Sequence record: MK250028.1 | Direction: 5' to 3' (one strand) | Length of the DNA: 64,000 bases | Shown here: positions 1-64,000 of the stretch, one piece after another | Position numbering within the stretch: position 1 is the stretch's first letter | Layout: the number at the start of each line of letters is the position of its first letter | Program-made: the position numbers and the translations under genes | Notes under the pieces: model-generated | What the model was told of the DNA's origin: nothing | Database searches by the model: none | Seen by the model: the letters and a program-made list of their open reading frames with translations, nothing else

Positions 1-1300
1 GACCATTAACATTGAAAATTGCTTCATTTTCCTTAACATATTGTACTGGTGTATAAATGTTAGAAACTGTAGCGTTCTCTCTAATAATATTAATTTGGTC
101 CTTAATATTCAATGCTTTCTCTGTAAGTTCATTAGCTCTACGTGAGTTATCAGAATAAATAACATTGAACATTTCGTTAATATATGGATCAGAAGCATAT
201 GGCATTAAAGCATTACGTAACTGAACTCTATTAATTGCATTTGGCTCCTTTACATAACGTGCAACATCTTCTTGAATAAGATCTACATAAATGAATGAAG
301 AATGATCATCCTTCATTTCCTCCAAAATCTTAGTAAGTGTGATTTCCTCTCGTTTTGAATCTACTTTCTCGACAATAGATTTCATTGCCTTACTAACAGG
401 AAGAAGATAATTAAACTTAGATACGTTCTGAAGGAAAGTCTCATAAAGTCTCTCTTCATATGCACCTTGATTAATTGCGTTTGAATAAAGATTAATAACC
501 TCCATAAGACGTTGGTTGGAAGAAGCGTCTGAATGACGGATATTATTAATATGTTCGGAAAGATTAATACCTTGATTATTAGCAATAGCATTCAAACAGT
601 AATTTTCTTTTTCTGTTAACTTTGCTTTTTCATCTTCATCAAGTTTTTCATCGATATAACGTTGGACCTTTGAGAAAATTTGGTCCATTGTTTTCTTATC
701 ACGTTTTTCCTGAAGCTTCTTCTCAAAATCTCTTTGTTCTGATTCATTTACATAATCTGCATGAATAAAATTAGCGGACATTGAAGATTCTTCTGTAATA
801 AGAATATTTAATTTTGTAGCAATAGGATTTCCTTCTTCTACAAGCGGTGACAATACATCTACCAATGTATCCTTTGTTTCCTGACATTTATTTGCTACAT
901 ATTGATTATAAGCATACTTAACCTCATCCTTTATATAAGGATCATTAAGTTGTTCAATAAGTTGATAACCTACAAGATTAGCACCATCTGTTGCTAAGGT
1001 ATTGTTCATCTGCTCAATAACAGATTTAACAGACTTATTGCCTTTTGCATATTTAGTAAGTCCTTGTCCGAACTGTTCAAAAAGCATAAAGTCCTATGCA
1101 CCATTAGAAAGTGCGTTATTATATTCAACCAAATAGTTCATCAAATCGGGGTTCTTATGACCTTCTTCGATAAGACCATTCACATATCTATGAATATTGA
1201 ACTTAGTAGTGCCATCAAAGTTTTCTGTATCTCTATTAAAACTTTCTTGAATAATATTACGAACACCTGCTAAAAGCTCGTCTTTATTTAATTTTCCCAT
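1..1300 (-). CDS. Hypothetical helical protein, probably virion/head-associated; runs off the left edge
   Basis: ATG at 1300 (MGKLNKDELL). One in-frame TAG at 1094, then the frame stays open to position 1. Several I/L/V-x-E motifs (IQES, ITEES, VNESE). Confidence 0.75.
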
Positions 1301-1347
1301 TAAGTTTAAATATTATTTTATTTTTATTATTTATTTATGTAAAAAAT

Positions 1348-1371
1348 AAGCATATTTCACAAAATATGCTT
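1348..1371 (-). terminator. Intrinsic terminator
   Basis: AAGCATATTT/AAATATGCTT hairpin followed by a T-tract on the minus strand, at the stop of the gp15-like gene. Confidence 0.6.
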
Positions 1372-2740
1372 AAACTATTAATATAGAATCACTTATGCAT
1401 TTATTCTCTGTATTATAATGATCTCTTAATATTAATTTAACTTGTTTTGTATTTACTTCTCTTGGATATACGAAACATTTGAATTCAATAGGATTTGTTT
1501 CATCTATCATGAAATTCTTAAGATTAAGTTTCGCTGGAATTTCTTTTACCTATCCTTTATTATCTTCATATGATATTATACAATCAACTTGCGAATTTGC
1601 CGTAATAAAATATCCTTTATTTAATACATATACAGTCGATTCATCTACTATACGAGTTTCTGGATCCGGATACATATAGATTTCAGGATTTGTATATACT
1701 GTACATTCTTCTGTATTAGGTACGAGAATATCTATACGTGAGGGATTATCTATAAAATCTGTTGGTATTTTCCAATGATAGAAATTATGGTTATCTACTG
1801 AATCCAATACGAACTATTCGCCTTTTTCATCTTCATATAGAATATCAACTTGAAGAAGATCTCTATCTTGATATGAATATTTCCATTCAACTAAAAGGTC
1901 CTAACCTGATACCAATATCATATCTTCAAAATCTGTTACCCAATGTAATGGCCCTGTTACTTTTTCTGGATGATTTCTATTTACCCATATAGCATAACCA
2001 TTATTCCTTATAACATTATCTGCTGGACGTTCATTATATCTATCAAATATAGGTTGATATGTTTCGCACTATATAGTAAATGGAACTTTAATCATAGTCT
2101 CTGATGGAAGTTGTCCAAAAGTATAAGTTCCTCCTGCCGTTGGTTGATATGCGGATTCTGGAAACCCCACACGAACAGGAACAACAGTTCCTTTATAATT
2201 AATATGATATGTTAAATTCTTATAAAAGAATTCTCTATATGCTTGATTAATTTTCATTGCCTCTGCCATTGTTGAACATCTTATTTCAACATTGAAACTA
2301 TATGTTAACGGCATAGAATAAAGATAAGATACATAAGATTTAAGTTTACCATTTTCTCTTTTTGTATACTTACCCATTACAAACCTGTTAGTGATATTTC
2401 CTGATTCTATTTGAACGCTTGACATTGATAAACGTCCCTAAGGGTATCTATCAAAATTACCGTCTATTTTTTGAAGTCCAATATCTGTACATTCATCACT
2501 TGTGAAATTTGTATAATTATCTTGGATAAACTTTTCTGAATTTTGATTTGAACCACCAAAATCATAAAAGAATGGAACACATACATTTTCTATTCCATCT
2601 TCTGTATCATCCCATCTTTGCTCGTAATATAATCTTCTGTTAAATACCTTAAGTAATCCTACCAAAACTGCTCTGTCAAAAATATCTGTTGTATTTCTAT
2701 TTTCAAAAAGCTATTTAGGAGTTAATTGTGTTTTTGACAT
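1370..2740 (-). CDS. T4 gp15-like tail completion / sheath stabiliser protein (456 aa)
   Basis: Track ORFs 2438..2665, 2069..2425 and 1550..1807 share one frame and join through TAG; ATG 2740 to TAA 1370. The pattern VPFFYD...YPQGRLS...MPLTYSFNVEIR...FTIQCETYQP resembles gp15 by eye. Confidence 0.6.
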
Positions 2741-2781
2741 AATTATAAACTAAAAATTAGTTTCAATATTTATTAAATAAA

Positions 2782-2815
2782 AAATGAGATCTATAAATTA
2801 ATATAGATCTCATTT
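2782..2815 (-). terminator. Intrinsic terminator
   Basis: Perfect 14-bp stem AAATGAGATCTATA/TATAGATCTCATTT with a T-tract on the minus strand. Confidence 0.7.
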
Positions 2816-2832
2816 AATTATATTATATAATA

Positions 2833-4071
2833 TTACTTATCCATTTTTGACCAATATAAATCTTCATCAACTAAATCAATAAGTCCCGACTAATATACTT
2901 TCCAATCGGTTTTTGAATATACATGGTCTTTTACTTTATCATCGTCGTAATCTAATTTATATTGTATTATAATAAAATTACCTTTTTCATCTTTTCCTTT
3001 CTCTATAACTTTATTACTTGTCATATAATTTGATGAATAGTCAGATAAAGACTTTGCATTTAATTTATTATTTTCTTGTAAATGTGAAATTACTTTATTT
3101 ACAATAATATTTATAATTTCATGCATATCTTTTTTATTACTAAACTTATAATTAGGTATATTATAGTCTATTAAGAATTGTTTAAATAAATCCTCACCAT
3201 ATTTAAAACCATTATACTCCGATGGATTCATAATAAGTGGTTGCTGTTCCATTTTGAATAATTTAAATCCTAATTTTTTAAGATATAACAAAAATAGTTC
3301 AAATGTTTTTAAATTTTCACAAATTAAAGAATATCCAAGTATTACATTTTTACATAATTTTGTCAACTTAATAGGATTTTCATTATTATTTGTAACAAAT
3401 ATATTAATTTTACTATATAAATTTATATATTCTTCTTTAATAGGAATAACTTTATTTGGATCAATAACTTCTTTTCTAGTATCTCCAATAATTATATTTT
3501 TTGTTTTATGATATATATCATCTTCTGCGTTCAATATAATATTTTTTATTTTATACCCATTTTCTATATATGTGTTTATAAGATAAAACATTTGTAAAAA
3601 TAATTCATTACCTATATAATCATATGGTATAAACTCCATATTATAATGTGGTTGTCCCATATTAAATATAATATCTGTTATCACTTTATCATTAACATGT
3701 AATATACAATTTAAATCATATTTGTTTGTTCTACCAAATCCATAAATTTCAATTGTATCAATATCAATTGAATTATCATAGTCTTTAAACTTACAATTAA
3801 TCTGAAATTTTTTTACATTATTAAAATATCTTATATAATACTTATTTTTACATGCTTCATTAATATATATTAATCCTATATTGTAAAGATTTTCAGCCCT
3901 ATCAAAATTCACAAAACTATCAGGATATTCAGTGATATTATATGGTAGCTTTTTAAGCTATCTTATTTCATTATTATATAATTCCTATGATACTGTACGT
4001 TCTGGTGTATCTACAATATCGTCTATATCATCAAAAAGGGACTCAACTAATTTCTTTATTAATTTATTCAT
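2833..4071 (-). CDS. Hypothetical protein with N-terminal LVESLFDD motif (412 aa)
   Basis: ORF 2890..3912 extended through TAG at both ends; starts MNKLIKKLVESLFDDIDD at ATG 4071, TAA at 2833. Confidence 0.8.
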
Positions 4072-7000
4072 TTTGTATATTTTTGTTCTATTATTTTTAT
4101 AATAAATTTAATATTATCATAAGCAGGATCCGTATTTACAATAACTTCTCGTGTTCTATTTTCTTGAGTAGGCCAGCTATAAGATGAATTATATGTTTGC
4201 TTTATATTAAATTTAAAAGTTAATCTGTCAAAACTACAATTTATACCATTCTTATTGCTTTCTGTAACACTAAAACTATTAAAATACTACCAATATACAC
4301 CTACTGAATTATTTCCATTAAATGAAGAACACAAATAACTACTAAAATCATATGTACTTGTATCATTACTTCTTTCACTATATGATATATTAATTGTTTT
4401 TAATGTAATCGTATCATCATACTATTTATAACCTTCTATATAAAAACATGCACTATTTTTATCTGCATATGTTCTATTAAATACTGTTAACCCATTATCA
4501 GTACTTTTTTTATAACCATATAAATTTCTAGAATCTAATTGTCCACTTCCTGTTTTTACATTATATGTAAGTCTTGCTAACCATGTATATGAACTTTTTA
4601 TATTTGCTTCCTATACAGTTAAATTATATGTTTTTGTCTATTCTTTATTTACTTCTGTATCAGTTGTATTAAAAATATATTTTTCTGTGCTTCTATCTAA
4701 TGTTATTGATGGGTTACTCCCTTTATTCTTAAATGTACGATATGTTACTTTTACACGTCCATTACATAACTGACTCCACATATGACCATATAAATCTATG
4801 TAAATATATTTACATTTGTTTTCTAATAATGTATTACTAATCTATGCTAAAATTTCTTTCATATTAATAAATATAGATTCCTATGAACCTGATCTATTAT
4901 CTCCAGAAAAACCTAGTATATCTTCATATTCTGTATAATTGTTCGTTTGATGCCAATATTCAGTTGTACTTGGATATAAAGTCTCAGAAAATCCCATTGT
5001 TGTATTATTTAATATATATGTTTTATTATGAGATGTTATATTCATTTTAATATTTTTATTATTTGTAATATGTGTTATTGTATCCAAATCAGAACCAGTC
5101 AATTTATTTTTTTCTGATGGAATATGTGAACTACCAGCATTATTTAAAAATATATATTCAAATAATAAAAAATCAAATGAAGCTAATCCAATAGCAAACG
5201 CACTTGCTTGATTAATTAACATTATTTTATTGTCAACTGAACCTATATTATATTTTACCGTAAAATTAACACACCTCTCATAATCATAATCTGAGTCTTT
5301 TGGATTCTAACTAAATTTACATTTTAATTCTAATTTATCATCTTTTAATGATGTTTCTTCTGTTTTAAAATCAGCAAGATACTCATATGTCATATCACCA
5401 TCATTATATTTTTCATATGTAACTTCATAATGTGACTAATTAGTATCAATATATGTACCATTTTTTACTTTTGCATAATACTATAAATAAAAATAGCCTG
5501 AATCAGTAGCTTGCAATGCTAATTCTTCCATATCATCTTCAACTTTTGTTGAACCTCTCATATAATATGCATGAACAAATAATTCAAACTCTCCTGCACC
5601 TTGTGATAATGTTTTATCTGCTTTTGCTTGACTATCATGAAATGTATATGTAAATGTAAACGTTAATGTTCTATCTGTTGATGATATACCAATTTCAATA
5701 TTATATATACATCTTGTTCCTGATATTATAGGTTCAGGTATATTTATACTTGAATCTGAGCATGTAAGTTCACCGTCTGATTTTTCATCACCATTAAGTT
5801 CACCATAACACTCAAGAGTTATAGTTTCCCCTGCATTGTTTATTTTTCCATCTACTGTACCACTCGTTAAATTTATAACAGCATTAATATTTGATTTACC
5901 CTGATATATTATAAAAGTAGACAAATATTCTTTTGTAATATCACTATACTAATATTTTACTGTTATTTTATATATTTTATCAGAAGTTGTACTATCATTT
6001 TCAGGAATAGTAACAGTTATTTTATAACACGGTTTATCTTCATCTTCATATTTTTCTTTATCACTTCGTATTACACTTATATCATCACATGTTATATTAT
6101 AATGTGTTAAATTGTCATCAAATGATTTATCTGGTCCACCTTTAAAATATAGTGTCTATATAATCTTCTTACCATTTTTTCTATAATCGACATAATCAGA
6201 ACCGTTAAAATCGGGATTGTCTCTTATAATTACACTATACGTTGTGCCTGACTATTTAAGTGTGTCTGATGCATTTAACGACTCATTAATTGAAACTGTA
6301 GCAACTAAATTACGTTCATTCTCTGTGATATTATCTGTTACTGCATATGGATATGAATATACATTATCATCACTTTTTGTTATTTTTGAAAAATCAATTG
6401 ATATATTTTCATCGCCTAATGTTAATTTAAAATCATATTTTATTTTTGATAAATCTAATTTATTCTTTTGTTCTTTATCATCAGCTTTTGTTAAATAATA
6501 ATGTATATATATTATATCATTATTCTCATTCTTATTATTAGATATAGATGTTATTATTTTATTTCCATCCTTATTATAAAATCCAATATATAATGTATAA
6601 TTAGTAGTATTATATGCAAATCTTTTAATATATAAATAGTTTGATTTTCCAGTAGTATTTACCGACTTACCATTATTATAATTGTAATATGTATAATTTC
6701 GTTTATACTATAAACTATAAGTAGTATTTTCTGTTTTTGACGTTATATCACTTAACTAAACAGTAAATTCATAATAATTATCAGTATCATTAAATTCTGG
6801 GTTTTTTACAATAGTAATTTCATCATTTGATGATAAATAAATATCATCTTTTTTAATTGTTATATGATTTCCTTTAAGTTCACCGGTTTTTTTATCAAAT
6901 GGCTATTTATAATCTAAATCTATATGATCATTACAATATAATCCTAAATATAATGTTAATGTTTGTTCTGTAGGATCACAATATATATAATAATCATTTA

Positions 7001-10000
7001 TCTTTTTATAGATATTACCATCTTTATGTCTAATTCCATATATTTTATTGTTATTCGGCGTCTCATTATCTTCAATACTATCCTTAGGATCATCTACTAA
7101 ATACGATAAATTATATGCTCTTGTTGCTTCCTTTTGACATATCTATATAATCCTAGTAGTAGAAGATTCTTTATAATTGTTCTAATAATGAATGCAAAAA
7201 TAAAAATACTACTAAACATCATTAATATTTTCATTCATTGTTATTTCTTGACCTATATAATTAATATTTCCGACTTTTTCACTTGATTGTTCTGATATTG
7301 TATAATATGGTACATTAGATATTAGTGTATAAATTCCTAATTTATTTTTATAATAAAAATTCTTAAATGTTGTATCTATAAGTCTTTTACTAATATCCCT
7401 GTATTGATAAATAACATTATAATATATAATAAAATTTTTAACTTTTGTTGTATCAATATTATATATTACCACATTTGATGTATTAGGACTAGTTGACATT
7501 ATTCCTGCTTCTTTATCATTAATTCTATAATGTGATATATACGCATATTTATTTTTTGATGCAGTATATATCTATGAAGCATCATCATATAATGTATATA
7601 CTTTATCTTTGTATAAAACAAACTATGTATATGCATAATCAATATCTTTATACTTTTGTATATATTTTAATATAATTTTATTATCAAATGCTAATAAATT
7701 CTACGGTATATTTAAACAACCATAATAATAATCTTCATCTTCATTATATATTATATTAGAAGTATATGGCATTAAATTATTTTGTGACCATAAAGTTAAA
7801 TTATTTGTGTTATTAAGATTAATAGTTAAGTCACTATTATAGTTTCTTAAATCAATATTTACTAATTTAATATTTCCATTTTCAATAATTGACTCCTACA
7901 TATAATATTTAAAATATAATACAGTATCATGTAAAATATTTTCAATAATATAACTATCTTTTGTTGAGTTATTATATGTTAACTTATCATCTAAACTACT
8001 ATTACTATATAATTCTAAATTTAATTTTATATATGTTTGCTATAATGTTAATGTATCTTCTTCAATATTAGAATTAGTATTATACCTATATTTTCCTATA
8101 ATTATTAATTTTCTTATCCTTTGATTATTATTTACATTTGTGTTATCTATATTTTTTATATCTAATTTTATATTTGTATAATCTGAAGTATTAACTAATT
8201 TTATTTGTGAATTCAAAATATTATCTGAAGTATTGTCTATCACAGCAGAAGTTAAATATGTTGTATAGTATGCGTTTGAACTTGTTCCTTTATTTTTTTC
8301 TTCCTAATTATTATATAATATACCATAGCCTTTAACTATAAAATTACTATTACCTTCAAATGATATAATATTCGTATCAGATACAAGCTTACATTCATAC
8401 TATAGTGATTCCTATGTGATTTTAATATAATCGGTTCTATTAATTTCAGTATTTCCTAATATATATGATATTTGATAATAAAATTCTCTATTACCATTTA
8501 CATTATAATATTCATTTTTTAATCGAATATTTTGTGCACTAAGGAAATCATCGGTATCTTTAGTAGTTTCATATTCTATATTTTCTAAATCAAATAATGA
8601 ATTAGCAGATATAAATTTATCCTAATTTTTCTAATAGAAATTTATGTCGAATAAATTGCTATCAATCACTATAGATTTTTCATTATCATAAACATTAACT
8701 GCATTAAAAACCAATTTAATTTCACTAAATTGAGGAATACCACCTATTGTGTCAGTTGATAATTTTTCATTTATATTAACTTTAGTTTGCGTAGTATCAA
8801 AATGTTGTTGTATAAAAGTTATATTATTTAACTTTAATGTCGATAAACTTATATTTATATATATTTCTGGATTTATAAATTTAGTTAATAATGGGAACTA
8901 CAAATATAAATTTTTTTTATCAGTTGAATTTTCATTAATATCTTTAATATTATTATAATCAAAATCAGTTAAATTTTTATTTGTTCTCGTATAATTAATC
9001 TCATAATATTCTGTTATTTCTGTATTATCAATATATTTAATATTACTCATAGATGTAATTATATGTTGTCCGTCACTCGTTCTTGCATAATAATATAATG
9101 ATATATCTTTACCAAATGGTGTTACTTTAAAAACAGATGGTGAATCATAAAATTCATCATCAATTTCATAACATAGCTTCATATCCGTATCATATTTCTA
9201 TATTATAACAATTTCATTACTTTTAATTTTATTCTTATATATAACATATACTTTTACCTTCCTTTCATATAATGTATAATTAGGATTTATGATTAAATTT
9301 AAATTATACTGTTTGTCTATATATGATGTTATACCTGTTTGATAATTTAATTCATATGTATTATTAATAAACTCAAAATGAACATCCAAATCATCGCTTT
9401 GTGTATATTCATTATTTAAACTAAAAGTATATATTAATTTCTTTATTTCACCTTGATATAATATATCATCCGCATTTGTGTTATTGATTGAGTCAATACC
9501 TAATTTTATAACATAATTATTAAATCTTTGTGTAATATAATAATCTCTCTACTTAGAATTATATGTTGTTTTAAATATTACAGAAAATTTTAAATTTTTG
9601 GTAACTGTATTTATATTTTCATCGATTAAATAAATTAAATCTATTTCATTCTATACTGTTGTTCTTAATGATTTAATATTACTTGTATCTAATTGTTTGT
9701 CATTAATTAATAATGTAACATTAGACTAATTTATATCATTAAGAATTCCATAATATTTAATATGAAGTTCTTGTTCATTACCAGATATTTTACCTCCAAT
9801 TATATGTTCTGTTACTTTACCATTTTTATCAATCCAATTTTCTTTATTATTTAATTCATCAGTTTTTTGCTATTCAGTAGGAATAAATTCTAAACGTACA
9901 TCAACATCTTCATAAGGAGCTTGTGAAACTTTTGCATATATATGATTAATACCAGAAATAAAAGATGAATCTGCTGGTATATTATTACTAACAGCAAATT

Positions 10001-10268
10001 CCATTATACCTTTACGTAATTTCTTTTCTGTATTATCATTAATAGATGTAATAGTTAATTTATTATAATACTTATTTTCTGTTGTAAATTTATATCCAGT
10101 AATCCAATCAGGTTTATATATACATTCAATAGTAGATGTAATAGGTATATAGTTTTTTTCCAATACTGCATAATATTCCGTATCAGTACTGGTAAACTTA
10201 TTTGCTGGTAATATAGGTAATGTAATTGTGTCTGATAATAATTTATTAAATTTATAATCGTTCATCAT
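4068..10268 (-). CDS. Giant hypothetical protein (2066 aa), likely structural (fibre/adhesin-like)
   Basis: Seven track ORFs lie in the same frame. Codon-by-codon reading found about 35 TAG and no TAA/TGA between ATG 10268 and TGA 4068, which overlaps the next ATG (ATGA). Rich in N, Y, I and T. Confidence 0.85.
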
Positions 10269-10290
10269 TTATATGCAATTAGTTTTTTAA

Positions 10291-12009
10291 TTAAAGAAAT
10301 CCATGGAATATAAAATCTCCAAAGATTGATCTTGTAGTTGGTGCCCATGTAGTTAAAATGGCGGCAATAAACCATATATTTGTTAATTTAAGTCTTTCAT
10401 ATGTCGGTAAGAAATCACCACCTATAACTATTGTTCCTTCTAGTAATCTTACAAGTTTCTCAATAGCTGGAGCATTCTGATCACTTAATGCTAATCTGAC
10501 ATCAAACAATTCAGGATCCATTAAATATTCTGGTGCAGTAATAGGCGGAAATGCTTTACGAACAATAGTGTTTATTTTCTAAAAATCTACATTCTATAAT
10601 GCTGACTTCATGCCAATATCCAATTTAAATTGGCACTTACTCATATCAAATGCTATATTCATAACTCCCATTCCCCAAAATGGTTTTCCTAACTATCCTG
10701 CTTTATATACAGTTGGATCAGTTTTATAAAATGGGCATACAGCCATATTAGATTTTAATGTAAAGAAAAAACCATATTCCTATGGACCAATATAGAATAA
10801 TCCACTTACTTTATTAATAGTGTTATAAGCTGCTGCCAATGCATTTTCCAATGCTTCTTTAGCTAATTGTACAGCTTTAATAACCTAATTGATAACGGCG
10901 AATAAGGGTGATAATTTCGCGTCTATCGTGCCGAATTTAATACGCCTTAGTAATTTTATTATTAACTCATCTTTTTTGATTAGAAGCAAATTTATAATCT
11001 TTTTTAACTCAAGAAATACTATGTTAACTTTCGCAGTTACATAATTTCTGTACTCTTCTGGCATAGATGCTGTTCCTGCTAAAATATCAGGAACTTTAGA
11101 AACAACATTCAATACAAGATTAAAGTAATCAAGAATATTTTTTATTCTTTCTATAATCTCTGGAGTTTCAACAGTATATTCACCTTTTAATGTTTCCGAT
11201 ATTTTCCTAAGTAAATCTTTCGCGGCACATGTAAGCGAACAATATCCATTACTAGGCATAAAATCTATATGCTTTCCACATACCGGGCATGTACCACCTT
11301 TCATTAAATAATGTCCGAACTAATCTATTCCAGAAGCTAATCCAATTGCTGCTTCCAATGTACTCTTTTTCTTTTTATTTCCATCGTCATCTATGGAAAT
11401 TTCATCATTAACAGCCTTAATTGTATCATCATCCTCAGCGTTCTATACAGAAGAACTCGCTAATGTGGTAGTATCTTCTAATGCAACTGTATCTTTTATT
11501 TTACCATTTAAATCTGTATCATCTCCCTAATGATACTCATCATTAGAAATTTTTACGCCAAATGTATCTTCTTCTATAATATTAGATTCATCAAATATAG
11601 AAGCACCTGTATATTCTTCAAGGTCTTCATCTGTTTGCTCTGTATGCCCTGTTGTATTTACAAATTCTTCCGATGAATTATCATTTTGATCTTCTAACTG
11701 TTTCTATGTAAAAGAATTTACATATTTTTCCAATTCATCAAATGATAAATTTCTCTTAACTTCATCCGTTGTTTTATTTGTAACATTATATGATAAATCA
11801 ACCTATATTTTTGTATTTGTTAAATTTCCGTTCTAATCAACTTCATAATAATCATGCCAAGAAACAAATATTTCATTTCTAGGTTCACCGACATAATATG
11901 TTTTATATCTTAAATTCTATCTATAATATTTTTTGTTTGACTCAATCTAAACATCATCGTCATCATACTCATAATATATAGTTCCTGATTTTGATGTAAT
12001 CGTATTCAT
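10291..12009 (-). CDS. Hypothetical protein with acidic N-half and CPVC..C..C zinc-binding motif (572 aa)
   Basis: ORFs 10885..11304 and 10291..10521 are in frame; open from ATG 12009 to TAA 10291 with TAG read-through. Confidence 0.8.
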
Positions 12010-12011
12010 TT

Positions 12012-12725
12012 TCAAATAATTAAGTTTTCAATATTTCCTAAATATTCAACATCATTTAAGTTAAATCTCTACTTTATGTTGTTATCAAACTTAACAATAC
12101 ATGTATTCATTTTTTCTTGTATAGAATGTAATGTACCAAATTTATCTTTAGATATAATATAAACTTTATTTTCCTATAATTTATTTTGTTTAAATTTATT
12201 ATAGTTTTCCTATGTTAATGGATATTTGGTTTTCTTATTCTACTTATTAGCGATAATTTTACCAAATACTCTTGGTACACCATCGAATGTTTTAATATTG
12301 TTAAAGTTAGCATAGAGATTTCCATGTATAATATATGGGAATGCAGTCCAATCAGGTAAGTTATTTCCTGTATAGTTACAAGAGCCATCTACCTCATCGA
12401 ATTTAAATAACTGCATTCCCATTCTATTTAATCCTTTATTAGAAAGGTATAAATTATCATGGACATCCACCAAAATACCATGACCTGTACATTTAATCTC
12501 ATAGTTCTCTACATCAAGTTCATCTAAAATTCGTTCGACTCTTGGTTTTATTTCTGTTTCTTCATATTCTGATGATATGTTGTCTGACAGTGTTGTATCA
12601 CTATCAAGCCCTAAAAAATCATCATCTTCATCATCAAAATCATCAAACAGAGATTCATTCAACTTTGAGATTTTTGTGTTGTTATATTTTCTTATTTTCT
12701 TATATTCTGGAACTGAAATAATCAT
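12012..12725 (-). CDS. LRR-like repeat protein with LNESLFDD N-terminal motif (237 aa)
   Basis: Repeats such as GNNLPDWTAFPYIIHGNLYANFNNIKTFDGVPRVFG; extends through TAG to TGA 12012. Confidence 0.7.
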
Positions 12726-12765
12726 AATTAAAAAATAAATAATATTTTATATTATTTATTTTTGT

Positions 12766-13218
12766 TCATTTATCATCATTCATTATTAGAGTTGTTTTCC
12801 CTCTATCATCTTTTTTAATTCCCTAACATTCAATTATCTTATTCTTATAAAAACGTTCATAAAAAAATACTTCTTCACACAAATCGTACAAGTCTGTATG
12901 TTTTGGCAATATTCCATTATCCAAAAGTACAATCTTGCTAATTTCCTTAATCTATTTAAATTTAGACGAGATATTAAACAATAAATTTTCATCTAAATTT
13001 TTATTAATATAAATAATCCCCTGATATTTCTTTAATTTAGAAGCTTGCTAAATAGCGTTTAGAATTTCTGTATTAACGAAATATATATTTGACTATTTGT
13101 TTAGATCCAGTTTAAAACTATTTACGAACGACTATACATCAAGAATAAAAAAACTTTTAATGTTAGTGAATAACATTCTTAGTTTATTTTCAGATTCAGT
13201 TGTTACGTATATATTCAT
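12766..13218 (-). CDS. Hypothetical protein (150 aa)
   Basis: ATG 13218 to TGA 12766, interrupted only by TAG; absent from the ORF track. Confidence 0.75.
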
Positions 13219-13272
13219 TAGAGTTATTAAATGGTTAGTTTTTAATTAAAATTACCAAATATTTATTAACAA

Positions 13273-14391
13273 TTATTCAGTACTTTGATTTTTATTATCT
13301 GACAATGAAGTCTCATAATAATCAGTTAAACCTTTTGCTAACGCTTCCTTTAACATATTATTATCAACTCTTCTTGATATACTGGTAACAAAATGTTCTG
13401 ACATTCCATCAGGATATACATCCTTTATAGTCTTGTAAACTTCCTTAGGTGGAAGTTCAAGTTCAACATCAACACCAATGGTATATACTTTCTTCTTACT
13501 CTTATCAATCATATTAGTGATAAGAATATCTTCTGTATAATTTGGATCTTCATAAGGCGAAACTTTCTTTTCAGTTTTTACTGTAACCTCATTATTTAAC
13601 CTTGAAATAAATTGTTCTATAGAAAGTTCTGTTGTCTTACCATTTGATATTACATTAATCTTATCATATTCAGAATTTGAATTAATATTATCGAGGTTAA
13701 TTGTAATGCTTGCGTGTCGTACTGTTTCTATAACAGATGTTGTTATAGGTGAGTCTGCCTGAATTTTTCCTGTAGTTATAACTTGTTTTTCAACTGGTGC
13801 TGTAATTTCATTAACAATTTCTTTTTTATTTGCTGTAATTGTTGGTTCTGTTTTCTTTACTACAGTACCAAATGTTACATTATCAGCAGATTTATTAACT
13901 GGTTTACCACCATTCAACAATTCAGGATGTAATGAAAGTAAATAATTTTCTTTATCTTCTACCTTCGGATTTTTCACAAAAGTAGGTGGAGTTGCATCTG
14001 TTCTTTTTCCTTCATTTCCTATTGTTCTTGATGTTGATTTGCCTTCGCTATTAATTCCAACACTTATATGTTCACCATTCATTCCAATACCAGGTTGAGG
14101 AACTTCATATGGATTACCATCTTTATCATAAACAGTTTTTGTCTCATTTAAATTAAACTCATATGTTTTAAAATCCCATTTATTAAGTGGAGATGATAAT
14201 TCAGACATAACAAATTGCCCATTAAACGCGTCCATATTATTGACTTCCGCAATATAAGATTCATCACATTTTGTTTGATCTTCAAATACATAAAGTGTTA
14301 ACTCATCATCAGATATATCGTCGATATATTTAAGTTTTGTAATTTTACCAAGTGTATCACCTGGTTGCATGTGCTAATAAAACTTTGCCAT
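13273..14391 (-). CDS. Hypothetical protein (372 aa)
   Basis: Track ORF extended upstream through one TAG to ATG 14391 (MAKFYQHMQPG). Confidence 0.8.
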
Positions 14392-14400
14392 ATTTCCAAA

Positions 14401-14571
14401 TTAGTTTTCTTTTTCTTTTACATATCGTACCTTTACAGATATGACATTAATATTATTTTTTTCTAAATTATTTTCTTTATTTATATCGGTATGTTCATCC
14501 GGTATATTTTCATCTTTACTGGTAAATATACCGATGAACCAATACCAACATTTCTTAATGAATTGAATCAT
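14401..14571 (-). CDS. Small protein with aromatic/hydrophobic N-terminus (56 aa), possibly lysis-associated
   Basis: MIQFIKKCWYWFIGIFTSK...; ATG 14571 to TAA 14401; lies downstream of the holin-like gene. Confidence 0.55.
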   Translation of the reverse strand: MIQFIKKCWYWFIGIFTSKDENIPDEHTDINKENNLEKNNINVISVKVRYVKEKEN

Positions 14572-14609
14572 GAAGTAAATTTATCCAATATTAGTTTTAT
14601 CCTTATAAT

Positions 14610-14819
14610 TAGATATTTAACTTAATAACATATATGAATTTTATAATATATGTGAAGTTAACCTAAGAAAACTATATATGATATATAGAAAGATAATTAT
14701 CTAAATCTTATCTTTTTAAAGATATGAATTAATCTAAATTTTATATACATAATTTATAAACTAAATTCTTCCGTCGACTTAATCCATAAATATTCAATAT
14801 ATATAAAACATAAATATTC
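14610..14819 (-). repeat. ~210-bp dispersed non-coding repeat, copy A
   Basis: Aligns by eye at roughly 85-90% to the reverse complement of 63121-63330. Confidence 0.9.
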
Positions 14820-14859
14820 ATTTATTATATTGGATATTATATTATTAGTTTATTAATTA

Positions 14860-15255
14860 TTATTCACATGTATCACTGCTTCCTGTATTATCTTCACCTT
14901 CTAATTGTTCTGGTTTATTTGAAGTATTTTTCTTTGGTTGCTATACAATTTCTAATTTACTCTTACCAAATGAACTTGTAATAGATTTAATACCCATAAG
15001 ACCTGCTGATACTGTAAAATATGTAATTGTTCTATCTATAAATTCTAAAATATTTGCACATTCCCCGGGATTAATAAAATAATATCCAACGAGAATTACA
15101 AATAAAAATAAACATACACATGATGCTATAAATCCTACTACTTTTGTTGAACTTGTCTTTCCGTTATTATTTGAAAAGATTTCAACTGGAGAGAATTTAT
15201 GAGCATTAAACATTGGCACGCCATATACATTATTTGATGTTGTTTCCTTACTCAT
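14860..15255 (-). CDS. Holin-like two-TM membrane protein (131 aa)
   Basis: Two hydrophobic segments (VVGFIASCVCLFLFVILVGYYFI; TITYFTVSAGLMGI) and a charged C-tail after one TAG; TAA at 14860. The holin function is inference. Confidence 0.45.
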
Positions 15256-15327
15256 TATTTAATTGTTTTCATTTTAGTTATTTATCACTTATAAATATTA
15301 TATGTAAAATTTTTATGTTAATAATAA

Positions 15328-16368
15328 ATGAAAAAATTCAGCTTTGATAAATCTATATATAAATGTTTAAATGAATCTTTATTTGATGATACAGATGATA
15401 TATTATCCAATGGAAATACAAATAGTATATCAGACTTATATATTAATGACGATTATCTATTGGAAAAGTTTAATGAATTATATAGTAACCAAAAATTAGG
15501 TAAATATAATTTATTAGAATATCCTGTATTTAGTAAAATAGAAACATATAATATTAATGGAACTGATTATAAATTTATAGCCGAAGCATCTAAAAATGGC
15601 GGATATACAACAGGGTATCCAACAGGACTAAAATATTCTGGACTTTTCTGTTATTTTATAACAACATAGGAATTAATGGATTTTATTGATACTTATAATA
15701 TTATAATACAATATCCTGTGGATGATGGTAAATATGATATTTATAATTATATAACATATATATTAAATGATATAACAATACCACATAATTTTTTAAATAA
15801 TTTCCATTTATATGAACATGAAAACGTATAGCAAAAATCATATTCAATAGGATTAATATTAAATAATTGTAAAGTTATAGGACATGAATTAATTTCTTTA
15901 TTATAGTCGGGTAATCATAATTATTTAAATATCAAATATGTATTATTAAATAAATTACATATTAATTCATTAAATTTACCAAATATGACATATGGTTATC
16001 CATTAGAAATAACAAATTGTAATTAGTTAACAGATTTAAATATAAATTATAATATTAATAATTATACAGAAGGTTCATTATTAATAAAAAGTTGCAAAAA
16101 ATTATCAAATATAGAAATTAATGATAATTCAAAAATGGTACAGCTATTGAAATTAAAAATAGATAAATGTCCGAATATAAATACAGATACATTAATATTA
16201 CCAAATCATAATACTAAAATGTATAACGCATAGTTGTTTAATGATAAGACAAAATAGAGAAAAATAAAATTCAGAGGCGATATAGTAAAACAATTTTATA
16301 CAGAATTACATCCTGATTATAAATATAAATATTATCAATCCGGTTATAAAAATATGTACTGGTTATAA
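15328..16368 (+). CDS. LRR-like protein with LNESLFDD N-terminal motif (346 aa)
   Basis: Open through TAGs to TAA 16366; repeats LEITNCNQLTDLNI / LLIKSCKKLSNIEI / LKIDKCPNI. Confidence 0.7.
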
Positions 16369-16373
16369 AATAA

Positions 16374-16406
16374 AAGGTGAATAACAGATTTGTTGTTATT
16401 CACCTT
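16374..16406. terminator. Intrinsic terminator
   Basis: 13-bp stem AAGGTGAATAACA/TGTTATTCACCTT right after the 16368 stop, between convergent genes. Confidence 0.65.
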
Positions 16407-16803
16407 CATTTATTAAAATAAGTTATTAATTCTGTTAACTATATTTTTCCGTATTTTATAAAATATTTTATACATAGTCCAAACTTTTGGACGGAACAAA
16501 TACAGGTAAAACTTATAAAGCTTCTTAATTTCTTTATAAGAGTATATATGAATTCCATCTGAATTCGTACTTAAAATATTAATAAACGTAAACATAGTAT
16601 TTAGAAAACTTATTTTAATTATTATATAATATTTATTGTAAAATGTCTAAAATAAAAAGAGAGACGATACATCACGTACAGTCTCTCTTAAATCTAAATA
16701 ATTTAGAAAAATGAAAACTAATTGAAAAACGAGCAAACGTTTTTTCTTAGTTTTTTTCTATATCTATATATTTATCTAATTTTCAAAAATATTTTTTTAC
16801 AAA

Positions 16804-19011
16804 TTAATTTCCACCGAATAACTTATCTAATTCTTCTTGTGACATTGCATCTACTGCATCATCACCATTTGTAGATGGTTCATCGTCTTTCTTATCATCT
16901 GATTTATCTTCATCAGAATCTGAATCACTATCATCTGAAGACTCATTATCATCTGTTGAATCGGAATCGTCATCAACAATTTGTCCACCAATCATATCTT
17001 CAAATTCTTCTTTAGTAATACCATATTCGTTATTCAAAACATCTGCAAGATCATTTACATAATCTGTATTTGTTAAAACAACTTTAACTGGTTTATCATC
17101 ACCATCTACATTATCATCTGTTGAATCATCTGCATTTGCATCATCAGAATCTGAATCACTGTCGTCTGAATCATCTGCATTTGCATCATCAGAAGAATCA
17201 TCATTATCATCTTCAAGTAATTTCTTGAACTTATTATAATGTAAAGACTCATTTGATGCATTATCATCTGTATCAGTTGAATCATCTGAATTTTCATCAT
17301 CAGAAGATATATCATCTGCATTGTCATCTGTTGACTCACTATCATCTTCAGAATCATCAGTTTCATCATCTTCATCTTCAAACTCAATAGCATCATCTGG
17401 AACACCAGCATCTACAAGAGATTGCTTAAGCTCATCTGCTGCTGCTTGATTTGCAACTGTAATTACAACACGTGATAACTCAACTTCTTCATCTGTATCT
17501 GGATTTTCATCTGTAGATGAATCATCAGCTTTATCCGTTGAACTATCATCTGCATTATCAGCATCATCACTTGCATCATCTGAACCTGTTGGATCTACTG
17601 GTAATGGTTCCAATGGATTATCTTGTGTTTCTTCATCCTCATTCAACTTAAGACCTTTAGCTTTAATTAATTTCTTATATGTTAAACGGTATGTAAGTTC
17701 TTCATCAAGAATATTCATTAACTTTTCTTTATTAAGAATTGAATCACGAAGTTCTCTCTTTGTTGATTTAGAAGCAGACTCATTCAAAGACTTATAAGAT
17801 TTCATAAGTTTTGTATGCTGTGCTTTAACGGTATTTAACAATTCAAGAAGTTCTTTTGCTGTATATTCTGTAATATTCTTACCATTAATAGTTTTCTTCT
17901 CATAAAGATTCTTCTTACCAGACTTCATTGCTTTACGAATGAACTCAAACTTCTCTGAACCAATTGATTCCTTTAATGCAAGAAGTTCTCTTCTTTTCTG
18001 TTGAAGTTTTGCGTTTTTATTAACAGGTTCACTCTTAGCTTTATTAATTGCACGATTAATAATAGATTCATTAAGTGTTGTTTTCTTTGCAGATTTTACA
18101 ATATCCTTTGTGGTAAGTCCATTCTTTCTCATCTTCAATGCTTCAGAAAGATTTACAAGACGTTTACCATTTCTTCTCTTTCCTGGACAACATCCTTTCT
18201 TTTTCTCAAGAAGCTTCTTTCTTTTTAAACGACGATCATTCTTTGATTCATAGCACTCAAACTCTTCATCTTCCATGCATTCATCAAATTCATCATCTGA
18301 ATCATTCAAAGAATCTTCATCTGCAAATTCTTCATCTGCATCTTCATATGTCTCATCATAAAGATCATCATCATCATCAAGTTCACCTTCTGCATCCATA
18401 TCTGCATATGCATCATCTCTTGCATCCAATGCATCTGGATCATTAGGATCTACCTCATCATAATCTGGAATCATATCATCATAATCATCTTCGTCATCAA
18501 GATAGTCATCATCAATAGACTCATCCATATCTACATAATCATCACCATATTCATCCTTCATATCATCAATAGCTGTATCTCTTGCATCATCATCTTCTGG
18601 AATATCAAGCCATTCACCTTCATCATCAAGGCCATAGTCTTCATCCATATCTTGATAATCATCGCCATACTCATCTTCCATATCTGCTTCAGCTGCAGCA
18701 CGTGCATCATCATCAGACTCTACATCGTCAAGTTCATCATCTGCGTCGTCATATGTAAAATAAGTATCAACATCATCAATATTATATTCGTCTTCAAAAA
18801 TATCAATAATATCATCTTGTGTAAGTCCGTCAATTACCATATATACGGTATCTCCATCCTCTTCCTTTGATACTGTAGCGTCTGCATTCGTATCTTCAAT
18901 ATGTGTAGCCAAATCATCCATATTACCTTGAAGTTCAGGATAATCATGAACAAGCTATACAACATCAATCTTTACAGGAAATGCATAACTTTCATTAAGT
19001 TTTCTTTTCAT
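16804..19011 (-). CDS. Very acidic protein with basic helical core (735 aa), possible prohead core/scaffold
   Basis: Starts MKRKLNESYAF (one TAG at codon 19). D/E-rich ends, K/R-rich middle, and repeated LNES/INES/LNED/LLED motifs. Confidence 0.55.
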
Positions 19012-19071
19012 ATTATATAAATAGAATTATTTTCTTTTTTATTATTTATCTTATTGAAAAATTACTATAAA

Positions 19072-19695
19072 TTAACTTAAATTAATTAATTTATTATAAT
19101 ATTCTTTCAATAATTGTTCACTTATTATATTATTACTCAACATATTGATATATGAAGTTTTAAATTCTTCATAATCTTTATGTTTTATATCATTTCTTAT
19201 CACAGTTGATGAAACACATTCATTATTATATTCATCATCTCTATTTATATAATGAATTGGTTCTATATTTGCATTTATATATATAGTTTTAATACCTATA
19301 TCTTTATTATAATATTTGCCATTAATTGAATAAAGATTACAAAATTCTTCTTTACGTTTTATATCTGTTCCTTTATCTGATGTAACTAAACAGAATTTAT
19401 CATTGTTCAAAGAATTTCCAACATCATTATAACATTTTCTAATAGGTGCAGGATATTCAGATATATTCACTTTTATTTCTGTATTATATAAATCTGATAA
19501 TTTATCTTTTATACTATTTAAAAACCAAAGACTAGAATCTGCTGTTATTGAATCTCTATCTTTATATGAAATATAAATACGTGCTTCATCAATATGAACA
19601 TTATCTGTATTAAAGATATGTGACCTTAATATAGATAAATGTCCATCATGAAATGGTTTAAAACCACCCGGAAATAATAATATATTTTTACTCAT
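19072..19695 (-). CDS. Cytidylyltransferase-like (HxGH) nucleotidyltransferase
   Basis: ILLFPGGFKPFHDGHL motif near the N-terminus; late VSSTVIR motif. Confidence 0.8.
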   Translation of the reverse strand: MSKNILLFPGGFKPFHDGHLSILRSHIFNTDNVHIDEARIYISYKDRDSITADSSLWFLNSIKDKLSDLYNTEIKVNISEYPAPIRKCYNDVGNSLNNDKFCLVTSDKGTDIKRKEEFCNLYSINGKYYNKDIGIKTIYINANIEPIHYINRDDEYNNECVSSTVIRNDIKHKDYEEFKTSYINMLSNNIISEQLLKEYYNKLINLS

Positions 19696-19707
19696 TCATT
19701 TAATTTT

Positions 19708-22272
19708 TTAAATACCACGTTTACCAAATTTAGAAGTATCAATACCAATTAAATTCTTTAATGATATACCTCCTAATTTCTGCATTTCTGCAAAAGTCTT
19801 TAATATAAACTTGACATTTTGATTAAATACAACAAAAACAACATCTTTTCTTATTTTTGATGGAATTAATTTAAGTTGTTCCCAACCTGTATCTTCACCA
19901 TCTGTAAATACAATTATTGTTGTATGTTTCTCTCCATTATCGTAATAATATGGTTTCTTAAGTTTTGTAACACTTATAGTATTACCAGGAATATCTGTAC
20001 CACCAGAACCACCACGATCTCCAAGAAGTTCAAGACGTTTCTTTATAGGTGTCTTAATATTCCACATTGCTACATTTTCAGGAAGAATACGGCCTGTTGT
20101 AAAATATGCTCTGGCAGAATTCAATACCTTACATGTTTTCTCCATTGTACAAATTTCCTTGAATATCTGATAGAATATTCCATTTCCATTACCATACATA
20201 GAACCTGAATTATCTATAAGATAAAATATATTAGCCGCATTGTTTTCTTCAAATGGAACTTTCTTATATGGATTGAATCTATCATCACGCCATGATTGTG
20301 ACATTGTTCTTTTCGAACGTTTCATTTGTGTTCCCGCTTCCATTGCAGCTGTGAAATGTTTTCTTAACTTTTGTTTCCAGTTAGCCAATGATTGCATATT
20401 CTTTAATTTATCTGCAATATCATTAAGTTTATTTGCTAAATCAGGAGAAATATTTCTTAACTGATCCATGTGTTCTTCATTATACTTTCTTGATAATTCT
20501 TTAGGATCACATGTTAATTCTTCAGCTGTATAAGGATCACCAGATTCTTTTGCAATTTCTGCCATTTGTTCTTGTGACAACATATCGGCGCCACCAAATG
20601 TAGAAGATGTAGTAGTATCAAATTCTTTACCTTCCAATTGTTTCTGAACTTCTTCCTCATTAGGTCCCGCTTGCATATCTCTATCGATTTTATTTTTCAT
20701 ATCATCAATAGCGTTCTTGACATCCTTACGCGCTTGTTCACGTGCAGCTTTTTCTTCTGCAGACATTTGTCCAGAATTTCTACCGGATTTTGAATTGCCA
20801 GTTGAACCTTGATCAGACATATCACCATTCATTGATGAACCATCATTATCAGACGAACTATTACCAGATTGAGAATTACCTCGTTCATTTCCTTGTTCTC
20901 CTGATTGATTTCCATTACCAGTTTGTGAATCATTTCCTGAATTATCTCCTTCTTGATCATCACCTGAACCATTACCATTCTGATTATCATCTGAATCTTC
21001 ATCACCACTACCAGAACCTTTACCCATTGCTTTATCTAATTCTTTCTTTACTTCATCATTATAAGCATCTTGATATTCACTAGATTTATTTGTATTATCA
21101 GGCATTTGATCCATACCATAATCAGACATTGTATCTGGATCAGCTGCACTTAAATCTGTATCATCATAATTTGATGAACCTCCTTGTTGACTACCGTCGC
21201 CAGATTGCTGTTGTCCAGATTGACCTGACTGATTTCCAGAATCACTTTGACTTCCAGACTGACTAGATTGTTCACTCTGACCTTGTTGTCCTGATTGTGA
21301 TTGACTTCCAGATTGTCCTTGTTGACCATCTTGCTGTCCGGATTGTCCACCTTGTCCTTGTTGCTGTTGTGAACTACCACTACCTTGACCTTGTTGTCCT
21401 TGCTGTTGTTGATTATTAACAGGATTTTGATTAATAGGTTGATTTGGTGTAGAAACCTTATTATAGAAATAAGCATCAAAAATTAATTGCCATGGTTCCA
21501 TTCGGAATCTATCATCAAATATACCCTCACATTCTGCAGTTGCACCTGCAAAATATTTAGGAATTTGTTTTTCAAGATCTCTATTAATCTCTGCATCCAT
21601 GGCAATATTTGCCAATTGATGATTCTTTCCTCCTTGTGTTTCTGTTTTTCTTTCAGCTTGTTCTCTATGTCTATATATTTGATGATATGCCTCATGACAA
21701 ATAACATATAATACTAAACGTGCCATAGTAATAATTCTATCATTAGACGACATGCGTTTACCTTGTGCAAGCATTTCCTTTACTTGTCCTTTTCCTTTAT
21801 ATAAAAGTTGTTCAGCAAATATAGGATTAAACGCAATACGTACACCATCACTTGCCGCAGTATCAATATTAAATGTCCATAAAATAGGTTTATTAAATCG
21901 TCCAAGAATTGGTCCTAATTCCCTTGTACTTGCAGCTTGCGTCTTTGCCATTTCGCAAAATTGAGCAATCTCTGCAGGAACTATTTCCTCTTCTGTTTGA
22001 ACACCGGTTATTGCATCAGTTATCTTCACTTTTACAGGAACACGCATTTTAGCAACAGGTATTGCCATACCCATATCTGCCATTGTTTTCCCTTTATATA
22101 ACTTTCGTATATCAATACTCTTCTTTTTCATGAGTCTTCCCCATAATCCTTGAAGTTCTCGTTGTTTTTCTTCAGCAGTCTTCAACTTAATACCCATTGT
22201 TTGTTTAACAGTATTATTTGAATATGCTTCATATACTCGAGTTTTATTAGTTTTTAACTTTACTTTTACCAT
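19708..22272 (-). CDS. Putative metallopeptidase (DUF2201-like) + Q/G/S-rich linker + vWA domain protein (854 aa)
   Basis: TAASDG..IAFNP, HEAYH (HExxH), NIAMDAEIN; C-terminal MIDAS IDNSGS..GGT..FTDG. Confidence 0.85.
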   Translation of the reverse strand: MVKVKLKTNKTRVYEAYSNNTVKQTMGIKLKTAEEKQRELQGLWGRLMKKKSIDIRKLYKGKTMADMGMAIPVAKMRVPVKVKITDAITGVQTEEEIVPAEIAQFCEMAKTQAASTRELGPILGRFNKPILWTFNIDTAASDGVRIAFNPIFAEQLLYKGKGQVKEMLAQGKRMSSNDRIITMARLVLYVICHEAYHQIYRHREQAERKTETQGGKNHQLANIAMDAEINRDLEKQIPKYFAGATAECEGIFDDRFRMEPWQLIFDAYFYNKVSTPNQPINQNPVNNQQQQGQQGQGSGSSQQQQGQGGQSGQQDGQQGQSGSQSQSGQQGQSEQSSQSGSQSDSGNQSGQSGQQQSGDGSQQGGSSNYDDTDLSAADPDTMSDYGMDQMPDNTNKSSEYQDAYNDEVKKELDKAMGKGSGSGDEDSDDNQNGNGSGDDQEGDNSGNDSQTGNGNQSGEQGNERGNSQSGNSSSDNDGSSMNGDMSDQGSTGNSKSGRNSGQMSAEEKAAREQARKDVKNAIDDMKNKIDRDMQAGPNEEEVQKQLEGKEFDTTTSSTFGGADMLSQEQMAEIAKESGDPYTAEELTCDPKELSRKYNEEHMDQLRNISPDLANKLNDIADKLKNMQSLANWKQKLRKHFTAAMEAGTQMKRSKRTMSQSWRDDRFNPYKKVPFEENNAANIFYLIDNSGSMYGNGNGIFYQIFKEICTMEKTCKVLNSARAYFTTGRILPENVAMWNIKTPIKKRLELLGDRGGSGGTDIPGNTISVTKLKKPYYYDNGEKHTTIIVFTDGEDTGWEQLKLIPSKIRKDVVFVVFNQNVKFILKTFAEMQKLGGISLKNLIGIDTSKFGKRGI

Positions 22273-22382
22273 ATTAAAATACGTTAAAAATTCTTTTTAT
22301 TATTTATTGTAAAAAGAAAAGAGTGAATATAATTCTAATAAATTATACTCACTCTCTTTATATATTGTTTATTTATCTAACA

Positions 22383-25175
22383 TTATTTCTTTGCTCGTGA
22401 TTTAGCGTTTGAACGAGTCTTATTAAATTCATAAGATTCAGATCTTGCCAAAATATTCATCGCAGGTAAAATTGGAACTTTAGATTCTTCTACTTGATTT
22501 TCATGTGCAATAGATTTAAGATCAGAAGATTTCTATTGTCTAGCATTCTCTAACGCAATTTTTGTCTTTCTAATAGCTACTGTATTAATGAATTCCTTAC
22601 GAAGATCTGTATCAATATTATTAATACTATCAAACAATGTTGTATTCATATTATGAGCGATACTACCAATTTCCGTTTGAATACTAATCTTAGCAATCCA
22701 TGATGCAAAATGTGCATAAAGTTGAGCAACACGAGAATTAACCAATGAATTAACCTTATTACGTAATGTATCCATATCTGCTAATTCATTCTCATCAAAT
22801 AACAAATTAATAGATTTACCATTAATATTAAATGAATATTCCTTGATAAGATTCTGTGCTTCAGCAGCAACATCAGAATCTGACATTGGTTTTGCTTTCT
22901 TTAATGCTTTCAAATCTGCTGCAACATCATCTTCAAGATTACCTGGATAAGATGCGAATACTTGCATTGGTAATTCCTTTGCAATACTAGAAATACACTT
23001 CCACTTAGAATATTCCGAAGTTGCATATTGATCAACAGATAATGGTTTTCTATCATCATCATCTTGATATTCCTTAGGCATACTACCAGTTTCCCAAATA
23101 GTATTCATAACATCTGGTGTAAATACCTTAGCATATTCATTATATGTTTTCCATGCACTCATAACAGGACCGGTTGCTGTAGCACCATTTGTACCTGTAT
23201 CATCACCAACCATATCTCTCATGTTATCAGTGAAATAATTCATGAAGATATTATAACGTCCACGAATACCTGTTGCAGTTCCAGCAGGATCTAAGTCATC
23301 AATACCACCATGTTCTTCTACCCAATAATCCCAATAATCATCATCAAGACCATTCAATGCATCTTGAAGAACATTAGGAAGAATACCACCATAATATTCC
23401 TTGTATGTATTACCTTCATCATCAGTCTTTTCTTCTACAGATTGATCAATTAATTTCTGATAATATTCTTTACCTGAAATACCATCAGGATTTTCATCAA
23501 ATAATTCAATTAATTCATTCTTATAGAATGGACCTACTGTATTAGCCCATGTACGAGGAGTAACCATTCTCTTAGTACGAAGAATAACTTCCTAATTAAG
23601 AACATCCTGAATAGATGATAAAGAATCTTTATCATTTTCATGTGCTCTCTTATCTGCCTCTGGATTCTCAAGCATATCATCATAACCACCGTTTGCAATA
23701 GTAGAATACCATACATAATCAGGAGATGCTTCAATGAAGTCTACAATAAATGGAGGTACATTTGCCTCATGTGTCAATGGATCAACTGAACGTGCCCAAG
23801 TAATCCATTCGTCCTTAGAAGGAACATATGTATAATGGATAAAACGGTTTGTCTGCGCAGCAGTTGGGAAATATCTCTTATCTTCTGAATCTGCTTCACC
23901 TTCATCAATAGATCTATTAGAAGCAAGAACAAATCCCCATTTAGATGCAACAACATAATTATCACCAAACTTATGATCATTTACGATACCCATGATAATA
24001 TTCTGAACATTAGGTTCAACACGTGAATATTCATCCATAAATACAACACCACCTTCAAATGGATGTCCGTTAGATGCAGTGATTTCACCATCATCATCAG
24101 TTGCAAGGAACTTACATGTATTACAGAAATAATCGCGACGTTTCTTTTCCTCTGGATCAGAAGTATTAAGATATACTGGAAGCCAGTTCTTAGGAGTATC
24201 AGTAAATCCTTCTCTCTTATATTTCTTAGGAACACTTGTTCTATCTCTCTTCTAACCAAGTTCTACACCATAATCAATTTCACGTGTAGAGTCACGAGGT
24301 AATGTCCAGTTTTCAATAGTATAGCCAGCAAGCATAATAACTTCAAGATTCAAGTTAATTGCCTTATATTTAGCATTAGCCATATCTTTGATAGTTTGCT
24401 TAATAATTGCAGTTTTACCAATACCTGGAGCACCCCAAATAAGGAATGGTACAACATCTGAGTGTCCGCCAAGAGGCCCAGAAATTTGATTCTTAATATT
24501 AGTCTTAAGCTTGGCGATTAATTGTTTTGAATTAACAGCGACGCCGAAATGACTAAACCCTTTACTGTCCTTTACTGCATCATATGAATAAACTGCTTCA
24601 TTCAAAGCCTTATGTAATTTAGATTCTTTATAATATGTTTCATTTACATACTTAATAGATTCTGTGATAGTCTCATCTGTTGTACCAGCACGCTTAATAA
24701 CACGACTCCAATAATTAACAATATTTTTCTTATCATTAGCAATACCTTCTGCGAATGCTTGATCAATAGATAACCCACCAACTCCAGCGGTAGATTTAAG
24801 AGAAGCAGATGGCGCGAAATAAACACCTTTAGGTAATTGATGTTTCTATGCCATGATAGCAAGATTACCGACATTATTAAGAGACCAATTAATAACAGCA
24901 TCTGTTGTCTCATCAATAAGTGCAATAAATCCCTTTACTTTATCTGTAATATATGAAGCTACTTTCTTTCCGTATTCCTTAATCTTATCTAAGAAACCTT
25001 CATTAATTAAAATCTTATTTAATGGAATATTGTTCTCTGTGTAATTATCATCAAAACGCATTGAACAAGTATCGTTAGACTCGTTAATCGATAAAAGAAT
25101 ACCGTTAATCTTATACTATGTACCATTTACACAATGTACAAGAGTAGCAGGTATATTTAACTTAGTTTTTACCAT
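22383..25175 (-). CDS. MoxR/CbbQ-type AAA+ ATPase (930 aa)
   Basis: Four track ORFs joined through 5 TAG. Walker A WGAPGIGKT, Walker B VFMDEYSR, sensor-like LASNR, NRF and TPRTW. Confidence 0.85.
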
Positions 25176-25261
25176 ATTTTGAAAATCAAAAAATTATTTT
25201 TTATATTTATTATAAAAAATGGATAGTATTTTGTAATATCCATTTAATATTATTAATATAA

Positions 25262-25807
25262 TTATTTCTTATTCTTAAAAATATCTATATCATTATCAAT
25301 TCCTGTTTCCATAACAGCTTTTGATTTACTTGATGAAACTACAGTATATTCAATATCCGATGTATTACTGATAAACCATCTACCAGGATAACGTGCACAC
25401 AAATCTTTATGTTCTCTTACAATATCAAGCATTCGTTCCTGACTCTTCTGAAACTCACTTCTCAATACTTCAACACTTTCCATAATATTCTTATAGAGAG
25501 ATGAATCAAATTGAGGATTTGCCTCGGTAATCCACTTCATAAGTGAGCCATCATTTGCATCATAACGTTCACTCATAATATGTGTATAAATACTATCAAA
25601 ACTCTCTGCATACTTATCACTAATTTGTGCTTGTTGAGAAATAGTTTTCCACATACGATCATGCATGCCTTCAATCTTACCTCTCTGTGCTTCAGCTTCA
25701 TTTCTCAATGAAATCTCCTGATTATTATAAGAGAAATACATTGATACTCCAGAAATTACAAAAATTCCAATAATAATTGAAACAATAATAATTGCAATCT
25801 TTTTCAT
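25262..25807 (-). CDS. LemA-like membrane-anchored protein
   Basis: N-terminal TM helix, then YN..ISLRN..EAQ; C-terminal YPGRWF. Confidence 0.55.
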   Translation of the reverse strand: MKKIAIIIVSIIIGIFVISGVSMYFSYNNQEISLRNEAEAQRGKIEGMHDRMWKTISQQAQISDKYAESFDSIYTHIMSERYDANDGSLMKWITEANPQFDSSLYKNIMESVEVLRSEFQKSQERMLDIVREHKDLCARYPGRWFISNTSDIEYTVVSSSKSKAVMETGIDNDIDIFKNKK

Positions 25808-25980
25808 TTTTCTAAATTATTTGTTAAATTTATTATTAATTACCATAAACTAATGTATGAATATCTTCATATGTAAAACCATTTGTTGATATATTATTTA
25901 ATGATGGTTTTACTTTTCTAAAATCTATTTTATCCATACATATAGTAGAATAATTTATAGTATTATAACTTCTATTCATT

Positions 25981-26250
25981 TTACATTACTTTTTTATAAA
26001 ATACATTTCCTTCTTCTTCAAATCCTTCAATAGAAGCAATATCATAATCTGTATATTCTTTTCCATCAGAAAAATCTGTTAACTTTCCATTTTCTGATTT
26101 AATAAACCCAGATACTGTCTCATCACCACATGGATGAATTTCAAATACACCATTAATTTCTTTAATATCTGAAATACTTCTAACAATATTATCTGTATTC
26201 ATCTTATTGTTGATTAACGTTTTTTTATTATTAATATTATAAAATTCCAT
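25981..26250 (-). CDS. Hypothetical protein
   Basis: Intact ORF, ATG to TAA, in an operon with 26261..26623. Confidence 0.6.
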   Translation of the reverse strand: MEFYNINNKKTLINNKMNTDNIVRSISDIKEINGVFEIHPCGDETVSGFIKSENGKLTDFSDGKEYTDYDIASIEGFEEEGNVFYKKVM

Positions 26251-26260
26251 AATTTTATTA

Positions 26261-26623
26261 TTAAAGTTTCTCTACTACAAGTGATAAATCATCAATTACA
26301 ATTCCTTGTACATCAAACTCAATCTTATTATCTTGAATTTTCTTAACTGTTAAAACTTCATAATTATAATATATTTTATCACCTACTTTAAGAGATGAAA
26401 CAGATACCATTGTTGATTCACCATAATTATGAGTATCCTTTCTAAATTCAGACATACCTTCTACTGGAATAGGACAAATAGCATCAAAATGATCAATAAT
26501 ATAATCTTTACTAGTATTACCAGAAACAATAGTAACACCTCCAAAGCCTTTCTGTAAGCCTAGATACATTTTTACAGTAGACATTTTATTAACATATTCT
26601 GAAGTTTTAATCCATTTATTCAT
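26261..26623 (-). CDS. Hypothetical protein
   Basis: Intact ORF without TAG, directly downstream of a TATCTTTG promoter. Confidence 0.7.
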   Translation of the reverse strand: MNKWIKTSEYVNKMSTVKMYLGLQKGFGGVTIVSGNTSKDYIIDHFDAICPIPVEGMSEFRKDTHNYGESTMVSVSSLKVGDKIYYNYEVLTVKKIQDNKIEFDVQGIVIDDLSLVVEKL

Positions 26624-26670
26624 AATTGTATATCTTTTTAATTGTTCAACTTATTTGTTTATTAACAATA

Positions 26671-26678
26671 CAAAGATA
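26671..26678 (-). promoter_or_regulatory. Bacteroidota sigma-A -7 element (TAnnTTTG)
   Basis: Minus strand reads TTGTG-TATCTTTG-TATTGTTAATAAAC, the same context as the other five copies. Confidence 0.7.
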
Positions 26679-26702
26679 CACAATTATTTCCAAAATAAAA
26701 AA

Positions 26703-27959
26703 TTATTCATAAGAATTTTCATAATCTTTTAATTTTTCTTTCGCATATTCTATAGTTATATGAAATTCTTTTTCATTAGACGCCGGTAAATTATACATTG
26801 CATCATCCATAAGATTCTCTACTATTCCTCTTAACCCCCTAGCGCCTAATTTATTCTTAATGGATAACTTAACTATATAATCATAAACTTCATCATCTAT
26901 TATAAGTTCAATACCATCTAATTTAAACAACTTCTTAAATTGTTTAATAATAGCATTTTTCGGTTCTGTAAGAATTCTCTTCAAATCATCTTCAGTTAAA
27001 GGATTAAGATATGTAATAATAGGAAGTCTACCAATTAATTCAGGAATCAAACCATAATTCTTTAAATCTTCCGCATTTACATATTTAAATATGTTTTCTT
27101 TATTATCAGAAAAATATTTCTTATCCTTTGATACAAATCCTAATGTAGATTTATTAACTCGTCTCTCTATAATTTTATTCAAACCAACAAAAGCACCACC
27201 ACAAATAAATAAAATATTTTTTGTATCAACCTCTACCATTTTAGCATCCGGGTGTTTTCTTCCTCCCTTTGGAGGAACATTTACAACAGAACCTTCAATT
27301 ATTTTAAGTAATGCTTGTTGAACGCCTTCACCTGAAACATCTCTTGTTATAGATGGATTTCCTCCGGATTTCCTTGCAATCTTATCAATCTCATCAAGAA
27401 ATACTATTCCGTGTTCTGCTTTCTTAACATCATAATCACATGCTTGGAGAAGTCTTGTGATTGCAGTCTCAACATCATCACCAACGTATCCTGCTTCGGT
27501 GATAGAATTAGAATCCACTATACTAATTGGTACATCTAACATTTTAGCAATAGACTTAACCAAAAGTGTTTTACCAGTACCAGTGTCTCCCAAAAGTATA
27601 CAGTTACTCTTCTCAATCTCTACATCATCAAATCCTTTTTGTTTAATTCTCTTATAATGATTATAAACTGCAACTGCTAACCTTTGTTTCGCTTTATCCT
27701 GACCAATTACATATTGATCCAAAAATTCTTTAATCTCTGTAGGTTTTTTTACATCATCCTTATGAAAATTATCATCTGGTGGTAAAAACTGTGTATTATG
27801 ATTTACTATACTCAAATTCATATTGTAAATCTGGTCACAACATTCATTACAAATACTTCCATATTCACCATTAAAAAGTAATGCAACTTGGTCTTTCGTC
27901 TTACCACAAAATGAACACTTATTTTCTTTTTTATTTGTATCTTTCTTTTTTTCTGCCAT
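26703..27959 (-). CDS. clpX: ATP-dependent Clp protease ATP-binding subunit ClpX
   Basis: CSFCGK..C..C zinc domain, [18 protein letters not shown]...[17 protein letters not shown] docking loop, GARGL. Confidence 0.97.
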
Positions 27960-28062
27960 ATATTAATTAAAACTAAAATCTTAAATAACAACAAATATTA
28001 TATTATATTATTAGGTTATTGTTTACATTTATAAATAATAAAAATAACCGGTTAATTAATAT

Positions 28063-28260
28063 ATGAAAACTATTAAAAAGTCTTCAGTTAAAAATAAAAA
28101 TATAAAAGGTAAAATTGGTTAGGATGGTGGTTATTATGTTGATAATTGTCCAGTCTTAATTCCTAAGGAAAATATTAAGTTTTTCACCGCTATGCAAAAA
28201 GCATGCTCAGTAAATCCTTATGGAAAATATGGTAATGCATGTAATGTTAAATTATTGTGA
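28063..28260 (+). CDS. Small hypothetical protein (65 aa)
   Basis: ATG 28063 to TGA 28258 with one TAG. Confidence 0.55.
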
Positions 28261-28410
28261 TAATAACTAATAAAACATAAAACTCGAAATTTGATACAAT
28301 ATCTCTCCTGCATCGCGTCAAAATCTCTTTACCTTATAGTTATTAGTCTTAATTAAAAATAATGTGATACAGAGAGAATTTTATTAAATAATAATTTTCA
28401 TAAAATAAAA

Positions 28411-28450
28411 AAGAGATTAATAAGTTTTGTTTATTGCTTATTAATCTCTT
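28411..28450 (-). terminator. Intrinsic terminator of the uvsY-tnpB transcript
   Basis: 14-bp stem AAGAGATTAATAAG/CTTATTAATCTCTT with a T-tract on the minus strand, 25 nt past the orphan stop at 28476. Confidence 0.7.
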
Positions 28451-28475
28451 TACTTTTCTATTTAATATAATTTCA

Positions 28476-28529
28476 TTAAAACTTCAAACCATGTATCATT
28501 TCAAAAACCTTAATCTTATTATTTATGCC
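28476..28529 (-). repeat. 54-bp orphan copy of the 3' end of the uvsY-like gene; predicted TnpB guide
   Basis: Encodes GINNKIKVFEMIHGLKF*, identical to 29821-29874, with 5 differences that are all at synonymous third positions. Confidence 0.92.
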
Positions 28530-28678
28530 AATATTTGTGTTTATATACTAATATATAAACAATTATTTCTTGTTTCATAGACACTCTACTTTTTAGTATA
28601 ATCATTAGTAATGATTTAGTCATCCATAGTTGGTATCTCCGCAAGCGTAAATTCGGGTAAATATACACCTATTATATT
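28510..28678 (-). ncRNA. Predicted TnpB omega/reRNA (scaffold + guide); boundaries approximate
   Basis: Directly 3' of tnpB. Contains a vestigial in-frame TnpB-type tail (GVYLPEFTLAEIPTMDD*) and a TGTTTATAT/ATATAAACA hairpin just before the guide. Confidence 0.6.
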
Positions 28679-29812
28679 TTAATAATTTATTTGTTTTAAT
28701 CCTTCTGCTAAAATATTTAATGAAGCATTATAATCTCTATCAATCTCTTTACCACAATGTGGACATATCCATTCTCTCTAACTTAATTTTAAATCTTTAT
28801 AAATATGTCTACAATTATGGCAAGTTTTAGATGAAGGATAGAATCTATTTATTATAACCAGCTATTTTCCATACCATCTACATTTATATTCTAACTATTT
28901 TCTAAATTCAAATAAAGATAACTCTTGAATAGATTTAGCAAGTTTATGATTAGACATCATTCCATTTACATTTAAATCTTCAATACAGATAACTTGATTT
29001 TCATTAACTAGTTTTGAAGTGATTTGATGTAAATATGTATTTCTCTAATTTTTTATTTTCTCATGAACTTTTGCAATTTTAATTCTAACTTTATTCCGAT
29101 TATTACTTCCTTTCTATTTCTTACTTAACAACCTCTATAATTTCTTTAATTTCTTTTCTTGATTTCTATAGAAATGTTTATTTTCATATCTATTTCCATT
29201 AGAATCAACGATAAAATCTTTTATTCCTAAATCTAAACCTATTACGGTATCTAATTTTTCTTTTTGTATAATATTATAATATATTAAAATAAACAAATAA
29301 TATTTTTCTGTAGAAGTTTTAATAAGCGTAATTGAATGTATTTTATTTTGATTATGATTTAAATATATTTCATCTTTTTTAGAACATTTAAATAATATAT
29401 TCTTTAACTATTTAATTAATGTTATCCTATTACCATTAATTTTCTTCTTTTTAAATTTAAATATAGTTCTTGTAAATCTACAACTTTGCTTAATATCTTT
29501 CTTTGATTTGAATTTAGGATAACCATTATGTAATTTAAAGAAATTATCATATGCTTTAATTAAATCCTACATTGATTGCTATAAACACATAGCATATACA
29601 TCATTTAAAAAAGTATATTCATCTTGTTTTTTTAAATTAGTCAAATATTTACCTAATTGTGTCCATGATACAACTTGTTTATTCTACTCATACTATGACT
29701 TCTTATAATCCAATAATTTATTATATATAAGTCTACAACAACCTAACTGTTTAGAAATAAATTCTTTCTAAACATTATCAGGATATATTCGTATTTTAAT
29801 ATATTTTAACAT
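28679..29812 (-). mobile_element. tnpB: IS200/IS605-family TnpB RNA-guided nuclease (377 aa), no transposase
   Basis: KIRIYP..G..R..YN helix, YPKFKSK, RuvC GLDLG / IEDL / RDYNAS, zinc finger SSKTCHNC..WICPHCG; 12 in-frame TAG. Confidence 0.93.
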
Positions 29813-29820
29813 AATATTTT

Positions 29821-30351
29821 TTAAAATTTTAAACCATGTATCATTTCAAAAACTTTAATCTTATTGTTTATACCGTAAATAATATTATCAATAGTTGAGA
29901 TGGTATCTTTCATATATTTACAGAAATTATCCAATAAATCAACTGATTCTTTTTCTGCTGATAACTGAGATTCAATCTGTAAATTAATAGCACTTTCATT
30001 CGTATATCTAATTCCAGATGAACCTGATTTTAAAGCTAAATAAATTCCTGATGCTTTAGACTTATAATCTCTCGTTTGCTTTTGTAATATCTTTGCTGTT
30101 CCATAAAATAAGTCTATTGCTTCTTGTCTCTTTAAATAAACTTCATTCATCAAACCATCAATAGATTTCAAATCTTTCATTCGTTCATTTAAATTCTTAA
30201 TAATATCTGTCCACTTATCTTGAAGATTACTCAATGAATTTTCCAATGAATTTTGTTGTGAATTAACATTATTATTCTGATTAGTTTGTTGAACTTGATT
30301 ATTATCTATAGAATTATTATTTTCTGTTACTACTTCATTTTCTTTATCCAT
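29821..30351 (-). CDS. UvsY-like recombination mediator
   Basis: The helical C-terminus LLDNFCKYMKDTISTIDNIIYGINNKIKVFEM resembles the T4 UvsY C-terminus by eye; no TAG. Confidence 0.5.
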   Translation of the reverse strand: MDKENEVVTENNNSIDNNQVQQTNQNNNVNSQQNSLENSLSNLQDKWTDIIKNLNERMKDLKSIDGLMNEVYLKRQEAIDLFYGTAKILQKQTRDYKSKASGIYLALKSGSSGIRYTNESAINLQIESQLSAEKESVDLLDNFCKYMKDTISTIDNIIYGINNKIKVFEMIHGLKF

Positions 30352-30436
30352 AAATCAAAAGTTTATAATAATACTTTATATATTATATCATTTAATAAAA
30401 ATAAAGTTTTATTCTCAAAAAGAATTTCAATCAATA

Positions 30437-30575
30437 AAAAGAAAGAGTCAAAGAAAAAGTTTTCAAAAAGAAATCATAAATTAAACTTAAATAAAAATTG
30501 ATCCTATAATATTTATCTCTCTAAAAATCTATGTTCAAAAAGAAAGTAGGCAAAGAAAAAGAACCAAAAAGAAAT
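30437..30575 (+). repeat. Two imperfect 38-bp A-rich direct repeats, about 100 bp apart
   Basis: AAAAGAAAGAGTCAAAGAAAAAGTTTTCAAAAAGAAAT and AAAAGAAAGTAGGCAAAGAAAAAGAACCAAAAAGAAAT. Confidence 0.6.
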
Positions 30576-30702
30576 TAATTTTTCAAATCTAAATTTAATT
30601 TTCTTTATTTAATTTCTTAAATATCTATCATTACCTTAATATCTTAATATTAATTATACTTCACTTTTCAAAAAAAGTCTACTTTTTGTTTAAATATTTT
30701 TA

Positions 30703-30993
30703 NNNNNNNNNNNNNNNNNNNNNNNNNNNNNNNNNNNNNNNNNNNNNNNNNNNNNNNNNNNNNNNNNNNNNNNNNNNNNNNNNNNNNNNNNNNNNNNNNN
30801 NNNNNNNNNNNNNNNNNNNNNNNNNNNNNNNNNNNNNNNNNNNNNNNNNNNNNNNNNNNNNNNNNNNNNNNNNNNNNNNNNNNNNNNNNNNNNNNNNNNN
30901 NNNNNNNNNNNNNNNNNNNNNNNNNNNNNNNNNNNNNNNNNNNNNNNNNNNNNNNNNNNNNNNNNNNNNNNNNNNNNNNNNNNNNNNNNNNNN
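30703..30993. other. Assembly gap (291 N)
   Basis: Run of N. Confidence 1.
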
Positions 30994-31020
30994 TTAATTG
31001 AAACTAAATAATTTAGATAT

Positions 31021-31791
31021 ATGGCAGATAGTAAAAATAATACAAAAAAGGTAAAAACTGGTGTAGTTGAGTCTATTGATGATCCAACATGTTCAGGAAG
31101 AGTAAAAGTTAGGGTTGCAGGTTTACATGATAACATATCAACAGAGAATTTACCATGGTGTAATTACGCGGGAAGTGGTATGTTTTCAGGTTCAGGTGGT
31201 GGATAGATTTCTATACCACGTGTAGGAACAAAGGTAAGAGTTAGATTTGCATAGGATGATGTAAACTCCATGGAATGGTATGGAACAAATACATTGGACA
31301 GAAAACTTTCAGAGGAATTGGCGTCTGATTATGCAGGTTCATAGGTTCTTCTTTATGACTCGGAATATGATTTGTCTATTAAGTTTCAACCAGGTTCTGG
31401 TTTAGCTTTATATTATAAAGGTTCTTATATGTAGATGACACCTGATAATACTATAACTATTCATTATGGTCCTGACGAGACAACAGGTGTACAAATATAG
31501 TTAACAGACGGTAAGGTTTATATATAGGCACCATAGTAGATTAATATAACATCAGGTAATGAAGTTAATATAGAGGGAAAGGTTATAACATTAAATGGAA
31601 CATCTGCTGTCCGTATAAAAGGAACAACACCTAATACATGCGCTGTTAATGCTACACAACTTATGACATTGTTATAGACGATGGCAGCTAATATCGATAC
31701 AAAATTAGGTTAGTCAAAATCTGGTATATGTGCCGCTACTGTTTCAGGTTCTAAGGAAAAAATAATGAATCAACATATCCTTTATATTTAA
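31021..31791 (+). CDS. Baseplate hub/spike protein, T4 gp5/VgrG-like OB-fold (256 aa)
   Basis: GVVESIDDP..SGRVKVRVAGLH..ENLPW..IPRVGTKVRVRF; open through TAGs to TAA 31789. Confidence 0.8.
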
Positions 31792-31968
31792 TAATAATGT
31801 ACGCGCGTTATAACGTGTTTAAATAAGTATTTTCATTCGTTACAGTATAGATGTATTGGTTGAGAAAAAAGTTGAAAATTTTGCGAGTTTTCTTATGTTT
31901 TTCTTAAGAATTTTGAAGAAAAATTGAAGTTTTTCTTAGAAATATTTTTTATTTCAAAAAATTGTGTG

Positions 31969-31976
31969 TATTTTTG
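31969..31976 (+). promoter_or_regulatory. Bacteroidota sigma-A -7 element
   Basis: TTGTGTG-TATTTTTG-TAATAAC, 50 bp upstream of ATG 32026. Confidence 0.65.
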
Positions 31977-32025
31977 TAATAACAAATAAAATAACAAAGT
32001 AACAAACAATTAAAAAATAAAAATT

Positions 32026-32682
32026 ATGGATATTATTGATATTTTCAACGGTACAAGTAGTTCTTCAATTAAGATAGAGAATGATGTAAGAAATATGTTC
32101 ATTTCTCTTAATAATAAGAACACCACATATAATTTGGGTTATAAGGGTATTCAGCAGTTTTTGTTTACTACTCTTTGTAATGTATTGAAGAAACATTTTT
32201 CATATAATGAGCTATATTCATTTTTGAAGACTTATGATATTCAATCATCGGAGAAGTTGACAGATGCTATTATAGATAATATGGATTATCTTACTGCTGT
32301 TGTGAAGTTGGATCTTCATAATTTTACATATACAAAGAAGATGACAAGTCGTGAGCGTTTAGCAAAAGAAATCTTTGATTCATATGATGGACATGGAGAA
32401 AATCCTTATAAGGATGAAGTTGATAAAGATAAGAAAGAGAATATTCTTGTTGTTCGTACACATTATGGAACTCATAAGCCATTAATGTATACATTTGATG
32501 GCGAACTTACAGAAGATAAACGTCATCAGATTCGTATGATGTATTATTATGAGACAAAATGTAACTATTTTGAAACTCGTGATATTCTTTATTCTAATTG
32601 GATTAATCTTCCTGAAGAGTATCAAATGGCATCGGCACCTTATGAAGAAGAAATTGAAGAACTTCATTTTAAGGTTAAATAA
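32026..32682 (+). CDS. Hypothetical early protein
   Basis: Intact TAG-free ORF behind a host-type promoter. Confidence 0.8.
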   Translation: MDIIDIFNGTSSSSIKIENDVRNMFISLNNKNTTYNLGYKGIQQFLFTTLCNVLKKHFSYNELYSFLKTYDIQSSEKLTDAIIDNMDYLTAVVKLDLHNFTYTKKMTSRERLAKEIFDSYDGHGENPYKDEVDKDKKENILVVRTHYGTHKPLMYTFDGELTEDKRHQIRMMYYYETKCNYFETRDILYSNWINLPEEYQMASAPYEEEIEELHFKVK

Positions 32683-32776
32683 TAAAATACATAATTTTCA
32701 TATTTTTAAATTTTTAATTTTTAGACAAAGTGAAACGTTTGAAGTATAAATATTTCAAACGTTTCTTTTTTATTTT

Positions 32777-33298
32777 ATGAACAATAGAAAATATCTTAAA
32801 TATGTAATTGATGAAGTTGTATTCAGAGAGTTTCCAGATGAAGTTACTCTTGCATTAAATATATCAGGCTGTCCAAATCATTGTATAGGTTGTCATTCAT
32901 CTTATCTTGCAGATGATATAGGTGAAGAATTAACAGAAGATGTATTGGATAAACTTATAGATAAGAATAAAGGAATTACATGTGTAGGATTTATGGGCGG
33001 TGATAATAATCCTCAGGAAGTTGTTAGATTATCTATGTATGTGAAAGATAAATATCCAAATTTACATACAGGGTGGTATTCGGGAAGAGAAGTATTTCCA
33101 CTTCATCATGGTACATTTGATTATATTAAATTAGGTCCGTGGAAAGAAGAATGCGGACCATTAACATCAGAAACAACAAATCAAATCATGTATCAGAAGG
33201 TAGATGGAGGAATTGATAATCCTACGTTTATGGATATAACAAAGAAAGCATTTAGATCTCATAAACCTTGGGAAACTGAATCATTAAATGATGATTAA
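32777..33298 (+). CDS. nrdG: Anaerobic ribonucleotide reductase activating protein (radical SAM)
   Basis: VFREFPDEVTLALNISGCPNHCIGCHS (CxxxCxxC), DYIKLGPW, TTNQ. Confidence 0.9.
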   Translation: MNNRKYLKYVIDEVVFREFPDEVTLALNISGCPNHCIGCHSSYLADDIGEELTEDVLDKLIDKNKGITCVGFMGGDNNPQEVVRLSMYVKDKYPNLHTGWYSGREVFPLHHGTFDYIKLGPWKEECGPLTSETTNQIMYQKVDGGIDNPTFMDITKKAFRSHKPWETESLNDD

Positions 33299-33543
33299 TG
33301 TAAATTTTGGAACAAAATGATACAATTTAACAGATCTAGATCAGAAAATGTTATAATTTTATGTTATAAAGCATATTTTTTGAAAACAATTAGATAAATA
33401 AAATGTAAGATAGTTATAAATTGATTAGTTAAAGTAAATTATAATATAAAAAGAAATTAAAATACGGTTTTCACAAACAGTATCTTAACGATGGTTATGT
33501 TATAAAGATAGTTAAAATTAAAAATAAATTTACGTTAAAGATT

Positions 33544-33648
33544 ATGAAAACAATTATTAATGCAGTTAAATATGCATGGAATGCATATTGCAATGGAAGC
33601 TACATTATGAATAAATCCGTTTATGAAGCTGGACTTATTCCAATGTAA
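33544..33648 (+). CDS. Small peptide (34 aa) MKTIINAVKYAWNAYCNGSYIMNKSVYEAGLIPM
   Basis: ATG to TAA; paralogous to 33720..33854 and preceded by the same leader (TTACGTTA(A/G)AGATT-ATG). Confidence 0.7.
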   Translation: MKTIINAVKYAWNAYCNGSYIMNKSVYEAGLIPM

Positions 33649-33719
33649 TTTTCAAAATTTGATAGTTAAAAATTAGATGGTTAAAAAGAAGTTTTAAAAT
33701 TAAAGTTACGTTAGAGATT

Positions 33720-33854
33720 ATGAGTAAAATTATTAGTTTATTGAAGCGTGCTGGTAAAGCATACTGTAATGCATATGCTGAAGCAAATACTATTAAGATG
33801 GGTGATGGTACTGTTGCCTATATTGGTACTAGCGGAATGGTATATGTAGCTTAA
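33720..33854 (+). CDS. Small peptide (44 aa) MSKIISLLKRAGKAYCNAYAEANTIKMGDGTVAYIGTSGMVYVA
   Basis: Shares the II...K.A..AYCN motif and leader with the 34-aa peptide; followed by a CATCAAATGGC/GCCATTTGAT hairpin. Confidence 0.7.
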   Translation: MSKIISLLKRAGKAYCNAYAEANTIKMGDGTVAYIGTSGMVYVA

Positions 33855-34174
33855 CCAAAGTTAAGTTTAATTAGATGAAGTATGAAATTATTAACACACA
33901 TCAAATGGCAATACGGCCATTTGATTTTGATTGTAATGGATAATAAATAATGTAAATTGTTAATGTGTTAATATTATGTATTCATCTTTATTTTTAGAAA
34001 CAATGGCAATCCTAAAAGGATATATTTATAATAAACAAGATATGATTTAGAATTACTATGATCATATTAATGTCAATCAAAAAGAGGAAATAGTTTTAAC
34101 AAAAATTAAACTATTTCCTCTTTTTCTTATATAATAATTAATAACTATTTTTTAGAAACATAAATTATTCTTAA

Positions 34175-35293
34175 ATGACAACAACAAAGAAAACAATATA
34201 GATAAAGGCAAATAAATGTTTATTCTTAGCAGATATTCACTTAGGTGTTAGATCTGCATCAGAAGAATGGCAAGAAAATATATCATCTTATTTTTATAAT
34301 TGGTTTATTCCTTATGTTAAATCATTAATAGCAAATGACCCTAATTATTTTTTAGCAGTATTGGGAGATGTTTATGATGATAGAAAATCTATCGATATTA
34401 ATGTAAATGATTTAACTATTGATATATTTGAAGATTTAGGTAAATTATTACCTGTTTATATTATCAATGGAAATCATGATTTATCTAAGAGAACGAATAA
34501 AGGTAATACATCATTAAGAAGTTTGGAAAATATTCCTAATGTTACAGTTATAAAAGAGCCGACACTTATTAAGATTAAACCATCAACTAAAATATTATCA
34601 AATATCATTGCGATACCTTATTTAGGTTCACATGAAGAAGAAAACAAAGTATTGCTAGATTATTCAGGAAAAGCTAATTACGCATGGATGCATACTGATA
34701 TTTCACAAATGAAATTTGATAATGGCATGACAATTATAGGTGCAGTTGATTCAAATATATTTAAAGGACGAATCTTTTCAGGACATATACATAAACGTCA
34801 AGAATTAGGAAATGTTATTTATGTAGGCTCGCCTTATCAATTAAGAAGATCAGATATAGGAAATACTAAAGGAATTTATAAATTAGATTTTTCCAATAAT
34901 GAATTATCATTTGAAGAAAATGCTTATAGTCCAATATTTCATAAAATAAAAGTTGAAGATTTTTTAAAGTTATCAGTAAAAGAAAGAGATGAATTTCTTG
35001 ATAATAATTATAATGATATTATTATAGAAGAATCAGATTTAAGAAAATATAAGTCAGGAACTATTTATGACATGGCAAATCTCTCTAATGCAAAGAGAGT
35101 TCAGATTATAGTTAATAAGTCACATCATGATTTAGATAATATAGATGATGAAGAATATAAAGAGTTGTCTATTGAAGAACTTATAAATGAATCAATATCA
35201 CAATTGGATGTTGATGATGATACTAAAGAAAGATTGAAGAATATAAGTAGAGAAAGACTTAAACAAGCAGAAAATGAGATGAATGAAGTTTAA
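34175..35293 (+). CDS. Recombination endonuclease subunit, T4 gp47/SbcD/Mre11-like
   Basis: LADIHLG, LGDVYD, GNHD, MHTD, SGHIH, YVGSPYQ; one TAG at codon 9. Confidence 0.92.
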
Positions 35294-35382
35294 CATAATA
35301 AATAAATTAATTATTATAAAGGATATAGCATTTATTTGTTATATCCTTTAATTATAATTAAAAAAGTTAAACAAATAATTAT

Positions 35383-35580
35383 ATGGATAATATAATATTC
35401 ATAGTAGTATATGTTTTAATAGGATTAATAACATATGGATATTTTTTATATATAACAAAAGATAATGAAAATATAGATAGAAAATATAAGATAAAAATGT
35501 TTATTATTTCATTAATTGCGAGTCCATTGATGATCCTGTTTGAATTATTTCTTTTACTATTAAATAGATATGATTACTAA
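35383..35580 (+). CDS. Small membrane protein
   Basis: Two hydrophobic segments. Confidence 0.6.
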   Translation: MDNIIFIVVYVLIGLITYGYFLYITKDNENIDRKYKIKMFIISLIASPLMILFELFLLLLNRYDY

Positions 35581-35583
35581 AAT

Positions 35584-37260
35584 ATGAAGATAGAAAAAAT
35601 TGAATTTCGTAATTTATTTTCTTATGGTGAGTAGGTATAGGAAATTAATTATGATGATACAGGAAAGTTAATCCTATTGAAGGGACAAAGTGGCGCTGGA
35701 AAGTCAGCCATTCTTTCATTACCATGTTTATTGTTATATGGAAAGTTGGAGAAGGTTCCAAAGACTTCTATAGCAAACCGCATTAATAAGAATGGTTGGA
35801 TGCGAGGAACAATTAAGCAAGGTTAGCATACTTATGTAATAGAAAGAAAATTTTCACCCAATGGTGTAACTGTTTTTAAAGATAATGAGAATATAGAGAA
35901 TTACGGTACAAAAGATGCATAGTCATTTATTGATTCTGAAATTATCGATATTCCTCAAGCAACTTATTCAAATATGATTTCTATATCTATGAAATCGTTT
36001 AAGTCATTCCTTAAAATGTCACCAGCAGATCGAAAACAAATCATTGATAGAGTTTTTGATTTGGAAATTATTAATGTTGTTTTTGAGAATCTTAAGAAAG
36101 ATATGAGAGATTTAGGTTCATCTATTAACGCTGATAATTCTACCATATTCTCTTTAAATTAGACTATTCAAAACGCTAATAATGAGTTAATTCAAATTCA
36201 GTAGAAAGTATAGTCAAAAGAAAATCAAGATAAGATATAGGAAAATAATTTAATGATAGAAGAAAATAATAAGAAATTAAAAACATTAAATGATGGATAT
36301 AACCAATATGTTTAGAAACAATAGGAAATATCAAATCAATTTAATGTTATTAAGAATAAGCAAATTGAAAATTCTGTTAATATAAGATAGATTCAAGAGA
36401 AGATAAATCTATTTAAATAGGAAAAGTGTCCAACATGTGGATGTTCATTTTCATCTGAATAGTTTAATGAATTAAGAGAAAACCTTAATAAGTTAATGCA
36501 AGATAAAATGAATATTGATACTACATTACAAGGATAGATGAAGACACTTACTGATAATAGTAAAGTTGTTACAGATTATCTTAATAAAATTACGTCTGCT
36601 GTATCAAAAATTAATTAGAGTATAAATACACTTAATTCCGAAAATCTTGTGATACAAGAGAAATTAAAGTCTAATTCTGAATATAAAGCTGTATAGAATA
36701 TTATAAAGAAAACAACAGATCAACTTAATGTAATTAAGAAAAGTATTGAAGATAAAAATCAATAGATGTTGGATTTATAGAATTTATCATTGGTTTATTC
36801 TATAGATGGTGTAAAGCAAAAGGTAATTAATAATTATCTTCCTTTATTAAATAAAGAGATAGAAGATAATCTTATATTATTAAATGTTCCTTATGGATTA
36901 GAATTTGATAGTAAGTTTGACCCACATCTTAAAGACTTGGGAAATGAATTGGATCCGGTTACATTAAGTGATGGTGAGATGACACGTGTAGATATTGTTG
37001 TATTATGTAGTTTGTTTAAGTTACTTAAGCGCAGATACCCATCTATTAATACATTTACGTTAGATGAAGTAATATCTACATTGGATAACTCAAATTCTGG
37101 AGCTGTATTGGAATTCCTTAAGAATTTTGCAAAAGACAATAAGTTGAATTGCTTTGTTGTTTCACACACTGATTTATACCTTGAGAATTTTGATGAGATA
37201 ATAGAAGTAGAGAAACATAATGGGTTTTCTAGATTTTCTGTTATGTTAACTTCACAATAA
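35584..37260 (+). CDS. Recombination ATPase subunit, T4 gp46/SbcC/Rad50-like (558 aa)
   Basis: FRNLFSYG, GQSGAGKS, CPTCG hook, LSDGE, LDEV; 18 in-frame TAG. Confidence 0.92.
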
Positions 37261-37355
37261 AATAAAAATGTGAAAAGAATAATTACTATAAGTTATTCTT
37301 TTCACATTAATTATTTTTTAACAGAAAACATATAATTTGTTAAATATATTTTCTA

Positions 37356-37784
37356 TCATCTATCATATTTTCCACCAAAAATTTTTGACATATATTCACA
37401 TAAACTTGCATATAAATCTGCATTTGGTAATTTTACTTGTTTATATGTAAAGAAATAATATTCATTTTTTTCTACTAATATATTATTTAATTTTCTTAAA
37501 AAATTAATATTAGTATCAGGTGAAACTGTTATTACCCATGCGGTAAATTCATCAAAGTAATATACTCCTTTTATTGCATGATTTCTTAAAAATTCCTCAT
37601 ATTCTTCAAATGTATTATTTGAAATTAAATATATATAATCGCCTTTACTTGTTTCTTTGCATAAATATGTTGCTTCGTTCTCATCATCTTCATCAACATA
37701 ATCTTCATTAAGTTTTCCTTTTACTGTTTTAGAAATACTTTTCATTATTGACTCATAAAGTCTTTTCTTTTGTATTTTATCCAT
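37356..37784 (-). CDS. Hypothetical protein with LYES...LNE N-terminal leader
   Basis: MDKIQKKRLYESIMKSISKTVKGKLNEDYVDEDD; ends in TGA. Confidence 0.75.
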   Translation of the reverse strand: MDKIQKKRLYESIMKSISKTVKGKLNEDYVDEDDENEATYLCKETSKGDYIYLISNNTFEEYEEFLRNHAIKGVYYFDEFTAWVITVSPDTNINFLRKLNNILVEKNEYYFFTYKQVKLPNADLYASLCEYMSKIFGGKYDR

Positions 37785-38084
37785 AATAAAATTTATATTT
37801 TTTATTATTTATTATTGAAATATAAATTTAAAAATATTACTTACTATACAATATATTATTTTACATAACTATATTTTATTTTTCTTCTTTTAATTTCCAA
37901 CACCAACAACCATGATCATTTGCATATGTATGTCCGAATAAACCTGATTTACATTCATTCCAATTTTCATCAGGGTTATAGAAAATACAATTCTTACAAT
38001 AACGTTGGATATAATTATTCTCTTCCATTTATTAAAAATTTATTTTTATTACTATATTTATTTTTTTATTCCAAATATTATGTG

Positions 38085-38092
38085 TATCTTTG
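38085..38092 (+). promoter_or_regulatory. Bacteroidota sigma-A -7 element
   Basis: ATTATGTG-TATCTTTG-TATCGTTAATAAAAC upstream of 38129. Confidence 0.7.
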
Positions 38093-38128
38093 TATCGTTA
38101 ATAAAACAATAAACAATTAAAAATAAAA

Positions 38129-38449
38129 ATGAATATGAAAAAGATTAGTTCAAATGCAGTTCATAACTTTACTGTTCGTCTTCTTGTTGTTTCTGAATTT
38201 ATCGACGACCAGAGAATTTCTGATGTACGTAAAGTAATGAGTACACAGTTGATTTTACCGCTTGGTACAGATAATACTGTATTGAAGAGAGCATACGCAT
38301 ATAATAATGATAAGGACGAAATTAATTTTAAGATTTGGTTCTTGAATACTGTTAAGCAGTGTTGCCCATCAGATATGAGTATCTCTTTTGATGATGCAAT
38401 GGAGATGACATGGTGTATGTTACTTCAGGCATGTGGTATCATTTATTAA
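38129..38449 (+). CDS. Hypothetical early protein
   Basis: Intact TAG-free ORF. Confidence 0.75.
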   Translation: MNMKKISSNAVHNFTVRLLVVSEFIDDQRISDVRKVMSTQLILPLGTDNTVLKRAYAYNNDKDEINFKIWFLNTVKQCCPSDMSISFDDAMEMTWCMLLQACGIIY

Positions 38450-38470
38450 TCTTTTAAAATATAATATATT

Positions 38471-39001
38471 ATGGAATATAAGAATAAGAAAATACGTATT
38501 GTACGTAAACAAAAAGATGGAATTACTCTTCGTGTAAAAGGTAATGAAGTTAAATTCTCTTGGGACGAATTTAATTCTGGATATAATATTGTTGATAATG
38601 TTTATGCCGTTATGAATGATACTATGGTTGAACGTATGAATAAATTGGATGATTTGATTTCTACTGCAACCACTGCATTTTTCATCGTTCAGAATTCTGT
38701 TCCTGATATTAAGCAATTGAGTTACGCAGCTGTTCTTACAAATACAATTGAGGAAATTCAGAAACTTCTTAATTGTACAGGACTTGAAGCTATCCAACTT
38801 GTTCGTAAGAATATTGATTCAATGAATAGTATGTTCAAATCAGATAAGTCTTCACATACACGTGAATATTATAAGAAGCAAAAAATGGAAATGAATAGAG
38901 ATAAATTTCCAAAGCGTGTAGAAACGCCAGTGAATTCAACATCATGTGTATTAGAAGATAATCCTGCATTGCTGAAGTTGAAAGAGAAAATGTGTTCATA
39001 A
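38471..39001 (+). CDS. Hypothetical early protein
   Basis: Intact TAG-free ORF. Confidence 0.8.
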   Translation: MEYKNKKIRIVRKQKDGITLRVKGNEVKFSWDEFNSGYNIVDNVYAVMNDTMVERMNKLDDLISTATTAFFIVQNSVPDIKQLSYAAVLTNTIEEIQKLLNCTGLEAIQLVRKNIDSMNSMFKSDKSSHTREYYKKQKMEMNRDKFPKRVETPVNSTSCVLEDNPALLKLKEKMCS

Positions 39002-39160
39002 TAAATAATATTTTTAATTGTTAGACTGAAGTGAGATTAGATAATATTTTTAATCTCACTTTTCTTTTAATTCGTTTAACATTTATTAATATCATGATTA
39101 TAAACAATAAATGTAATACTTTGTATACTATATAAATTTTATTTTTAATTTAAATTTAAT

Positions 39161-39643
39161 ATGGTAAAGAAATACGACGAAAATGCATATGTGGAGTTGA
39201 TGAATACACTTAATAAACATATTGATGGTGGTAATTCACTTCCTGTATTTACAAAGATGATTAATGAAGTAAATGAACAATTTCCTGGTTTGAAGGATAA
39301 TTTTATTCATGATATGGGAAAGTTCTTGACACATTGGTTTGAACTTGTTAATGATTGTAAATCATGTTCATTGAAACTTCAGGCAAAGATTTTGAGTATT
39401 GATACAATTTCGGAATATAGCGATTTTAATAGATTTGTTTCTTTTTGTTATGATGTAATAGATCAAACAATTAATCCACATACAAATAGATTATATGCAT
39501 CTGACTTGACTAGTTATCTTGCATGCATTGTTAAAGCTGTTATTCAGACGACACGTAGAGCAAAGGGATTGGACTTAAACAGTAAGAAGTATGGCAACAC
39601 AACTAAGGATGACACAACAGCAACTGGAACAGCTGAAGCATAA
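39161..39643 (+). CDS. Hypothetical protein
   Basis: Intact TAG-free ORF. Confidence 0.8.
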   Translation: MVKKYDENAYVELMNTLNKHIDGGNSLPVFTKMINEVNEQFPGLKDNFIHDMGKFLTHWFELVNDCKSCSLKLQAKILSIDTISEYSDFNRFVSFCYDVIDQTINPHTNRLYASDLTSYLACIVKAVIQTTRRAKGLDLNSKKYGNTTKDDTTATGTAEA

Positions 39644-39881
39644 AAATATTAGTAATTTTCCAAATGGTGTTGTACGATTAATTAAAAGGAATAATAATGA
39701 GTTTCTTGTAGTAAACATATTTAAATTATGTAATATAAGTGGATGTACTCGTGCAGAATTTTTAGATTTTATTATGCAATATGAAAAGATAGGATGGAAG
39801 TTCTATACGAGTTTTTCACAATATGTTTATTTTAAGAAGAAACAAACATTAATAGAAAAAATTAAAAATATATTCAAATAA
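39591..39881 (+). CDS. Hypothetical protein (start uncertain)
   Basis: ORF overlaps the upstream gene; the true start may be later. Confidence 0.55.
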   Translation: MATQLRMTQQQLEQLKHKNISNFPNGVVRLIKRNNNEFLVVNIFKLCNISGCTRAEFLDFIMQYEKIGWKFYTSFSQYVYFKKKQTLIEKIKNIFK

Positions 39882-39967
39882 AGTAGACAATTTGAATTAT
39901 TTTTAATATAGTTTAAAGATTTTTGAATAAAGATTTTTTAGTAACAAATATTTAATGTAATTTTGTA

Positions 39968-40633
39968 ATGAATAAGACAAAGAAGAATGAGTTTAAGCCT
40001 GAGTATAAGTACGAAACGCTTACAGGCAAGTTTACTGATTATCGTGGAATGGTACGTGATTTTACAATGGTTGCAGTTTCAATTCCCATGAAGAATGATG
40101 ATGCAGTTGTAACACGTCCAATTGAAGTTGAAGATGAATATGAGATTCCTTCAAAGAATGTATTGGACCCAGAAACAGGACAGATCGTTTATGTACCTAA
40201 GTCTACTGAGAAGTTTGTAGATGAGTATGATGAGCTTCTTGCACCTATTACTAAGATGCTTTCCGTTGGTGTTGCAACACGTTGTGTACGAGATACACAT
40301 GATGCAGACCTAGGTGTTCGAATTGCATATGGTAAGGCATTGAAACTTTGGGAGCATACATTGTATGTTTCACATCCTGGTATGATTAATACAAAGATGG
40401 TTAAGGCATTGCTTGAGCAAGAAGCAGAGCATTTTAAGAAGGACCCAGGTTCTTATCTTGTAGGATATAATGATGCTAAGGCACGTTATGCAAAGGATGG
40501 TAAGATTGCAGAGGTCGAGATGACAGATGAGGAGATTGCTGATACAAAGAAATCAGAAAAGAAGAATTTTCCAGTTAAAGCAACAGATGTAAAGAAGAAG
40601 TTTTTGAAGGAAGCTGATGAGAATCAGAAGTAA
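39968..40633 (+). CDS. Hypothetical protein
   Basis: Intact TAG-free ORF with higher GC, consistent with strong expression. Confidence 0.8.
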   Translation: MNKTKKNEFKPEYKYETLTGKFTDYRGMVRDFTMVAVSIPMKNDDAVVTRPIEVEDEYEIPSKNVLDPETGQIVYVPKSTEKFVDEYDELLAPITKMLSVGVATRCVRDTHDADLGVRIAYGKALKLWEHTLYVSHPGMINTKMVKALLEQEAEHFKKDPGSYLVGYNDAKARYAKDGKIAEVEMTDEEIADTKKSEKKNFPVKATDVKKKFLKEADENQK

Positions 40634-40777
40634 TAATAAAAACATATTAAATAAATAATTTTACGATAGTCATAGGTGATAGAGTTCTTCTATTACTTAT
40701 GACTATTTTTACATATATAAATATTAACTAAGATAAATGATAACATAAAATATTAATAATTTTAAATAATAAACATT

Positions 40778-41320
40778 ATGGATAATGAAGTTTTAACATT
40801 AATGAATATGCTTAATGATAAGTATGTTCATGTATATAGAGATGAAAATAATAATATTATAGTAGATGGTTCTATTATAATATTTGATAAGCAATATGAT
40901 GAGTTTCCTGTAAAGATTCATCAGATAAATGGTTCTATTAATTGGTATGGTAATATATCGGATGATTCACATGGTTCATTGAAATCGTTAAAGAATTTTC
41001 CTGATATTGTAAATGGAAATGTATATATATTTAATAATCCTAAATTAACATCATTAGATGGATGTCCAAAAGAAATTTTAGGTTCATTGGTATGTGATCA
41101 TTGTAATATTTCTGATATATCAGGAATTGCGAAGAGGATCAATAATTGCTTTATTGCTTCACATAATCCTATTTCTGATATTAGCGTATTAGAAAATGTA
41201 AATATTGGAGGTAATATAGAGTTAATAGATACAATATGGAGTAAAACACATAAAGAAGATACATTTATTAAAGATTCATCTGTTATCGTACATGAAGATA
41301 ATACACCTAAATTATTTTAA
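40778..41320 (+). CDS. LRR-like repeat protein
   Basis: LKSLKNFPDIVNGNVY / LTSLDGCPKEILGSLVC repeats; same style as 12012..12725. Confidence 0.7.
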   Translation: MDNEVLTLMNMLNDKYVHVYRDENNNIIVDGSIIIFDKQYDEFPVKIHQINGSINWYGNISDDSHGSLKSLKNFPDIVNGNVYIFNNPKLTSLDGCPKEILGSLVCDHCNISDISGIAKRINNCFIASHNPISDISVLENVNIGGNIELIDTIWSKTHKEDTFIKDSSVIVHEDNTPKLF

Positions 41321-41363
41321 CAATTTATAATAAATAATTTAAATTTATTATAAATGAGTTATT

Positions 41364-42002
41364 GTGCATACATTTGATGAAGTCTTTGATGACGAATTTT
41401 ATAATATAATAGATGAAAGCTATGATGATAGTATATACAATATAATAAAACCTAAATTTGGTGATTTAGTTGTATATAATTATGAAACAAAATAGTTTGA
41501 TACGATGTCTAAAGAAAGATGTGGTATTGAAGATGATAAAGCTATAGTAGGTATAGTTGTTTAGGTAAATGATGATATGACAATGGATGTATTAATGAAG
41601 AATTATTTGACAACTGAACCTTTATTAATACCGTATAGATATGTATAGAATCCTAGTTTTATACCTGCATATTTAAAAGATATGTTTGATAGATATTGTA
41701 ATAAATATTAGAGAACATCTGTTATAGATTTAAGTTCATTTAGATATAAAATTCCTTAGATTGCTCTATTAGATTTTGTTAATAAAAATTTATATACATT
41801 ATTAGATATTATTAAAACAATATGGGGTGATGATAGACATGATTAGTTTATAGAAAGACTTTATAAACATGGATTATTATCGCAACATAAAGGAAAATAT
41901 TATCGATGGATTCCTAAAATAAGTGAAAAACGAAAAATAGAGAATCTTTTAGGATTAACAAGAATTGAATTTTTACCAGTGTTCACATTAAAATACAATT
42001 AA
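41364..42002 (+). CDS. Hypothetical protein, paralogous to 42013..42699 (GTG start inferred)
   Basis: Open through TAGs to TAA 42000; PKFGDLVVY...IVGIVV motif. Confidence 0.65.
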
Positions 42003-42012
42003 CTTAATTTAA

Positions 42013-42699
42013 ATGGAAGAAATGTAGGATAATAATATACATAAAAATCTTTATAATAAAACAAGAGAATATGACATACGTGGTATTATGATACCATGTA
42101 TAGGAGATATTTTATATTATGATACAGTAGATATGCAAGCTATCATTTAGGAAGTTAATGATGACAGATATATAAATCCTAGATTTTTACCAATTGGTGT
42201 TATTGCTGATATATCAACAGATTTAAAAACAATAAAACTTATAACTCCATATCTTATTAAAGTTTCATTAGACATGAATGAAAGAATATCTGAGAAGAAT
42301 ATAATGAAAGAACTTAAATCTTTTGTTCGGACATATACAAAGGATTTATTTAAGGAAGATATAGAAGATATGAAGTTTAATATTGCCACTACTGCAGATT
42401 TACAATTATTAATTAATAATTCTGATGCGGTATTAAAAGGAATAGATTATTTCAATAAACTTAATGTTCCTGAAAATTTAGATATAAAAGAATTAATATC
42501 AGATGGAATTCTTATATATGATAATAAAGGAAACATAAAACTCACATATGGCATTAAAGATAATTTCCATATGGAATATAATAAGAAAGATGATGATACT
42601 GCATGGAATAATGTTAAGACATTAAAAGATTTTAAAGAAACTAATATGGAAATATTAGATTGTTATATTATTCCAATAGCAACAATTAAATTAGATTAA
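42013..42699 (+). CDS. Hypothetical protein (228 aa)
   Basis: ATG 42013 with 2 TAG; PCIGDILYY...PIGVI motif. Confidence 0.7.
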
Positions 42700-42799
42700 T
42701 ATAGAGATTATTACTTTAATGTAGTAATCTCTTTTTAATTTATAAACTTTATCTATTATTTTATCTATAAAATAATAGATAAACTATATTTAACAATAT

Positions 42800-43663
42800 A
42801 TGAAAGATATAAGGAAAATTATTGAAGATAAAAATAATTAGATAAAGCAAGAATATAAAGGTTGTGTATCTGTTTCAAAACTTTGTAATGAATATATAAA
42901 GAAAAAATTTGATGATCAAGTGCAAGCAGAAATATGTGCTAAGAAAGGTTTGAATGATCCGAATTATAAATATGCTGGTATGGATGCAACTCAAATTCTG
43001 GAAGCATGGCATGCAAAATCATCTGAATCAAAAAGGTATGGTTCACTACTTGATGATTATGCAGGGATGAATCTTAATAATGAAACAGATAAATTAGACT
43101 TATGGAAATTAGATAATGGTTATGATTATGATGATAGATTGAAATCTATTTGTAAAGGATTTGATGATTTTTATAATTATATATTAACAAAGACAAATTA
43201 TAAGTATGTAGCAAGAGAATTACCATTATATTGCAAGACACCAAAAGATGGATTAATTAATGGTAGATTTGATTGTTTATTCTATGACGAGAATACCGAT
43301 GCATATATTATTATAGATTGGAAAACAACGGATGGAATAACGACATCATCTAAATACGGAAAGAAACTTCAAGGACCTGCATATATGTTAGATGAATGTG
43401 ATATGAATACATATACAATTCAATTACATATTTATAAGAAAGCATTGGTTGAAACATATGGGTTATCTTCATATGATAAGATAAGTGTTTATGTATGTAA
43501 CTTACTTAAGCAACCAAATGAACAAGGATTAAATTTTAAATTATTTAAACAAAATTTTGATTTTGATGTTAATAGATTAAATTCATTTATTGATTTTGGA
43601 AATCAAAAGTTTAAGTTAATGAAAACAATTCAAGAATCATGTTAGAAGAATCAAACAGTATAA
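42800..43663 (+). CDS. PD-(D/E)XK exonuclease (RecB/Cas4-like fold)
   Basis: ARELPLY..INGRFDCLFY..IIIDWKT..Y..QL..Y; ATG 42800. The TAG at 43643 is read through to TAA 43661. Confidence 0.8.
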
Positions 43664-44349
43664 TTGATATATTATCTACAAATGATAATGATGTTATTTT
43701 AAATAAAGCGAACGAGTATATATTTAAAGTATTTCATGATAATGATATTAATCCACATAATTTATTTTGCGGGTGGTTTTTATTTACAAAGACATGTAAA
43801 CATTATTTTGATGATTATACTTGGAAAGAACCAATACAAAATAAAATATTAAAATTTTTTAATATTAAAATTAATGAGCAATCATATATTGATGACGAAT
43901 TAACAAAAATGTTTTGTATATATGTATATTCTCTTAAGTATAAAAGAAAAATAACAGATTATGATAGATTGACCCCAATTGCTGAGACTCTTTCTAATCT
44001 GTTGATTAGAACAAAAGAGACTTACTATGGAATAAGAAAATTACTTAGAGATTTATGTTTAGGTTTAATATGTAAACCAAAAGGAATAACAACATATAAT
44101 GTTATCGAACATTATGAAGATATGATTACTTATAAATTAAATAATGTTGCATATCATTGTTATAGTTGTAAATTAGATGTAAAAGTAGATAATGAGCAAA
44201 ATAAATTAATAGTGAATATTAACTTTATTAAAACAGATACATATTCTAGATATATGAATTTATTTGAACAAGTTGAACCATTATTTAATTTATTGCAAGA
44301 AGATTTAGCATATTTTAATACATATGGATATTTCTATGACATGAAATAA
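43639..44349 (+). CDS. Hypothetical protein
   Basis: Intact ORF. Confidence 0.75.
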   Translation: MLEESNSIIDILSTNDNDVILNKANEYIFKVFHDNDINPHNLFCGWFLFTKTCKHYFDDYTWKEPIQNKILKFFNIKINEQSYIDDELTKMFCIYVYSLKYKRKITDYDRLTPIAETLSNLLIRTKETYYGIRKLLRDLCLGLICKPKGITTYNVIEHYEDMITYKLNNVAYHCYSCKLDVKVDNEQNKLIVNINFIKTDTYSRYMNLFEQVEPLFNLLQEDLAYFNTYGYFYDMK

Positions 44350-44382
44350 ATAATGTAAATATCAAATTGTTTATTTGAAATT

Positions 44383-45819
44383 ATGATAATTAAATCACTA
44401 TATGAATCATTGGTAAATTGTTTGAATGAAGCACGTGTTTAGAGAACTATAGATAAGAAACTTTGGTTAAGTATAGCATCTACATGTTCACGAAATAAAT
44501 CAACTGAAGCTGAAAATATTAAACCACGATCAACATAGACGAAAGAATAGTTGTTACCGAGATATGTAGCTGCTCTTCTTATAATGAAGAAGCAATGTCC
44601 AGAAAATGAATAGGATATTGATGATATAAAGACATTTAAATTAGTCGGTAAACGTTTACTATAGTTAGGTTGCACAATAGATGAAATAAAGCAAGAGTAT
44701 ATTAATAACGGAGGTAAATTAGTTACTAATATAATTAATGTAAATTCTTAGAAAACTACATAGGTTAATCAAAAACTTAATCAAGAAGTAAAGAAAGAAG
44801 ATTAGGTTAAAGTTGATAAAACAAAAGAAGTAAAGAATGAGAAACCAAAGGTATAGAAACAATTACCGCCAGGTATTAAATCTTATGATGAAGTATATGA
44901 TTTTGTAAAACGTTCATATAATGATTTATATGAAATCTGCAGTGAAATATATGATATTCTTGATATGACATATTTTACATTAAAGAAATCTTTTTATAAG
45001 ATAGAAACTCCTAAATATAAATTGTATTTCAGAGATGTTACAACAGATGAGAATCAGAAACTTTATTACAATGATAAACATTGTGTTTATATAACATGGA
45101 TAAAAATTGTTAAAACTAAAGTAGTTGAAGGTACATTTTGTATATTAACTAATAATATGACAATTAATGATGACCCTATTGGTAATACTATATAGTTAGA
45201 TGATAATACAGTAATTACTAAACAATAGTTATATGAAATATGTTTAACTATATTAGCAAAATTAAGATATGCTACATAGAGTAATTATAATAATCCATTA
45301 TTACCTAAAATAAAAGAGAAAACAACTTCATTCGGTATATTTGGAAATAAATCACGTGATTTTAATTCTATAATAGATAAAGGTGAAATTGAAAAGATAT
45401 TACCATTTGTAATTAAGAAATATAATACCATGAAAAAATGTAATGATATTCTTGAATTATTTTTATATAAAGCAAGGATGGGTAATAGAAATAGTGGTAA
45501 AGTATTAGAATTAGATGAACCTATATATACAGGTAAATTCTTTAATTCATAGGAAACTTTTGATTTGATTGGATATGGCTTTAAACCAGCCGCATAGTTT
45601 ATTATTCAATTTAAGTATGATGATAAATATACGACACAAATAATATATGGATATGAAGCTAGAGAATATGGACCTCCAGCAAATATTGCATCGTATTATA
45701 CATCTAACAAAGATTTTTCAGCATATAGGGTAGATATGAAAGAATTACAAAAAGCTTTATGGTATACTATAGCTGTTTTATTATATTATAAAAATAATTA
45801 TAGTAATGTAATTAAATAA
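44383..45819 (+). CDS. Hypothetical protein with LYES..LNEA leader (478 aa)
   Basis: MIIKSLYESLVNCLNEARV; open through TAGs to TAA 45817. Confidence 0.75.
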
Positions 45820-45863
45820 AATAAAGGAAAGGATAGAGAAATACATCTCTATCCTTTTATATT

Positions 45864-46319
45864 TTAAATACCAACAAAAACTAATTGATTTTTCTTTTGT
45901 ATATTTTTTATATGATTTACACTTATATGAATCCACTTGGGACCTAATTTTTTATTACCATATTCCCAAATAATCTATCTACATGAAATCTTACCTTTAT
46001 TCTTTAAGGTGATAATTAAATCCCATAATTTTTTGTTATCTTCATATGTGTTAGAAACTGTATGTATATCAGCAGCAGCACCAAATAAATGATCCGAATT
46101 TCTTGCGCCACCAACTTTTGAATTTAACTATGAACAACGGTAACCAGAACTTATGATAATAGGTTTACCATATGCTTCACGTATAGGTTGTAAAATTTTA
46201 GTTGCAAGATTTTTTAAATTGGTTAATTCCAATTGATTTGGATTATTTTTAATTCCATATTTATTAGCTGTATCTGATTTGATAAGTTCCTCTAAAGAAA
46301 AATTATTACTTAATTTCAT
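45864..46319 (-). CDS. Peptidase M15 (Zn) endolysin candidate (151 aa)
   Basis: NFSLEEL..S.TA, IREAYGKPIIISSGYRC, SDHLFGAAADI, WIHIS; 2 TAG. Confidence 0.85.
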
Positions 46320-46407
46320 AATATATAATTTATATATTTAAATATTTATTAATAATCTATATTTATAAAAACAGACTAAAAAGAATATACATTGTATAAA
46401 TGTTAAT

Positions 46408-47538
46408 ATGGATAGTAATATATTTGATACATCATCTTTGACAATTAAGAATATGTCAGATGATGAGTTTTATGAAGAGACAACATCAAAATTGTCTGAG
46501 ATATTACAACATGAATTTAGAGGAATTCCATATAAGCAACAAATAAAGAAGACAGTAGATGGCTTAAATTTTGCATGTCCATTTTGTGGTGATTCAGCAA
46601 CAGATGTAAGAAAGAAACGTGCACATTTTATTCTTAAAGGAAATTGGTCTGGAAATTTTAAATGTTTCAATTGTGGAAAATTTATGAAAATTAATAATTT
46701 TTTTAGAGCATTTGATGTACCGATGTCATTATCCGCAATTTCTTATGTTAATGAACATGTAACTAATTTAACACCATTCCATACAAATTCAAATGAAGTT
46801 ACATCAGAAGTTTTAGATAAATCTTCTGTTATACAATATTCCGTAAAGAAAGATTATATAAAGAAATATTTAGGATTATATGAGATTGATAAAAATAATA
46901 TAAATTCTGTAGAAGGATATAATTATTTAATAGATAGATGTCAATATAATTTTAATAATTTTTTATATGATCCAAGGGGGAAATATATAGTTATTTTAAA
47001 TATAGTTGATACAGATAAAGTATTCGGTATTCAAATAAGAGATATAACAGGAAAGAAAAAAGCGAAGTATCTTACTATGTCTTTATCAAAAATTCATAAT
47101 AAGATATTAAAAGATGATATTGAAATACCGTCAAATGTAGAAGCATTATCAACTGTATTTAATATATTTAATATTGATTTATATAGGCCTATTCTTGTTA
47201 CAGAAGGTCCATTTGATGCATTTCTTTTACCAAATTGTATAGCAACGTCAGGAGCCTCTAAATCCATAGGAATTGATTTACCATTTTGGTTTGTATATGA
47301 TTCTGATAAAACTGGAAATGAACATGCGATGAAAATGTTAGAGAAAGGATATAATGTTTTTATGTGGGAGAAACTAAAGAAAGATTTAGGATTACCAAAT
47401 AAAAATCCATATTCATCTAATAAGTTTAAATGGGATATTAATGACGTGATTAAATGGTGTCGTGATAATAATTATACACAAAAGATATATTGGTCTAAAT
47501 ATTTTTCTAATGATATGTTAGATGGATTAGACATTTGA
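46408..47538 (+). CDS. DNA primase, T4 gp61-like
   Basis: NFACPFCGDS..C.NC zinc domain; TOPRIM motifs VTEGPFDA and VYDSD. Confidence 0.88.
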   Translation: MDSNIFDTSSLTIKNMSDDEFYEETTSKLSEILQHEFRGIPYKQQIKKTVDGLNFACPFCGDSATDVRKKRAHFILKGNWSGNFKCFNCGKFMKINNFFRAFDVPMSLSAISYVNEHVTNLTPFHTNSNEVTSEVLDKSSVIQYSVKKDYIKKYLGLYEIDKNNINSVEGYNYLIDRCQYNFNNFLYDPRGKYIVILNIVDTDKVFGIQIRDITGKKKAKYLTMSLSKIHNKILKDDIEIPSNVEALSTVFNIFNIDLYRPILVTEGPFDAFLLPNCIATSGASKSIGIDLPFWFVYDSDKTGNEHAMKMLEKGYNVFMWEKLKKDLGLPNKNPYSSNKFKWDINDVIKWCRDNNYTQKIYWSKYFSNDMLDGLDI

Positions 47539-47596
47539 TAATAATTATTATATAATATTTAAAAGTAATAACATAAATTTTTAAATTGAATTAATT

Positions 47597-48619
47597 ATGA
47601 AGAAAGAGAATATTTCAGAACTCTTGTCTAACGCGGATCAGAAGTTGTTGAAATCTGTTAAGGATGAATTTGGTAAGTTGTCTAATGTAGACAAAAAGAA
47701 AGTTATCGATTCTACTAATAGTATTATGGATTCATTCTGTGATGTATTGGGTATAGAGAATAAGTATAAGGTAACAGAAGATATGTTTACTGATTGTAAG
47801 GATAAGTGTAAAGATATTAAGTCTAAACTTAAGAATAAAAAAGAAGATCTCAAAGATCTTGCATCAGATACACTTTCAAAACTTGGTATTTCTGATGAGT
47901 TTATTAAGAATTGGAAGATTGATGGAGATAAGATTTACATTGATGTTCAAATGCCTATTGAAGATGATAATGTTGCAGATATTGATTTGAATGTTGATGA
48001 TGGAGGTGTTTCTTACGATGATTCACTTTATACTAGTATTAATAAGGATAATGATCCTGAATATGATGAAGCTGTAAAGCACGGAAAGATTAAAGAGGAA
48101 GATCATCCAGAATATTTTGATACTATAGGCGATGACGTAAATATTCCTAAGTATACACGTAAAAATAAAGTAAAGGATAAGAAATCTCGTAAGATTAAGT
48201 TTAAGAATAATCTTAATATGCAACAGGTAAAACCTGTAGTAGAGCAAGAACAAGTTAAACCGTCTGTTCTTGATAGACTTAAATCTGAAGCAAAACCTGT
48301 TGAAAAGAAGAAAGAGATTGATTGGAATGAAATTAAGAAAATTCTTCTTGATAAGATTTGCGCAATTCTTGAGGATGAAAATACTCATGATTATGTTGTA
48401 TATCCACGAGAAGGTAATATTCCTGCATCTGTTCAGGTTGATTTACATGAAGTTTGTTCATGTGTAGTGGATAATTATAAAATTCTTGATGATATTGCAG
48501 AAGCACTTAAAGAAAAGTATGATTTTCCTGATGTATATATTCATGCAACAGAAGTAAAGGATTCATGTGATAAAGATTCAACAGTAACATTATCAGTGGT
48601 AATGACATTGGAAGATTAA
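47597..48619 (+). CDS. Hypothetical charged protein
   Basis: Intact TAG-free 340-aa ORF. Confidence 0.8.
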   Translation: MKKENISELLSNADQKLLKSVKDEFGKLSNVDKKKVIDSTNSIMDSFCDVLGIENKYKVTEDMFTDCKDKCKDIKSKLKNKKEDLKDLASDTLSKLGISDEFIKNWKIDGDKIYIDVQMPIEDDNVADIDLNVDDGGVSYDDSLYTSINKDNDPEYDEAVKHGKIKEEDHPEYFDTIGDDVNIPKYTRKNKVKDKKSRKIKFKNNLNMQQVKPVVEQEQVKPSVLDRLKSEAKPVEKKKEIDWNEIKKILLDKICAILEDENTHDYVVYPREGNIPASVQVDLHEVCSCVVDNYKILDDIAEALKEKYDFPDVYIHATEVKDSCDKDSTVTLSVVMTLED

Positions 48620-48803
48620 ATTCTTTCATACTATAATAATTGATGAGTTTAATGCTAACCTATTTTTATAGGTTAGCATTTTTTATTTTATACTGTTTTA
48701 CTATCTTATAAATATAAAAATGTTTATAGTTATTATTCTAAATTTATTCAGTTAAGAATAATAGATAAATAATAAAAAGAAAATTTATTTAATAAAACAT
48801 AAT

Positions 48804-51800
48804 ATGGGAAAAATTTCTATTGACTTATCTACTATAAAATCAGCTGGTATTTATACTATAGAAATCGATAACTCACAGAGAGAAGTAACTAATCCTACTT
48901 CACTTCGTTTGTTACCTGGTTTTAATAACAAAGGTCCATTCAACCGTCCTGTATTCATGCAATATGAATCTGAACGTCAGAAGATCTTTGGTGATATTGA
49001 CAGTAAGCTTGAGTAGAAAGGTTGTTTCTTTAATAGAATGGCATAGACTATGCTTAAGGAAGGCCCTGTATTAGCTCTTAATTTATTGAAGGTTGATGAA
49101 TCAATTGATGGTCCTGATTAGGTAAACTATGCAACTATGTCATTAGACTCATGTAAACCTAATCCTAAAGTTGTTAATGCAGGAAAGACATATGGTGAAT
49201 ACGATTATTAGGCGGAAACTATTGATAATAAGTTATATGGTACAACACAAGGTGCAGTAATTCCTTATGTAGGTAAAACTCCATATGCAAGTTTGTTTGA
49301 CCGTGCTAGATTCTGGGTTCCTTCCAAGAATAATCTTCAAGGTGTTGCAGCTAATGGATTGTTAAGTAATGATCAAGGTTCATATGAACATACGAACTTA
49401 CTTAATTTTGCTAATACCGGTACAGATGAAATTTCAATTCTTGTTTATAAGCCTGAAAATATTACTGGTTATGATGTAACTGCTAAAGAATGGTGGGGTG
49501 GTGATGAGAACATCCCTTATGGATGGATTCGTCCATCAGATTATATTTCTGATTATTTTATTCGAGTTGTTGCTATTAAAGGTAACTGGACAAATTATCC
49601 TGTTCTTGCGAGTGATCCTATTTGGAGTAAATATTTTGACAAAACAGGTGTAATTAAATCAAAAGTTTCATCTTTATGTTCAGCAGAAGGCGTAACATTT
49701 ATTGGTTCTTGGACAGGTACTATTATTCCTGATTTTACTGATAAACAAGGTAATTACATGTATATTGAATCAAAGGTAAATGCTAATACAGAACGTACTG
49801 GCCTTTTGATGTCTGTTAATGAAGATGCTCTTCAAGTTATTTCATATGATAAGAATGGCGTTGATGTTGAGACAGGTAATGAAAACGGTACAGGTACATG
49901 GGTATTTGATTTCGATGGAAATAAACAAGCAGAATCAGAACTTGGAGAAAGTGAGATTAACGAGTCAGGGTATCTTGTTGATATGGTTGGACATAATCTT
50001 CAGACAGGTATTTATTCAGATAATTATTATTTGAATCTTGCACATCCGCAAAGCGATATGAGTGCTTCAGATATAGAAAATGCAGGTATAGTTGTACCTT
50101 CATATTATTTCCAAAAGACACAAGCATTTGATCCAGACATTAAAGACCCTACGTTTAATAGTCAGAAAGCATGGTGCTTATCATTTAATGGTAGAGAAAC
50201 TGCAAATTTAACAGATGATGTAGTACCATCAGCATTAGTTAGAGTTTTATATGCAAACAATGATAAACCAATGAAGGCATTTGCCATTTATAATACAAAA
50301 ACTAATTAGCCAGTTAAAGCAAAAAATAGCAGATATGGAGCGAACTTTTATATTATATTAGACGAAAATAGTATAAATATGTTTAAAACATCCACTGGTG
50401 ATACATTAACAAATTTAATAAAAGACAAGTTTGTTTATGCGCAACCAAATTTAAATGTTTCATATAATATAAAAGATAAAGTTTATAAGTTAGATTCAAC
50501 AGGAAAGAAATTTACAACAAATCAAGCTATTGTTTCTGATGTTATATCAACAGATGATAAATCATTATTTATTAAGGAAGTACCAGTCGTAAAAGATACA
50601 AATGATATTTACGTATATGAAGATAAAACTTTGTATTATGGTACATATGCAATTCCTTCTGTTGAAAATGAATCAGTACAATTATTTGCTGTAATTGGCG
50701 GTAATAAAGCTAATGCTTATGCAGTTATCAGAGATATTGATACAATAACAACAAGTACACAAGGAAATAAATTAGAAAAAGTTTCAATTACTAATTTTAA
50801 AGATCATAAAACAGATTCATTTACAAATGCAACAGCAGGAGGATATACTTTCAGTTATGGTGGTAATGATTACTTCATTAGAGGTTTGGAGCAAGTGGAT
50901 ACATTATTCAATAATAAGAATCTCATGTATAAACTTGTTAAATCTGATACTCCTACATATTTCGGTGTAAACTTCTTATCATATAATTATATAACAGAAC
51001 ATATTAATGAAGTTGTTTCTAATGTATATCATGCATGTTATTTCAATGGTTATACAAATAATTCTGAAACTTCTGAAAAAATTAATTTGGTTTATAATGA
51101 TTTATATGATAATGATGCAGTTCCTGTAACAGATACTAATTTAAATTCATTTATCATTACGGATGATAATGAAGCAAGTAATATTTCAGTTGGTGATTAC
51201 GTTAATAACATTTCATTCTATAATAATCAAGGTGAAGCAGAAAAATATAATTTGATTCCAGGTATTACAAGAGTTATTACAAAAGTATTTATTAACGTTG
51301 ATGCTCGAAATGAATTTAATTATAAAGGTACTAAATATCATATTAATGTTAGTAAAACTAGTGACGGTAATTTAATTGAAACAAAATCTGGTAAACGCGG
51401 TTTCTATTTGTTCACTACATTAGACCCTGTTTATATTAGTAAGACTAATTATGTTATTCGCTAGAAAGCTATTACAAATGATGTGATTTCACATAACTTA
51501 AAGTTTATTCCACTTAAAGGTTTACATATTTCTGCTAAGCACCGTCCAGGTTTTGATGAATATGGTAAACTTGATATTGAAGGAGGTATTGAGAAGATTT
51601 ATTCAATGCTCGAGGACGACGGAATTCACAGAGGACTTTGTAATCCTAATATGGTTGATTATCGTTATATCGTTGATTCAATGTCATATGGTTTATCAAA
51701 TGAAATGGGTGGTAAGAAATACCTTGCAATTCTCGCTAAAGATCGTATGAAGACAACCGCATTGCTTAATCTTCCATCTAAGAGACAGTTTGAACTTTCT

Positions 51801-52565
51801 ATAGATCCATGTTTCTGCGATACTTATGATTAGGGTGTTTATACAAAACCTTCATTCGATACTAAGTATATTCCTCAAGGTGGTAATACTGATATGTATT
51901 CAACTACAATGTTTACACTTCCTACAGAAGATGATGGTTCTAAGTTCGCAGCAGCTTTCTGGCCTCACTTAGTATATAATGTAAACGGTAGAAAGATTAA
52001 TGTTCCACCTGCAGCTGATGTATGTAACGTGCTTATCCGTAAGTTCAACGGAGGTGATCCGTATGTAATTGCAGCTAATAGAAACGGTATCATTAGAAAT
52101 TCTGATGTTTCTGGTATTGAGTTTAATGCAGATACTACAGATAGAAATTATCTTGAACCATTCGGAGTTAATACAATTATTCAGGAAGGTAATAATATAC
52201 TTATCTACGGTAATCAAACATGTTATCAAACAACAAAGAGTGATTTCAATAAGTTACATGTTCGCGAGAACCTTAATACTCTTGAAATTGCATGTGAGGA
52301 TGTTCTTAAGCAATATAACTTCTTGTATAACACTCCAGCAGTTCGTGCTTCAGTTGTTACTGCGCTTACTCCAATTCTCGAAACTATGAAATTGTCTAAT
52401 GCGATTGAAAGTTATGAAATCGTATGTGATGAGTCAAACAACACACCGGACATCATAGCAGAAGATTTTGGAATAGTGGACATAAGTGTTATAATGTCAC
52501 ATGGAATGGAACGCATTGTCCAAAGAATTACGTTGAATCGTAGAGATACATTACAAAATTCATAA
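48804..52565 (+). CDS. Contractile tail sheath protein, gp18-like (1253 aa)
   Basis: Five track ORFs in one frame joined through TAG. N-terminal SAGIYTIEID..GFNNKGPFNRP; C-terminal FWP..VPPA..GVN.I..YGNQT..LHVRE..CDESNNT. Confidence 0.92.
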
Positions 52566-52677
52566 TATATTTAAATAGGTTAGAATTATATATTCTAACC
52601 TATTTTTTATTTTTAATCTTTTTATATAACTTTTTCCATAATTTATTATATAATATATAAATATTAAAATTTTGTCA

Positions 52678-54495
52678 ATGAATGATAATTTAATAATACA
52701 GCGATTTATAACAAGTAAAGATAAAATTAATCCTCATTATAAACAAATTATAAATAGTAATCAAGAAATAAAAAATTATTTAGATAATCGTTATACTGAT
52801 GGTAATGATGATTATTGCGAAACATTATATAGAATTCAACATCATATAGAAACACATTCAGTATGTCCAAATTGTGGGAAATATGTTAGATATATAAATG
52901 GAACGGGCTATAGAGAATCATGTTCAGTAAGTTGTAGTAAAAAATATATAAAAGAAAAAAGTAATAATATTATTACAGATGATATAATTAAAAATGATTA
53001 TTTAGAGAATAATAAGATAAACACAAATAAATTACAAATTAAATATATTAAAGAACATGGATATGAGAATTATTTATTAAATAGATATAAAGATACTAAA
53101 AATTTTGGGGAAGTAATTTATAGAATATGTAATAATATATTTGAAATACCCAAGTGTAAAGTATGTAATAAACAAGTAAAATTTTTAAGTTTAATAAATG
53201 GTTATGATGATGTATGTTCAGATAGATGTAAAAATATTTCATTATTACCAGAAATAACTGATGATTATATAAAATCATTAGATAAGAAAGGCGGTTTATT
53301 TAAAGGTATATGGTATGGTCATGATAAAATTGAGGAATATTTAAAAAATAAGTTTAAAGAAGAATATAGGTCATATGATGAAGCAATTTATATGGTATTA
53401 GAAAATTTAAAACATATTCCAAGATGCCCAGTTTGTGGGAAACTTTTAATGTTTAAAAAAGATAGATCTCAGTTTAGTAGTAGATTTATGAAATATTGTT
53501 CACATGAATGTCAATCAATAGGTAAACGTTTAAAAACAATTAATAAGATAAAAAAATTAACAGGGTTTAATATTGAGTTAATTAATAACAATCAATATAA
53601 ATTTATTAATGTATGTGATATTCATAAAGAATTCATTTTAACACATGATCAATTTCATAATAGGTGTTCAACGACAAGATATATGTATGGAGTATTATGT
53701 CCAATTTGTAATCCTGAAAGAAATCCACAAACTTCTATTGAAACTATTATGAAAGATATATTAGATAATTTAAAAATAAATTATATTCAACATGATAGAA
53801 AAATAATAGCTCCAAAAGAATTGGATTTTTATTTACCTGATTATAAAATAGGAATAGAATGTAATGGCACATATTGGCACAGTACAGATAAAAAAGATAA
53901 AGATTATCATATAAACAAATATAATTTATGTAAAGATAAAGATATACAATTATTATCGTTTTGGGAATATGATATTAAACATAATGAAAGTTTTATTACT
54001 AATATTCTAAAGATATATACAGATAAAATAGATAATTATATTATATTAAATAATAATTATGAAATTAAGTCTATTGATAATAAAACATATAAGAATTTTT
54101 TAAAAACTTATGATTTGGATAGAAATAATAAAAGAGTTTCTGAAAAGTATGGATTATTTGTAAATGATAAATTAATATATGTTATAGGATTTAATTATAA
54201 TAAAACAAATATGCATATTATTAAAATATGTTCAAGGTATAATTATTATATAAATGATATTATATATTATTTTATAAAGTTTTTAAAATATGATAATAAA
54301 ATAATTATAGATGTTAATAATGATATTGGTGATATTTATAATATAAAGAAATATAGTAATTATTTAAAAACTGTTGATAATTATACAGAATTTAAAGTTA
54401 AGAAAGATGATACAGTATTAGCAAAAAAGAATGATAAATTTATAGTAAAATGTTATGGTAGTGGAATAATACAATATGAATTTAATAAATGCTAA
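52678..54495 (+). CDS. Putative free-standing homing endonuclease (zinc-ribbon repeats + Vsr/DUF559-like PD-(D/E)XK domain)
   Basis: Three C..C..CS..C repeats; ELDFYLPDYKIGIECNGTYWHS. Confidence 0.75.
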   Translation: MNDNLIIQRFITSKDKINPHYKQIINSNQEIKNYLDNRYTDGNDDYCETLYRIQHHIETHSVCPNCGKYVRYINGTGYRESCSVSCSKKYIKEKSNNIITDDIIKNDYLENNKINTNKLQIKYIKEHGYENYLLNRYKDTKNFGEVIYRICNNIFEIPKCKVCNKQVKFLSLINGYDDVCSDRCKNISLLPEITDDYIKSLDKKGGLFKGIWYGHDKIEEYLKNKFKEEYRSYDEAIYMVLENLKHIPRCPVCGKLLMFKKDRSQFSSRFMKYCSHECQSIGKRLKTINKIKKLTGFNIELINNNQYKFINVCDIHKEFILTHDQFHNRCSTTRYMYGVLCPICNPERNPQTSIETIMKDILDNLKINYIQHDRKIIAPKELDFYLPDYKIGIECNGTYWHSTDKKDKDYHINKYNLCKDKDIQLLSFWEYDIKHNESFITNILKIYTDKIDNYIILNNNYEIKSIDNKTYKNFLKTYDLDRNNKRVSEKYGLFVNDKLIYVIGFNYNKTNMHIIKICSRYNYYINDIIYYFIKFLKYDNKIIIDVNNDIGDIYNIKKYSNYLKTVDNYTEFKVKKDDTVLAKKNDKFIVKCYGSGIIQYEFNKC

Positions 54496-54547
54496 TTTAT
54501 GAACTATTGTATATTTTTATTATATAGTAATATAGAGTTATTAAATA

Positions 54548-55024
54548 ATGAAGGTTATGAAGACAAATATTAATATAAAGAATAAGAAAGCATATTTTGA
54601 TTATACTTTTATAGAGACATTTATAGCAGGTATTATATTAACAGGAACAGAGATTAAATCTATAAGGCAAGGTAAAGCATCTCTTGTAGATACATTCTGT
54701 TATGTTAAAGATAATAGGGAAGTATGGATGACAAATTCTTATATAGCACCATATGAAAATAGTGGATATATTAAACATGAAGAAAGACGTCAGAGAAAAC
54801 TTCTTCTGAATAAGAATGAGATTAAAAGATTATATAGGGAAACAAGAATTCCGGGTATTACAATTGTTCCTGTGAGAATGTTTATAAATGAAAGAGGATT
54901 ATGTAAAGTAGAGATTGCTTTATGTAAAGGTAAAAAAGAATATGATAAGAGAGATTCTATTAAGGAAAAAGATAATAAGAGAAATCTTGATAGAGTTATG
55001 AAGAATTATACATATGTTAATTAA
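54548..55024 (+). CDS. smpB: SsrA-binding protein SmpB
   Basis: [50 protein letters not shown]. Confidence 0.95.
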
Positions 55025-55094
55025 ATTATAGAATATCATATTGTAATATTAGTTAATTGATAAATATATTAAAGTATATTTTTCTAATCTAATC

Positions 55095-56000
55095 ATGAAA
55101 TATATAAAATTATGTGGTACTAAAAAAGCATTAGACGAAACAATATGTTCAATTAAACATGGAGATGGCGCTTATGTATTTAATGTAAAGAATACATCAG
55201 ATAATTTAACATTTTATAATGAAATACATCCAGGACCAAACTGTATACATGTTGAAAATATAAATATGAAGCCATTAAAGATTGATTCATCATCAATTAA
55301 ATAGAATTTTGAAATTGGAGATGTTTTATATTCAACACTTGATGGTAAATTAACATTAGATGAAACAACAGATGATAAGAAAAATATAGCTATTGCTATT
55401 TGTGTAATTCCTTCTGTTTTGGAAAATTTTGAAAAAGGTGATCAATCAGATGACGCTGTTGAAACTGCACGATTTATTGCTCTTGAATATATGACATATG
55501 ATATAGAGCATCTTGAGTTAACAAGAGATACTGATTAGGAAAATCGAAAAATAATGTTTGGTAATTATAGTGTAACAATAGGAAATAGATATGGAGATAA
55601 AACTTCATGTGTTGGTGGTAAAATAAATACATAGAAATGTTTAGATAAGTCATATAATTAGGATTCACGTTTATGTAATGGAATTACTAATAATCCTGGT
55701 GCTGGATATTGTCCAGCAGCATGTTCTTGTGTTGCATATTCAACAATAGGTACAAAACCAGGAGATTGGTATTTACCTTCACCTGGTGAAATGACAGCGT
55801 TTATTAATAATAAAACACTTATAAATAATAAGAAGAAATAGTTAAACGGAACTACATTTGGTAATTATTATTATTGGACTTGCTTAGAGTATAATAATAA
55901 TTATAATTATTGTGTACATTTTAGTGATCCAACGCCACGCTGGAATGGTGCGAAAAATGTAACTGCACATGTTATTTCTTTTTTATCAGTTTCATTATAA
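55095..56000 (+). CDS. DUF1566/Lcl (C-type-lectin-fold)-like protein (301 aa)
   Basis: GDWYLPSPGEM and YYWTCLEY...VHF...K...HV C-terminus; TAG read-through to TAA 55998. Confidence 0.6.
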
Positions 56001-56078
56001 TATAATTTTATGTAATATATTAAAACTAAAATCTAATTTTACAGTATAAATTATTGTAAAATTAGATTTTTTATTTTT

Positions 56079-56969
56079 ATGGAAAAGTATAATGTATTCC
56101 TTGGAGGAACATGTGCGGAATCTACATGGAGAGATTAGTTAATGCCTATGTTGGATTAGTATAATATAACATATTTTAACCCTGTAGTTGATGATTGGAC
56201 AGAAGAATGTCAGGTAATCGAGAATTGGCATAAAGAGAACGATGATTATAATTTGTTTGTAATTACGAAAGAAATGCAAGGTTGTTTCTCTATTGCAGAA
56301 GTTGTTGATTTATCTAATAAGAAACCCGCATAGACTTTATTCTGCGTCTTATATGATGGAATGGAAAAGTTTATGGTTAAATCATGTAAAGCTACATCTG
56401 ATCTTGTTAAAAAGAATGGAGGAATTATATTAGATACATTGGAAGATATTGCAGATTATCTTAATGGAAAGATTAACCAAACAACAGATAATGATATGTT
56501 TGAATATACTAATATACAAGAGATTAAACCAGATTCCGAAGTTCAAGATATTAATGATGAATTTAATGATGTTCCAAAGATATTTCTTGCAGGAACAATA
56601 GATATGGGAAATTCGGTAGATTGGTAGAATTATCTTTGTAAATTCCTTGATGAACATAATAAGAGATGCGTGATATTTAATCCTCGAAGAAATGTTTGGC
56701 CTGATTATAAATCAGATGAATTCGAATATCAAGTTAATTGGGAATTAAATCATCTTGAAGAATCTGATATTATATTGATGAATATTTTAGGAACAAGTAA
56801 ATCTCCTATTACATTATTGGAGATGGGATTGTTTATGAAATCAGGGAAGTTGGTAGTTATATGTGAAAAAGATTTTTATAGATATGGTAATGTTGAAATA
56901 ACATGTCATAAATATAATGTTCCGTTATATAATAATTTAGAGGAATATCTAAATAATAATATAAATTAA
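56079..56969 (+). CDS. Tandem nucleoside 2-deoxyribosyltransferase-like domains (296 aa)
   Basis: VFLGGTC..WR..FNPVV.DW and IFLAGTID..W..FNPRR..WE..SPITLLEMGL, in one frame through TAG. Confidence 0.78.
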
Positions 56970-56971
56970 TT

Positions 56972-57997
56972 ATGAAAAAACTTAATATTAAGAAGATATT
57001 AAAGAATACATGGTTATGTATTAAATATCCATTTTTGTATCCAAGAAATAGATTTACAGATGAACATTATAATAATAGAAAAATATCAAATAAAATTTGG
57101 GATTTAAGAAATAATGGTATTAAAACAATATCAATAAAAGTATTAAAAGAAGATGATTTTAATAACGAATTAAAATCATTATTAGTAAAAAAAGATAATG
57201 TTGATAGGAAAACTACAATATCTTTTGATTATAAAGGTTCCAATATAACATTAAGGCATCATAATATTCCAAATTGTTCTATAGAGTTAACAGTAATTCG
57301 TGATGGTAAAGAAATATATAATACTATATATAAGTTAGATGAATATCATATTATATATAATGCATTATTTTATATAACAACAAGGAAAACATTATCAGGA
57401 GATATTATAAATCCTGTTATATATGTTTCGGTTAAATCAATAGATGATGCTAAAGATAATTTATTTAAATATGTAACAGTTAATATAATTAAATATGCAA
57501 ATATTAAATTATATCTATATAAGAAATTAAATTCATTTTTAGGATTATTTCATATATTACCATCTTATACAGAATTAGATTCATTAGATAAAGGATGGAG
57601 AATAAGATTTGGTGAAGATATATGTAGAGACATAAGGAATAGTTTATTGCATACATATACTAAAGAAATTAAAAATAAAATTTTTATTTCTTATATAATA
57701 GCATATGTAAAAGGAATACGTATGTTATTGAATTACAGGATTGAACAGATTAAAGAGAAATACGGAAGTCTCCGTTGGTATTCTATGGGAGATACAGAAG
57801 AAATACATAATATTATAAACAAATATGAAACTATTTCTTATAATACATGTATAGTATGCGGTAAACCTGCAAAATATATAACTAAAGGATGGATTTGTCC
57901 TTATTGTGAAGAACATGTTCCAGATAAAGATAGAGCAAGTTTAATAAAAAAAGGTGAAACTCCATATGAAACTATTAATAATGAAAATCCTTTTTAA
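56972..57997 (+). CDS. Hypothetical phage protein with C-terminal zinc ribbon
   Basis: EQIKEKYGSLRWY..TCIVCG..GWICPYC. Confidence 0.75.
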   Translation: MKKLNIKKILKNTWLCIKYPFLYPRNRFTDEHYNNRKISNKIWDLRNNGIKTISIKVLKEDDFNNELKSLLVKKDNVDRKTTISFDYKGSNITLRHHNIPNCSIELTVIRDGKEIYNTIYKLDEYHIIYNALFYITTRKTLSGDIINPVIYVSVKSIDDAKDNLFKYVTVNIIKYANIKLYLYKKLNSFLGLFHILPSYTELDSLDKGWRIRFGEDICRDIRNSLLHTYTKEIKNKIFISYIIAYVKGIRMLLNYRIEQIKEKYGSLRWYSMGDTEEIHNIINKYETISYNTCIVCGKPAKYITKGWICPYCEEHVPDKDRASLIKKGETPYETINNENPF

Positions 57998-57999
57998 TT

Positions 58000-58557
58000 A
58001 TGAGTAATAAGATTTTAAAATTACCGGGAAATGTATATTATGAAGTTGTTTCAAATAATGAGAAAAACTGTGATAATTGTTCATTTGCTGGAAATTGTGG
58101 AAATTGTTGGTTAACATGTAACGGTTATCAGTGTGATATAGATAATAAGAAATTTATATATCGACGATTACCAGATTTATTTAGTGGTTATCAAAATGAT
58201 GATAATTATAAACAGATATTAGATATTGTAGAAAATACAAAGGTAAATGATTTTCTATCAGAACAAGAACAAGATATGATTAAGTTGGTTATTAATACAT
58301 ATCTTAAACATGATGAACATTATCTCGTGAAAGATGGTAGAATTCTCTATAACAAGACTTTTGCATTGAGACTATATAATTTCTTATCTGATATAAAATC
58401 GGATGATAAAGAAGAAATAAACAAGCTTAATGGAAGTGTTTCATTTGCTAAGGGATTATTGAATTTACAATTGAAAACTTGTACAGATGAAAAAGAGTTT
58501 GATTATTTCAGGAATGTAGGACTGTGTGATGAGAATAATAATGTTAAATTAGTTTAA
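58000..58557 (+). CDS. Hypothetical protein
   Basis: Intact ORF with Cys-rich N-terminus. Confidence 0.75.
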   Translation: MSNKILKLPGNVYYEVVSNNEKNCDNCSFAGNCGNCWLTCNGYQCDIDNKKFIYRRLPDLFSGYQNDDNYKQILDIVENTKVNDFLSEQEQDMIKLVINTYLKHDEHYLVKDGRILYNKTFALRLYNFLSDIKSDDKEEINKLNGSVSFAKGLLNLQLKTCTDEKEFDYFRNVGLCDENNNVKLV

Positions 58558-58865
58558 TATATTATGGAAGAAATAATGGATGCATTACGGATAAAGGATA
58601 ATAAATCCGTAAAGGTAAAAAGAATGTCGAAGATTCAATGGATTGATATTGAAACAAATGAAACTTATTTGCTTCATATAGATATTGAACTTTTATACTG
58701 AAAAATATTTTAAAAATTTATTGATAAAAATCAAACTTTTGAATATTTTATCAATAAATATTATAATCAATAACGTAATTTAAAATTTATTTTAACTATC
58801 TGGTCCTGTCTGTTTGTGAAAATCGTCAGGACTTCTTTTTATTTAACATAACTAATTAATATTTT

Positions 58866-59159
58866 ATGCAAACATTAAAAATTAAATATAAATCTGAATA
58901 TTCAGAATTAATAAAGAAATATATACGTTAGTATAATTCTGTATATAGGGTTACGTATAATAAATTAAATAAATCAGAAAAAGTCACATATAAAATATTA
59001 TCAAAACTGAATAATATAGAATTATTAGATAGTTGGTTTATATTATCTGCATTAACTGATGCAAAAATATTAATGTCTATTAAAGGTAAAGGTAATCGTA
59101 AATTTAAATTAAGCTATAATTTGACATCAGTTATTTTAAAGTTAAAAGATAAAAAATAA
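58866..59159 (+). pseudogene. Truncated TnpB-like (IS200/IS605/IS607 OrfB) N-terminal remnant
   Basis: MQTLKIKYK..RQYNSVYRVTYN..LNNIELLDSWFI..KGKGNRKFKL; stops after 97 aa with no RuvC motifs. The family assignment is from memory. Confidence 0.5.
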
Positions 59160-59195
59160 ATTTTAAATTGATTTTTTAATTCCAAAAATTATGTG

Positions 59196-59203
59196 TATCT
59201 TTG
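59196..59203 (+). promoter_or_regulatory. Bacteroidota sigma-A -7 element
   Basis: ATTATGTG-TATCTTTG-TATTGTTAATAAAAT upstream of 59254. Confidence 0.7.
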
Positions 59204-59253
59204 TATTGTTAATAAAATAAGATAATAAACAATTAAAAATAATATAAAGAATT

Positions 59254-59820
59254 ATGACACAGAAATCATCAATAGAAAGACAGCATGAATTTGATATTGC
59301 ATATATGAACATGGCTCTCGCTATGAGTAAGCTTTCATATGCAATTAAGAAACAAGTAGGTTGTATTATCGTATCTAAGGATGATCAGGTAATTTCCCAA
59401 GGATTTAATGGTATGCCTATTGGAATGCCTAATATCTGTGAGGAAATCTATAATATCAATACAGGTGAACATACAACACTTGAAACTCCTGAATCATATC
59501 ATGATAAGAAGAAGCAAGAGGAAATTCTTGTACAATATCGTAATATCAATAAAGGTATGATGCCAGGCTTTCGACTTATTACAAAGGATATTACCTTGCA
59601 TGCTGAAAGCAATGCAGTAACGAAACTTGCTAAGTATAATTCATCAGCAAAAGGTGGAACCGTATATGTAACACTTTCTCCTTGTATTCATTGTGCTAAA
59701 CTTTTGGTACAATCAGAGGTATCTCGTGTTGTTTATCTTAATAATTATAAGAGTGATGCAGGTATTAAACTTTTGGAAGAATGTGGCATTGTAGTAGAGA
59801 AACTTAATATTGATGAGTAA
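59254..59820 (+). CDS. dCMP deaminase
   Basis: KQVGCIIV..GFNG..HAESNA..TLSPCIHC. Confidence 0.92.
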   Translation: MTQKSSIERQHEFDIAYMNMALAMSKLSYAIKKQVGCIIVSKDDQVISQGFNGMPIGMPNICEEIYNINTGEHTTLETPESYHDKKKQEEILVQYRNINKGMMPGFRLITKDITLHAESNAVTKLAKYNSSAKGGTVYVTLSPCIHCAKLLVQSEVSRVVYLNNYKSDAGIKLLEECGIVVEKLNIDE

Positions 59821-60737
59821 TGAATATAGATAAATTAAAAAAAGATATATCAATATCTATTAAAGATACATTAAAAAAATATAATTTTAATGATTCCAAA
59901 ATTAATGATATTTTGGAATCATTAAATTCATATATGGATGAAGGAATAGAGTTTGATGATGAAACACATATTGTTTCATTCAATCCAAATCATCAAGAAT
60001 ATGTAGATACAAATGATCCTTGGAACCCGAAACCTATATATAATGAAGTAGAAGGTTATAAGGTAATTTCGATATTTAAACGTAAAGAAACAGAAGATAG
60101 ATATGATGGTAATCCATTAATTTATGCATTAAAAGGTTTGCATGGATGGAAATTTTCAAATCCATCATATGATATATTTACTTTATTACGTAGATTCGTT
60201 GCAGTTACAAAAGAATTAAAAGAAAAGTTTGATGTAATTATTACTATACCTTCTTCAAATAAATTAAATACAGAAGTATTATATAGAGTTAAAAAACTTA
60301 TTACGTGCGAACATACATATACTGATTTTTTCCAGAAGCTTGATGCAAATGACGTATATGAAGGTTTTTTAAATACTGATTGGTTTGATACTCATTGTAA
60401 AAATAAAGAAGAGGAAGAAAAAATACATAAGTTAATATCAAGATCAATACGGCATATGAATTTACCAAAAAATAAAAATGGCAATGATGGAATATTTTCA
60501 TATAAATTTTTAGGTAAACCATTAAGGAATGCAATTATTCAATCTATGTATATTAATGATATATATAAAGATGAAATTACATATGGAAAATATCTTAATG
60601 ATAAGAAGATATTGGTTATAGATGATACAGTTACATCAGGTAAAACTATATCAGATTCTGCTGATGCTATATTGGAAACTTATGCACCAAAATCAATAAC
60701 ATTTTTAACTTTATTTTCTCCATTAACAAAAAATTAA
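59820..60737 (+). CDS. Phosphoribosyltransferase-fold protein
   Basis: C-terminal PRPP-binding loop ILVIDDTVTSGKT. Confidence 0.7.
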   Translation: MNIDKLKKDISISIKDTLKKYNFNDSKINDILESLNSYMDEGIEFDDETHIVSFNPNHQEYVDTNDPWNPKPIYNEVEGYKVISIFKRKETEDRYDGNPLIYALKGLHGWKFSNPSYDIFTLLRRFVAVTKELKEKFDVIITIPSSNKLNTEVLYRVKKLITCEHTYTDFFQKLDANDVYEGFLNTDWFDTHCKNKEEEEKIHKLISRSIRHMNLPKNKNGNDGIFSYKFLGKPLRNAIIQSMYINDIYKDEITYGKYLNDKKILVIDDTVTSGKTISDSADAILETYAPKSITFLTLFSPLTKN

Positions 60738-61053
60738 TATTTTTTTGAAAAAAAGTTTCAAAAATGAGAGACTTTTGAAAAAAATTTAGATATATATAAT
60801 AAAGAAATAATTTTTAAAAACAAAAAAACTATGAAGCAATTTAATAACATATATAAAAATAACGTTGATATTTATGCCGATTCATTTAATTGGTATGAAC
60901 AAGATTGTTATGCAGATATGTTACGAGATATTGTGATTAGTTAATACGTTTATAAATAAAGAAATAATAGTAAAACTATTAATATATTTTAAATCTTGAA
61001 ACATTCTGCAATAAACAGAGAGTTTCAAGATTTTTTTCATTTATTATAGAAAT

Positions 61054-61144
61054 ACACAGATGTGCGAGTGGTTGATGCAGTTGGTCTCCAAAACCAATAA
61101 CGGTATATATGTACTGTTCGAGGGTTCGAATCCTTCTCTGTGTG
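61054..61144 (+). tRNA. Type II (Ser-like, long variable arm) tRNA with anticodon CCA (Trp)
   Basis: 7-bp acceptor ACACAGA/TCTGTGT, TGC/GCA D-stem, TTGGT-CTCCAAA-ACCAA, 7-8-bp variable stem, TTCGAAT T-loop, G73. Confidence 0.85.
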
Positions 61145-61336
61145 CAAATTAAAAATTTATACAAATAAAATAAGAATAATATGACAAAGTTAATACGACA
61201 TATACATAAGCATCGAATACAGTTATAAATTGTTGATCTTATATTATACATTATTATATATAGGATTGACATAAGAAATCATGTTCCTATATGTTTAATG
61301 ATATATTGTTGTATTATATTTAGGAACACTCCATAG

Positions 61337-61411
61337 TGGGGTGTAACTCAACGGTCAGAGTGGTATTCTTATTAAGAATACTGGTAGTGGGTTCAACTCC
61401 CACCACCCCAA
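61337..61411 (+). tRNA. Atypical tRNA with anticodon arm 2 nt longer than standard (central ATT); identity unclear
   Basis: TGGGGTG/CACCCCA acceptor, ACTC/GAGT D-stem, GTATTCTTATTAAGAATAC arm, GTGGG-TTCAACT-CCCAC T-arm, A73. Confidence 0.75.
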
Positions 61412-61436
61412 CTAAAAAATAAATTAAATTAGAAAA

Positions 61437-61685
61437 ATGGAAAAGATTAATTTAAAATCTTTAGTTAAGGGTACAGCAGACATTGTTTGTGTAAATTCAG
61501 GTGGTATTGTTGTTTATAACATTACATCAGATGATAATCATATATATTAGATAGAAATAGATTTATCAGATAAACATGATGTAGGTGAAACAGCAGCATT
61601 CTTACCACATTATGATAGAGCACTTATTCTTATGAGATGGATTAGACGTTCTATAGATAATGATACTATAATAAAGATTAAATAA
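61437..61685 (+). CDS. Hypothetical phage protein (82 aa)
   Basis: ATG to TAA with one TAG; C-terminal LMRWIRR. Confidence 0.7.
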
Positions 61686-61737
61686 AAATATTTTTGATTT
61701 TTTATCAGACAAATTTTTTTATTTGAAATATATTATG

Positions 61738-61785
61738 TATCTTTGTATTGTTAATAAAATAACAAACAAAAATTGTTCTTTGAAA
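61738..61785 (+). promoter_or_regulatory. Promoter P1 (-7 TATCTTTG) + boxA-like TGTTCTTTGAAA
   Basis: TATCTTTG at 61738-45; TGTTCTTTGAAA at 61774-85. Confidence 0.6.
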
Positions 61786-61858
61786 TATTGATAACAAAAT
61801 AAGAAAATAATTTTTTGAAAATTTTTCTTAGAATATTTTTTAATTCAAAATAAAGATG

Positions 61859-61897
61859 TATCTTTGAATTGTAATTAAAAAATAAAGTTCTTTGAAA
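61859..61897 (+). promoter_or_regulatory. Promoter P2 (-7 TATCTTTG) + boxA-like GTTCTTTGAAA
   Basis: TATCTTTG at 61859-66; GTTCTTTGAAA at 61887-97. Confidence 0.6.
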
Positions 61898-61921
61898 TTT
61901 TGATAGACAAATATAGAAATT

Positions 61922-62282
61922 ATTCATATAATATATGTTATGTTTAATGTTACTGAGAAGTTAATCAGATATAATATTGAACTTCAAATTTAAAAGTAAC
62001 TTCATAAATAATTTCATTATTGTTTATGTGAGGAAACAAACATAACTATATGAATTTATAATAATGATGCTGCCAAAGAAAAATATGATTGAAAAATATC
62101 AGGCTCTATATAAGATTTCTTATATTAGACTGCTTGTCCAAAGTGCATCAGGAGATATATATAGAATATTAAAGTCCTTTTAATATTGCTATTGCTTTCA
62201 AAAAGATATATCTCCACGAGCTGAATAGAACAAATGAACGACTCAAGCTAATGTTTGGTTATATACATAAATCTTATAAGAA
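61922..62282 (+). ncRNA. Candidate multi-stem structured ncRNA (~360 nt), family unknown
   Basis: Many nested complementary pairs (listed in findings); no credible ORF. Confidence 0.5.
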
Positions 62283-62339
62283 TAAGAAGTGTCACTGTAA
62301 CGGTCGGATGTGTAGTTAACTGACTTTAAAGTTATATTT

Positions 62340-62410
62340 GGGTATTTAGCTGGAAGGTCAAGCATCTGACTGTTAATCAGAAGACGTGGGTTCGATTCCC
62401 TCAGTACCCG
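62340..62410 (+). tRNA. tRNA-Asn(GTT)
   Basis: GGGTATT/AGTACCC acceptor, TCTGA-CTGTTAA-TCAGA, G73. Confidence 0.9.
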
Positions 62411-62526
62411 CAAGTTAAAAACATAACATTTTATATATGAAGGCTCGTACCTTTCAAATTCAGATGATACCGTCAAGGCGGAGATATATAATGTTTCTGA
62501 ATATGTTTTTTGATGATTGATTAAAT

Positions 62527-62687
62527 AATAACGTAGTTTAACGGTAAATGAAGTCTTACGTTAAAGTAAGGGTTAAATAATTTAAGAAATAAAAACAGCG
62601 CTATTTCTTTTATTTCTTAAAAAGAAGGGTTCATCACTGCGTATTGCAACTATGAAGTAAGGGAAGTGCAACTCCACCCTGTTAGTT
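62527..62687 (+). ncRNA. Degenerate tRNA-like element with long insert
   Basis: AATAACG/TGTTAGT ends, D-arm TAGTTTAACGGTAAAT, weak T-arm around TGCAACT. Confidence 0.3.
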
Positions 62688-62760
62688 ATTTAATCTTATT
62701 TTTAATTTAAATTAAATTTTTATTATAGTATACCACTTGTGAAAGCAGTATACTAGATTT

Positions 62761-62833
62761 AGATGGTTAACTCAGTGGTTAGAGTTCTCGGCTTACATCC
62801 GAGCTGTCAGGAGTTCGAATCTCTTACCATCTA
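62761..62833 (+). tRNA. tRNA-Val(TAC)
   Basis: AGATGGT/ACCATCT acceptor, CTCGG-CTTACAT-CCGAG, A73. Confidence 0.93.
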
Positions 62834-62843
62834 CCTTTTGGGT

Positions 62844-63048
62844 TTGTCTTTCGTATAGACATGGTATTACTATGGTCCTAAAGAAAAGAGAAGTAACGAG
62901 GTATGAAAATGAAATATAGATAAGGGGAAAGGAGCATTAACTGCGAGTGCAGTGTGCAAAATGGAACTGGAGTGAAAGATGATTAGTGAAGCGAAAATTG
63001 AAGTATGTATTGTAAGGATAAAGGTGTGTTCGAATCCATCAAGACAAC
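62844..63048 (+). ncRNA. tRNA-like RNA with a 135-nt purine-rich insert replacing the anticodon loop
   Basis: TTGTCTT/AAGACAA 7-bp stem, GTA/TAC D-like stem with GG, GTCCT/AGGAT helix, TTCGAAT T-loop. Confidence 0.45.
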
Positions 63049-63120
63049 TAATAAAAATATTTATAATTTAAATAGACTTTTATATGTTTATTCAATATAA
63101 ATATTGAATCATAAAATATG

Positions 63121-63330
63121 AAGATATTTATGTTTTATATATTGAGTATTTATGAATTGAGTCGTTAGAAGAATTTAATTTATAAATTATGTATGTAAAA
63201 ATTAAATAAATTCATATTTTTAAAAAGATAAGATTTAGATAATTATTTTTCTATATAGTTAATATATAGTTTTTAAGGTTAACTTCATATATATTATAAA
63301 ATTTATATATGTTATTAAGTTAAATATCTA
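63121..63330 (+). repeat. ~210-bp dispersed non-coding repeat, copy B
   Basis: Reverse complement of 14610-14819; ends AGATATTTA / TAAATATCT form a 9-bp inverted repeat. Confidence 0.9.
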
Positions 63331-63387
63331 AATATTGTTTTTAACTCAAAAGAATTTTATAGGGTATTATCTAAATCTCTATAAATT

Positions 63388-63461
63388 GGGGGTATAGCTC
63401 AGTTGGCTAGAGCATCTGCTTTGCACGCAGAGGGTCATGGTTTCGAGTACCATTATCTCCA
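63388..63461 (+). tRNA. tRNA-Ala(TGC)
   Basis: GGGGGTA/TATCTCC acceptor with G3:U70, TCTGC-TTTGCAC-GCAGA, A73. Confidence 0.93.
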
Positions 63462-63683
63462 CGCTAGGTGTGAAACATTACAGTAATAAGGATTAAACTA
63501 TATTATTAGACAATATACTTAATTACTTATTAAATAAATGAATTAAAGTAAACATGTAGAATATATTATTAAGTCTAAATATAAAATATATTTGAAGGCG
63601 TATGTTAATTTCATTCTGGTTAGAACCTATTTTAAATCCTATAGGTGAACGGGCAGCGGTGAATGTTTCAGGTAAAATTTAAT

Positions 63684-63783
63684 GAAATATATTATCCCAC
63701 AGGGCAAGGGCGTGCTATTAAAATACCGTAAAGCCGGTAAGCTATAAGAGTATTAAAAGGTTCAATTCCTTTTGTATATTTCA
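63684..63783 (+). ncRNA. tRNA-like element with over-long acceptor/T stack
   Basis: GAAATATAT/GTATATTTC stem, CCC/GGG D-like stem, AAAAGG-TTCAATT-CCTTTT T-arm; no canonical anticodon arm. Confidence 0.35.
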
Positions 63784-63791
63784 TTAATTTT

Positions 63792-63874
63792 GGGTGAGTG
63801 TCCCGAGTGGCAAAGGGGGCTGACTGTAAATCAGCTGTCATTTGACTTCGTAGGTTCGAGTCCTACCTCACCCA
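63792..63874 (+). tRNA. tRNA-Tyr(GTA)
   Basis: GGGTGAG/CTCACCC acceptor, GCTGA-CTGTAAA-TCAGC, variable arm, A73. Confidence 0.95.
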
Positions 63875-63879
63875 CAAAT

Positions 63880-64000
63880 ATGTCAGAATTAAAAGAATAT
63901 ATATGTGAATCTTGTAATAAAAAGTTTTATTCTACTAAGACTTTTAGAAAAGATAGACATATAAAATGTGATGAATGCAAACAAAAACGTAAACATTCTA
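63880..64000 (+). CDS. Partial zinc-ribbon protein, possibly a homing endonuclease N-terminus
   Basis: MSELKEYICESCNKKF..IKCDECK; runs off the right edge. Confidence 0.5.
   Translation, partial: MSELKEYICESCNKKFYSTKTFRKDRHIKCDECKQKRKHS

What the first reader, a model, noticed from the sequence alone, without database searches (positions are those of the whole stretch)
2833..45819. Shared basic leader ending in (L/I/V)xE(S/A/G/D) on unrelated proteins: candidate capsid-targeting propeptide
SEEN: MNKLIKKLVESLFDD (4071), ..KISKLNESLFDD (12725), ..YKCLNESLFDD (15328), MKRKLNES (19011), ..KTRVYEAY (22272), MDKIQKKRLYES..KLNED (37784), MIIKSLYES..CLNEA (44383), and five such sites (INES, INEG, ITES, VNET, LNEA) before the AAA domain of 22383..25175. 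The exact hexapeptide ESLFDD recurs in three otherwise dissimilar proteins. KNOWN: the T4 prohead protease gp21 cuts after (I/L)xE, and T4 internal proteins have a short N-terminal capsid-targeting sequence removed this way. INFERENCE: these proteins are packaged in the head, matured by the prohead protease and probably injected. The motif would predict the injected proteome and could be a cargo-loading tag.
Basis: partly seen in the sequence, partly recalled or inferred. Interest (0 to 1): 0.7.

Follow-up and report, generated by a model that had tools for sequence, protein, structure and literature searches.

The report
Capsid-targeting leader peptide in Lak megaphage
A giant gut phage (Lak megaphage of Prevotella) puts the same short N-terminal tag, ending in a Leu-x-Glu protease site, on many unrelated late proteins, in the same layout as the tag phage T4 uses to load proteins into its head and then trim them, so the tag predicts which proteins of this uncultured phage are head-packaged.

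Summary
The window is a Lak-B Prevotella megaphage in which TAG encodes Gln. Three window proteins start with M-N-K-x-I-K-K-L-x-E|S-L-F-D-D-x-D-D. The same leader heads 7 proteins with unrelated bodies in the Lak-B composite, 9 in a divergent Lak genome and 7-8 in Lak-A/C. SLFDD occurs almost only at ORF starts in all six frames. L-x-E-S in the first 30 residues is about 5-10-fold enriched, with Leu peaking at residue 8-9. Leu (P3) and Glu (P1) are invariant, P2 is free, and codons vary synonymously. The genome encodes a Peptidase_S77 (T4 gp21-type) prohead protease with conserved catalytic His and Ser and flanking LNE sites. The gp23-type capsid protein has LNE at residues 62-64 (T4: LTE 63-65). 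T4 gp24 starts MAKINELLRE|S, and the T4 capsid-targeting sequence is 10 residues with processing set by residues 8 and 10. Carriers share a late-promoter-like ATAAATA element. Best reading: a T4-type capsid-targeting propeptide cut by the prohead protease, a new member of a known kind. Cleavage and packaging are inferred. Injection is not shown, and some carriers look like binding-repeat proteins. The assembly gap touches none of these genes.

The parts
2833..4071 (-). SLFDD-class carrier, 412 aa (3 TAG=Gln). Leader MNKLIKKLVE|SLFDDIDD is encoded at 4018..4071; L8-V9-E10-S11 at 4039..4050.
   Evidence: The ortholog in G002/L005 keeps the leader at 16/18 identical while the body is 36% identical. 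No Pfam or PHROG family.
12012..12725 (-). SLFDD-class carrier, 237 aa (4 TAG). It has a 24-residue leader ...KISKLNE|SLFDDFDDEDDD; LNES at 12651..12662.
   Evidence: ATAAATA element 34 nt upstream. The first 30 mature residues have net charge -12.
15328..16368 (+). SLFDD-class carrier, 346 aa (6 TAG). It has a 16-residue leader MKKFSFDKSIYKCLNE|SLFDDTDD; LNES at 15367..15378.
   Evidence: The G002 ortholog has ...YKKLYE|SLFDDTDG. ATAAATA 37 nt upstream.
16804..19011 (-). Short-leader carrier, 735 aa: MKRKLNE|SYAF... (LNES at 18988..18999). A second, internal group of sites: LSEA 18139..18150, LNES 18064..18075, LKES 17965..17976.
   Evidence: The leader is identical in the G002 ortholog. ATAAATA 38 nt upstream.
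37356..37784 (-). Small paralog family (125-166 aa, 3-4 copies per genome) with a two-site leader MDKIQKKRLYE|SIMKSISKTVKGKLNE|D. LYES at 37749..37760; LNED at 37701..37712.
   Evidence: TAG-free, yet it has ATAAATA 28 nt upstream. Leader 63% and body 26% identical to its G002 relative.
44383..45819 (+). Carrier, 478 aa (14 TAG), with a two-site leader MIIKSLYE|SLVNCLNE|ARVQRTID... LYES at 44398..44409; LNEA at 44422..44433.
   Evidence: Paralogs of this body carry four different leader types, all ending in (L/I)-N-E or L-Y-E just before the body; in two of them LNE directly abuts the conserved ARVQRTID start. ATAAATA 37 nt upstream.
24594..25088 (-). Cluster of six (I/V/L)-x-E-(S/G/T/A) sites (INES, INEG, IDET, ITES, VNET, LNEA) in residues 30-194 of the 930-aa MoxR-like AAA protein (22383..25175), upstream of its P-loop. 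Possibly a multiply cut pro-region.
   Evidence: One search gives positions; second-densest cluster in the proteome after the protease itself; [LIV]NE[SAGT] 4 against about 0.1 expected, rank 1 in both genomes. AAA domain. ATAAATA 35 nt upstream.
22225..22272 (-). N-terminus MVKVKLKTNKTRVYE|AYS of the 854-aa DUF2201/HExxH-like protein (19708..22272). A weak candidate site with Val, not Leu, at P3.
   Evidence: The protein is 78% identical overall to its ortholog, so conservation of the site is uninformative. Late-type ATAAATA 35 nt upstream.
30703..30993 (.). Assembly gap (N). Not part of the feature. It lies in the divergent intergenic region where gene orientation and GC skew switch.

Best explanation
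The leader is a T4-type capsid-targeting propeptide.

Late in infection, about 20 Lak proteins (7-9 with the full M-N-K-x-I-K-K-L-x-E|S-L-F-D-D-x-D-D tag, the rest with shorter or two-site variants ending L-x-E|S/A/G) are made with a basic N-terminal leader. The leader takes them into the assembling prohead core. The phage's gp21-family serine protease (Peptidase_S77) then cuts after the invariant Glu. For most carriers this is Glu10 or Glu11. That removes the basic leader and releases a mature protein that begins with the acidic SLFDD box. The same protease trims the major capsid protein after LNE64 and cuts itself at LNE21 and at INE/LNE sites just after its catalytic domain.

Shown here: the motif, its strict N-terminal position, its portability, its protein-level conservation, the presence and catalytic integrity of the protease, and late-type co-regulation.

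Inferred: targeting, cleavage and head location.

Not supported either way: injection into the host.
For: (1) Motif and position. 15 aligned leaders have P3 Leu 15/15, P1 Glu 15/15, free P2 (N, M, L, V, I, Y), P1' Ser/Gly, P3' Phe 15/15 and P4' Asp 15/15. Leu of L.E[SAG] peaks at residue 8-9: 9 against about 0.3 expected, and 13 against about 0.7.
(2) T4 match. gp21 cuts after L/I-X-E. The CTS is the first 10 residues of IPIII, with processing set by residues 8 and 10. gp21 has its own LIE-9 (PMC9026906). Real T4 sequences: gp24 MAKINELLRE|S, gp23 LTE65|A, Alt MELITE|LFDED.
(3) Protease. Peptidase_S77 in G002 and G001 (E 3e-16; 9.6e-15); PHROG 207 head maturation protease 2e-30; 32% identical to T4 gp21, E 9e-11. 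The His and Ser that are Ala in 5JBL are conserved.
(4) The Gp23-family MCP has AKLNE|DAF at 62-64 plus AYES and IYES in its N-terminal region.
(5) Portability. Carrier bodies are unrelated by BLAST. One body family carries four leader types ending in (L/I)-N-E or L-Y-E; in two paralogs LNE directly abuts the conserved ARVQRTID body start.
(6) Selection. Leader against body identity is 89/36, 83/55, 88/62 and 63/26%. The P1' Ser uses both TCN and AGY codons.
(7) Conserved in Lak-A, Lak-B, Lak-C and the G002 type.
(8) Co-regulation. ATAAATA 28-39 nt upstream in 16/22 and 21/34 carriers against 43/172 and 92/445 others. This also holds within TAG-free genes. SLFDD carriers in Lak-B are 7/7 TAG-containing.
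(9) The window's block 1-25 kb is 7.4 kb from the MCP gene. Other carriers flank the protease gene.
(10) The only in-frame non-Lak KKLxESLFDD in IMG/VR lies in another S77 protease-scaffold fusion, just after its catalytic domain, and is conserved with variable P2.
Against: No proteomic, structural or genetic evidence exists, because Lak phages are uncultured. The most conserved part (SLFDDxDD) lies on the P' side and would stay on the mature protein, which the simple T4 CTS model does not require. So the helix may act as a whole, or be cut elsewhere, or not be cut. Annotated carriers (PARCEL/DUF285 1.6e-61, LRR_4, FISUMP-like 1.6e-7) resemble surface-binding modules, which is unexpected for internal proteins. 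In G002 the TAG enrichment of carriers is not significant. A few listed carriers are expected by chance (about 2-4 per genome), for example a radical-SAM-like protein. Amphipathicity of the leader is only moderate.
Confidence: 0.75

Rival explanations
1. The leader is an uncleaved docking helix. The whole roughly 20-residue basic-then-acidic segment binds a common assembly partner (scaffold, portal, inner body, or even a tail or decoration site) and stays on the protein. L-x-E would be part of the binding face rather than a protease site.
For: The P' side (SLFDDxDD) is as conserved as the P side. Most leaders have an above-average helical hydrophobic moment. Carriers with binding-repeat domains might be external.
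Against: P2 between the invariant Leu and Glu is completely free, as expected for an L-x-E protease site. The same L-x-E-(S/A/D) occurs at the T4-equivalent capsid-protein maturation point and around the protease domain. Variants lacking SLFDD still end in L-x-E exactly at the leader-body junction. The distance from Met1 is fixed at 8-10 as in the T4 CTS.
Confidence: 0.13
2. The leader is a recognition tag (degron or unfolding tag) for a phage-encoded AAA+ machine: the ClpX homolog at 26703..27959 or the MoxR-like ATPase at 22383..25175. It would control turnover or remodelling of late proteins rather than capsid loading.
For: A ClpX homolog with zinc finger and AAA_2 domain lies in the window. 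ClpX is known to recognise N-terminal motifs (own knowledge).
Against: Nothing links the motif to ClpX. The motif geometry matches the gp21 system point by point. Tagging a dozen late, structural-module proteins for degradation is hard to rationalise.
Confidence: 0.05
3. There is no protein-level function. The shared start would be a nucleotide-level element (translation initiation or mRNA signal), or a remnant of recent duplication or recombination among paralogs.
For: The genome is 75% A+T and carriers share an upstream promoter-like element, so some 5' similarity could be regulatory.
Against: Codons differ synonymously, including TCN against AGY for Ser and TTR against CTN for Leu. Bodies are unrelated. 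The leader is held across Lak clades whose bodies have diverged to 26-36% identity. The leader varies in length (7-24 residues) while keeping L-x-E|S.
Confidence: 0.03

Closest known systems
Phage T4 capsid targeting sequence (CTS) and gp21-processed N-terminal propeptides (IPI/II/III, Alt, gp24)
   Same: A short N-terminal leader (10-20 residues) shared by otherwise unrelated head proteins. It ends in L/I-x-E with the cut after Glu. Leu/Ile is at residue 8 and Glu at residue 10. A Peptidase_S77 protease is encoded in the genome. The capsid protein is cut about 65 residues in. The protease carries its own sites. T4 gp24 MAKINELLRE|S against Lak MNKLIKKLVE|S; T4 Alt ITE|LFDED against Lak LxE|SLFDD.
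   Different: Lak has an invariant acidic box S-L-F-D-D-x-D-D on the P' side, and T4 leaders as a group do not. There are more carriers: 7-9 strict plus about 10-15 variants per genome, against about 6-9 processed proteins in T4. Two-site long leaders (LYE|S...LNE|) also occur. The host is Prevotella, the genome is about 550 kb, and TAG is recoded. Nothing has been verified experimentally.
Propeptides of phiKZ-like giant phages (phiKZ gp175, 201phi2-1, SPN3US gp245 substrates)
   Same: A gp21-related protease cuts after Glu in many (8-19) head and ejection proteins. Propeptides are proposed to target proteins into the prohead. Paralogs with diverged bodies keep identical N-termini (PMC5694885; PMC9026906).
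   Different: Their motif is S/A/G-x-E and most propeptides are over 100 residues. Lak uses Leu at P3 and 7-27-residue leaders, so it is closer to T4 than to phiKZ.
S77 protease-scaffold fusions of phages in the 100-270 kb contig range (family of L065, 1220 proteins)
   Same: L-x-E-(S/A) sites sit at fixed positions after the catalytic domain. One subclade has L(N/D)E|SLFDD, the same octapeptide as the Lak leaders.
   Different: There the box is internal, in the protease-scaffold linker, not an N-terminal tag on cargo. SLFDD is lost in more distant members.
Encapsulin cargo-loading (targeting) peptides
   Same: In concept, a short conserved peptide directs diverse cargo to the inside of an HK97-fold shell (own knowledge).
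   Different: Encapsulin tags are usually C-terminal, are not removed by a protease, and have unrelated sequences. This is an analogy only.

Membership tests
T4-type capsid targeting sequence / gp21-processed propeptide | A short leader (about 10-20 residues) at the extreme N-terminus | tested here: met
   SLFDD lies 10-24 residues after Met1 in 5/5 and 6/7 six-frame occurrences. Leu of L.E[SAG] peaks at residue 8-9.
T4-type capsid targeting sequence / gp21-processed propeptide | The leader ends in L/I-x-E, with residues 8 and 10 as processing determinants | tested here: met
   P3 Leu 15/15, P1 Glu 15/15, P2 free. T4 rule from PMC9026906.
T4-type capsid targeting sequence / gp21-processed propeptide | The genome encodes a gp21-family (Peptidase_S77) prohead protease with catalytic His and Ser | tested here: met
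   Alignment to T4 gp21 and 5JBL. The gene is outside the window (G001:181356-183101).
T4-type capsid targeting sequence / gp21-processed propeptide | The same leader sits on otherwise unrelated proteins | tested here: met
   BLAST groups of leader-trimmed bodies contain only cross-genome orthologs. Distant homology below BLAST sensitivity was not excluded.
T4-type capsid targeting sequence / gp21-processed propeptide | The major capsid protein carries the same site at the end of its N-terminal pro-region | tested here: met
   The Gp23-family MCP has LNE at 62-64. T4 gp23 has LTE at 63-65.
T4-type capsid targeting sequence / gp21-processed propeptide | The leader is actually removed by the protease in proheads | not testable with these tools
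   Needs proteomics or biochemistry. The complex prediction gave no verdict.
T4-type capsid targeting sequence / gp21-processed propeptide | The leader is necessary and sufficient to load a protein into the head | not testable with these tools
   Needs reporter fusions. Only indirect support: the late-type promoter and head-module location.
phiKZ-type propeptides | Cleavage motif S/A/G-x-E and mostly long (over 100 aa) propeptides | tested here: not met
   P3 is Leu in 15/15 and leaders are 7-27 residues. Definition.
Injected (ejection) proteins | Delivered into the host cell with the DNA | not testable with these tools
   T4 precedent is mixed: IPs and Alt are ejected, while gp24 and gp23 are structural. 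Some Lak carriers have binding-repeat domains.

The most novel reading that the evidence does not exclude
The Lak leader is a bipartite cargo tag. A basic 10-mer is removed by the S77 protease. An invariant acidic box, S-L-F-D-D-x-D-D, stays on the mature protein and has a role of its own. That role could be docking to the scaffold or inner capsid, charge-driven co-assembly with the basic leaders of neighbours, ordering of ejection, or an extended P'-side exosite of S77 proteases. The exosite idea is hinted at by T4 Alt ITE|LFDED and by L(N/D)E|SLFDD in an unrelated S77 protease-scaffold lineage. If so, the tag marks at least 20 proteins, including a MoxR-like AAA ATPase with a multiply cut pro-region, as the packaged proteome of the largest known gut phages, and it could be used as a portable loading tag.
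Probability: 0.3. Interest if true: 0.7.

Novelty: new member of a known kind. Interest (0 to 1): 0.55.

Why it matters
Lak megaphages (about 550 kb, TAG recoded, common in human and animal guts) have never been cultured. Most of their roughly 600 genes are ORFans, and the Lak papers I checked do not discuss head maturation or packaged proteins. A sequence tag that follows the T4 rule gives a direct, testable prediction of which ORFans enter the prohead and where they are cut. It tells metaproteomics exactly which semi-specific N-termini to look for. It shows that T4-style L-x-E maturation, rather than the phiKZ S/A-x-E style, operates in the largest known phage capsids. It also offers a candidate loading tag. 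The conserved P'-side acidic box is a feature the T4 model does not explain.

Tried and rejected
- TGA=Trp (table 4) does not join the fragmented ORFs. TAA reassignment only inflates spurious ORFs.
- No whole genome is held for the window. I used the near-identical contig G001 outside the window, plus the complete divergent Lak genome G002.
- Pfam, PHROGs and NCBIfam on the window's carriers gave no family.
- Complex prediction of the protease domain (residues 22-177) with a carrier's first 40 residues gave no verdict: score 0.12 against a mark of 0.34, controls not run. This is no evidence either way.
- Helical amphipathicity of the leader is only moderately above background, and 2 of 15 exceed the 95th percentile. 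It is not used as evidence.
- The loose pattern [LIV].E alone is barely enriched at N-termini.
- Conservation of the sites in the 854-aa and 930-aa proteins is uninformative because the whole proteins are 78-82% identical between genomes.
- IMG/VR pattern scans: every strict hit is in Lak-size contigs or Lak fragments, except L065 (real, in-frame, in an S77 protease) and L095 (chance, GC 0.52, no ORF).
- Full-text search for ESLFDD, SLFDD and LFDED found nothing relevant.


Full report
Gap and code first. The N run at 30703-30993 lies where gene orientation and GC skew switch, between 29821..30351(-) and the baseplate-hub-like gene 31021..31791(+). The only frames that cross it are open merely because they run through N. 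None of the finding's ORFs is near it. The near-identical IMG/VR contig G001 spans 64,006 nt between the window's 100%-identical end anchors, against 64,000 nt here, so the estimated gap length is consistent. The frame across it is unknown and does not matter here.

The genome itself shows this. The longest ORF rises from 862 to 2066 aa with TAG sense, while TGA=Trp does nothing. Pfam matches to the protease and the portal run through 2 and 6 TAGs. A complete Lak genome has two tRNA(CTA). Over 205 ortholog pairs, TAG aligns with TAG 168 times, with Gln 114/107 times, and next with Lys 34/26 times. The window is a Prevotella Lak megaphage of clade B: its sheath-like protein is 99.4% identical to Lak-B1 and others. 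Code 15 and TAG use in structural regions are published for Lak (PMC6784885).

The observation. The motif is much sharper than described. Using the window plus G001 flanks (249 kb, 'Lak-B composite') and the complete, divergent Lak genome G002 (554 kb), the strict form is M-N-K-x-I-K-K-L-x-E|S-L-F-D-D-x-D-D. In all six frames SLFDD occurs 5 and 7 times, and 5/5 and 6/7 of these lie 10-26 residues after the first Met of an ORF. Lak-A1 and Lak-C1 have 8 and 7 matches to E(S/T)LFDD against 0 for the reversed control, all at the start of 235-450+ aa ORFs.

L-x-E-S within the first 30 residues is found in 19/194 proteins (about 1-2 expected from internal windows or shuffled N-termini) and in 22/479 (about 3.4-4 expected). 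The excess remains when the ESLF cases are removed. The Leu of L-x-E-(S/A/G) peaks at residue 8-9: 9 against about 0.3 expected, and 13 against about 0.7.

What the leader looks like. In 15 aligned leaders P3 Leu and P1 Glu are invariant, while P2 between them takes N, M, L, V, I or Y. P1' is Ser (13) or Gly (2), P2' is Leu/Met, P3' is Phe 15/15, P4' is Asp 15/15, and P5' is Asp/Glu. The part before the site is basic (+2 to +5). The 30 residues after it are very acidic (-5 to -13, against a proteome background of -0.5 +/- 3.1). Ser at P1' is encoded by TCT, TCC, TCA, TCG and AGT, and the Leu positions by TTA, TTG, CTT, CTA and CTG, so selection acts on the peptide, not the DNA.

Orthologs in G002 keep the leader while bodies drift: 89% against 36%, 83% against 55%, 88% against 62%, 63% against 26%. 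After trimming the leader, SLFDD carriers fall into separate BLAST groups that contain only the cross-genome ortholog. So the tag sits on at least 7 (Lak-B composite, a partial genome) and 9 (G002) unrelated bodies.

Besides the strict class there are variants:
- a 7-residue MKRKLNE|S on the 735-aa protein;
- a small paralog family (125-166 aa) with a two-site leader ...LYE|SIMKSVSKTVKKKLNE|;
- the ARVQRTID family, whose paralogs carry four different leader types ending in (L/I)-N-E or L-Y-E; in two paralogs LNE directly abuts the conserved ARVQRTID start of the body.
This last family marks L-x-E| as a module boundary.

The protease and the capsid protein. Lak genomes encode a Peptidase_S77 domain (T4 gp21 family): E 3e-16 in G002 and G001, 9.6e-15 by Pfam and 2e-30 to PHROG 207 'head maturation protease' on the 581-aa ORF. 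It is 32% identical to real T4 gp21 (E 9e-11). The His and Ser that are replaced by Ala in the crystallised T4 protein 5JBL are both present (GELDHP, VSSRA). Its own N-terminus reads ...LQPLTLNE21|S(A). Directly after the catalytic domain come RINE|SLG and YLNE|SVS, followed by a long acidic linker. Proteome-wide it has the densest cluster of such sites.

The Gp23-family major capsid protein lies 7.4 kb beyond the window's left end. Its N-terminal region contains AYES, IYES and AKLNE64|DAF. The portal shows no such leader. Several carriers flank the protease gene, and the window's 1-25 kb block adjoins the capsid gene.

Comparison with T4, using real sequences and the literature. gp21 cuts after L/I-X-E. 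The capsid targeting sequence is the first 10 residues of IPIII: targeting depends mainly on residues 4 and 7, and processing on residues 8 and 10. gp21 has LIE-9. Propeptides range from 7 (Alt) to 65 (gp23) residues (PMC9026906). CTS-type leaders of 10-20 residues sit on gp24, the IPs and Alt, whereas phiKZ-like phages use S/A-X-E and mostly long propeptides (PMC5694885).

From the annotated T4 record:
- gp24 MAKINELLRE|STTT
- gp23 ...FLTE65|AEIG
- gp21 MNEPQLLIE9|T
- gp67 MEGLIE|A
- gp22 MLKEQLIAE|A
- Alt MELITE|LFDED

The Lak MNKLIKKLVE|SLFDD shares M1, K3, a hydrophobic residue at position 4, L8, E10 and S11 with gp24. Its capsid protein has the site one residue from T4's position. Alt's mature end LFDED echoes SLFDD. 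Every sequence-level defining feature of the T4 system that I could test is met. The phiKZ-type definition is not met, because P3 is Leu and the leaders are short.

Independent support.
(a) Regulation. ATAAATA, the core of the T4 late promoter TATAAATA (own knowledge), sits 28-39 nt upstream of start codons. It precedes 41/79 TAG-containing against 18/115 TAG-free genes (p 8e-8), and 86/205 against 27/274 (p 2e-16). It precedes 16/22 and 21/34 carriers against 43/172 and 92/445 others. Within TAG-free genes alone it precedes 4/8 against 14/107, and 8/17 against 19/257. Five of the six window carriers have it. The sixth (2833..4071) overlaps the stop of the upstream 2066-aa gene and is probably co-transcribed.
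(b) In IMG/VR, K-K-L-x-E-S-L-F-D-D occurs only in Lak-size contigs or Lak fragments, plus one 8.3-kb non-Lak contig (L065). There it lies in frame inside a Peptidase_S77-coiled-coil fusion (E 1e-11), next to a Gp23-family capsid gene, about 80 residues after the catalytic Ser. Relatives down to 75% identity keep L(N/D)E|SLFDD, and P2 varies again. More distant members of this 1220-protein family keep L-x-E-(S/A) at two fixed positions but lose SLFDD. A second scan shows about one chance hit per pattern (L095), so L065 is suggestive, not proof.
There are six sites in residues 30-194, second only to the protease. Four of these are (L/I/V)-N-E-x against about 0.1 expected, rank 1 in both genomes. 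That protein and its 854-aa DUF2201/HExxH neighbour also have the late element.

What remains inferred. Cleavage, head location and, above all, injection are not shown. In T4 the same kind of leader marks ejected proteins (IPs, Alt) but also shell and core proteins. The few Lak carriers with recognisable domains are PARCEL/DUF285 repeats (1.6e-61), LRR_4, and a FISUMP-like domain (1.6e-7, below the curated cut-off). These are binding modules, which fit decoration or adhesion at least as well as injected effectors. The invariant acidic box lies after the predicted cut and is unexplained by the T4 model. A few of the roughly 22-34 L-x-E-(S/A/G) carriers per genome are expected by chance.

No paper in the library describes proteolytic maturation or targeting leaders in Lak or Jug phages, and none contains the peptide.

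Verdict. It is unproven for 'injected'. This is a new member of the T4 CTS kind with an extra conserved acidic box.

Noticed in passing
window, 28-38 nt upstream of the ATGs at 12725(-), 15328(+), 19011(-), 22272(-), 25175(-), 37784(-), 44383(+); genome-wide in G001 and G002: A late-promoter-like element ATAAATA (often AATAAATAATA) at a fixed 28-39 nt from start codons. It is strongly associated with TAG-containing genes (p 8e-8 and 2e-16). It resembles the T4 late promoter TATAAATA, which suggests gp55-like late transcription in Lak phages.
   Followed up: partly
L065:4935-7175(-) (IMGVR_UViG_3300028591_001844, 8.3 kb, standard code): A non-Lak phage encodes a Peptidase_S77 + coiled-coil scaffold fusion. 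It has LNMNE|S and KKLNE|SLFDDPD about 40-80 residues after the catalytic Ser. The family has 1220 members, with conserved L-x-E-(S/A) sites after the protease domain.
   Followed up: partly
window 22383..25175(-) and 19708..22272(-): A MoxR-like AAA ATPase with a 240-residue N-terminal extension unusually rich in protease-type sites. Next to it is an 854-aa DUF2201/HExxH metallopeptidase-like protein. Both sit in the head module and have the late element. Their role in head assembly is unknown.
   Followed up: partly
window 28679..29812(-); window 58866..59159(+); G002:348696-349376: An IS605-type TnpB (OrfB_IS605 1e-25, Cas12f-like TNB 3e-25) with 12 in-frame TAG codons, so this mobile-element gene uses the phage's code. 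A related N-terminal fragment lies at 58866..59159. In G002 a similar fragment lies just downstream of the head-module gene whose ORF there is 157 aa, against 339 aa in Lak-B.
   Followed up: no
window about 30,000-31,000: Cumulative GC skew reaches its minimum and gene orientation flips exactly at the assembly gap. This could be a replication origin or terminus, or simply the divergent transcription point.
   Followed up: no
window 26703..27959(-), 54548..55024(+), 61054..63875: The phage encodes ClpX (zinc finger + AAA_2), SmpB (2.7e-55) and a tRNA cluster. The cluster includes a 92-nt tRNA-Trp(CCA) and an odd tRNA called Asn(ATT).
   Followed up: no
L038:6446-6518 (G002:246446-246518); L041:11810-11884 and 12719-12791: G002 has two tRNA(CTA) near the portal gene. 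It also has a tRNA with anticodon TTA, which would read TAA and which ARAGORN calls 'Stop'.
   Followed up: no
window 48804..52565(+): The tail-sheath-like protein is 1253 aa, about twice the length of T4 gp18. Only its C-terminal 100 residues match the sheath Pfam domain.
   Followed up: no
window 4068..10268(-): A 2066-aa ORF with 35 TAG codons, no leader and no Pfam or PHROG match lies between two SLFDD carriers. Its stop overlaps the start of the 412-aa carrier (ATGA).
   Followed up: no

What the first reader, a model, noticed from the sequence alone, without database searches (positions are those of the whole stretch)
19072..25175. MoxR AAA + metallopeptidase-vWA + nucleotidyltransferase cluster with hallmarks of virion packaging
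SEEN: consecutive same-strand genes encode a 930-aa AAA with a 190-aa N-terminal extension full of xxE sites, an 854-aa HExxH peptidase with a 250-aa Q/G/S/N/D linker and MIDAS vWA, and an HxGH nucleotidyltransferase. Both large proteins start MVK(T/V)KL. KNOWN: MoxR ATPases work with vWA partners as chaperones or remodellers, and the DUF2201-vWA/AAA pair is widespread with little known function. INFERENCE: a packaged and injected remodelling/proteolysis machine acting on a host target at the start of infection, or a head-assembly chaperone. The transferase may modify the same target.
Basis: partly seen in the sequence, partly recalled or inferred. Interest (0 to 1): 0.68.

Follow-up and report, generated by a model that had tools for sequence, protein, structure and literature searches.

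The report
Enlarged phage AAA–protease/vWA chaperone pair
A Lak megaphage carries an oversized version of an ATPase plus tethered zinc-protease/vWA gene pair that many phages share; the genes are real and travel together, but the claimed signs that the proteins are packed into the virus particle do not hold up.

Summary
The window is Prevotella phage Lak-B1-like DNA, in which TAG encodes Gln. The three genes exist as described. They are a 930-aa AAA+ ATPase (five in-frame TAGs), an 854-aa HExxH peptidase–Gln/Gly linker–MIDAS vWA protein, and a 207-aa HxGH nucleotidyltransferase.

The two large proteins are distant, enlarged members of the phage N4 gp24/gp25 pair (PHROG 1297/1314). A 2021 survey already described this MoxR-vWA-metallopeptidase pair in jumbo phages. 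Of 80 viral loci with an AAA relative, 76 have the peptidase and/or vWA gene within 9 kb, and 73 have it on the same strand (median gap 24 nt).

The packaging "hallmarks" fail:
- The AAA N-terminus is a conserved folded domain, not a propeptide.
- Glu is not enriched there.
- MVKxKL is at chance level and is not conserved outside Lak.

The transferase is linked only in a few lineages.

The most likely function is an ATP-driven, MIDAS-tethered chaperone/protease acting late in the infected cell, possibly in virion assembly. Packaging of the ATPase remains possible, because the phAPEC6 homologue was found in virions. Injection is unsupported.

Newly seen here: two extra AAA domains, a conserved acidic neighbour and a third linked domain.

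The parts
22383..25175 (-). AAA+ ATPase gene, 930 aa when TAG is read as Gln (TAG codons at residues 20, 110, 308, 528, 881; stop TAA). It is the long form of the N4 gp24 / PHROG 1297 family.
   Evidence: phrog_1297 8e-21; 658 relatives.
25005..25154 (-). N-terminal beta-barrel of the AAA protein (aa 8-57), followed by a helical region to about aa 181. It is conserved in all long-form relatives.
   Evidence: invariant G25, E32, E59, D63; pLDDT 80-86; barrel profile hits only long-form AAA proteins, plus a weak hit in g237.
23586..24542 (-). AAA+ core (aa ~212-530) with Walker A G248-T255, Walker B D381-E382, N420/R421 and R444.
   Evidence: dynein AAA Z 13.1, NorQ 12.1, CbbQ 12.0, Rea1/Mdn1 11.8-11.5; AAA_5 22.2 bits.
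22596..23558 (-). C-terminal helical domain of the AAA protein (aa ~540-860). It is confidently modelled, conserved in long-form relatives and absent from N4 gp24.
   Evidence: pLDDT ~85-95; W543, W615, W725, K726 conserved. Its fold was not tested alone.
22317..22358 (-). Terminator-like hairpin (19-pair stem, then a T run) in the 110-nt gap between the AAA and peptidase-vWA genes.
   Evidence: A second hairpin plus T run lies upstream of the AAA gene (about 25215-25240).
19708..22272 (-). Metallopeptidase-linker-vWA gene, 854 aa. It has no TAG among 75 Gln codons. It belongs to the N4 gp25 / PHROG 1314 family.
   Evidence: (phrog_1314 5e-11).
21433..21999 (-). Zincin-like peptidase domain (aa ~92-280) with HEAYH at 193-197 (nt 21682-21696), H202 and the N222-A-x-D226-x-E228-x-N230 motif, all invariant.
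   Evidence: DUF2201_N 17.5 bits; pLDDT 65-82; ZMPSTE24 Z 6.1.
20593..21432 (-). Disordered Gln/Gly/Ser/Asn/Asp-rich linker (aa ~281-560). A Gly/Gln-rich linker is a feature of the whole family; here it is longer.
   Evidence: all 21 aligned relatives have a GQ-rich linker; pLDDT ~30.
19723..20355 (-). vWA domain (aa ~640-850) with a complete MIDAS (D687-x-S689-x-S691 at nt 20200-20214, T759, D791).
   Evidence: profile against PDB vWA domains, E 1e-5; Z 8.4-7, including the NorD VWA domain at 7.2.
19072..19695 (-). HxGH nucleotidyltransferase, 207 aa (H16-D-G-H19; S162-S-T-V-I-R167), of a phage-only family. It starts 13 nt after the vWA gene. It is linked to the pair only in some lineages.
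   Evidence: (weak NMNAT/PPAT matches).
16804..19011 (-). Acidic 735-aa protein with one TAG. It is the conserved next neighbour of the vWA gene in distant recoded huge phages. Candidate partner or substrate (inference).
   Evidence: 33% identity over 344 aa outside the acidic runs, E 1e-32.
12012..12725 (-). 237-aa protein whose domain lies directly upstream of the peptidase-vWA gene in about 12 of the other loci where it was found, and is fused inside that protein in L025/L026. Candidate third component (inference).
   Evidence: No Pfam or PHROG match.

Best explanation
Shown:
- The locus encodes an enlarged version of the phage N4 gp24/gp25-type pair: a MoxR/dynein-clade AAA+ ATPase, and a partner that joins a zincin HExxH peptidase to a MIDAS vWA domain through a long flexible Gln/Gly linker.
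- All catalytic and metal-binding motifs are intact, and the two genes are co-inherited across very distant phages.

Inferred, by analogy with the MoxR-vWA systems NorQ/NorD and CbbQ/CbbO:
- The ATPase forms a ring that docks the vWA domain.
- The MIDAS metal grips an acidic side chain of a client protein.
- ATP hydrolysis remodels the client while the tethered peptidase cuts it.
- In effect this is an ATP-dependent protease/chaperone built in trans.

Inferred from TAG use, and from the setting of the pair in phAPEC6:
- The client is most likely a phage protein complex made late in infection, plausibly a virion or assembly component.
- The work is done inside the infected cell, and the ATPase may be carried along into particles.
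- In Lak the full-length ATPase needs TAG read as Gln, so the complete machine exists only once the recoded code is in use.

The nucleotidyltransferase is a lineage-limited neighbour with an unknown substrate and is not a core part. The conserved acidic neighbour is the best candidate client or partner.
For: Family identity:
- P0001 matches phrog_1297 (8e-21) and P0002 matches phrog_1314 (5e-11).
- N4 gp24 and gp25 are the archetypes of these two families (2e-136 and 1e-135).
- Profiles built from the Lak family and its relatives hit N4 gp24/gp25 and phAPEC6 gp265c/gp264c at 1e-11 to 1e-30.

Fold:
- The AAA core ranks with dynein, NorQ, CbbQ and Rea1 (Z 13.1-11.5).
- The vWA domain scores Z 8.4-7, including the NorD VWA domain.

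Motifs: all are invariant.

Co-conservation: 76 of 80 loci have the partner, 73 on the same strand, with a median gap of 24 nt. It lies upstream or downstream, fused or split.

Timing:
- In Lak the AAA gene has 5-9 TAG codons and the vWA gene none among 75 Gln codons.
- In L011, L013 and L014 the pattern is reversed: 0 against 12-33. At least one partner therefore needs recoding in each of the recoded lineages examined (Lak; L011, L013, L014).
- TAG-using regions of Lak encode most structural proteins (PMC6784885).

Context elsewhere: in phAPEC6 the pair sits among virion genes and the ATPase was found in virions.

Precedent: a published proposal gives the jumbo-phage pair a virion-assembly chaperone/protease role, with a precedent in Acidianus two-tailed virus tail development (PMC7824862).
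Against: - No experiment exists for any member of the phage family, so the client is unknown.
- The N4 homologues are middle genes next to DNA-metabolism genes, which fits a non-structural role.
- In Lak the cluster is about 90 kb from the prohead protease. Its near neighbours (ClpX, a membrane protein, TnpB) are not structural.
- Physical binding of the two proteins was not tested, because complex prediction did not complete.
- That TAG use marks late expression in Lak is a hypothesis. No RNA run holds this locus.
- Three long-form AAA loci (L010, L015, L093) have no partner nearby.
Confidence: 0.5

Rival explanations
1. Both proteins are packed into the capsid through an N-terminal signal, trimmed by the prohead protease at xxE sites, and injected to remodel or cleave a host target at the start of infection.
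For: - Lak encodes an S77 (T4 gp21-type) prohead protease.
- The phAPEC6 homologue of the ATPase was detected in virions with 6 peptides.
- The Staphylococcus phage DC4 homologue was detected with 1 peptide.
- ATV ORF618 is a structural MoxR-like protein and a weak structural match (rank 40).
- The first ~90 aa of the vWA protein are Lak-specific and poorly modelled, so a propeptide there is not excluded.
Against: - The AAA N-terminus is a conserved folded barrel. The first [LIV]xE contains invariant E32, so cutting there would destroy the domain.
- Glu is not enriched there.
- MVKxKL is chance-level and not conserved.
- The vWA-peptidase partner is not among the phAPEC6 virion proteins I saw. 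Thymidylate synthase is in the same virion list, so carry-over of abundant proteins is possible.
- N4 gp24/gp25 are described as middle transcripts.
- A 930-aa hexameric ATPase is an unlikely cargo for passage through a tail (my own reasoning).
Confidence: 0.12
2. A non-structural, middle-phase role, as the N4 gene order suggests. The pair matures or remodels a replication or nucleotide-metabolism complex, or degrades host proteins during takeover, with no link to virions.
For: - N4 gp24/gp25 lie between early/middle genes and the dCTP deaminase, rIIA/B, helicase and DNA polymerase genes, and are described as middle transcripts.
- In Delftia phage RG-2014 the homologues sit next to the dUTPase and thymidylate synthase genes.
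- In Lak the vWA gene, the transferase and ClpX are TAG-free, like non-structural regions.
Against: - In every recoded lineage examined, one partner carries in-frame TAGs.
- The phAPEC6 pair lies inside a block of virion genes.
- The downstream conserved genes in the Lak-like block are TAG-rich, and one relative of them carries a cell-wall peptidase domain, which is typical of virion proteins.
Confidence: 0.22
3. A phage-borne conflict system related to the bacterial vWA-MoxR ternary systems, used against competing phages or host defences.
For: vWA-MoxR modules are components of bacterial NTP-dependent conflict systems (PMC7159879, listed). Huge phages carry many conflict genes.
Against: - There are no PADLOC matches beyond generic AAA similarity.
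- No effector or VMAP-type partner gene was seen.
- The pair is a core gene set of all N4-like phages, which is unlike variable defence cargo.
Confidence: 0.05

Closest known systems
Phage N4 gp24 (AAA ATPase) and gp25 (vWFA protein); PHROG 1297 / 1314. Core genes of N4-like phages, also present in rV5-like, Campylobacter, AR9/PBS1-like and Asteriusvirus jumbo phages.
   Same: - It is the same two families by profile.
- The genes are adjacent on one strand.
- It has HExxH plus MIDAS vWA in one protein, joined by a Gly/Gln-rich linker.
- An intermediate relative links to 775 phage records.
   Different: - The Lak AAA is 930 aa against 352 aa. It adds an N-terminal beta-barrel plus helical region and a ~320-aa C-terminal helical domain.
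- The partner is 854 aa against 380 aa, with a ~280-aa linker and a Lak-specific N-terminus.
- Pairwise BLAST similarity is barely detectable.
- It carries extra conserved neighbours.
MoxR-vWA chaperone pair with an N-terminal metallopeptidase, described in group 2.2 jumbo phages (Iyer et al. 2021, PMC7824862); for example phAPEC6 gp265c/gp264c.
   Same: The architecture and the proposed chaperone/co-chaperone logic are the same. phAPEC6 gp265c is annotated as a MoxR ATPase and gp264c as N4 gp25-like, and both match the profiles built here.
   Different: That description did not cover Lak or the long-form ATPase. No function has been tested in either case.
NorQ/NorD and CbbQ/CbbO (bacterial MoxR AAA+ with a vWA partner that activates nitric oxide reductase or Rubisco).
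   Same: The AAA fold is similar (NorQ Z 12.1, CbbQ Z 12.0), as is the vWA fold (NorD VWA Z 7.2). The MIDAS is intact.
   Different: The bacterial partners have no peptidase domain. Sequence similarity is only at the P-loop level. The clients are metabolic enzymes.
Acidianus two-tailed virus ORF618 (MoxR-like) and its vWA partner, reported to drive tail development outside the cell.
   Same: It is a viral MoxR-like ATPase plus a vWA protein that are virion components (as cited in PMC7824862). There is a weak structural match (E 2e-4).
   Different: It is an archaeal virus, it has no peptidase domain, and the relation is distant.
NMN / phosphopantetheine adenylyltransferases (HxGH nucleotidyltransferase superfamily).
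   Same: It has the HxGH and SSTxxR motifs and weak matches to archaeal NMNAT and CoaD.
   Different: - All scores are below the family cut-offs.
- Its relatives are phage-only clusters.
- Lak-C1 has two better CTP_transf_like genes elsewhere, plus a NAPRTase-family gene.

Membership tests
N4 gp24/gp25-type phage pair (PHROG 1297 + 1314) | The ATPase matches the gp24 family profile. | tested here: met
   phrog_1297 scores 8e-21 for P0001. N4 gp24 scores 2e-136 against the same profile. The A1 profile hits gp24 at 3.5e-11 and phAPEC6 gp265c at 1.9e-17.
N4 gp24/gp25-type phage pair (PHROG 1297 + 1314) | The partner matches the gp25 family profile and carries both HExxH and a MIDAS vWA. | tested here: met
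   phrog_1314 scores 5e-11. The peptidase and vWA profiles hit gp25 at 6e-19 and 5e-21. The motifs are invariant.
N4 gp24/gp25-type phage pair (PHROG 1297 + 1314) | The two genes are adjacent and co-oriented. | tested here: met
   The gap in the window is 110 nt. In 73 of 80 loci the genes are on the same strand, with a median gap of 24 nt.
N4 gp24/gp25-type phage pair (PHROG 1297 + 1314) | Usual size and domain content (about 350-520 aa ATPase; 380-650 aa partner). | tested here: not met
   The proteins are 930 aa and 854 aa, with extra conserved N- and C-terminal domains in the ATPase. I therefore file it as a variant.
MoxR-type AAA+ (dynein/midasin/MoxR clade) with a vWA partner | Intact Walker A and B, sensor and arginine residues. 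| tested here: met
   G248-T255, D381-E382, N420, R421 and R444 are invariant in 36 sequences.
MoxR-type AAA+ (dynein/midasin/MoxR clade) with a vWA partner | Pfam AAA_5 or AAA_3 above the curated cut-off. | tested here: inconclusive
   AAA_5 scores 22.2 bits against a cut-off of 22, with no single stretch passing. AAA_3 is not matched.
MoxR-type AAA+ (dynein/midasin/MoxR clade) with a vWA partner | A fold closest to clade members. | tested here: met
   Dynein AAA scores Z 13.1-12.7, NorQ 12.1, CbbQ 12.0 and Rea1/Mdn1 11.8-11.5. Other AAA+ clades follow only 1-2 Z units lower.
MoxR-type AAA+ (dynein/midasin/MoxR clade) with a vWA partner | Ring formation and physical binding of the vWA partner. 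| not testable with these tools
It then did not complete a request that used natural relatives.
Pfam DUF2201 (PF13203 peptidase + PF09967 VWA-like) | Both Pfam models above their cut-offs. | tested here: not met
   DUF2201_N scores 17.5 bits against 23.2, and PF09967 is not matched. One Lak variant has a precomputed PF13203 hit. Homology is seen only at profile level.
Capsid-targeted, protease-trimmed internal head proteins (T4 IP/Alt-like, phiKZ inner-body-like) | A shared N-terminal targeting sequence. | tested here: not met
   MVKxKL similarity is at chance level (P 0.07). It is not conserved in relatives of either protein.
Capsid-targeted, protease-trimmed internal head proteins (T4 IP/Alt-like, phiKZ inner-body-like) | A dispensable N-terminal propeptide with cleavage sites after Glu. 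| tested here: not met
   For the ATPase the N-terminus is a folded, conserved domain and Glu is not enriched. For the first ~90 aa of the vWA protein the test is inconclusive: the stretch has low pLDDT and is Lak-specific.
Capsid-targeted, protease-trimmed internal head proteins (T4 IP/Alt-like, phiKZ inner-body-like) | Presence in purified virions. | not testable with these tools
   There is no Lak proteome. Among homologues, the phAPEC6 ATPase was detected, and its partner is not in the part of the list I saw. In the part of the roseophage virion table I saw, no homologue of N4 gp24/gp25 is listed.
HxGH nucleotidyltransferase superfamily (NMNAT / PPAT type) | The HxGH and SxTxxR motifs. | tested here: met
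   H16-D-G-H19 and S162-S-T-V-I-R167.
HxGH nucleotidyltransferase superfamily (NMNAT / PPAT type) | A family model above its cut-off, which would imply the substrate. | tested here: not met
   CTP_transf_like scores 17.5 against 21. The NMNAT subfamily model scores 22 against 127, and CoaD 19.9 against 103.

The most novel reading that the evidence does not exclude
In TAG-recoded huge phages the gp24/gp25-type pair may have grown into a multi-part machine. Its parts would be:
- a long-form ATPase with its own beta-barrel and a large helical domain;
- the peptidase-vWA, fused or split;
- a conserved acidic ~700-aa protein;
- a small domain that sits next to, or is fused into, the vWA protein.

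Its activity would be gated by the genetic-code switch, because in each recoded lineage examined (Lak; L011, L013, L014) one partner, not always the same one, carries in-frame TAG codons. The acidic protein would be the MIDAS-bound client or a scaffold.
Probability: 0.15. Interest if true: 0.65.

Novelty: new variant of a known kind. Interest (0 to 1): 0.4.

Why it matters
The gp24/gp25-type pair is a core gene set of N4-like phages and occurs in hundreds of cultured phages. An intermediate relative links to 775 GenBank phage records. Yet no member has a tested function.

The Lak version shows how far the module can expand. It also points to testable partners: an acidic protein, and a small domain that is fused to the vWA protein in some phages.

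For Lak biology it adds a second proteostasis machine beside the phage's own ClpX and ClpP. It also gives a concrete case in which stop-codon recoding could time the assembly of a two-part enzyme.

It does not give evidence for a new injected effector.

Tried and rejected
- **tblastn against GenBank phages.** P0001 and P0002 found only Lak records. An intermediate relative was needed to reach cultured phages.
- **The search for homologous proteins on the peptidase domain.** This returned only Lak variants more than 90% identical, which was no use for diversity.
- **Profile searches against PDB sequences.** These gave only P-loop-level matches for the ATPase and nothing for the 372-aa neighbour.
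- **Domain-swap idea.** I tested whether the ATPase's N-terminal barrel is the same domain as the SH3-like insert seen in the linkers of some vWA partners. The barrel profile hit none of them, so I dropped the idea.
- **TAG-free vWA gene as a conserved design.** Rejected, because in L011, L013 and L014 the pattern is reversed.
- **Defence-system reading.** There were no PADLOC matches.
- **Sigma-70 promoter scan.** It gave no more sites than shuffled sequence (66 against 65.4).
- **Expression.** No RNA run holds the locus.
- **Phage G.** The paper's text does not mention gp566, and no supplements are held.
- **Complex prediction.**
I did not resend that sequence.
  - A request with the natural relative P0004 (58% identical) in its place, together with P0002, did not complete. 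The machine was busy on eleven tries.
  - No verdict exists on binding.


Full report
**What the window is**

The finding's 6.1 kb is 100% identical to Prevotella phage Lak-B1 (MK250020.1) and about 81% identical to Lak-A and Lak-C. The window is 21-36% G+C.

Under the bacterial code the claimed 930-aa gene is broken into pieces. All five in-frame stops are TAG, and the frame ends at TAA. Reading TAG as a residue doubles the summed length of long frames across the window. The original Lak paper established TAG=Gln, code 15 (PMC6784885). I therefore used TAG=Gln throughout. A run of N at 30703-30993 was left untouched.

**Checking the observation**

The three minus-strand genes are real:
- AAA+ ATPase, 22383-25175, 930 aa.
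- Peptidase-linker-vWA, 19708-22272, 854 aa.
- Nucleotidyltransferase, 19072-19695, 207 aa.

The motifs hold:
- The ATPase has invariant Walker A and B, N420/R421 and R444 in an alignment of 36 relatives.
- The second protein has invariant HExxH (193-197), H202, an NxAxDxExN motif, and a full MIDAS (D687-x-S-x-S691, T759, D791).
- Its C-terminus models as a vWA fold (Z 8.4-7, all top hits vWA). A family profile matches solved vWA domains at E 1e-5.
- Residues 277-502 are disordered.
- The transferase has HDGH (16-19) and SSTVIR (162-167).

Pfam support for the family names is marginal.

**The packaging 'hallmarks'**

These do not survive testing.

First, the 190-aa N-terminus of the ATPase is not an extension or a propeptide. 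Relatives only 30-38% identical align from residue ~3. They share a strongly conserved motif set. AlphaFold models residues 8-57 as a beta-barrel at pLDDT 80-86, followed by helices.

Second, Glu is not enriched there: 5.3% against 6.5% overall. There are no [SAG]xE sites. The six [LIV]xE sites (shuffle p 0.016) include invariant core residues.

Third, the shared MVK(T/V)KL is literal but ordinary in this Lys-rich proteome. Three of the gene pairs among 48 genes match at 4 or more of 5 positions after Met, against 0.9 expected (P 0.07). Outside Lak A/B/C neither protein family keeps the motif.

Terminator-like hairpins precede both large genes.

**What the pair is**

Both proteins fall, distantly, in PHROG 1297 and PHROG 1314. 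Phage N4 gp24 and gp25 are the archetypes of these two families. Profiles built here from the Lak family and its metagenomic relatives hit the following:
- N4 gp24 at 3.5e-11.
- N4 gp25 at 6e-19 (peptidase profile) and 5e-21 (vWA profile).
- phAPEC6 gp265c ('MoxR ATPase') at 1.9e-17.
- phAPEC6 gp264c ('N4 gp25-like') at 7e-30 (peptidase profile) and 4e-24 (vWA profile).

An intermediate relative reaches 775 GenBank phage records. These include N4-like, rV5-like, Campylobacter, AR9/PBS1-like and ~350-kb enterobacterial jumbo phages.

The ATPase fold ranks with dynein AAA modules, NorQ, CbbQ and Rea1/Mdn1 (Z 13.1-11.5). Other AAA+ clades follow only slightly lower. Viral structure matches include PBS1, phage G gp566, RaK2 'Gp24-like' and, weakly, ATV ORF618.

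The literature already holds the essentials:
- gp24 and gp25 are among 14 core genes of N4-like phages and are middle transcripts (PMC4193335).
[quoted passage not shown] They proposed a role in virion assembly with proteolytic processing (PMC7824862).

**Co-conservation**

A scan of IMG/VR with the ATPase alignment gave 80 loci. Iterated profile searches of their six-frame translations found a peptidase and/or vWA frame in 76 of them:
- 73 are on the same strand.
- 49 lie downstream and 23 upstream.
- The median gap is 24 nt.

Of the four loci without a partner, two end at the contig edge. The partner is sometimes split into separate peptidase and vWA genes, and sometimes expanded to 1,300-1,600 aa. 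A Gly/Gln-rich linker is a feature of the whole family.

Three long-form loci (L010, L015, L093) truly lack a nearby partner.

The transferase accompanies the pair only in Lak, in L016-L019 and in L027. In the latter two groups it is part of a ~590-aa protein. It belongs to a phage-only family. Lak-C1 has two better-scoring transferases of this superfamily and a NAPRTase-family gene elsewhere. I do not count it as a core part.

**What is new in the Lak form**

- The ATPase has two extra conserved parts: the N-terminal barrel plus helical region, and a confidently modelled helical domain at about 540-860. Sixty-eight database representatives match at E 1e-30 or better.
- In distant recoded huge phages (L011, L013, L014; the ATPase is ~30% identical) the gene order is kept. 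It runs ATPase, peptidase, vWA, an acidic ~650-690-aa protein, then homologues of window genes 13273-14391, 12766-13218 and 10291-12015.
- The acidic protein's homology is real outside its acidic runs (33% over 344 aa).
- The domain of the 237-aa protein at 12012-12725 lies directly upstream of the peptidase-vWA gene in about 12 of the other loci where it was found. It is fused inside that protein in L025 and L026. It has no known family.

**Timing**

In Lak the vWA gene has 75 Gln codons and no TAG, whereas TAG supplies 28% of Gln-type codons in the window. The ATPase has 5 TAG codons in Lak-B and 9 in Lak-A and Lak-C. In L011, L013 and L014 this is reversed: the ATPase has 0 and the vWA protein 12-33. 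The specific pattern is therefore not conserved, but in each recoded lineage examined one partner needs TAG decoding.

Lak structural genes lie mostly in TAG-using regions. This fits a late-acting machine, but it is an inference. No RNA data hold the locus.

**Virion association**

Evidence is mixed.
- phAPEC6 gp265c was found in purified virions (6 peptides, 19% coverage). Its gene sits among virion genes. The gp25-like partner is not in the listed proteins I saw, and thymidylate synthase is in the same list.
- The Staphylococcus phage DC4 homologue gave a single peptide, and the authors themselves were cautious.
- N4's pair is a middle-gene pair.
- Lak-C1 does encode an S77 prohead protease, about 90 kb from this cluster.

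**Verdict**

The genes and their partnership are real, and the family is known but unstudied. The Lak form is an enlarged variant with new accessory domains and neighbours.

The best reading is an ATP-driven chaperone/protease with a MIDAS-tethered peptidase, working late inside the cell, plausibly on a virion or assembly component. Binding, client and timing are all inferred. The injected-machine reading lacks support.

Noticed in passing
window 26703-27959 (-); Lak-C1 126598-127140 and 163886-164296: The phage encodes a full-length ClpX (NCBIfam equivalog 562 bits against a cut-off of 359, with the zinc finger) three genes upstream of the ATPase. Lak-C1 also has two ClpP-family genes elsewhere. 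ClpX also lies near long-form ATPase genes in L015 and L093.
   Followed up: partly
window 28679-29812 (-): This is a TnpB / IS605 OrfB-type gene (PHROG 506, 4e-122) with 12 in-frame TAG codons, so it is adapted to the phage's code. It is present in the Lak-B-like loci but not in the Lak-A and Lak-C flanks that I fetched.
   Followed up: partly
window 16804-19011 (-): This 735-aa protein has very long Asp/Glu runs around a basic central stretch and small conserved domains. It is conserved right after the vWA gene in distant recoded phages. No family match was found.
   Followed up: partly
window 12012-12725 (-); L020-L053, L025/L026: The domain of this unannotated 237-aa protein recurs directly upstream of the peptidase-vWA gene in many phages, and is fused inside that protein in L025 and L026. 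The ATPase's barrel profile also gives a weak hit to its C-terminus (E 2e-4).
   Followed up: partly
whole window: Genes fall into two classes, TAG-free and TAG-rich (0% against 30-86% of Gln-type codons), and the classes are interleaved gene by gene rather than in large blocks. Examples: 19072-22272 and 25262-25807 are free, while 10291-13218 and 4068-10268 are rich.
   Followed up: partly
window 25262-25807 (-): This 181-aa protein has an N-terminal membrane helix. It matches PHROG 1383, 'virion structural protein' (3e-37), and resembles LemA-type proteins in layout. It is TAG-free and is followed by a hairpin plus T run.
   Followed up: no
L011 19225-20718: The relative of window gene 10291-12015 carries an N-terminal Peptidase_M15_3 cell-wall hydrolase domain (1.7e-17) that the Lak protein lacks. 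This hints that the gene encodes a virion or ejection protein.
   Followed up: no
window 48804-52565 (+), 34175-37260 (+), 61054-63875 (+): These regions hold a 1,253-aa tail sheath homologue with a long N-terminal addition, SbcD/SbcC-like genes, and a cluster of six tRNA genes. One tRNA is called with the unusual anticodon ATT.
   Followed up: no
Lak-C1 168319-169206, 444327-444722, 538219-538713: Here lie a NAPRTase-family gene and two further cytidylyltransferase-like genes. Together they suggest phage-encoded NAD or cofactor salvage that does not depend on the transferase in the finding.
   Followed up: no
   Followed up: no

Follow-up and report, generated by a model that had tools for sequence, protein, structure and literature searches.

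A duplicated gene end beside a transposase-free tnpB gene in Prevotella phage Lak-B: a candidate RNA-guided homing cassette

A 64,000-nt stretch of sequence record MK250028.1 (hereafter, the window) was analyzed. In this DNA, which belongs to Prevotella phage Lak-B, the minus strand carries a gene for a 176-aa protein (29821..30351), an 8-nt spacer (29813..29820), a tnpB gene encoding 377 aa (28679..29812), an omega-RNA-like scaffold of approximately 145 nt with its right end (28529..28673), and a second copy of the 3′ end of the 176-aa gene (28476..28529). The 176-aa gene, referred to here as the host gene, ends at 29821 and tnpB starts at 29812, which confirmed the 8-nt gap given in a preliminary description of this DNA. 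The direct repeat is 54 nt long. The resident copy (29821..29874) gives the host gene its functional last 17 codons and stop codon, and the orphan copy (28476..28529) lies outside any long open reading frame (ORF). The two copies differ at five positions, each of them a synonymous third codon position, exactly as had been described; the repeat scored 92 against a shuffle maximum of 31, and the probability that five of five differences would be synonymous by chance was 1.3e-4. An inverted repeat at 28400..28461 on the same strand forms a terminator-like hairpin native to the host gene, and the post-stop sequence of alleles lacking the insertion (empty alleles) is the sequence of this hairpin. 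The terminator previously placed downstream of the orphan was thus only partly upheld: an AT-rich hairpin with 25-nt arms is followed by a T run, but a GC-requiring scan called no terminator, including at this hairpin.

The designation of the host gene as uvsY-like comes from a predicted fold and has no support in sequence. The host protein had no match in Pfam, PHROG or PDB profile searches, and the protein and 25 homologues gave 0 matches to PF11056. In contrast, an AF2 model of the protein (pLDDT 78) had T4 UvsY structures (4ZWT, 4ZWR and 4ZWQ) as its top Foldseek matches, with a probability of ~1.0, TMt of 0.63–0.70 and E of 0.13, values to be read in light of the ease with which helical bundles match. 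A language-model lead also pointed to a UvsY cluster. From the predicted fold, the host gene probably encodes a UvsY-like recombination mediator.

The tnpB gene is full length only when 12 in-frame TAG codons are taken as Q, a code also shown by long ORFs throughout the window; the host gene contains zero in-frame TAG codons. The full-length TnpB matched the Pfam families HTH_OrfB_IS605, OrfB_IS605 (RuvC) and Cas12f1-like_TNB (zinc ribbon), with E = 1e-25, 3e-25 and 9e-17, respectively, and residues 5–372 of ISDra2 TnpB aligned with it (E=1e-60). As first reported, the RuvC motifs are intact: GLDLG, IEDL and DRDYNAS align with the ISDra2 catalytic motifs, and the D-E-D residues are present. 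Two CxxC pairs are also intact. The catalytic residues are kept in a second, diverged lineage that carries the element (L148), against which the dN/dS of tnpB was 0.13, and all three tnpB SNPs in L032 were synonymous. The gene is therefore intact and under purifying selection. Identity of tnpB between the occupied lineages was 88%, compared with 84–92% for the flanks; since tnpB has diverged as much as its flanks, nothing here points to a recent sweep, and the co-divergence fits a long vertical residence.

Features of a complete transposon are missing around this gene. The TnpA families PF01797 (Y1) and PF00239 (serine) were absent from records G001–G005, one of which is a 100%-complete genome of 553,716 bp, and the controls were positive, in agreement with the earlier view that the cassette is transposase-free. 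The remark that a left end has no room was likewise correct, because only 8 nt separate the host gene's stop codon from the ATG of tnpB, as against ~200–234 nt in canonical sister copies, the spacer standing in place of their ~230-nt left end. No left-end subterminal hairpin next to a TAM was found at the Lak-B locus; the right-end hairpin, linker and cleavage tetranucleotide are all present. Insertion of IS200/IS605 elements involves no target-site duplication, but an imperfect duplication of 54 nt is found here; a clean sister insertion (L025) is without duplication. Judged by these sequence features, the locus holds a Prevotella Lak megaphage element of the IS605-family TnpB/omega-RNA kind, with neither TnpA nor left end.

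Alignment and folding of 10 copies bore out the scaffold-like sequence noticed behind tnpB as a conserved block of ~145 nt. All are built around a long-range stem, to which an internal hairpin of variable sequence and a terminal hairpin are added. Pairing in these elements persists through sequence change, with at least six different stem sequences keeping it; across these copies, the scaffold is conserved and covarying. The fold of the single sequence was not significant (MFE no better than shuffles; z-score −0.98), so that the structure is drawn from comparison of the copies. A permissive Rfam search of 28300–29000 gave no match. In Lak-B, the terminal hairpin (28538–28561) is followed by a 9-nt linker and ATTG, and the right ends of sister copies usually finish in CTATG. 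Homology with 11 other copies places the right end at T-W-T-G, so that the guide would start at 28528, one base further along than the position 28529 first proposed. With a putative length of 20 nt, the predicted guide (28509..28528) comprises the first 20 orphan nucleotides past the right end. A boundary that leaves TATG inside the guide was rejected, because the orphans of the window, L148 and L014 match the resident copy only from the base after T-W-T-G. The resident copy (29873) is the sole site in the phage with two or fewer mismatches to the guide. Differences between the copies do fall within the predicted guide, but at positions 2, 8 and 20, and not at 3 and 9 as previously given. An RNA-seq contig is identical to 28508–28658, which covers the scaffold and 21 nt past the right end; the contig is read-length sized and RNA ends therefore cannot be defined from it.

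At nine of 10 insertion sites ATG lies immediately 5′ of the target, usually as TATG, and these sites suggest a TAM of D-W-A-T-G, mostly TATG. This replaces the TTTAT-type TAM of the preliminary description; the motif runs across a Tyr and a Gly codon. The resident copy has TACG at the TAM-equivalent position (29874..29877), a synonymous Tyr change from the TATG of every empty allele. The TAM-like appearance of the element's own right end (usually CTATG) makes self/non-self discrimination hard to account for; the C at −5 possibly matters. In ISDra2, double mismatches within positions 1–12 abolish cleavage (PMC10097598), and the cut falls 15–21 bp from the TAM (PMC8612924). An argument for self-immunity from mismatch position alone was rejected, since, with five differences in 54 nt, the chance that the first 12 nt contain at least one is 73%.

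Relatives yielded 12 distinct empty alleles of the host gene, all with TATG (Tyr TAT). The closest of these, L155–157, read TATG|GCATCAAT.., are orphan-like at five of five diagnostic sites, have their downstream sequence in common with the orphan and show one mismatch to the guide, at position 5. The agreement at all five sites together with the common downstream sequence marks the orphan as the original end of the host gene, now displaced, as had been proposed, and the empty allele predicted for tnpB-less relatives was essentially found in L155–157. A DNA contig from run X2 joins 28521 to 29867 and is an empty allele. An origin of the empty alleles by deletion through recombination between the repeats was rejected for L155–157, which are orphan-like from the first diagnostic site on. 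These closer alleles were obtained from protein cluster look-ups; a metagenome scan with the host protein returned six loci only and no close empty allele, and a full-length occupied allele of the L135 type was not found in IMG/VR. The occupied locus is identical in nine GenBank Lak-B genomes and in IMG/VR and ENA contigs, and occurs also in the second diverged lineage. Presence or absence of the cassette is polymorphic between relatives.

In all three occupied lineages, the resident copy ends in TTA AAA TTT TAA; orphans and empty alleles of the Lak-B clade end in TTG AAG TTT TAA. The 8-nt spacer is identical in the L148 lineage. As far as these alleles show, the gene end adjoining tnpB has stayed with the cassette in occupied lineages that have diverged from one another. 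To call the resident end recoded was too strong, because its variants GGT, AAC and AAA are natural alleles that also occur in the empty alleles L134 and L136. The idea that a Tyr TAT>TAC change provides escape fits the distribution: TAT is present in 12 of 12 empty alleles and TAC only in two occupied lineages. The other occupied lineage, L148, has kept TATG, and a single mismatch, at position 8, sets it apart from its own guide. No perfect match to the guide occurs among the empty alleles found, and seed mismatches of empty alleles to the guides were in excess (13/96 versus 171/3034, P=0.0035). Between Lak-B4 and Lak-B7 there are two mismatches in the seed versus none in the next 380 nt.

Other Lak tnpB loci also have gene-end duplications, of 52–65 nt. 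At L014, four of four differences are synonymous and three of the four are derived in the resident copy; L015 also has a gene-end duplication. L182, present in Lak-B4 only, has a fresh, identical duplication of 65 nt. Foreign flank sequence follows its right end, and its guide bears no relation to the repeat; L182 shows that gene ends can be duplicated even where the guide does not match them. Of the copy differences, 14 of 14 were in third positions and 13 of 14 were synonymous (P~1e-9). In the window, L148 and L014, the right end adjoins the orphan exactly at the TATG site. The proposed search for similar duplications beside tnpB in other phages found them at other Lak loci but not outside Lak: the tnpB loci of Staphylococcus Romulus, Aeromonas phiA009, Geobacillus E3 and Fusobacterium phiKSUM had no flanking duplication above shuffle level. 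In this small sample, duplicated flanks are not a general property of tnpB in phages. A scaffold without tnpB is likewise flanked by repeats. In Lak-B1, the sister copy F contains an extra TAA.

In its sequence, the Lak-B locus is arranged as a homing gene drive that protects itself would be. The cassette would consist of the 3′ end of the UvsY-like gene, the 8 nt, tnpB and the omega-RNA scaffold, placed right after TATG, 54 nt before the stop codon of the host gene. The host gene would stay intact because the cassette supplies a gene end. The native end would come to lie immediately after the scaffold, at the position from which TnpB takes its guides, so that the RNA would be directed at host-gene alleles that have no cassette. 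TACG at the TAM, together with mismatches at seed positions 2 and 8, would spare the genome that carries the cassette. In a co-infection, TnpB would cut an empty genome, which would be repaired from the occupied genome, with the gene body as the left arm and the orphan and downstream sequence as the right arm, and repair would copy the cassette into the cut genome. We infer cleavage, self-immunity and copying by recombination at this locus from these features, and consider it fairly likely that the locus is a homing cassette in which an endonuclease ORF is joined to a gene end that it carries along. The first duplication may have originated by one-sided repair, a Campbell-type loop-in or TnpA one-ended transfer. 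The wider proposal is more tentative, and we give it slightly less than an even chance: TnpB cassettes without transposase and left end would form a natural RNA-guided "home-and-rescue" drive, inserting in conserved gene ends after ATG with a cleavage-resistant end, using the displaced end as guide and homology arm, converting co-infecting genomes and selecting seed-escape alleles.

The duplication could instead be a scar of acquisition, with no drive. One-sided homologous repair, with homology in the gene on the left and end joining on the right, would have duplicated the gene end, the resident copy would have been kept for the gene, the synonymous pattern would come from two functional alleles, and TnpB would serve retention or nothing. 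The identical repeats of L182, with their foreign flank and unrelated guide, speak for this account, and the occurrence of resident variants in empty relatives, the co-divergence of tnpB with its flanks and the repeats around a scaffold without tnpB agree with it. It leaves unexplained why, in each of three lineages or loci, the right end lies exactly at TATG beside the orphan, why only occupied alleles have TAC, why seed mismatches are enriched in empty alleles, and why tnpB, with its 12 adapted TAG codons, is under strong purifying selection; we regard it as unlikely. Less probable still is that the orphan-guided TnpB cuts the UvsY-like gene of co-infecting relatives as a means of marker exclusion, with the cassette rarely copied. 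The same anatomy and seed-mismatch data as for homing would be expected, long vertical residence fits too, and homing endonucleases can kill competitors too divergent for conversion (PMC13565253); however, homology on both flanks makes conversion the expected outcome of repair, and presence/absence differences among 99%-identical Lak-B strains point to gain or loss. That the locus is an inactive relic, or a chimeric assembly of two strains, is very improbable and largely refuted: metagenome-assembled genomes can be chimeric and the F copy of Lak-B1 has its extra TAA, but the locus recurs in nine genomes, in IMG/VR and ENA contigs and in a second lineage, and tnpB combines a low dN/dS with intact catalytic motifs.

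TnpB is known to prevent the loss of its transposon from a site and to act as a drive for insertion sequences in pools of plasmids, and its spread between co-infecting phages has so far been proposed in principle only (PMC13565253). If the homing reading is true, a natural nuclease has outlived its transposase and acts as a free-standing homing endonuclease, with a specificity written by a displaced gene fragment. An arms race would then leave its mark in essential phage genes as synonymous changes of the seed, and the orphan-type, resident-type and L155-type sites provide concrete testable targets. The locus connects three fields, namely OMEGA nucleases, phage homing endonucleases and organellar mORFs.

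Among known systems, IS200/IS605 TnpB/omega-RNA elements of the ISDra2 type carry out transposon-retention homing and a plasmid gene drive (PMC8612924, PMC10097598, 10.1101/2023.03.14.532601, PMC11870625). The Lak-B element shares with them the protein family and catalytic triad and a scaffold RNA whose template spans the 3′ end and right end; a guide taken from just outside the right end, an unoccupied site beside a short motif as target, and spread or retention by break-induced recombination, would be further likenesses. Unlike them, it lacks a left end and sits in a genome without TnpA, contains 12 TAG=Q codons, lies within a coding region whose end it carries along, and belongs to a group in which the right end closes with TATG and so looks like a TAM; unlike the IS200/IS605 family in general, it is accompanied by a duplication. 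The closest precedent is the group of fungal mitochondrial mobile endonuclease ORFs (mORFs) with a C-terminal duplication, found in Allomyces macrogynus atp6 and in Glomus atp6, atp9, cox2 and nad3 (PMC3630166). Both have the order gene core, inserted C-terminus, endonuclease ORF and displaced native C*-terminus, and in both the native copy is nearer to unoccupied relatives than the inserted copy is (at the Lak-B locus and L014). The mORFs encode GIY-YIG or LAGLIDADG proteins that recognize DNA themselves, in an organelle, whereas the Lak host is a phage and recognition would be guided by RNA; because the displaced native end sits where the guide RNA is templated, the duplication itself would set specificity. 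The free-standing homing endonucleases SegF, SegG and Mob of T-even phages perform intronless homing and marker exclusion (PMC13565253). As proposed for Lak, they act between co-infecting related phages, and a small number of substitutions within a conserved gene sets self apart from target; their co-conversion of flanking markers offers a further likeness to the proposed homing. They differ in being protein-guided, in lying between genes and in having no duplicated gene end. Synthetic home-and-rescue and cleave-and-rescue drives are engineered Cas9 systems in insects, in which the nuclease and guide are placed inside an essential gene with a cleavage-resistant rescue gene end, and the original end serves as the right homology arm. 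The Lak layout matches this design independently, in a natural setting, with a probable UvsY-like gene as the host and TnpB in place of Cas9.

The locus lies on the minus strand of Prevotella phage Lak-B (MK250028.1) and opens with the host gene, an ORF of 176 aa (30351..29821) that probably encodes a UvsY-like recombination mediator, as judged by fold only. An 8-nt spacer separates it from tnpB (29812..28679, 377 codons). Downstream of tnpB come a non-coding stretch of ~145 nt, a repeat of the host gene's final 54 nt (28529..28476; the orphan) and, lastly, a hairpin that is AT-rich and has a T run (28400-28461). The orphan and the resident copy, i.e., the gene end beside tnpB (29821-29874), differ at five positions, all of them synonymous third positions. 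Nine Lak-B genomes in GenBank and several contigs from IMG/VR and ENA carry the identical locus, which is therefore not an assembly artefact. The tnpB frame stays open only if glutamine is assigned to its 12 in-frame TAG codons, a code shown by the genome itself, because long ORFs across the window need it (e.g., a 2066-aa ORF with 35 TAG codons). Since the UvsY-like gene contains no in-frame TAG, the TAG-decoding state of the phage should govern translation of tnpB without bearing on its neighbor. A run of N (masked or gap) occupies 30701-30997, just upstream of the promoter region of the UvsY-like gene.

Twelve distinct empty alleles of the host gene, which lack the tnpB cassette, and three occupied lineages were recovered. 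The empty alleles nearest to the window (L155-157, 97% protein identity) read TATG directly followed by GCATCAAT.., close to the sequence expected in the preliminary description, and at each of the five diagnostic sites they agreed with the orphan and not with the resident copy. Downstream of the gene end, they and the orphan run into the same sequence, and a DNA contig in another metagenome joined 28521 to 29867. These data bear out the proposal that the orphan is the displaced native gene end. The resident copy ends in TTA AAA TTT TAA in all occupied lineages, the orphans and the empty alleles of this clade end in TTG AAG TTT TAA, and the window shares its 8-nt spacer with a second occupied lineage, L148; the common resident ending and spacer indicate that the gene end adjoining tnpB travels with the cassette. 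This end had been described as recoded. It is indeed a different allele with synonymous differences, but its variants GGT, AAC and AAA were also found in the empty relatives L134 and L136 and are ordinary natural alleles; 'recoded' thus means 'a different natural allele'. Divergence of tnpB has kept pace with that of its flanks (88% vs 84–92%), and the locus may be an old one, passed on mostly by vertical descent. In another occupied allele of the UvsY-like gene (L135:684-1187), tnpB groups with the lineage of L014, a different Lak tnpB locus, and not with that of the window; this partial contig, which ends before the scaffold, hints at independent or repeated invasion of this site, or at replacement there.

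The window protein contains the three TnpB domains, aligned over its full length with ISDra2 TnpB (E=1e-60), and carries GLDLG, IEDL and DRDYNAS at the catalytic positions of that alignment; it is a bona fide TnpB. In a sister contig, 3/3 tnpB SNPs were synonymous, and dN/dS between the window and L148 was 0.13 at a dS of 0.53; the gene is under purifying selection. The sequence 3′ of the tnpB stop codon was conserved in 11 Lak copies and consists of a long-range stem, an internal hairpin, a terminal hairpin and a short linker with a T-W-T-G end. Pairing in the internal hairpin was kept across at least six different stem sequences, and the terminal hairpin likewise covaried; the scaffold matched no Rfam family. 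One RNA-seq run yielded a 151-nt contig identical to 28508-28658, namely the scaffold plus 21 nt beyond, and no other part of the 2.3-kb stretch. This contig is suggestive of a scaffold-plus-guide RNA, the ends of which it is unable to define.

The element departs from IS200/IS605 transposons in that it lacks both TnpA and a left end and has a long duplication. The absence of a transposase, already remarked in the preliminary description, held in five records, one of them a 100%-complete genome of 553,716 bp, in which no Y1 or serine TnpA family was found while controls were positive; the left end is ~200–234 nt in canonical copies, down to 8 nt at the window locus. The cleanest sister insertion, L025, compared with its empty site (flanks 96–98% identical), placed the element exactly after TATG, and its right end terminates in CTATG. 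At the empty sites of 9/10 loci, ATG (mostly TATG) lies directly 5′ of the sequence following the right end, and six of these ATGs are start codons, re-supplied by the right end. In the canonical copies L012, L016, L025, L028, L011 and L019, the terminal ATG is the start codon of the downstream gene and the guide corresponds to its first codons. This tnpB family seems specialised for gene starts.

Applying the rule from the sister insertions to the window places the right end at 28529 and the start of the guide at 28528. At the corresponding position all empty alleles carry TATG, where the resident copy reads TACG through a synonymous change in the Tyr codon; guide positions 2, 8 and 20 are also mismatched in the resident copy. 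No other site in the phage lies within two mismatches of the guide. Cutting by ISDra2 TnpB requires the TAM and occurs 15–21 bp from it (PMC8612924), and is abolished by double mismatches within positions 1–12 (PMC10097598). TAC was confined to occupied alleles (window and L135). L148 retains TATG and differs from its own guide at position 8 alone, which argues against simple immunity as an explanation. The CTATG at the right end itself resembles a TAM, and self-discrimination might hinge on the C at −5.

Gene-end duplications accompany other Lak copies. At L014, a full element is enclosed by a duplication, 52 nt long, of the 3′ end of another gene; 4/4 differences are synonymous, and at three of them the resident copy has the derived state when close empty alleles are taken as reference. 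The L015 duplication comprises a gene's leader and first nine codons, and at L019 the guide equals the initial 17 coding nucleotides of a gene now 165 nt away. An identical 65-nt duplication, which covers the final 21 codons of a gene, flanks L182, a copy restricted to Lak-B4; L182 also brings foreign sequence at both ends, which shows that duplications of this kind arise on insertion. This fifth tnpB copy (MK250023.1 513882-518015) is 75% identical to that of the window and has only two in-frame TAG codons; a foreign terminator lies upstream of it, and its right end is followed by 54 nt of foreign flank. It has the appearance of a recent acquisition from a source with less TAG recoding. Nothing similar was found at four tnpB loci in unrelated phages. 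Flanking repeats also surround a tnpB-less scaffold: the solo omega-RNA-like scaffold L188 (Lak-B7 MK250026.1 186826-186969, minus strand), 86% identical to that of the F copy, has an imperfect ~38-nt direct repeat, and may represent either a guide gene that acts in trans or what is left after a deletion. The F-locus tnpB copy of Lak-B1 (L171, MK250020.1 230749-231876) has an extra in-frame TAA and may be in decay; the same locus is empty in Lak-B7. Other repeats were also observed. A ~240-nt insertion relative to empty relatives (L014:1616-1852), with 75–92% identical copies at many places in G002, G004 and G001, appears to be a MITE-like repeat with no relation to tnpB, and stretches of ~60–100 nt in L169 (285-400 and 3780-3980), matching >60 places on both strands of Lak-B7, are an intergenic element present in many copies.

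In the window, L148 and L014 taken together, resident/orphan differences fell at third positions in 14/14 cases, 13 of them synonymous (P about 1e-9); both copies thus bear the imprint of coding constraint, as expected of two functional alleles. Guides compared with surviving empty alleles had 13/96 mismatches at positions 1–12, against 171/3034 in the next 380 nt (Fisher P=0.0035); between occupied Lak-B4 and empty Lak-B7, positions 6 and 9 each showed a synonymous mismatch, and the following 380 nt showed none. This pattern fits either escape alleles selected by an active nuclease or co-conversion over short tracts, each a sign of homing; neutral drift is at odds with the excess at positions 1–12.

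To the established layout, polarity of the two copies, loss of transposase and left end, selection on tnpB and scaffold, and occupancy polymorphism, we add a proposed mechanism. TnpB guided by the orphan would cut TATG-flanked empty alleles of co-infecting Lak phages, and repair templated by the gene body at the left and by the orphan and downstream sequence at the right would copy the cassette. TAM and seed differences would spare the occupied genome, and the host gene would remain functional because the cassette brings its end. In the literature we found no description of a phage TnpB that brings a gene end along and is guided by the end it displaces. The layout follows the same logic as phage intronless homing (PMC13565253) and a TnpB plasmid drive (PMC11870625), and it matches that of fungal mitochondrial mORFs, in which a foreign C-terminus is carried and the native one displaced (PMC3630166).

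What the first reader, a model, noticed from the sequence alone, without database searches (positions are those of the whole stretch)
61054..61144. Serine-type tRNA body carrying a tryptophan (CCA) anticodon
SEEN: a well-paired cloverleaf with a long variable arm (AACGGTA/TACTGTT plus a T-G pair), a Ser-style D-loop GAGTGGTTGAT, G73 and anticodon loop CT-CCA-AA. CCA is one base from Ser CGA. KNOWN: bacterial tRNA-Trp has a short variable loop; SerRS reads the long arm and ignores the anticodon, while TrpRS reads CCA and G73. INFERENCE: either a missense tRNA putting Ser at UGG (host sabotage or statistical recoding), or a Trp tRNA rebuilt on another scaffold to evade anticodon nucleases. Conserved Trp positions in this window still use TGG, so full reassignment is unlikely.
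Basis: partly seen in the sequence, partly recalled or inferred. Interest (0 to 1): 0.75.

Follow-up and report, generated by a model that had tools for sequence, protein, structure and literature searches.

The report
Phage tryptophan tRNA with extra arm
A giant gut phage (Lak megaphage of Prevotella) carries a strictly conserved tRNA that reads the tryptophan codon but is built with the long extra arm normally found only in serine, leucine and tyrosine tRNAs. It most likely still carries tryptophan, and similarly shaped tRNAs turn out to be scattered through many other phages.

Summary
Window 61054-61144 (+) is a well-formed 91-nt tRNA with anticodon CCA (61088-61090), G73 and an 8-bp variable arm. 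The window is a Prevotella phage Lak-B megaphage. The gene is identical in Lak-A, -B and -C except at the tip of the extra arm, where the changes keep the pairing. It is already listed as "Trp CCA" in published Lak tables, but I found no discussion of its shape.

The "Ser at UGG" reading is not supported:
- TGG sits at invariant Trp positions of Lak proteins.
- The acceptor end (A1-U72, C2-G71), anticodon arm and T stem match the host tRNA-Trp.
- The acceptor end lacks the G1-C72/G2-C71 signature found in all six host Ser tRNAs.

The D loop and the arm geometry do look Ser-like, so some SerRS cross-charging cannot be excluded.

New context: long-armed tRNA(CCA) genes occur in at least 81 distinct sequences (32 clusters) in IMG/VR and in cultured Caulobacter phages. 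Almost all have G73 and U72. None was found in 201 Bacteroidales genomes.

Best reading: a tryptophan tRNA on a class II scaffold. Why it has this scaffold is unknown.

The parts
61054..61144 (+). whole tRNA gene (positions 1-73), anticodon CCA, class II architecture; CCA end not encoded
   Evidence: ARAGORN; Rfam 48.6 bits; identical in Lak-A/B/C outside the arm tip
61054..61060 (+). acceptor stem 5' strand ACACAGA (A1, C2, A3...), pairing with 61137-61143
   Evidence: A1-U72 and C2-G71 are shared with host tRNA-Trp
61063..61079 (+). D arm: stem TGCG/TGCA, 9-nt loop AGTGGTTGA
   Evidence: the loop differs by one base from host tRNA-Ser(UGA) L138
61081..61097 (+). anticodon arm TTGGT-CTCCAAA-ACCAA; anticodon CCA at 61088-61090
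   Evidence: the loop and 4 of 5 stem pairs are identical to host tRNA-Trp
61099..61118 (+). long variable arm: 8-bp stem with 4-nt loop, no unpaired base 5' and one (C48, 61119) 3'
   Evidence: three natural variants keep the pairing, with two pairs changed on both sides
61120..61136 (+). T arm GAGGG-TTCGAAT-CCTTC
   Evidence: the stem, including its G.U pair, is identical to host tRNA-Trp
61137..61144 (+). acceptor 3' strand TCTGTGT and discriminator G73 (61144)

Best explanation
This is the Lak megaphage's own, and only recognisable, UGG-decoding tRNA. It is a tryptophan tRNA built on a class II (long variable arm) scaffold.

Inferred mechanism: it is transcribed from the head of the phage tRNA array and receives its CCA end from a CCA-adding enzyme. 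The host Prevotella TrpRS then charges it with tryptophan, reading the CCA anticodon, G73 and the A1-U72 pair. C2-G71 and A1-U72 replace the G2-C71/G1-C72 signature of Ser tRNAs and so should keep SerRS off, despite the Ser-like arm.

Shown: the anatomy, the conservation, the pairing of the arm, the Trp meaning of TGG, the similarity to host Trp and Ser tRNAs, and the wide occurrence of such tRNAs in phages. Inferred: expression, charging, and the purpose of the arm.

My guess for the purpose is that the arm makes the phage tRNA-Trp structurally different from the host one. It would then escape something that acts on host tRNA-Trp, such as a defence nuclease or a phage-induced shut-off.
For: - It is a real tRNA.
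- The 81 positions outside the arm tip show no change between Lak-A, -B and -C, while the flanks are about 85% identical. The arm tip varies but keeps its pairs.
- It is the only tRNA(CCA) among the tRNA genes of Lak-B1 in which an anticodon could be read.
- TGG means Trp. Codons 182, 207 and 221 of the nucleoside deoxyribosyltransferase-like protein align with W in 100, 80 and 100 of 100 non-Lak homologues. Between Lak-B and Lak-A, W is the most conserved residue (35 of 41) and there are no W/S exchanges.
- Host tRNA-Trp shares A1-U72, C2-G71, G73, the anticodon loop, 4 of 5 anticodon stem pairs and the whole T stem.
- All 6 host Ser tRNAs have G1-C72, G2-C71 and A3-U70.
- In 67 distinct long-armed phage tRNA(CCA), N73 is G in 66, position 72 is U in 59, and G1-C72 occurs in only 4. 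Of 53 co-resident Ser tRNAs, 49 have G1-C72 and 49 have G2-C71.
- Published identity rules name the anticodon, G73 and the first acceptor pair for bacterial Trp, and the arm plus acceptor-stem determinants for E. coli Ser (PMC9976931).
Against: - There is no expression or charging evidence; no RNA run holds the locus.
- With the variable region removed, the tRNA is as similar to host tRNA-Ser(UGA) (71.4%) as to host tRNA-Trp (71.4%).
- The D loop, U8-G9, T loop and arm geometry (long stem, one unpaired 3' base) are Ser-like.
- Serine identity rests mainly on the arm, and G73 is shared.
- Whether a bacterial TrpRS tolerates an 8-bp extra arm is unknown.
- tRNAscan-SE in eukaryotic mode flagged the gene 'pseudo' at 29.1 bits; bacterial mode gave 56.95.
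Confidence: 0.65

Rival explanations
1. Dual-identity or Ser-accepting tRNA. The Ser-like arm, D loop and G73 let the host SerRS charge a substantial share of it, so some UGG codons receive Ser. This would be statistical mistranslation or host sabotage.
For: The arm geometry and D loop match host Ser tRNAs. Similarity to host Ser(UGA) equals that to host Trp. Serine identity rests primarily on the arm and ignores the anticodon. Lak-B genomes carry no Ser tRNA of their own.
Against: A1-U72 and C2-G71 replace the Ser signature that is invariant in the host (6 of 6) and near-invariant in phages (49 of 53). The phage's own proteins need Trp at TGG, so the damage would fall on the phage too. Most members of the wider class have short Tyr-type arms (3-4 bp, three unpaired 3' bases), which on published conversion work (my recollection) SerRS should not accept. 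The class as a whole is therefore not about Ser.
Confidence: 0.17
2. A neutral relic. An ordinary tRNA-Trp picked up a hairpin in its variable loop, or a class II tRNA was remoulded to Trp, and the arm has no function of its own.
For: Other long-armed tRNAs for class I amino acids occur in Lak: Cys(GCA) in B1 and Arg(TCT) in C1. They also occur in other phages. Some members, such as L220, have a fully canonical Trp body plus a hairpin.
Against: The proximal 5 bp of the arm are invariant and the tip changes are compensatory. The D loop has the class II form, so the body is adapted to the arm. The shape recurs in 32 sequence clusters. It was not found in 201 Bacteroidales genomes. Together these point to selection in phages.
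Confidence: 0.13
3. Not a translational tRNA: a tRNA-like element with another role (decoy, primer, regulator), or a pseudogene.
For: The 'pseudo' flag in eukaryotic-mode tRNAscan. No expression data.
Against: All universal tRNA positions are present: U8, A14, G18G19, A21, U33, A37, TTCGAAT and the G15/C48 pair. All helices are perfect. The gene is strictly conserved and heads a tRNA array.
Confidence: 0.05

Closest known systems
Bacterial tRNA-Trp(CCA), here the host-type Prevotella/Segatella copy (L139 1772-1845)
   Same: CCA anticodon, loop CTCCAAA, G73, A1-U72, C2-G71, T stem GAGGG/CCTTC.
   Different: The host copy is class I: 74 nt, a 5-nt variable loop and an 8-nt D loop. The Lak copy has a 22-nt variable region with an 8-bp helix, a 9-nt D loop, and U8-G9 instead of U8-A9.
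Bacterial tRNA-Ser (class II, SerRS substrate)
   Same: Long helical arm flanked by one unpaired 3' base, G73, U8-G9, A3-U70, T loop TTCGAAT; the D loop differs by one base from host Ser(UGA).
   Different: The first two acceptor pairs (A-U, C-G instead of G-C, G-C) and the anticodon. The arm is 8 bp, against 5-6 bp in the host.
allo-tRNAs (Ser-accepting tRNAs with non-Ser anticodons; Mukai et al. 2017, from memory; cited in PMC7590224)
   Same: A long arm combined with an anticodon for another amino acid.
   Different: allo-tRNAs have 8/4 or 9/3 acceptor/T branches. This tRNA is a canonical 7/5.
Phage tRNAs that escape tRNA-directed defences (eLife 2023, PMC10264068; Nat Commun 2024, PMC11555353)
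   Same: A phage copy of a host tRNA that differs structurally from the host copy.
   Different: The described escapes rely on anticodon-loop changes or on supplying extra tRNA. Here the anticodon loop is identical to the host's and the change is an added arm. No nuclease target is known here.
Type I and type II tRNA-Leu in Streptomyces coelicolor (PMC6614811)
   Same: One amino acid served by tRNAs of both classes, charged by one synthetase.
   Different: The opposite direction: there a class II family gained a class I member, and it happened in a cell, not a phage.
tRNA-Trp of Caulobacter phages CcrColossus and CcrPW (JX100810 59240-59325)
   Same: 86-nt tRNA(CCA) with a long variable region, annotated simply 'tRNA-Trp' (the same sequence is L196).
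   Different: A Tyr-type arm (3 bp, three unpaired 3' bases), an encoded CCA end, and an unrelated sequence.

Membership tests
tRNA (Rfam RF00005) | Cloverleaf scoring above the curated threshold, with the universal nucleotides | tested here: met
   48.6 bits against 29; ARAGORN structure
tRNA (Rfam RF00005) | Expressed, processed and aminoacylated | not testable with these tools
   No RNA run holds the locus
bacterial tRNA-Trp | Anticodon C34 C35 A36 | tested here: met
   61088-61090; invariant in all Lak copies
bacterial tRNA-Trp | Discriminator G73 | tested here: met
   G at 61144; identity rule from PMC9976931
bacterial tRNA-Trp | First acceptor pair as in the host tRNA-Trp (A1-U72) | tested here: met
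   A1-U72 and C2-G71 occur in both
bacterial tRNA-Trp | Class I body (4-5-nt variable loop) | tested here: not met
   22-nt variable region with an 8-bp helix. Host and sampled Bacteroidota copies are class I
bacterial tRNA-Trp | Charged by TrpRS; inserts Trp at UGG | not testable with these tools
   Indirect only: TGG means Trp in Lak proteins
bacterial tRNA-Ser | Long helical variable arm of Ser geometry, plus G73 | tested here: met
   8 bp and one unpaired 3' base, like host Ser(GGA) and Ser(CGA)
bacterial tRNA-Ser | Acceptor signature G1-C72, G2-C71, A3-U70 | tested here: not met
   This tRNA has A-U, C-G, A-U. The signature is present in 6 of 6 host Ser tRNAs and about 49 of 53 phage Ser tRNAs
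bacterial tRNA-Ser | Class II D arm | tested here: inconclusive
   The D loop differs by one base from host Ser(UGA), which also has a 4-bp D stem. Other host Ser tRNAs have 3-bp D stems
allo-tRNA | 8/4 or 9/3 acceptor/T branch (from memory) | tested here: not met
   7/5
tRNA-Sec | UCA anticodon, 8/5 branch, 6-bp D stem (from memory) | tested here: not met
   CCA, 7/5, 4-bp D stem
long-armed phage tRNA(CCA) group (defined here) | CCA anticodon, variable region of 13 nt or more, G73, U72 | tested here: met
   Lak copies are one of the 32 clusters (L197).

The most novel reading that the evidence does not exclude
The class II scaffold is a recurrent, selected phage device. Giving tRNA-Trp (and, in some phages, Cys, His, Lys and other tRNAs) a long arm makes the phage copy structurally distinct from the host copy. 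It would then survive a host tRNA-directed defence or a phage-driven destruction of host tRNA. Phages that carry a class I and a class II tRNA(CCA) side by side would be hedging between the two states.
Probability: 0.3. Interest if true: 0.85.

Novelty: new variant of a known kind. Interest (0 to 1): 0.6.

Why it matters
Textbook tRNA biology reserves the long variable arm for Leu, Ser, Tyr (in bacteria) and Sec. Here a tryptophan-decoding tRNA with that arm is strictly conserved in a whole clade of gut megaphages. The same combination is found in dozens of unrelated phage lineages, including cultured ones, but not in the host order sampled. I found no paper describing it in the library searched.

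If these tRNAs are charged with Trp, TrpRS tolerates a class II body. That would make them natural material for orthogonal tRNA design. It would also point to a selective pressure on phage tRNA shape that has not been described, and it adds a testable case to the current work on tRNA-directed phage defence. If they are partly serylated, it would be a natural case of programmed mistranslation.

Tried and rejected
- ClpX homologue (26703-27959) as a Trp test: it contains no Trp.
- Recent remoulding from a neighbouring tRNA: the best co-resident matches are only 60-70% identical and of mixed isotypes, which is uninformative.
- Lak-C1 Arg(TCT) 89 nt as a clean 'hairpin insertion' example: it is not an orthologue of the 74-nt genes, so I dropped that argument.
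- A phage-encoded TrpRS/TyrRS (PF00579) or a class IIa synthetase core such as SerRS (PF00587): none in Lak-B1, -A1 or -C1.
- RNA evidence: no RNA run holds the locus.
- BLAST of two representatives against named phages at E<=1e-8: no hits. Hits appeared only at E<=0.01.
- Literature searches for long-armed tRNA-Trp in phages and three reviews or papers read: nothing found. This library lacks most subscription journals.
- Sequencing error at 61089: rejected.
- The arm as a spliced intron: rejected on general knowledge, since no known bacterial mechanism removes a 20-nt variable-loop hairpin. It is also a conserved helix.
- tRNA-Sec or allo-tRNA membership: rejected on the 7/5 branch.

Full report
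**What the window is.** Window 60000-64000 is 100% identical to Prevotella phage Lak-B1/B9 (MK250020.1 121980-125980) and 99.3-100% identical to the other Lak-B genomes. About half of it aligns at about 85% identity to Lak-A and Lak-C. Lak megaphages (about 540-550 kb, about 26% GC) read TAG as Gln and carry 30-35 tRNA genes (Devoto 2019, PMC6784885; Crisci 2021, PMC8346664).

**The observation.**
- ARAGORN finds tRNA-Trp(cca) at 61054-61145, at the head of a tRNA array. Rfam's tRNA model scores 48.6 bits, E=2e-8.
- The drawn structure has a 7-bp Watson-Crick acceptor stem, U8-G9 and a 4-bp D stem (one G.U) with the loop AGTGGTTGA.
- It has a 5-bp anticodon stem (plus G26.U44) and the loop CTCCAAA.
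- The variable arm is 8 bp (two G.U, loop ATAT) and starts directly after position 44. One unpaired base (C48) follows it.
- The T arm is canonical (GAGGG-TTCGAAT-CCTTC). G73 is at 61144, and the next bases are CAAA, so the CCA end is not encoded.
- The unconstrained minimum-free-energy fold reproduces the acceptor, anticodon, T and long-arm helices. The D arm folds differently in the MFE and is only partly formed in the centroid (z=-2.05).

**Not an error, and under selection.**
- All 15 GenBank Lak genomes hold the gene.
- Lak-A1, -A2 and -C1 are identical to the window at every position except the distal variable arm.
- A third arm variant occurs in metagenome contigs L416 and L417.
- On the three variants, all 30 pairs stay paired, and two pairs of the arm change on both sides (U-A to A-U, A-U to U-G). 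With only three sequences the shuffle control is weak, at 83 of 500.
- The remaining 81 positions are invariant although the flanks are about 15% diverged.
- Contigs of two other public runs differ from the window just outside the gene (61051, 61151, 61164, 61179) but show no listed difference inside it. Some difference rows were not displayed.
- The gene is already tabulated as 'Trp CCA': score 56.95 in Devoto Table S2B, and 29.1 with a 'pseudo' flag in eukaryotic mode in Crisci Table S5, 44 entries. Neither main text mentions Trp or its shape, and the one supplementary use of 'variable' is unrelated.

**Does TGG still mean Trp?** Yes.
- In the nucleoside deoxyribosyltransferase-like protein (56079-56969, code 15; Pfam E=1e-41), the three TGG codons in the conserved domain align with W in 100, 80 and 100 of 100 non-Lak homologues. 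Invariant Ser columns use TCN or AGT.
- Between the window's ORFs and Lak-A1 (4505 aligned residues, 65% identity), W is the most conserved residue (35 of 41). It never exchanges with S, and S is conserved at only 56%.
- TGG makes up 0.73% of codons.

**Whose tRNA does it resemble?** I fetched all 69 tRNAs of Segatella copri G8, plus the tRNA-Trp of three other Prevotella-group genomes.
- Host tRNA-Trp is class I (74 nt). It shares with the Lak gene A1-U72, C2-G71, G73, the whole anticodon loop, 4 of 5 anticodon-stem pairs, and the entire T stem including its G.U pair.
- Host Ser tRNAs share U8-G9, the T loop, A3-U70, the arm geometry and, for Ser(UGA), a D loop that differs by one base.
- With the variable region removed, identity is 71.4% to both Ser(UGA) and Trp.
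- The molecule therefore looks like a mosaic. The parts that TrpRS reads are Trp-like: the anticodon, G73 and the first pair (PMC9976931). The parts that shape a class II core are Ser-like.
- All six host Ser tRNAs have G1-C72 and G2-C71. The Lak tRNA has neither.
- No TrpRS/TyrRS or class IIa synthetase core is encoded by Lak-B1, -A1 or -C1, so host enzymes must do the charging.
- It is the only CCA anticodon among the Lak-B1 tRNA genes in which an anticodon could be read. Two tRNA-like genes with large insertions in the anticodon arm remain unassigned; they lack the CTCCAAA motif.

**A wider class.**
- ARAGORN finds 111 long tRNA(CCA) genes of 83-93 nt in those loci. They make 81 distinct sequences in 32 clusters at 80% identity. 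Many lie on contigs above 100 kb.
- Some are canonical Trp bodies with an added hairpin, such as L220. Most have class II D arms and a Tyr-type arm (3-4 bp, three unpaired 3' bases). A minority, including Lak, have Ser-type arms.
- Of 67 with a standard acceptor stem, 66 have G73, 59 have U72 (A-U in 41, G.U in 18) and only 4 have G1-C72. Co-resident Ser tRNAs have G1-C72 in 49 of 53 and G2-C71 in 49 of 53. Co-resident Tyr and Leu tRNAs all have A73. As a class they carry the Trp acceptor signature.
- In a sample not selected for length (118 stretches), 111 are class I and 5 have gaps of 17 nt or more. The long form is therefore a minority of a few per cent.
- In 401 Bacteroidota genomes, the 150 listed matches are all class I.
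- In 201 Bacteroidales genomes, a looser long-only pattern gave nine hits. The six I fetched contain no tRNA, and the other three look like chance matches.
- Cultured phages have the long form too. Caulobacter phages CcrColossus and CcrPW carry an 86-nt version annotated simply 'tRNA-Trp'.
- Long arms also occur on other class I isotypes in these contigs: Cys, His, Lys, Asn, Arg, Ile and Met. They occur as well in E. coli phage EcS1 (Cys) and in Lak itself (Cys in B1, Arg in C1).
- Several contigs carry a class I and a class II tRNA(CCA) a few bases apart: L421, L426 and L428.

**Interpretation.** The most economical reading is a tryptophan tRNA on a class II scaffold, charged by host TrpRS and protected from SerRS by its acceptor end. 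I put this at 0.65. Because the Lak arm is of the Ser type, and serine identity rests mainly on the arm, partial serylation cannot be excluded (0.17). A neutral relic (0.13) and a non-translational role (0.05) are less likely, given the conservation and the recurrence in phages. The purpose of the arm is not shown. Escape from something that acts on host tRNA-Trp is a reasonable guess in the light of recent work on tRNA-directed defence (PMC10264068, PMC11555353, PMC13096335, PMC13273310), but nothing here tests it.

**Novelty.** The gene is catalogued, but its architecture is not discussed. Six full-text searches found no description of long-armed tRNA-Trp in phages. The library misses most subscription journals, so earlier mention cannot be ruled out. 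I class it as a new variant of a known kind.

Noticed in passing
window 61337-61412 (+): The next tRNA has anticodon ATT by ARAGORN. Its orthologue in Lak-A and Lak-C is Ile(TAT). The Lak-B copy has a 2-nt insertion in the anticodon loop region plus compensatory stem changes (GAATT/AATTC to GTATT/AATAC). Devoto's table lists AAT in B2 and B4. An A34 anticodon on an Ile-type body is odd, and may be a better mistranslation or recoding candidate than the Trp gene.
   Followed up: partly
window 60991-61037 (+): A 12-bp hairpin (AAATCTTGAAAC / GTTTCAAGATTT, 19-nt loop) followed by a T run lies 16 nt upstream of the tRNA. It looks like a terminator for the upstream genes. Its 3' part is conserved in Lak-A and Lak-C. 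The consensus scan missed it because of the loop size.
   Followed up: no
L007 2354-2437 (Lak-B1 422353-422436); L004 23402-23490 (Lak-C1): Other Lak tRNAs for class I amino acids also have extra arms: Cys(GCA) of 84 nt in B1 and Arg(TCT) of 89 nt in C1. The latter is not an orthologue of the 74-75-nt Arg(TCT) genes.
   Followed up: partly
L007 3029-3143 and 3151-3277 (Lak-B1 about 423028-423276): Two tRNA-like genes (36 and 29.9 bits) carry 40-55 extra nucleotides inside the anticodon arm, and no anticodon can be assigned. They are listed as 'Undet' in the Lak papers.
   Followed up: partly
L421 2920-3082; L426 1194-1360; L428 4185-4345 (metagenome contigs): A class I and a long-armed tRNA(CCA) sit 5-9 nt apart in the same phage-like contigs. 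This suggests the two forms are not redundant.
   Followed up: no
L432 294-380 (Escherichia phage EcS1, LC371242 72541-72624): A cultured T4-like coliphage has a tRNA-Cys(GCA) of about 84-87 nt with a long variable region and a class II type D arm. It would be a convenient laboratory model for long-armed class I isotypes.
   Followed up: no
window 28679-29812 (-): A TnpB/IS605 OrfB-like ORF (Pfam OrfB_IS605 1e-25, Cas12f1-like TNB 3e-25) contains 12 in-frame TAG codons. It is therefore readable only in the phage's code.
   Followed up: no
window 26703-27959 (-): A full-length ClpX homologue (E=1e-124 to solved ClpX) with no Trp and no TAG codon.
   Followed up: no
window 61712-61769: In the read laying, many unrelated high-depth contigs from several runs match only this AT-rich stretch of about 50 nt, with joints and loose ends. 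It is probably a short repeat or low-complexity element shared with other genomes.
   Followed up: no
L002 24856-24946 (Lak-A1), L004 25950-26040 (Lak-C1): The Lak-A and Lak-C tRNA-Ser(TGA) appears to have U73 rather than G73. 11 of 53 phage Ser tRNAs in the IMG/VR sample also have U73. Lak-B genomes lack this Ser gene.
   Followed up: no
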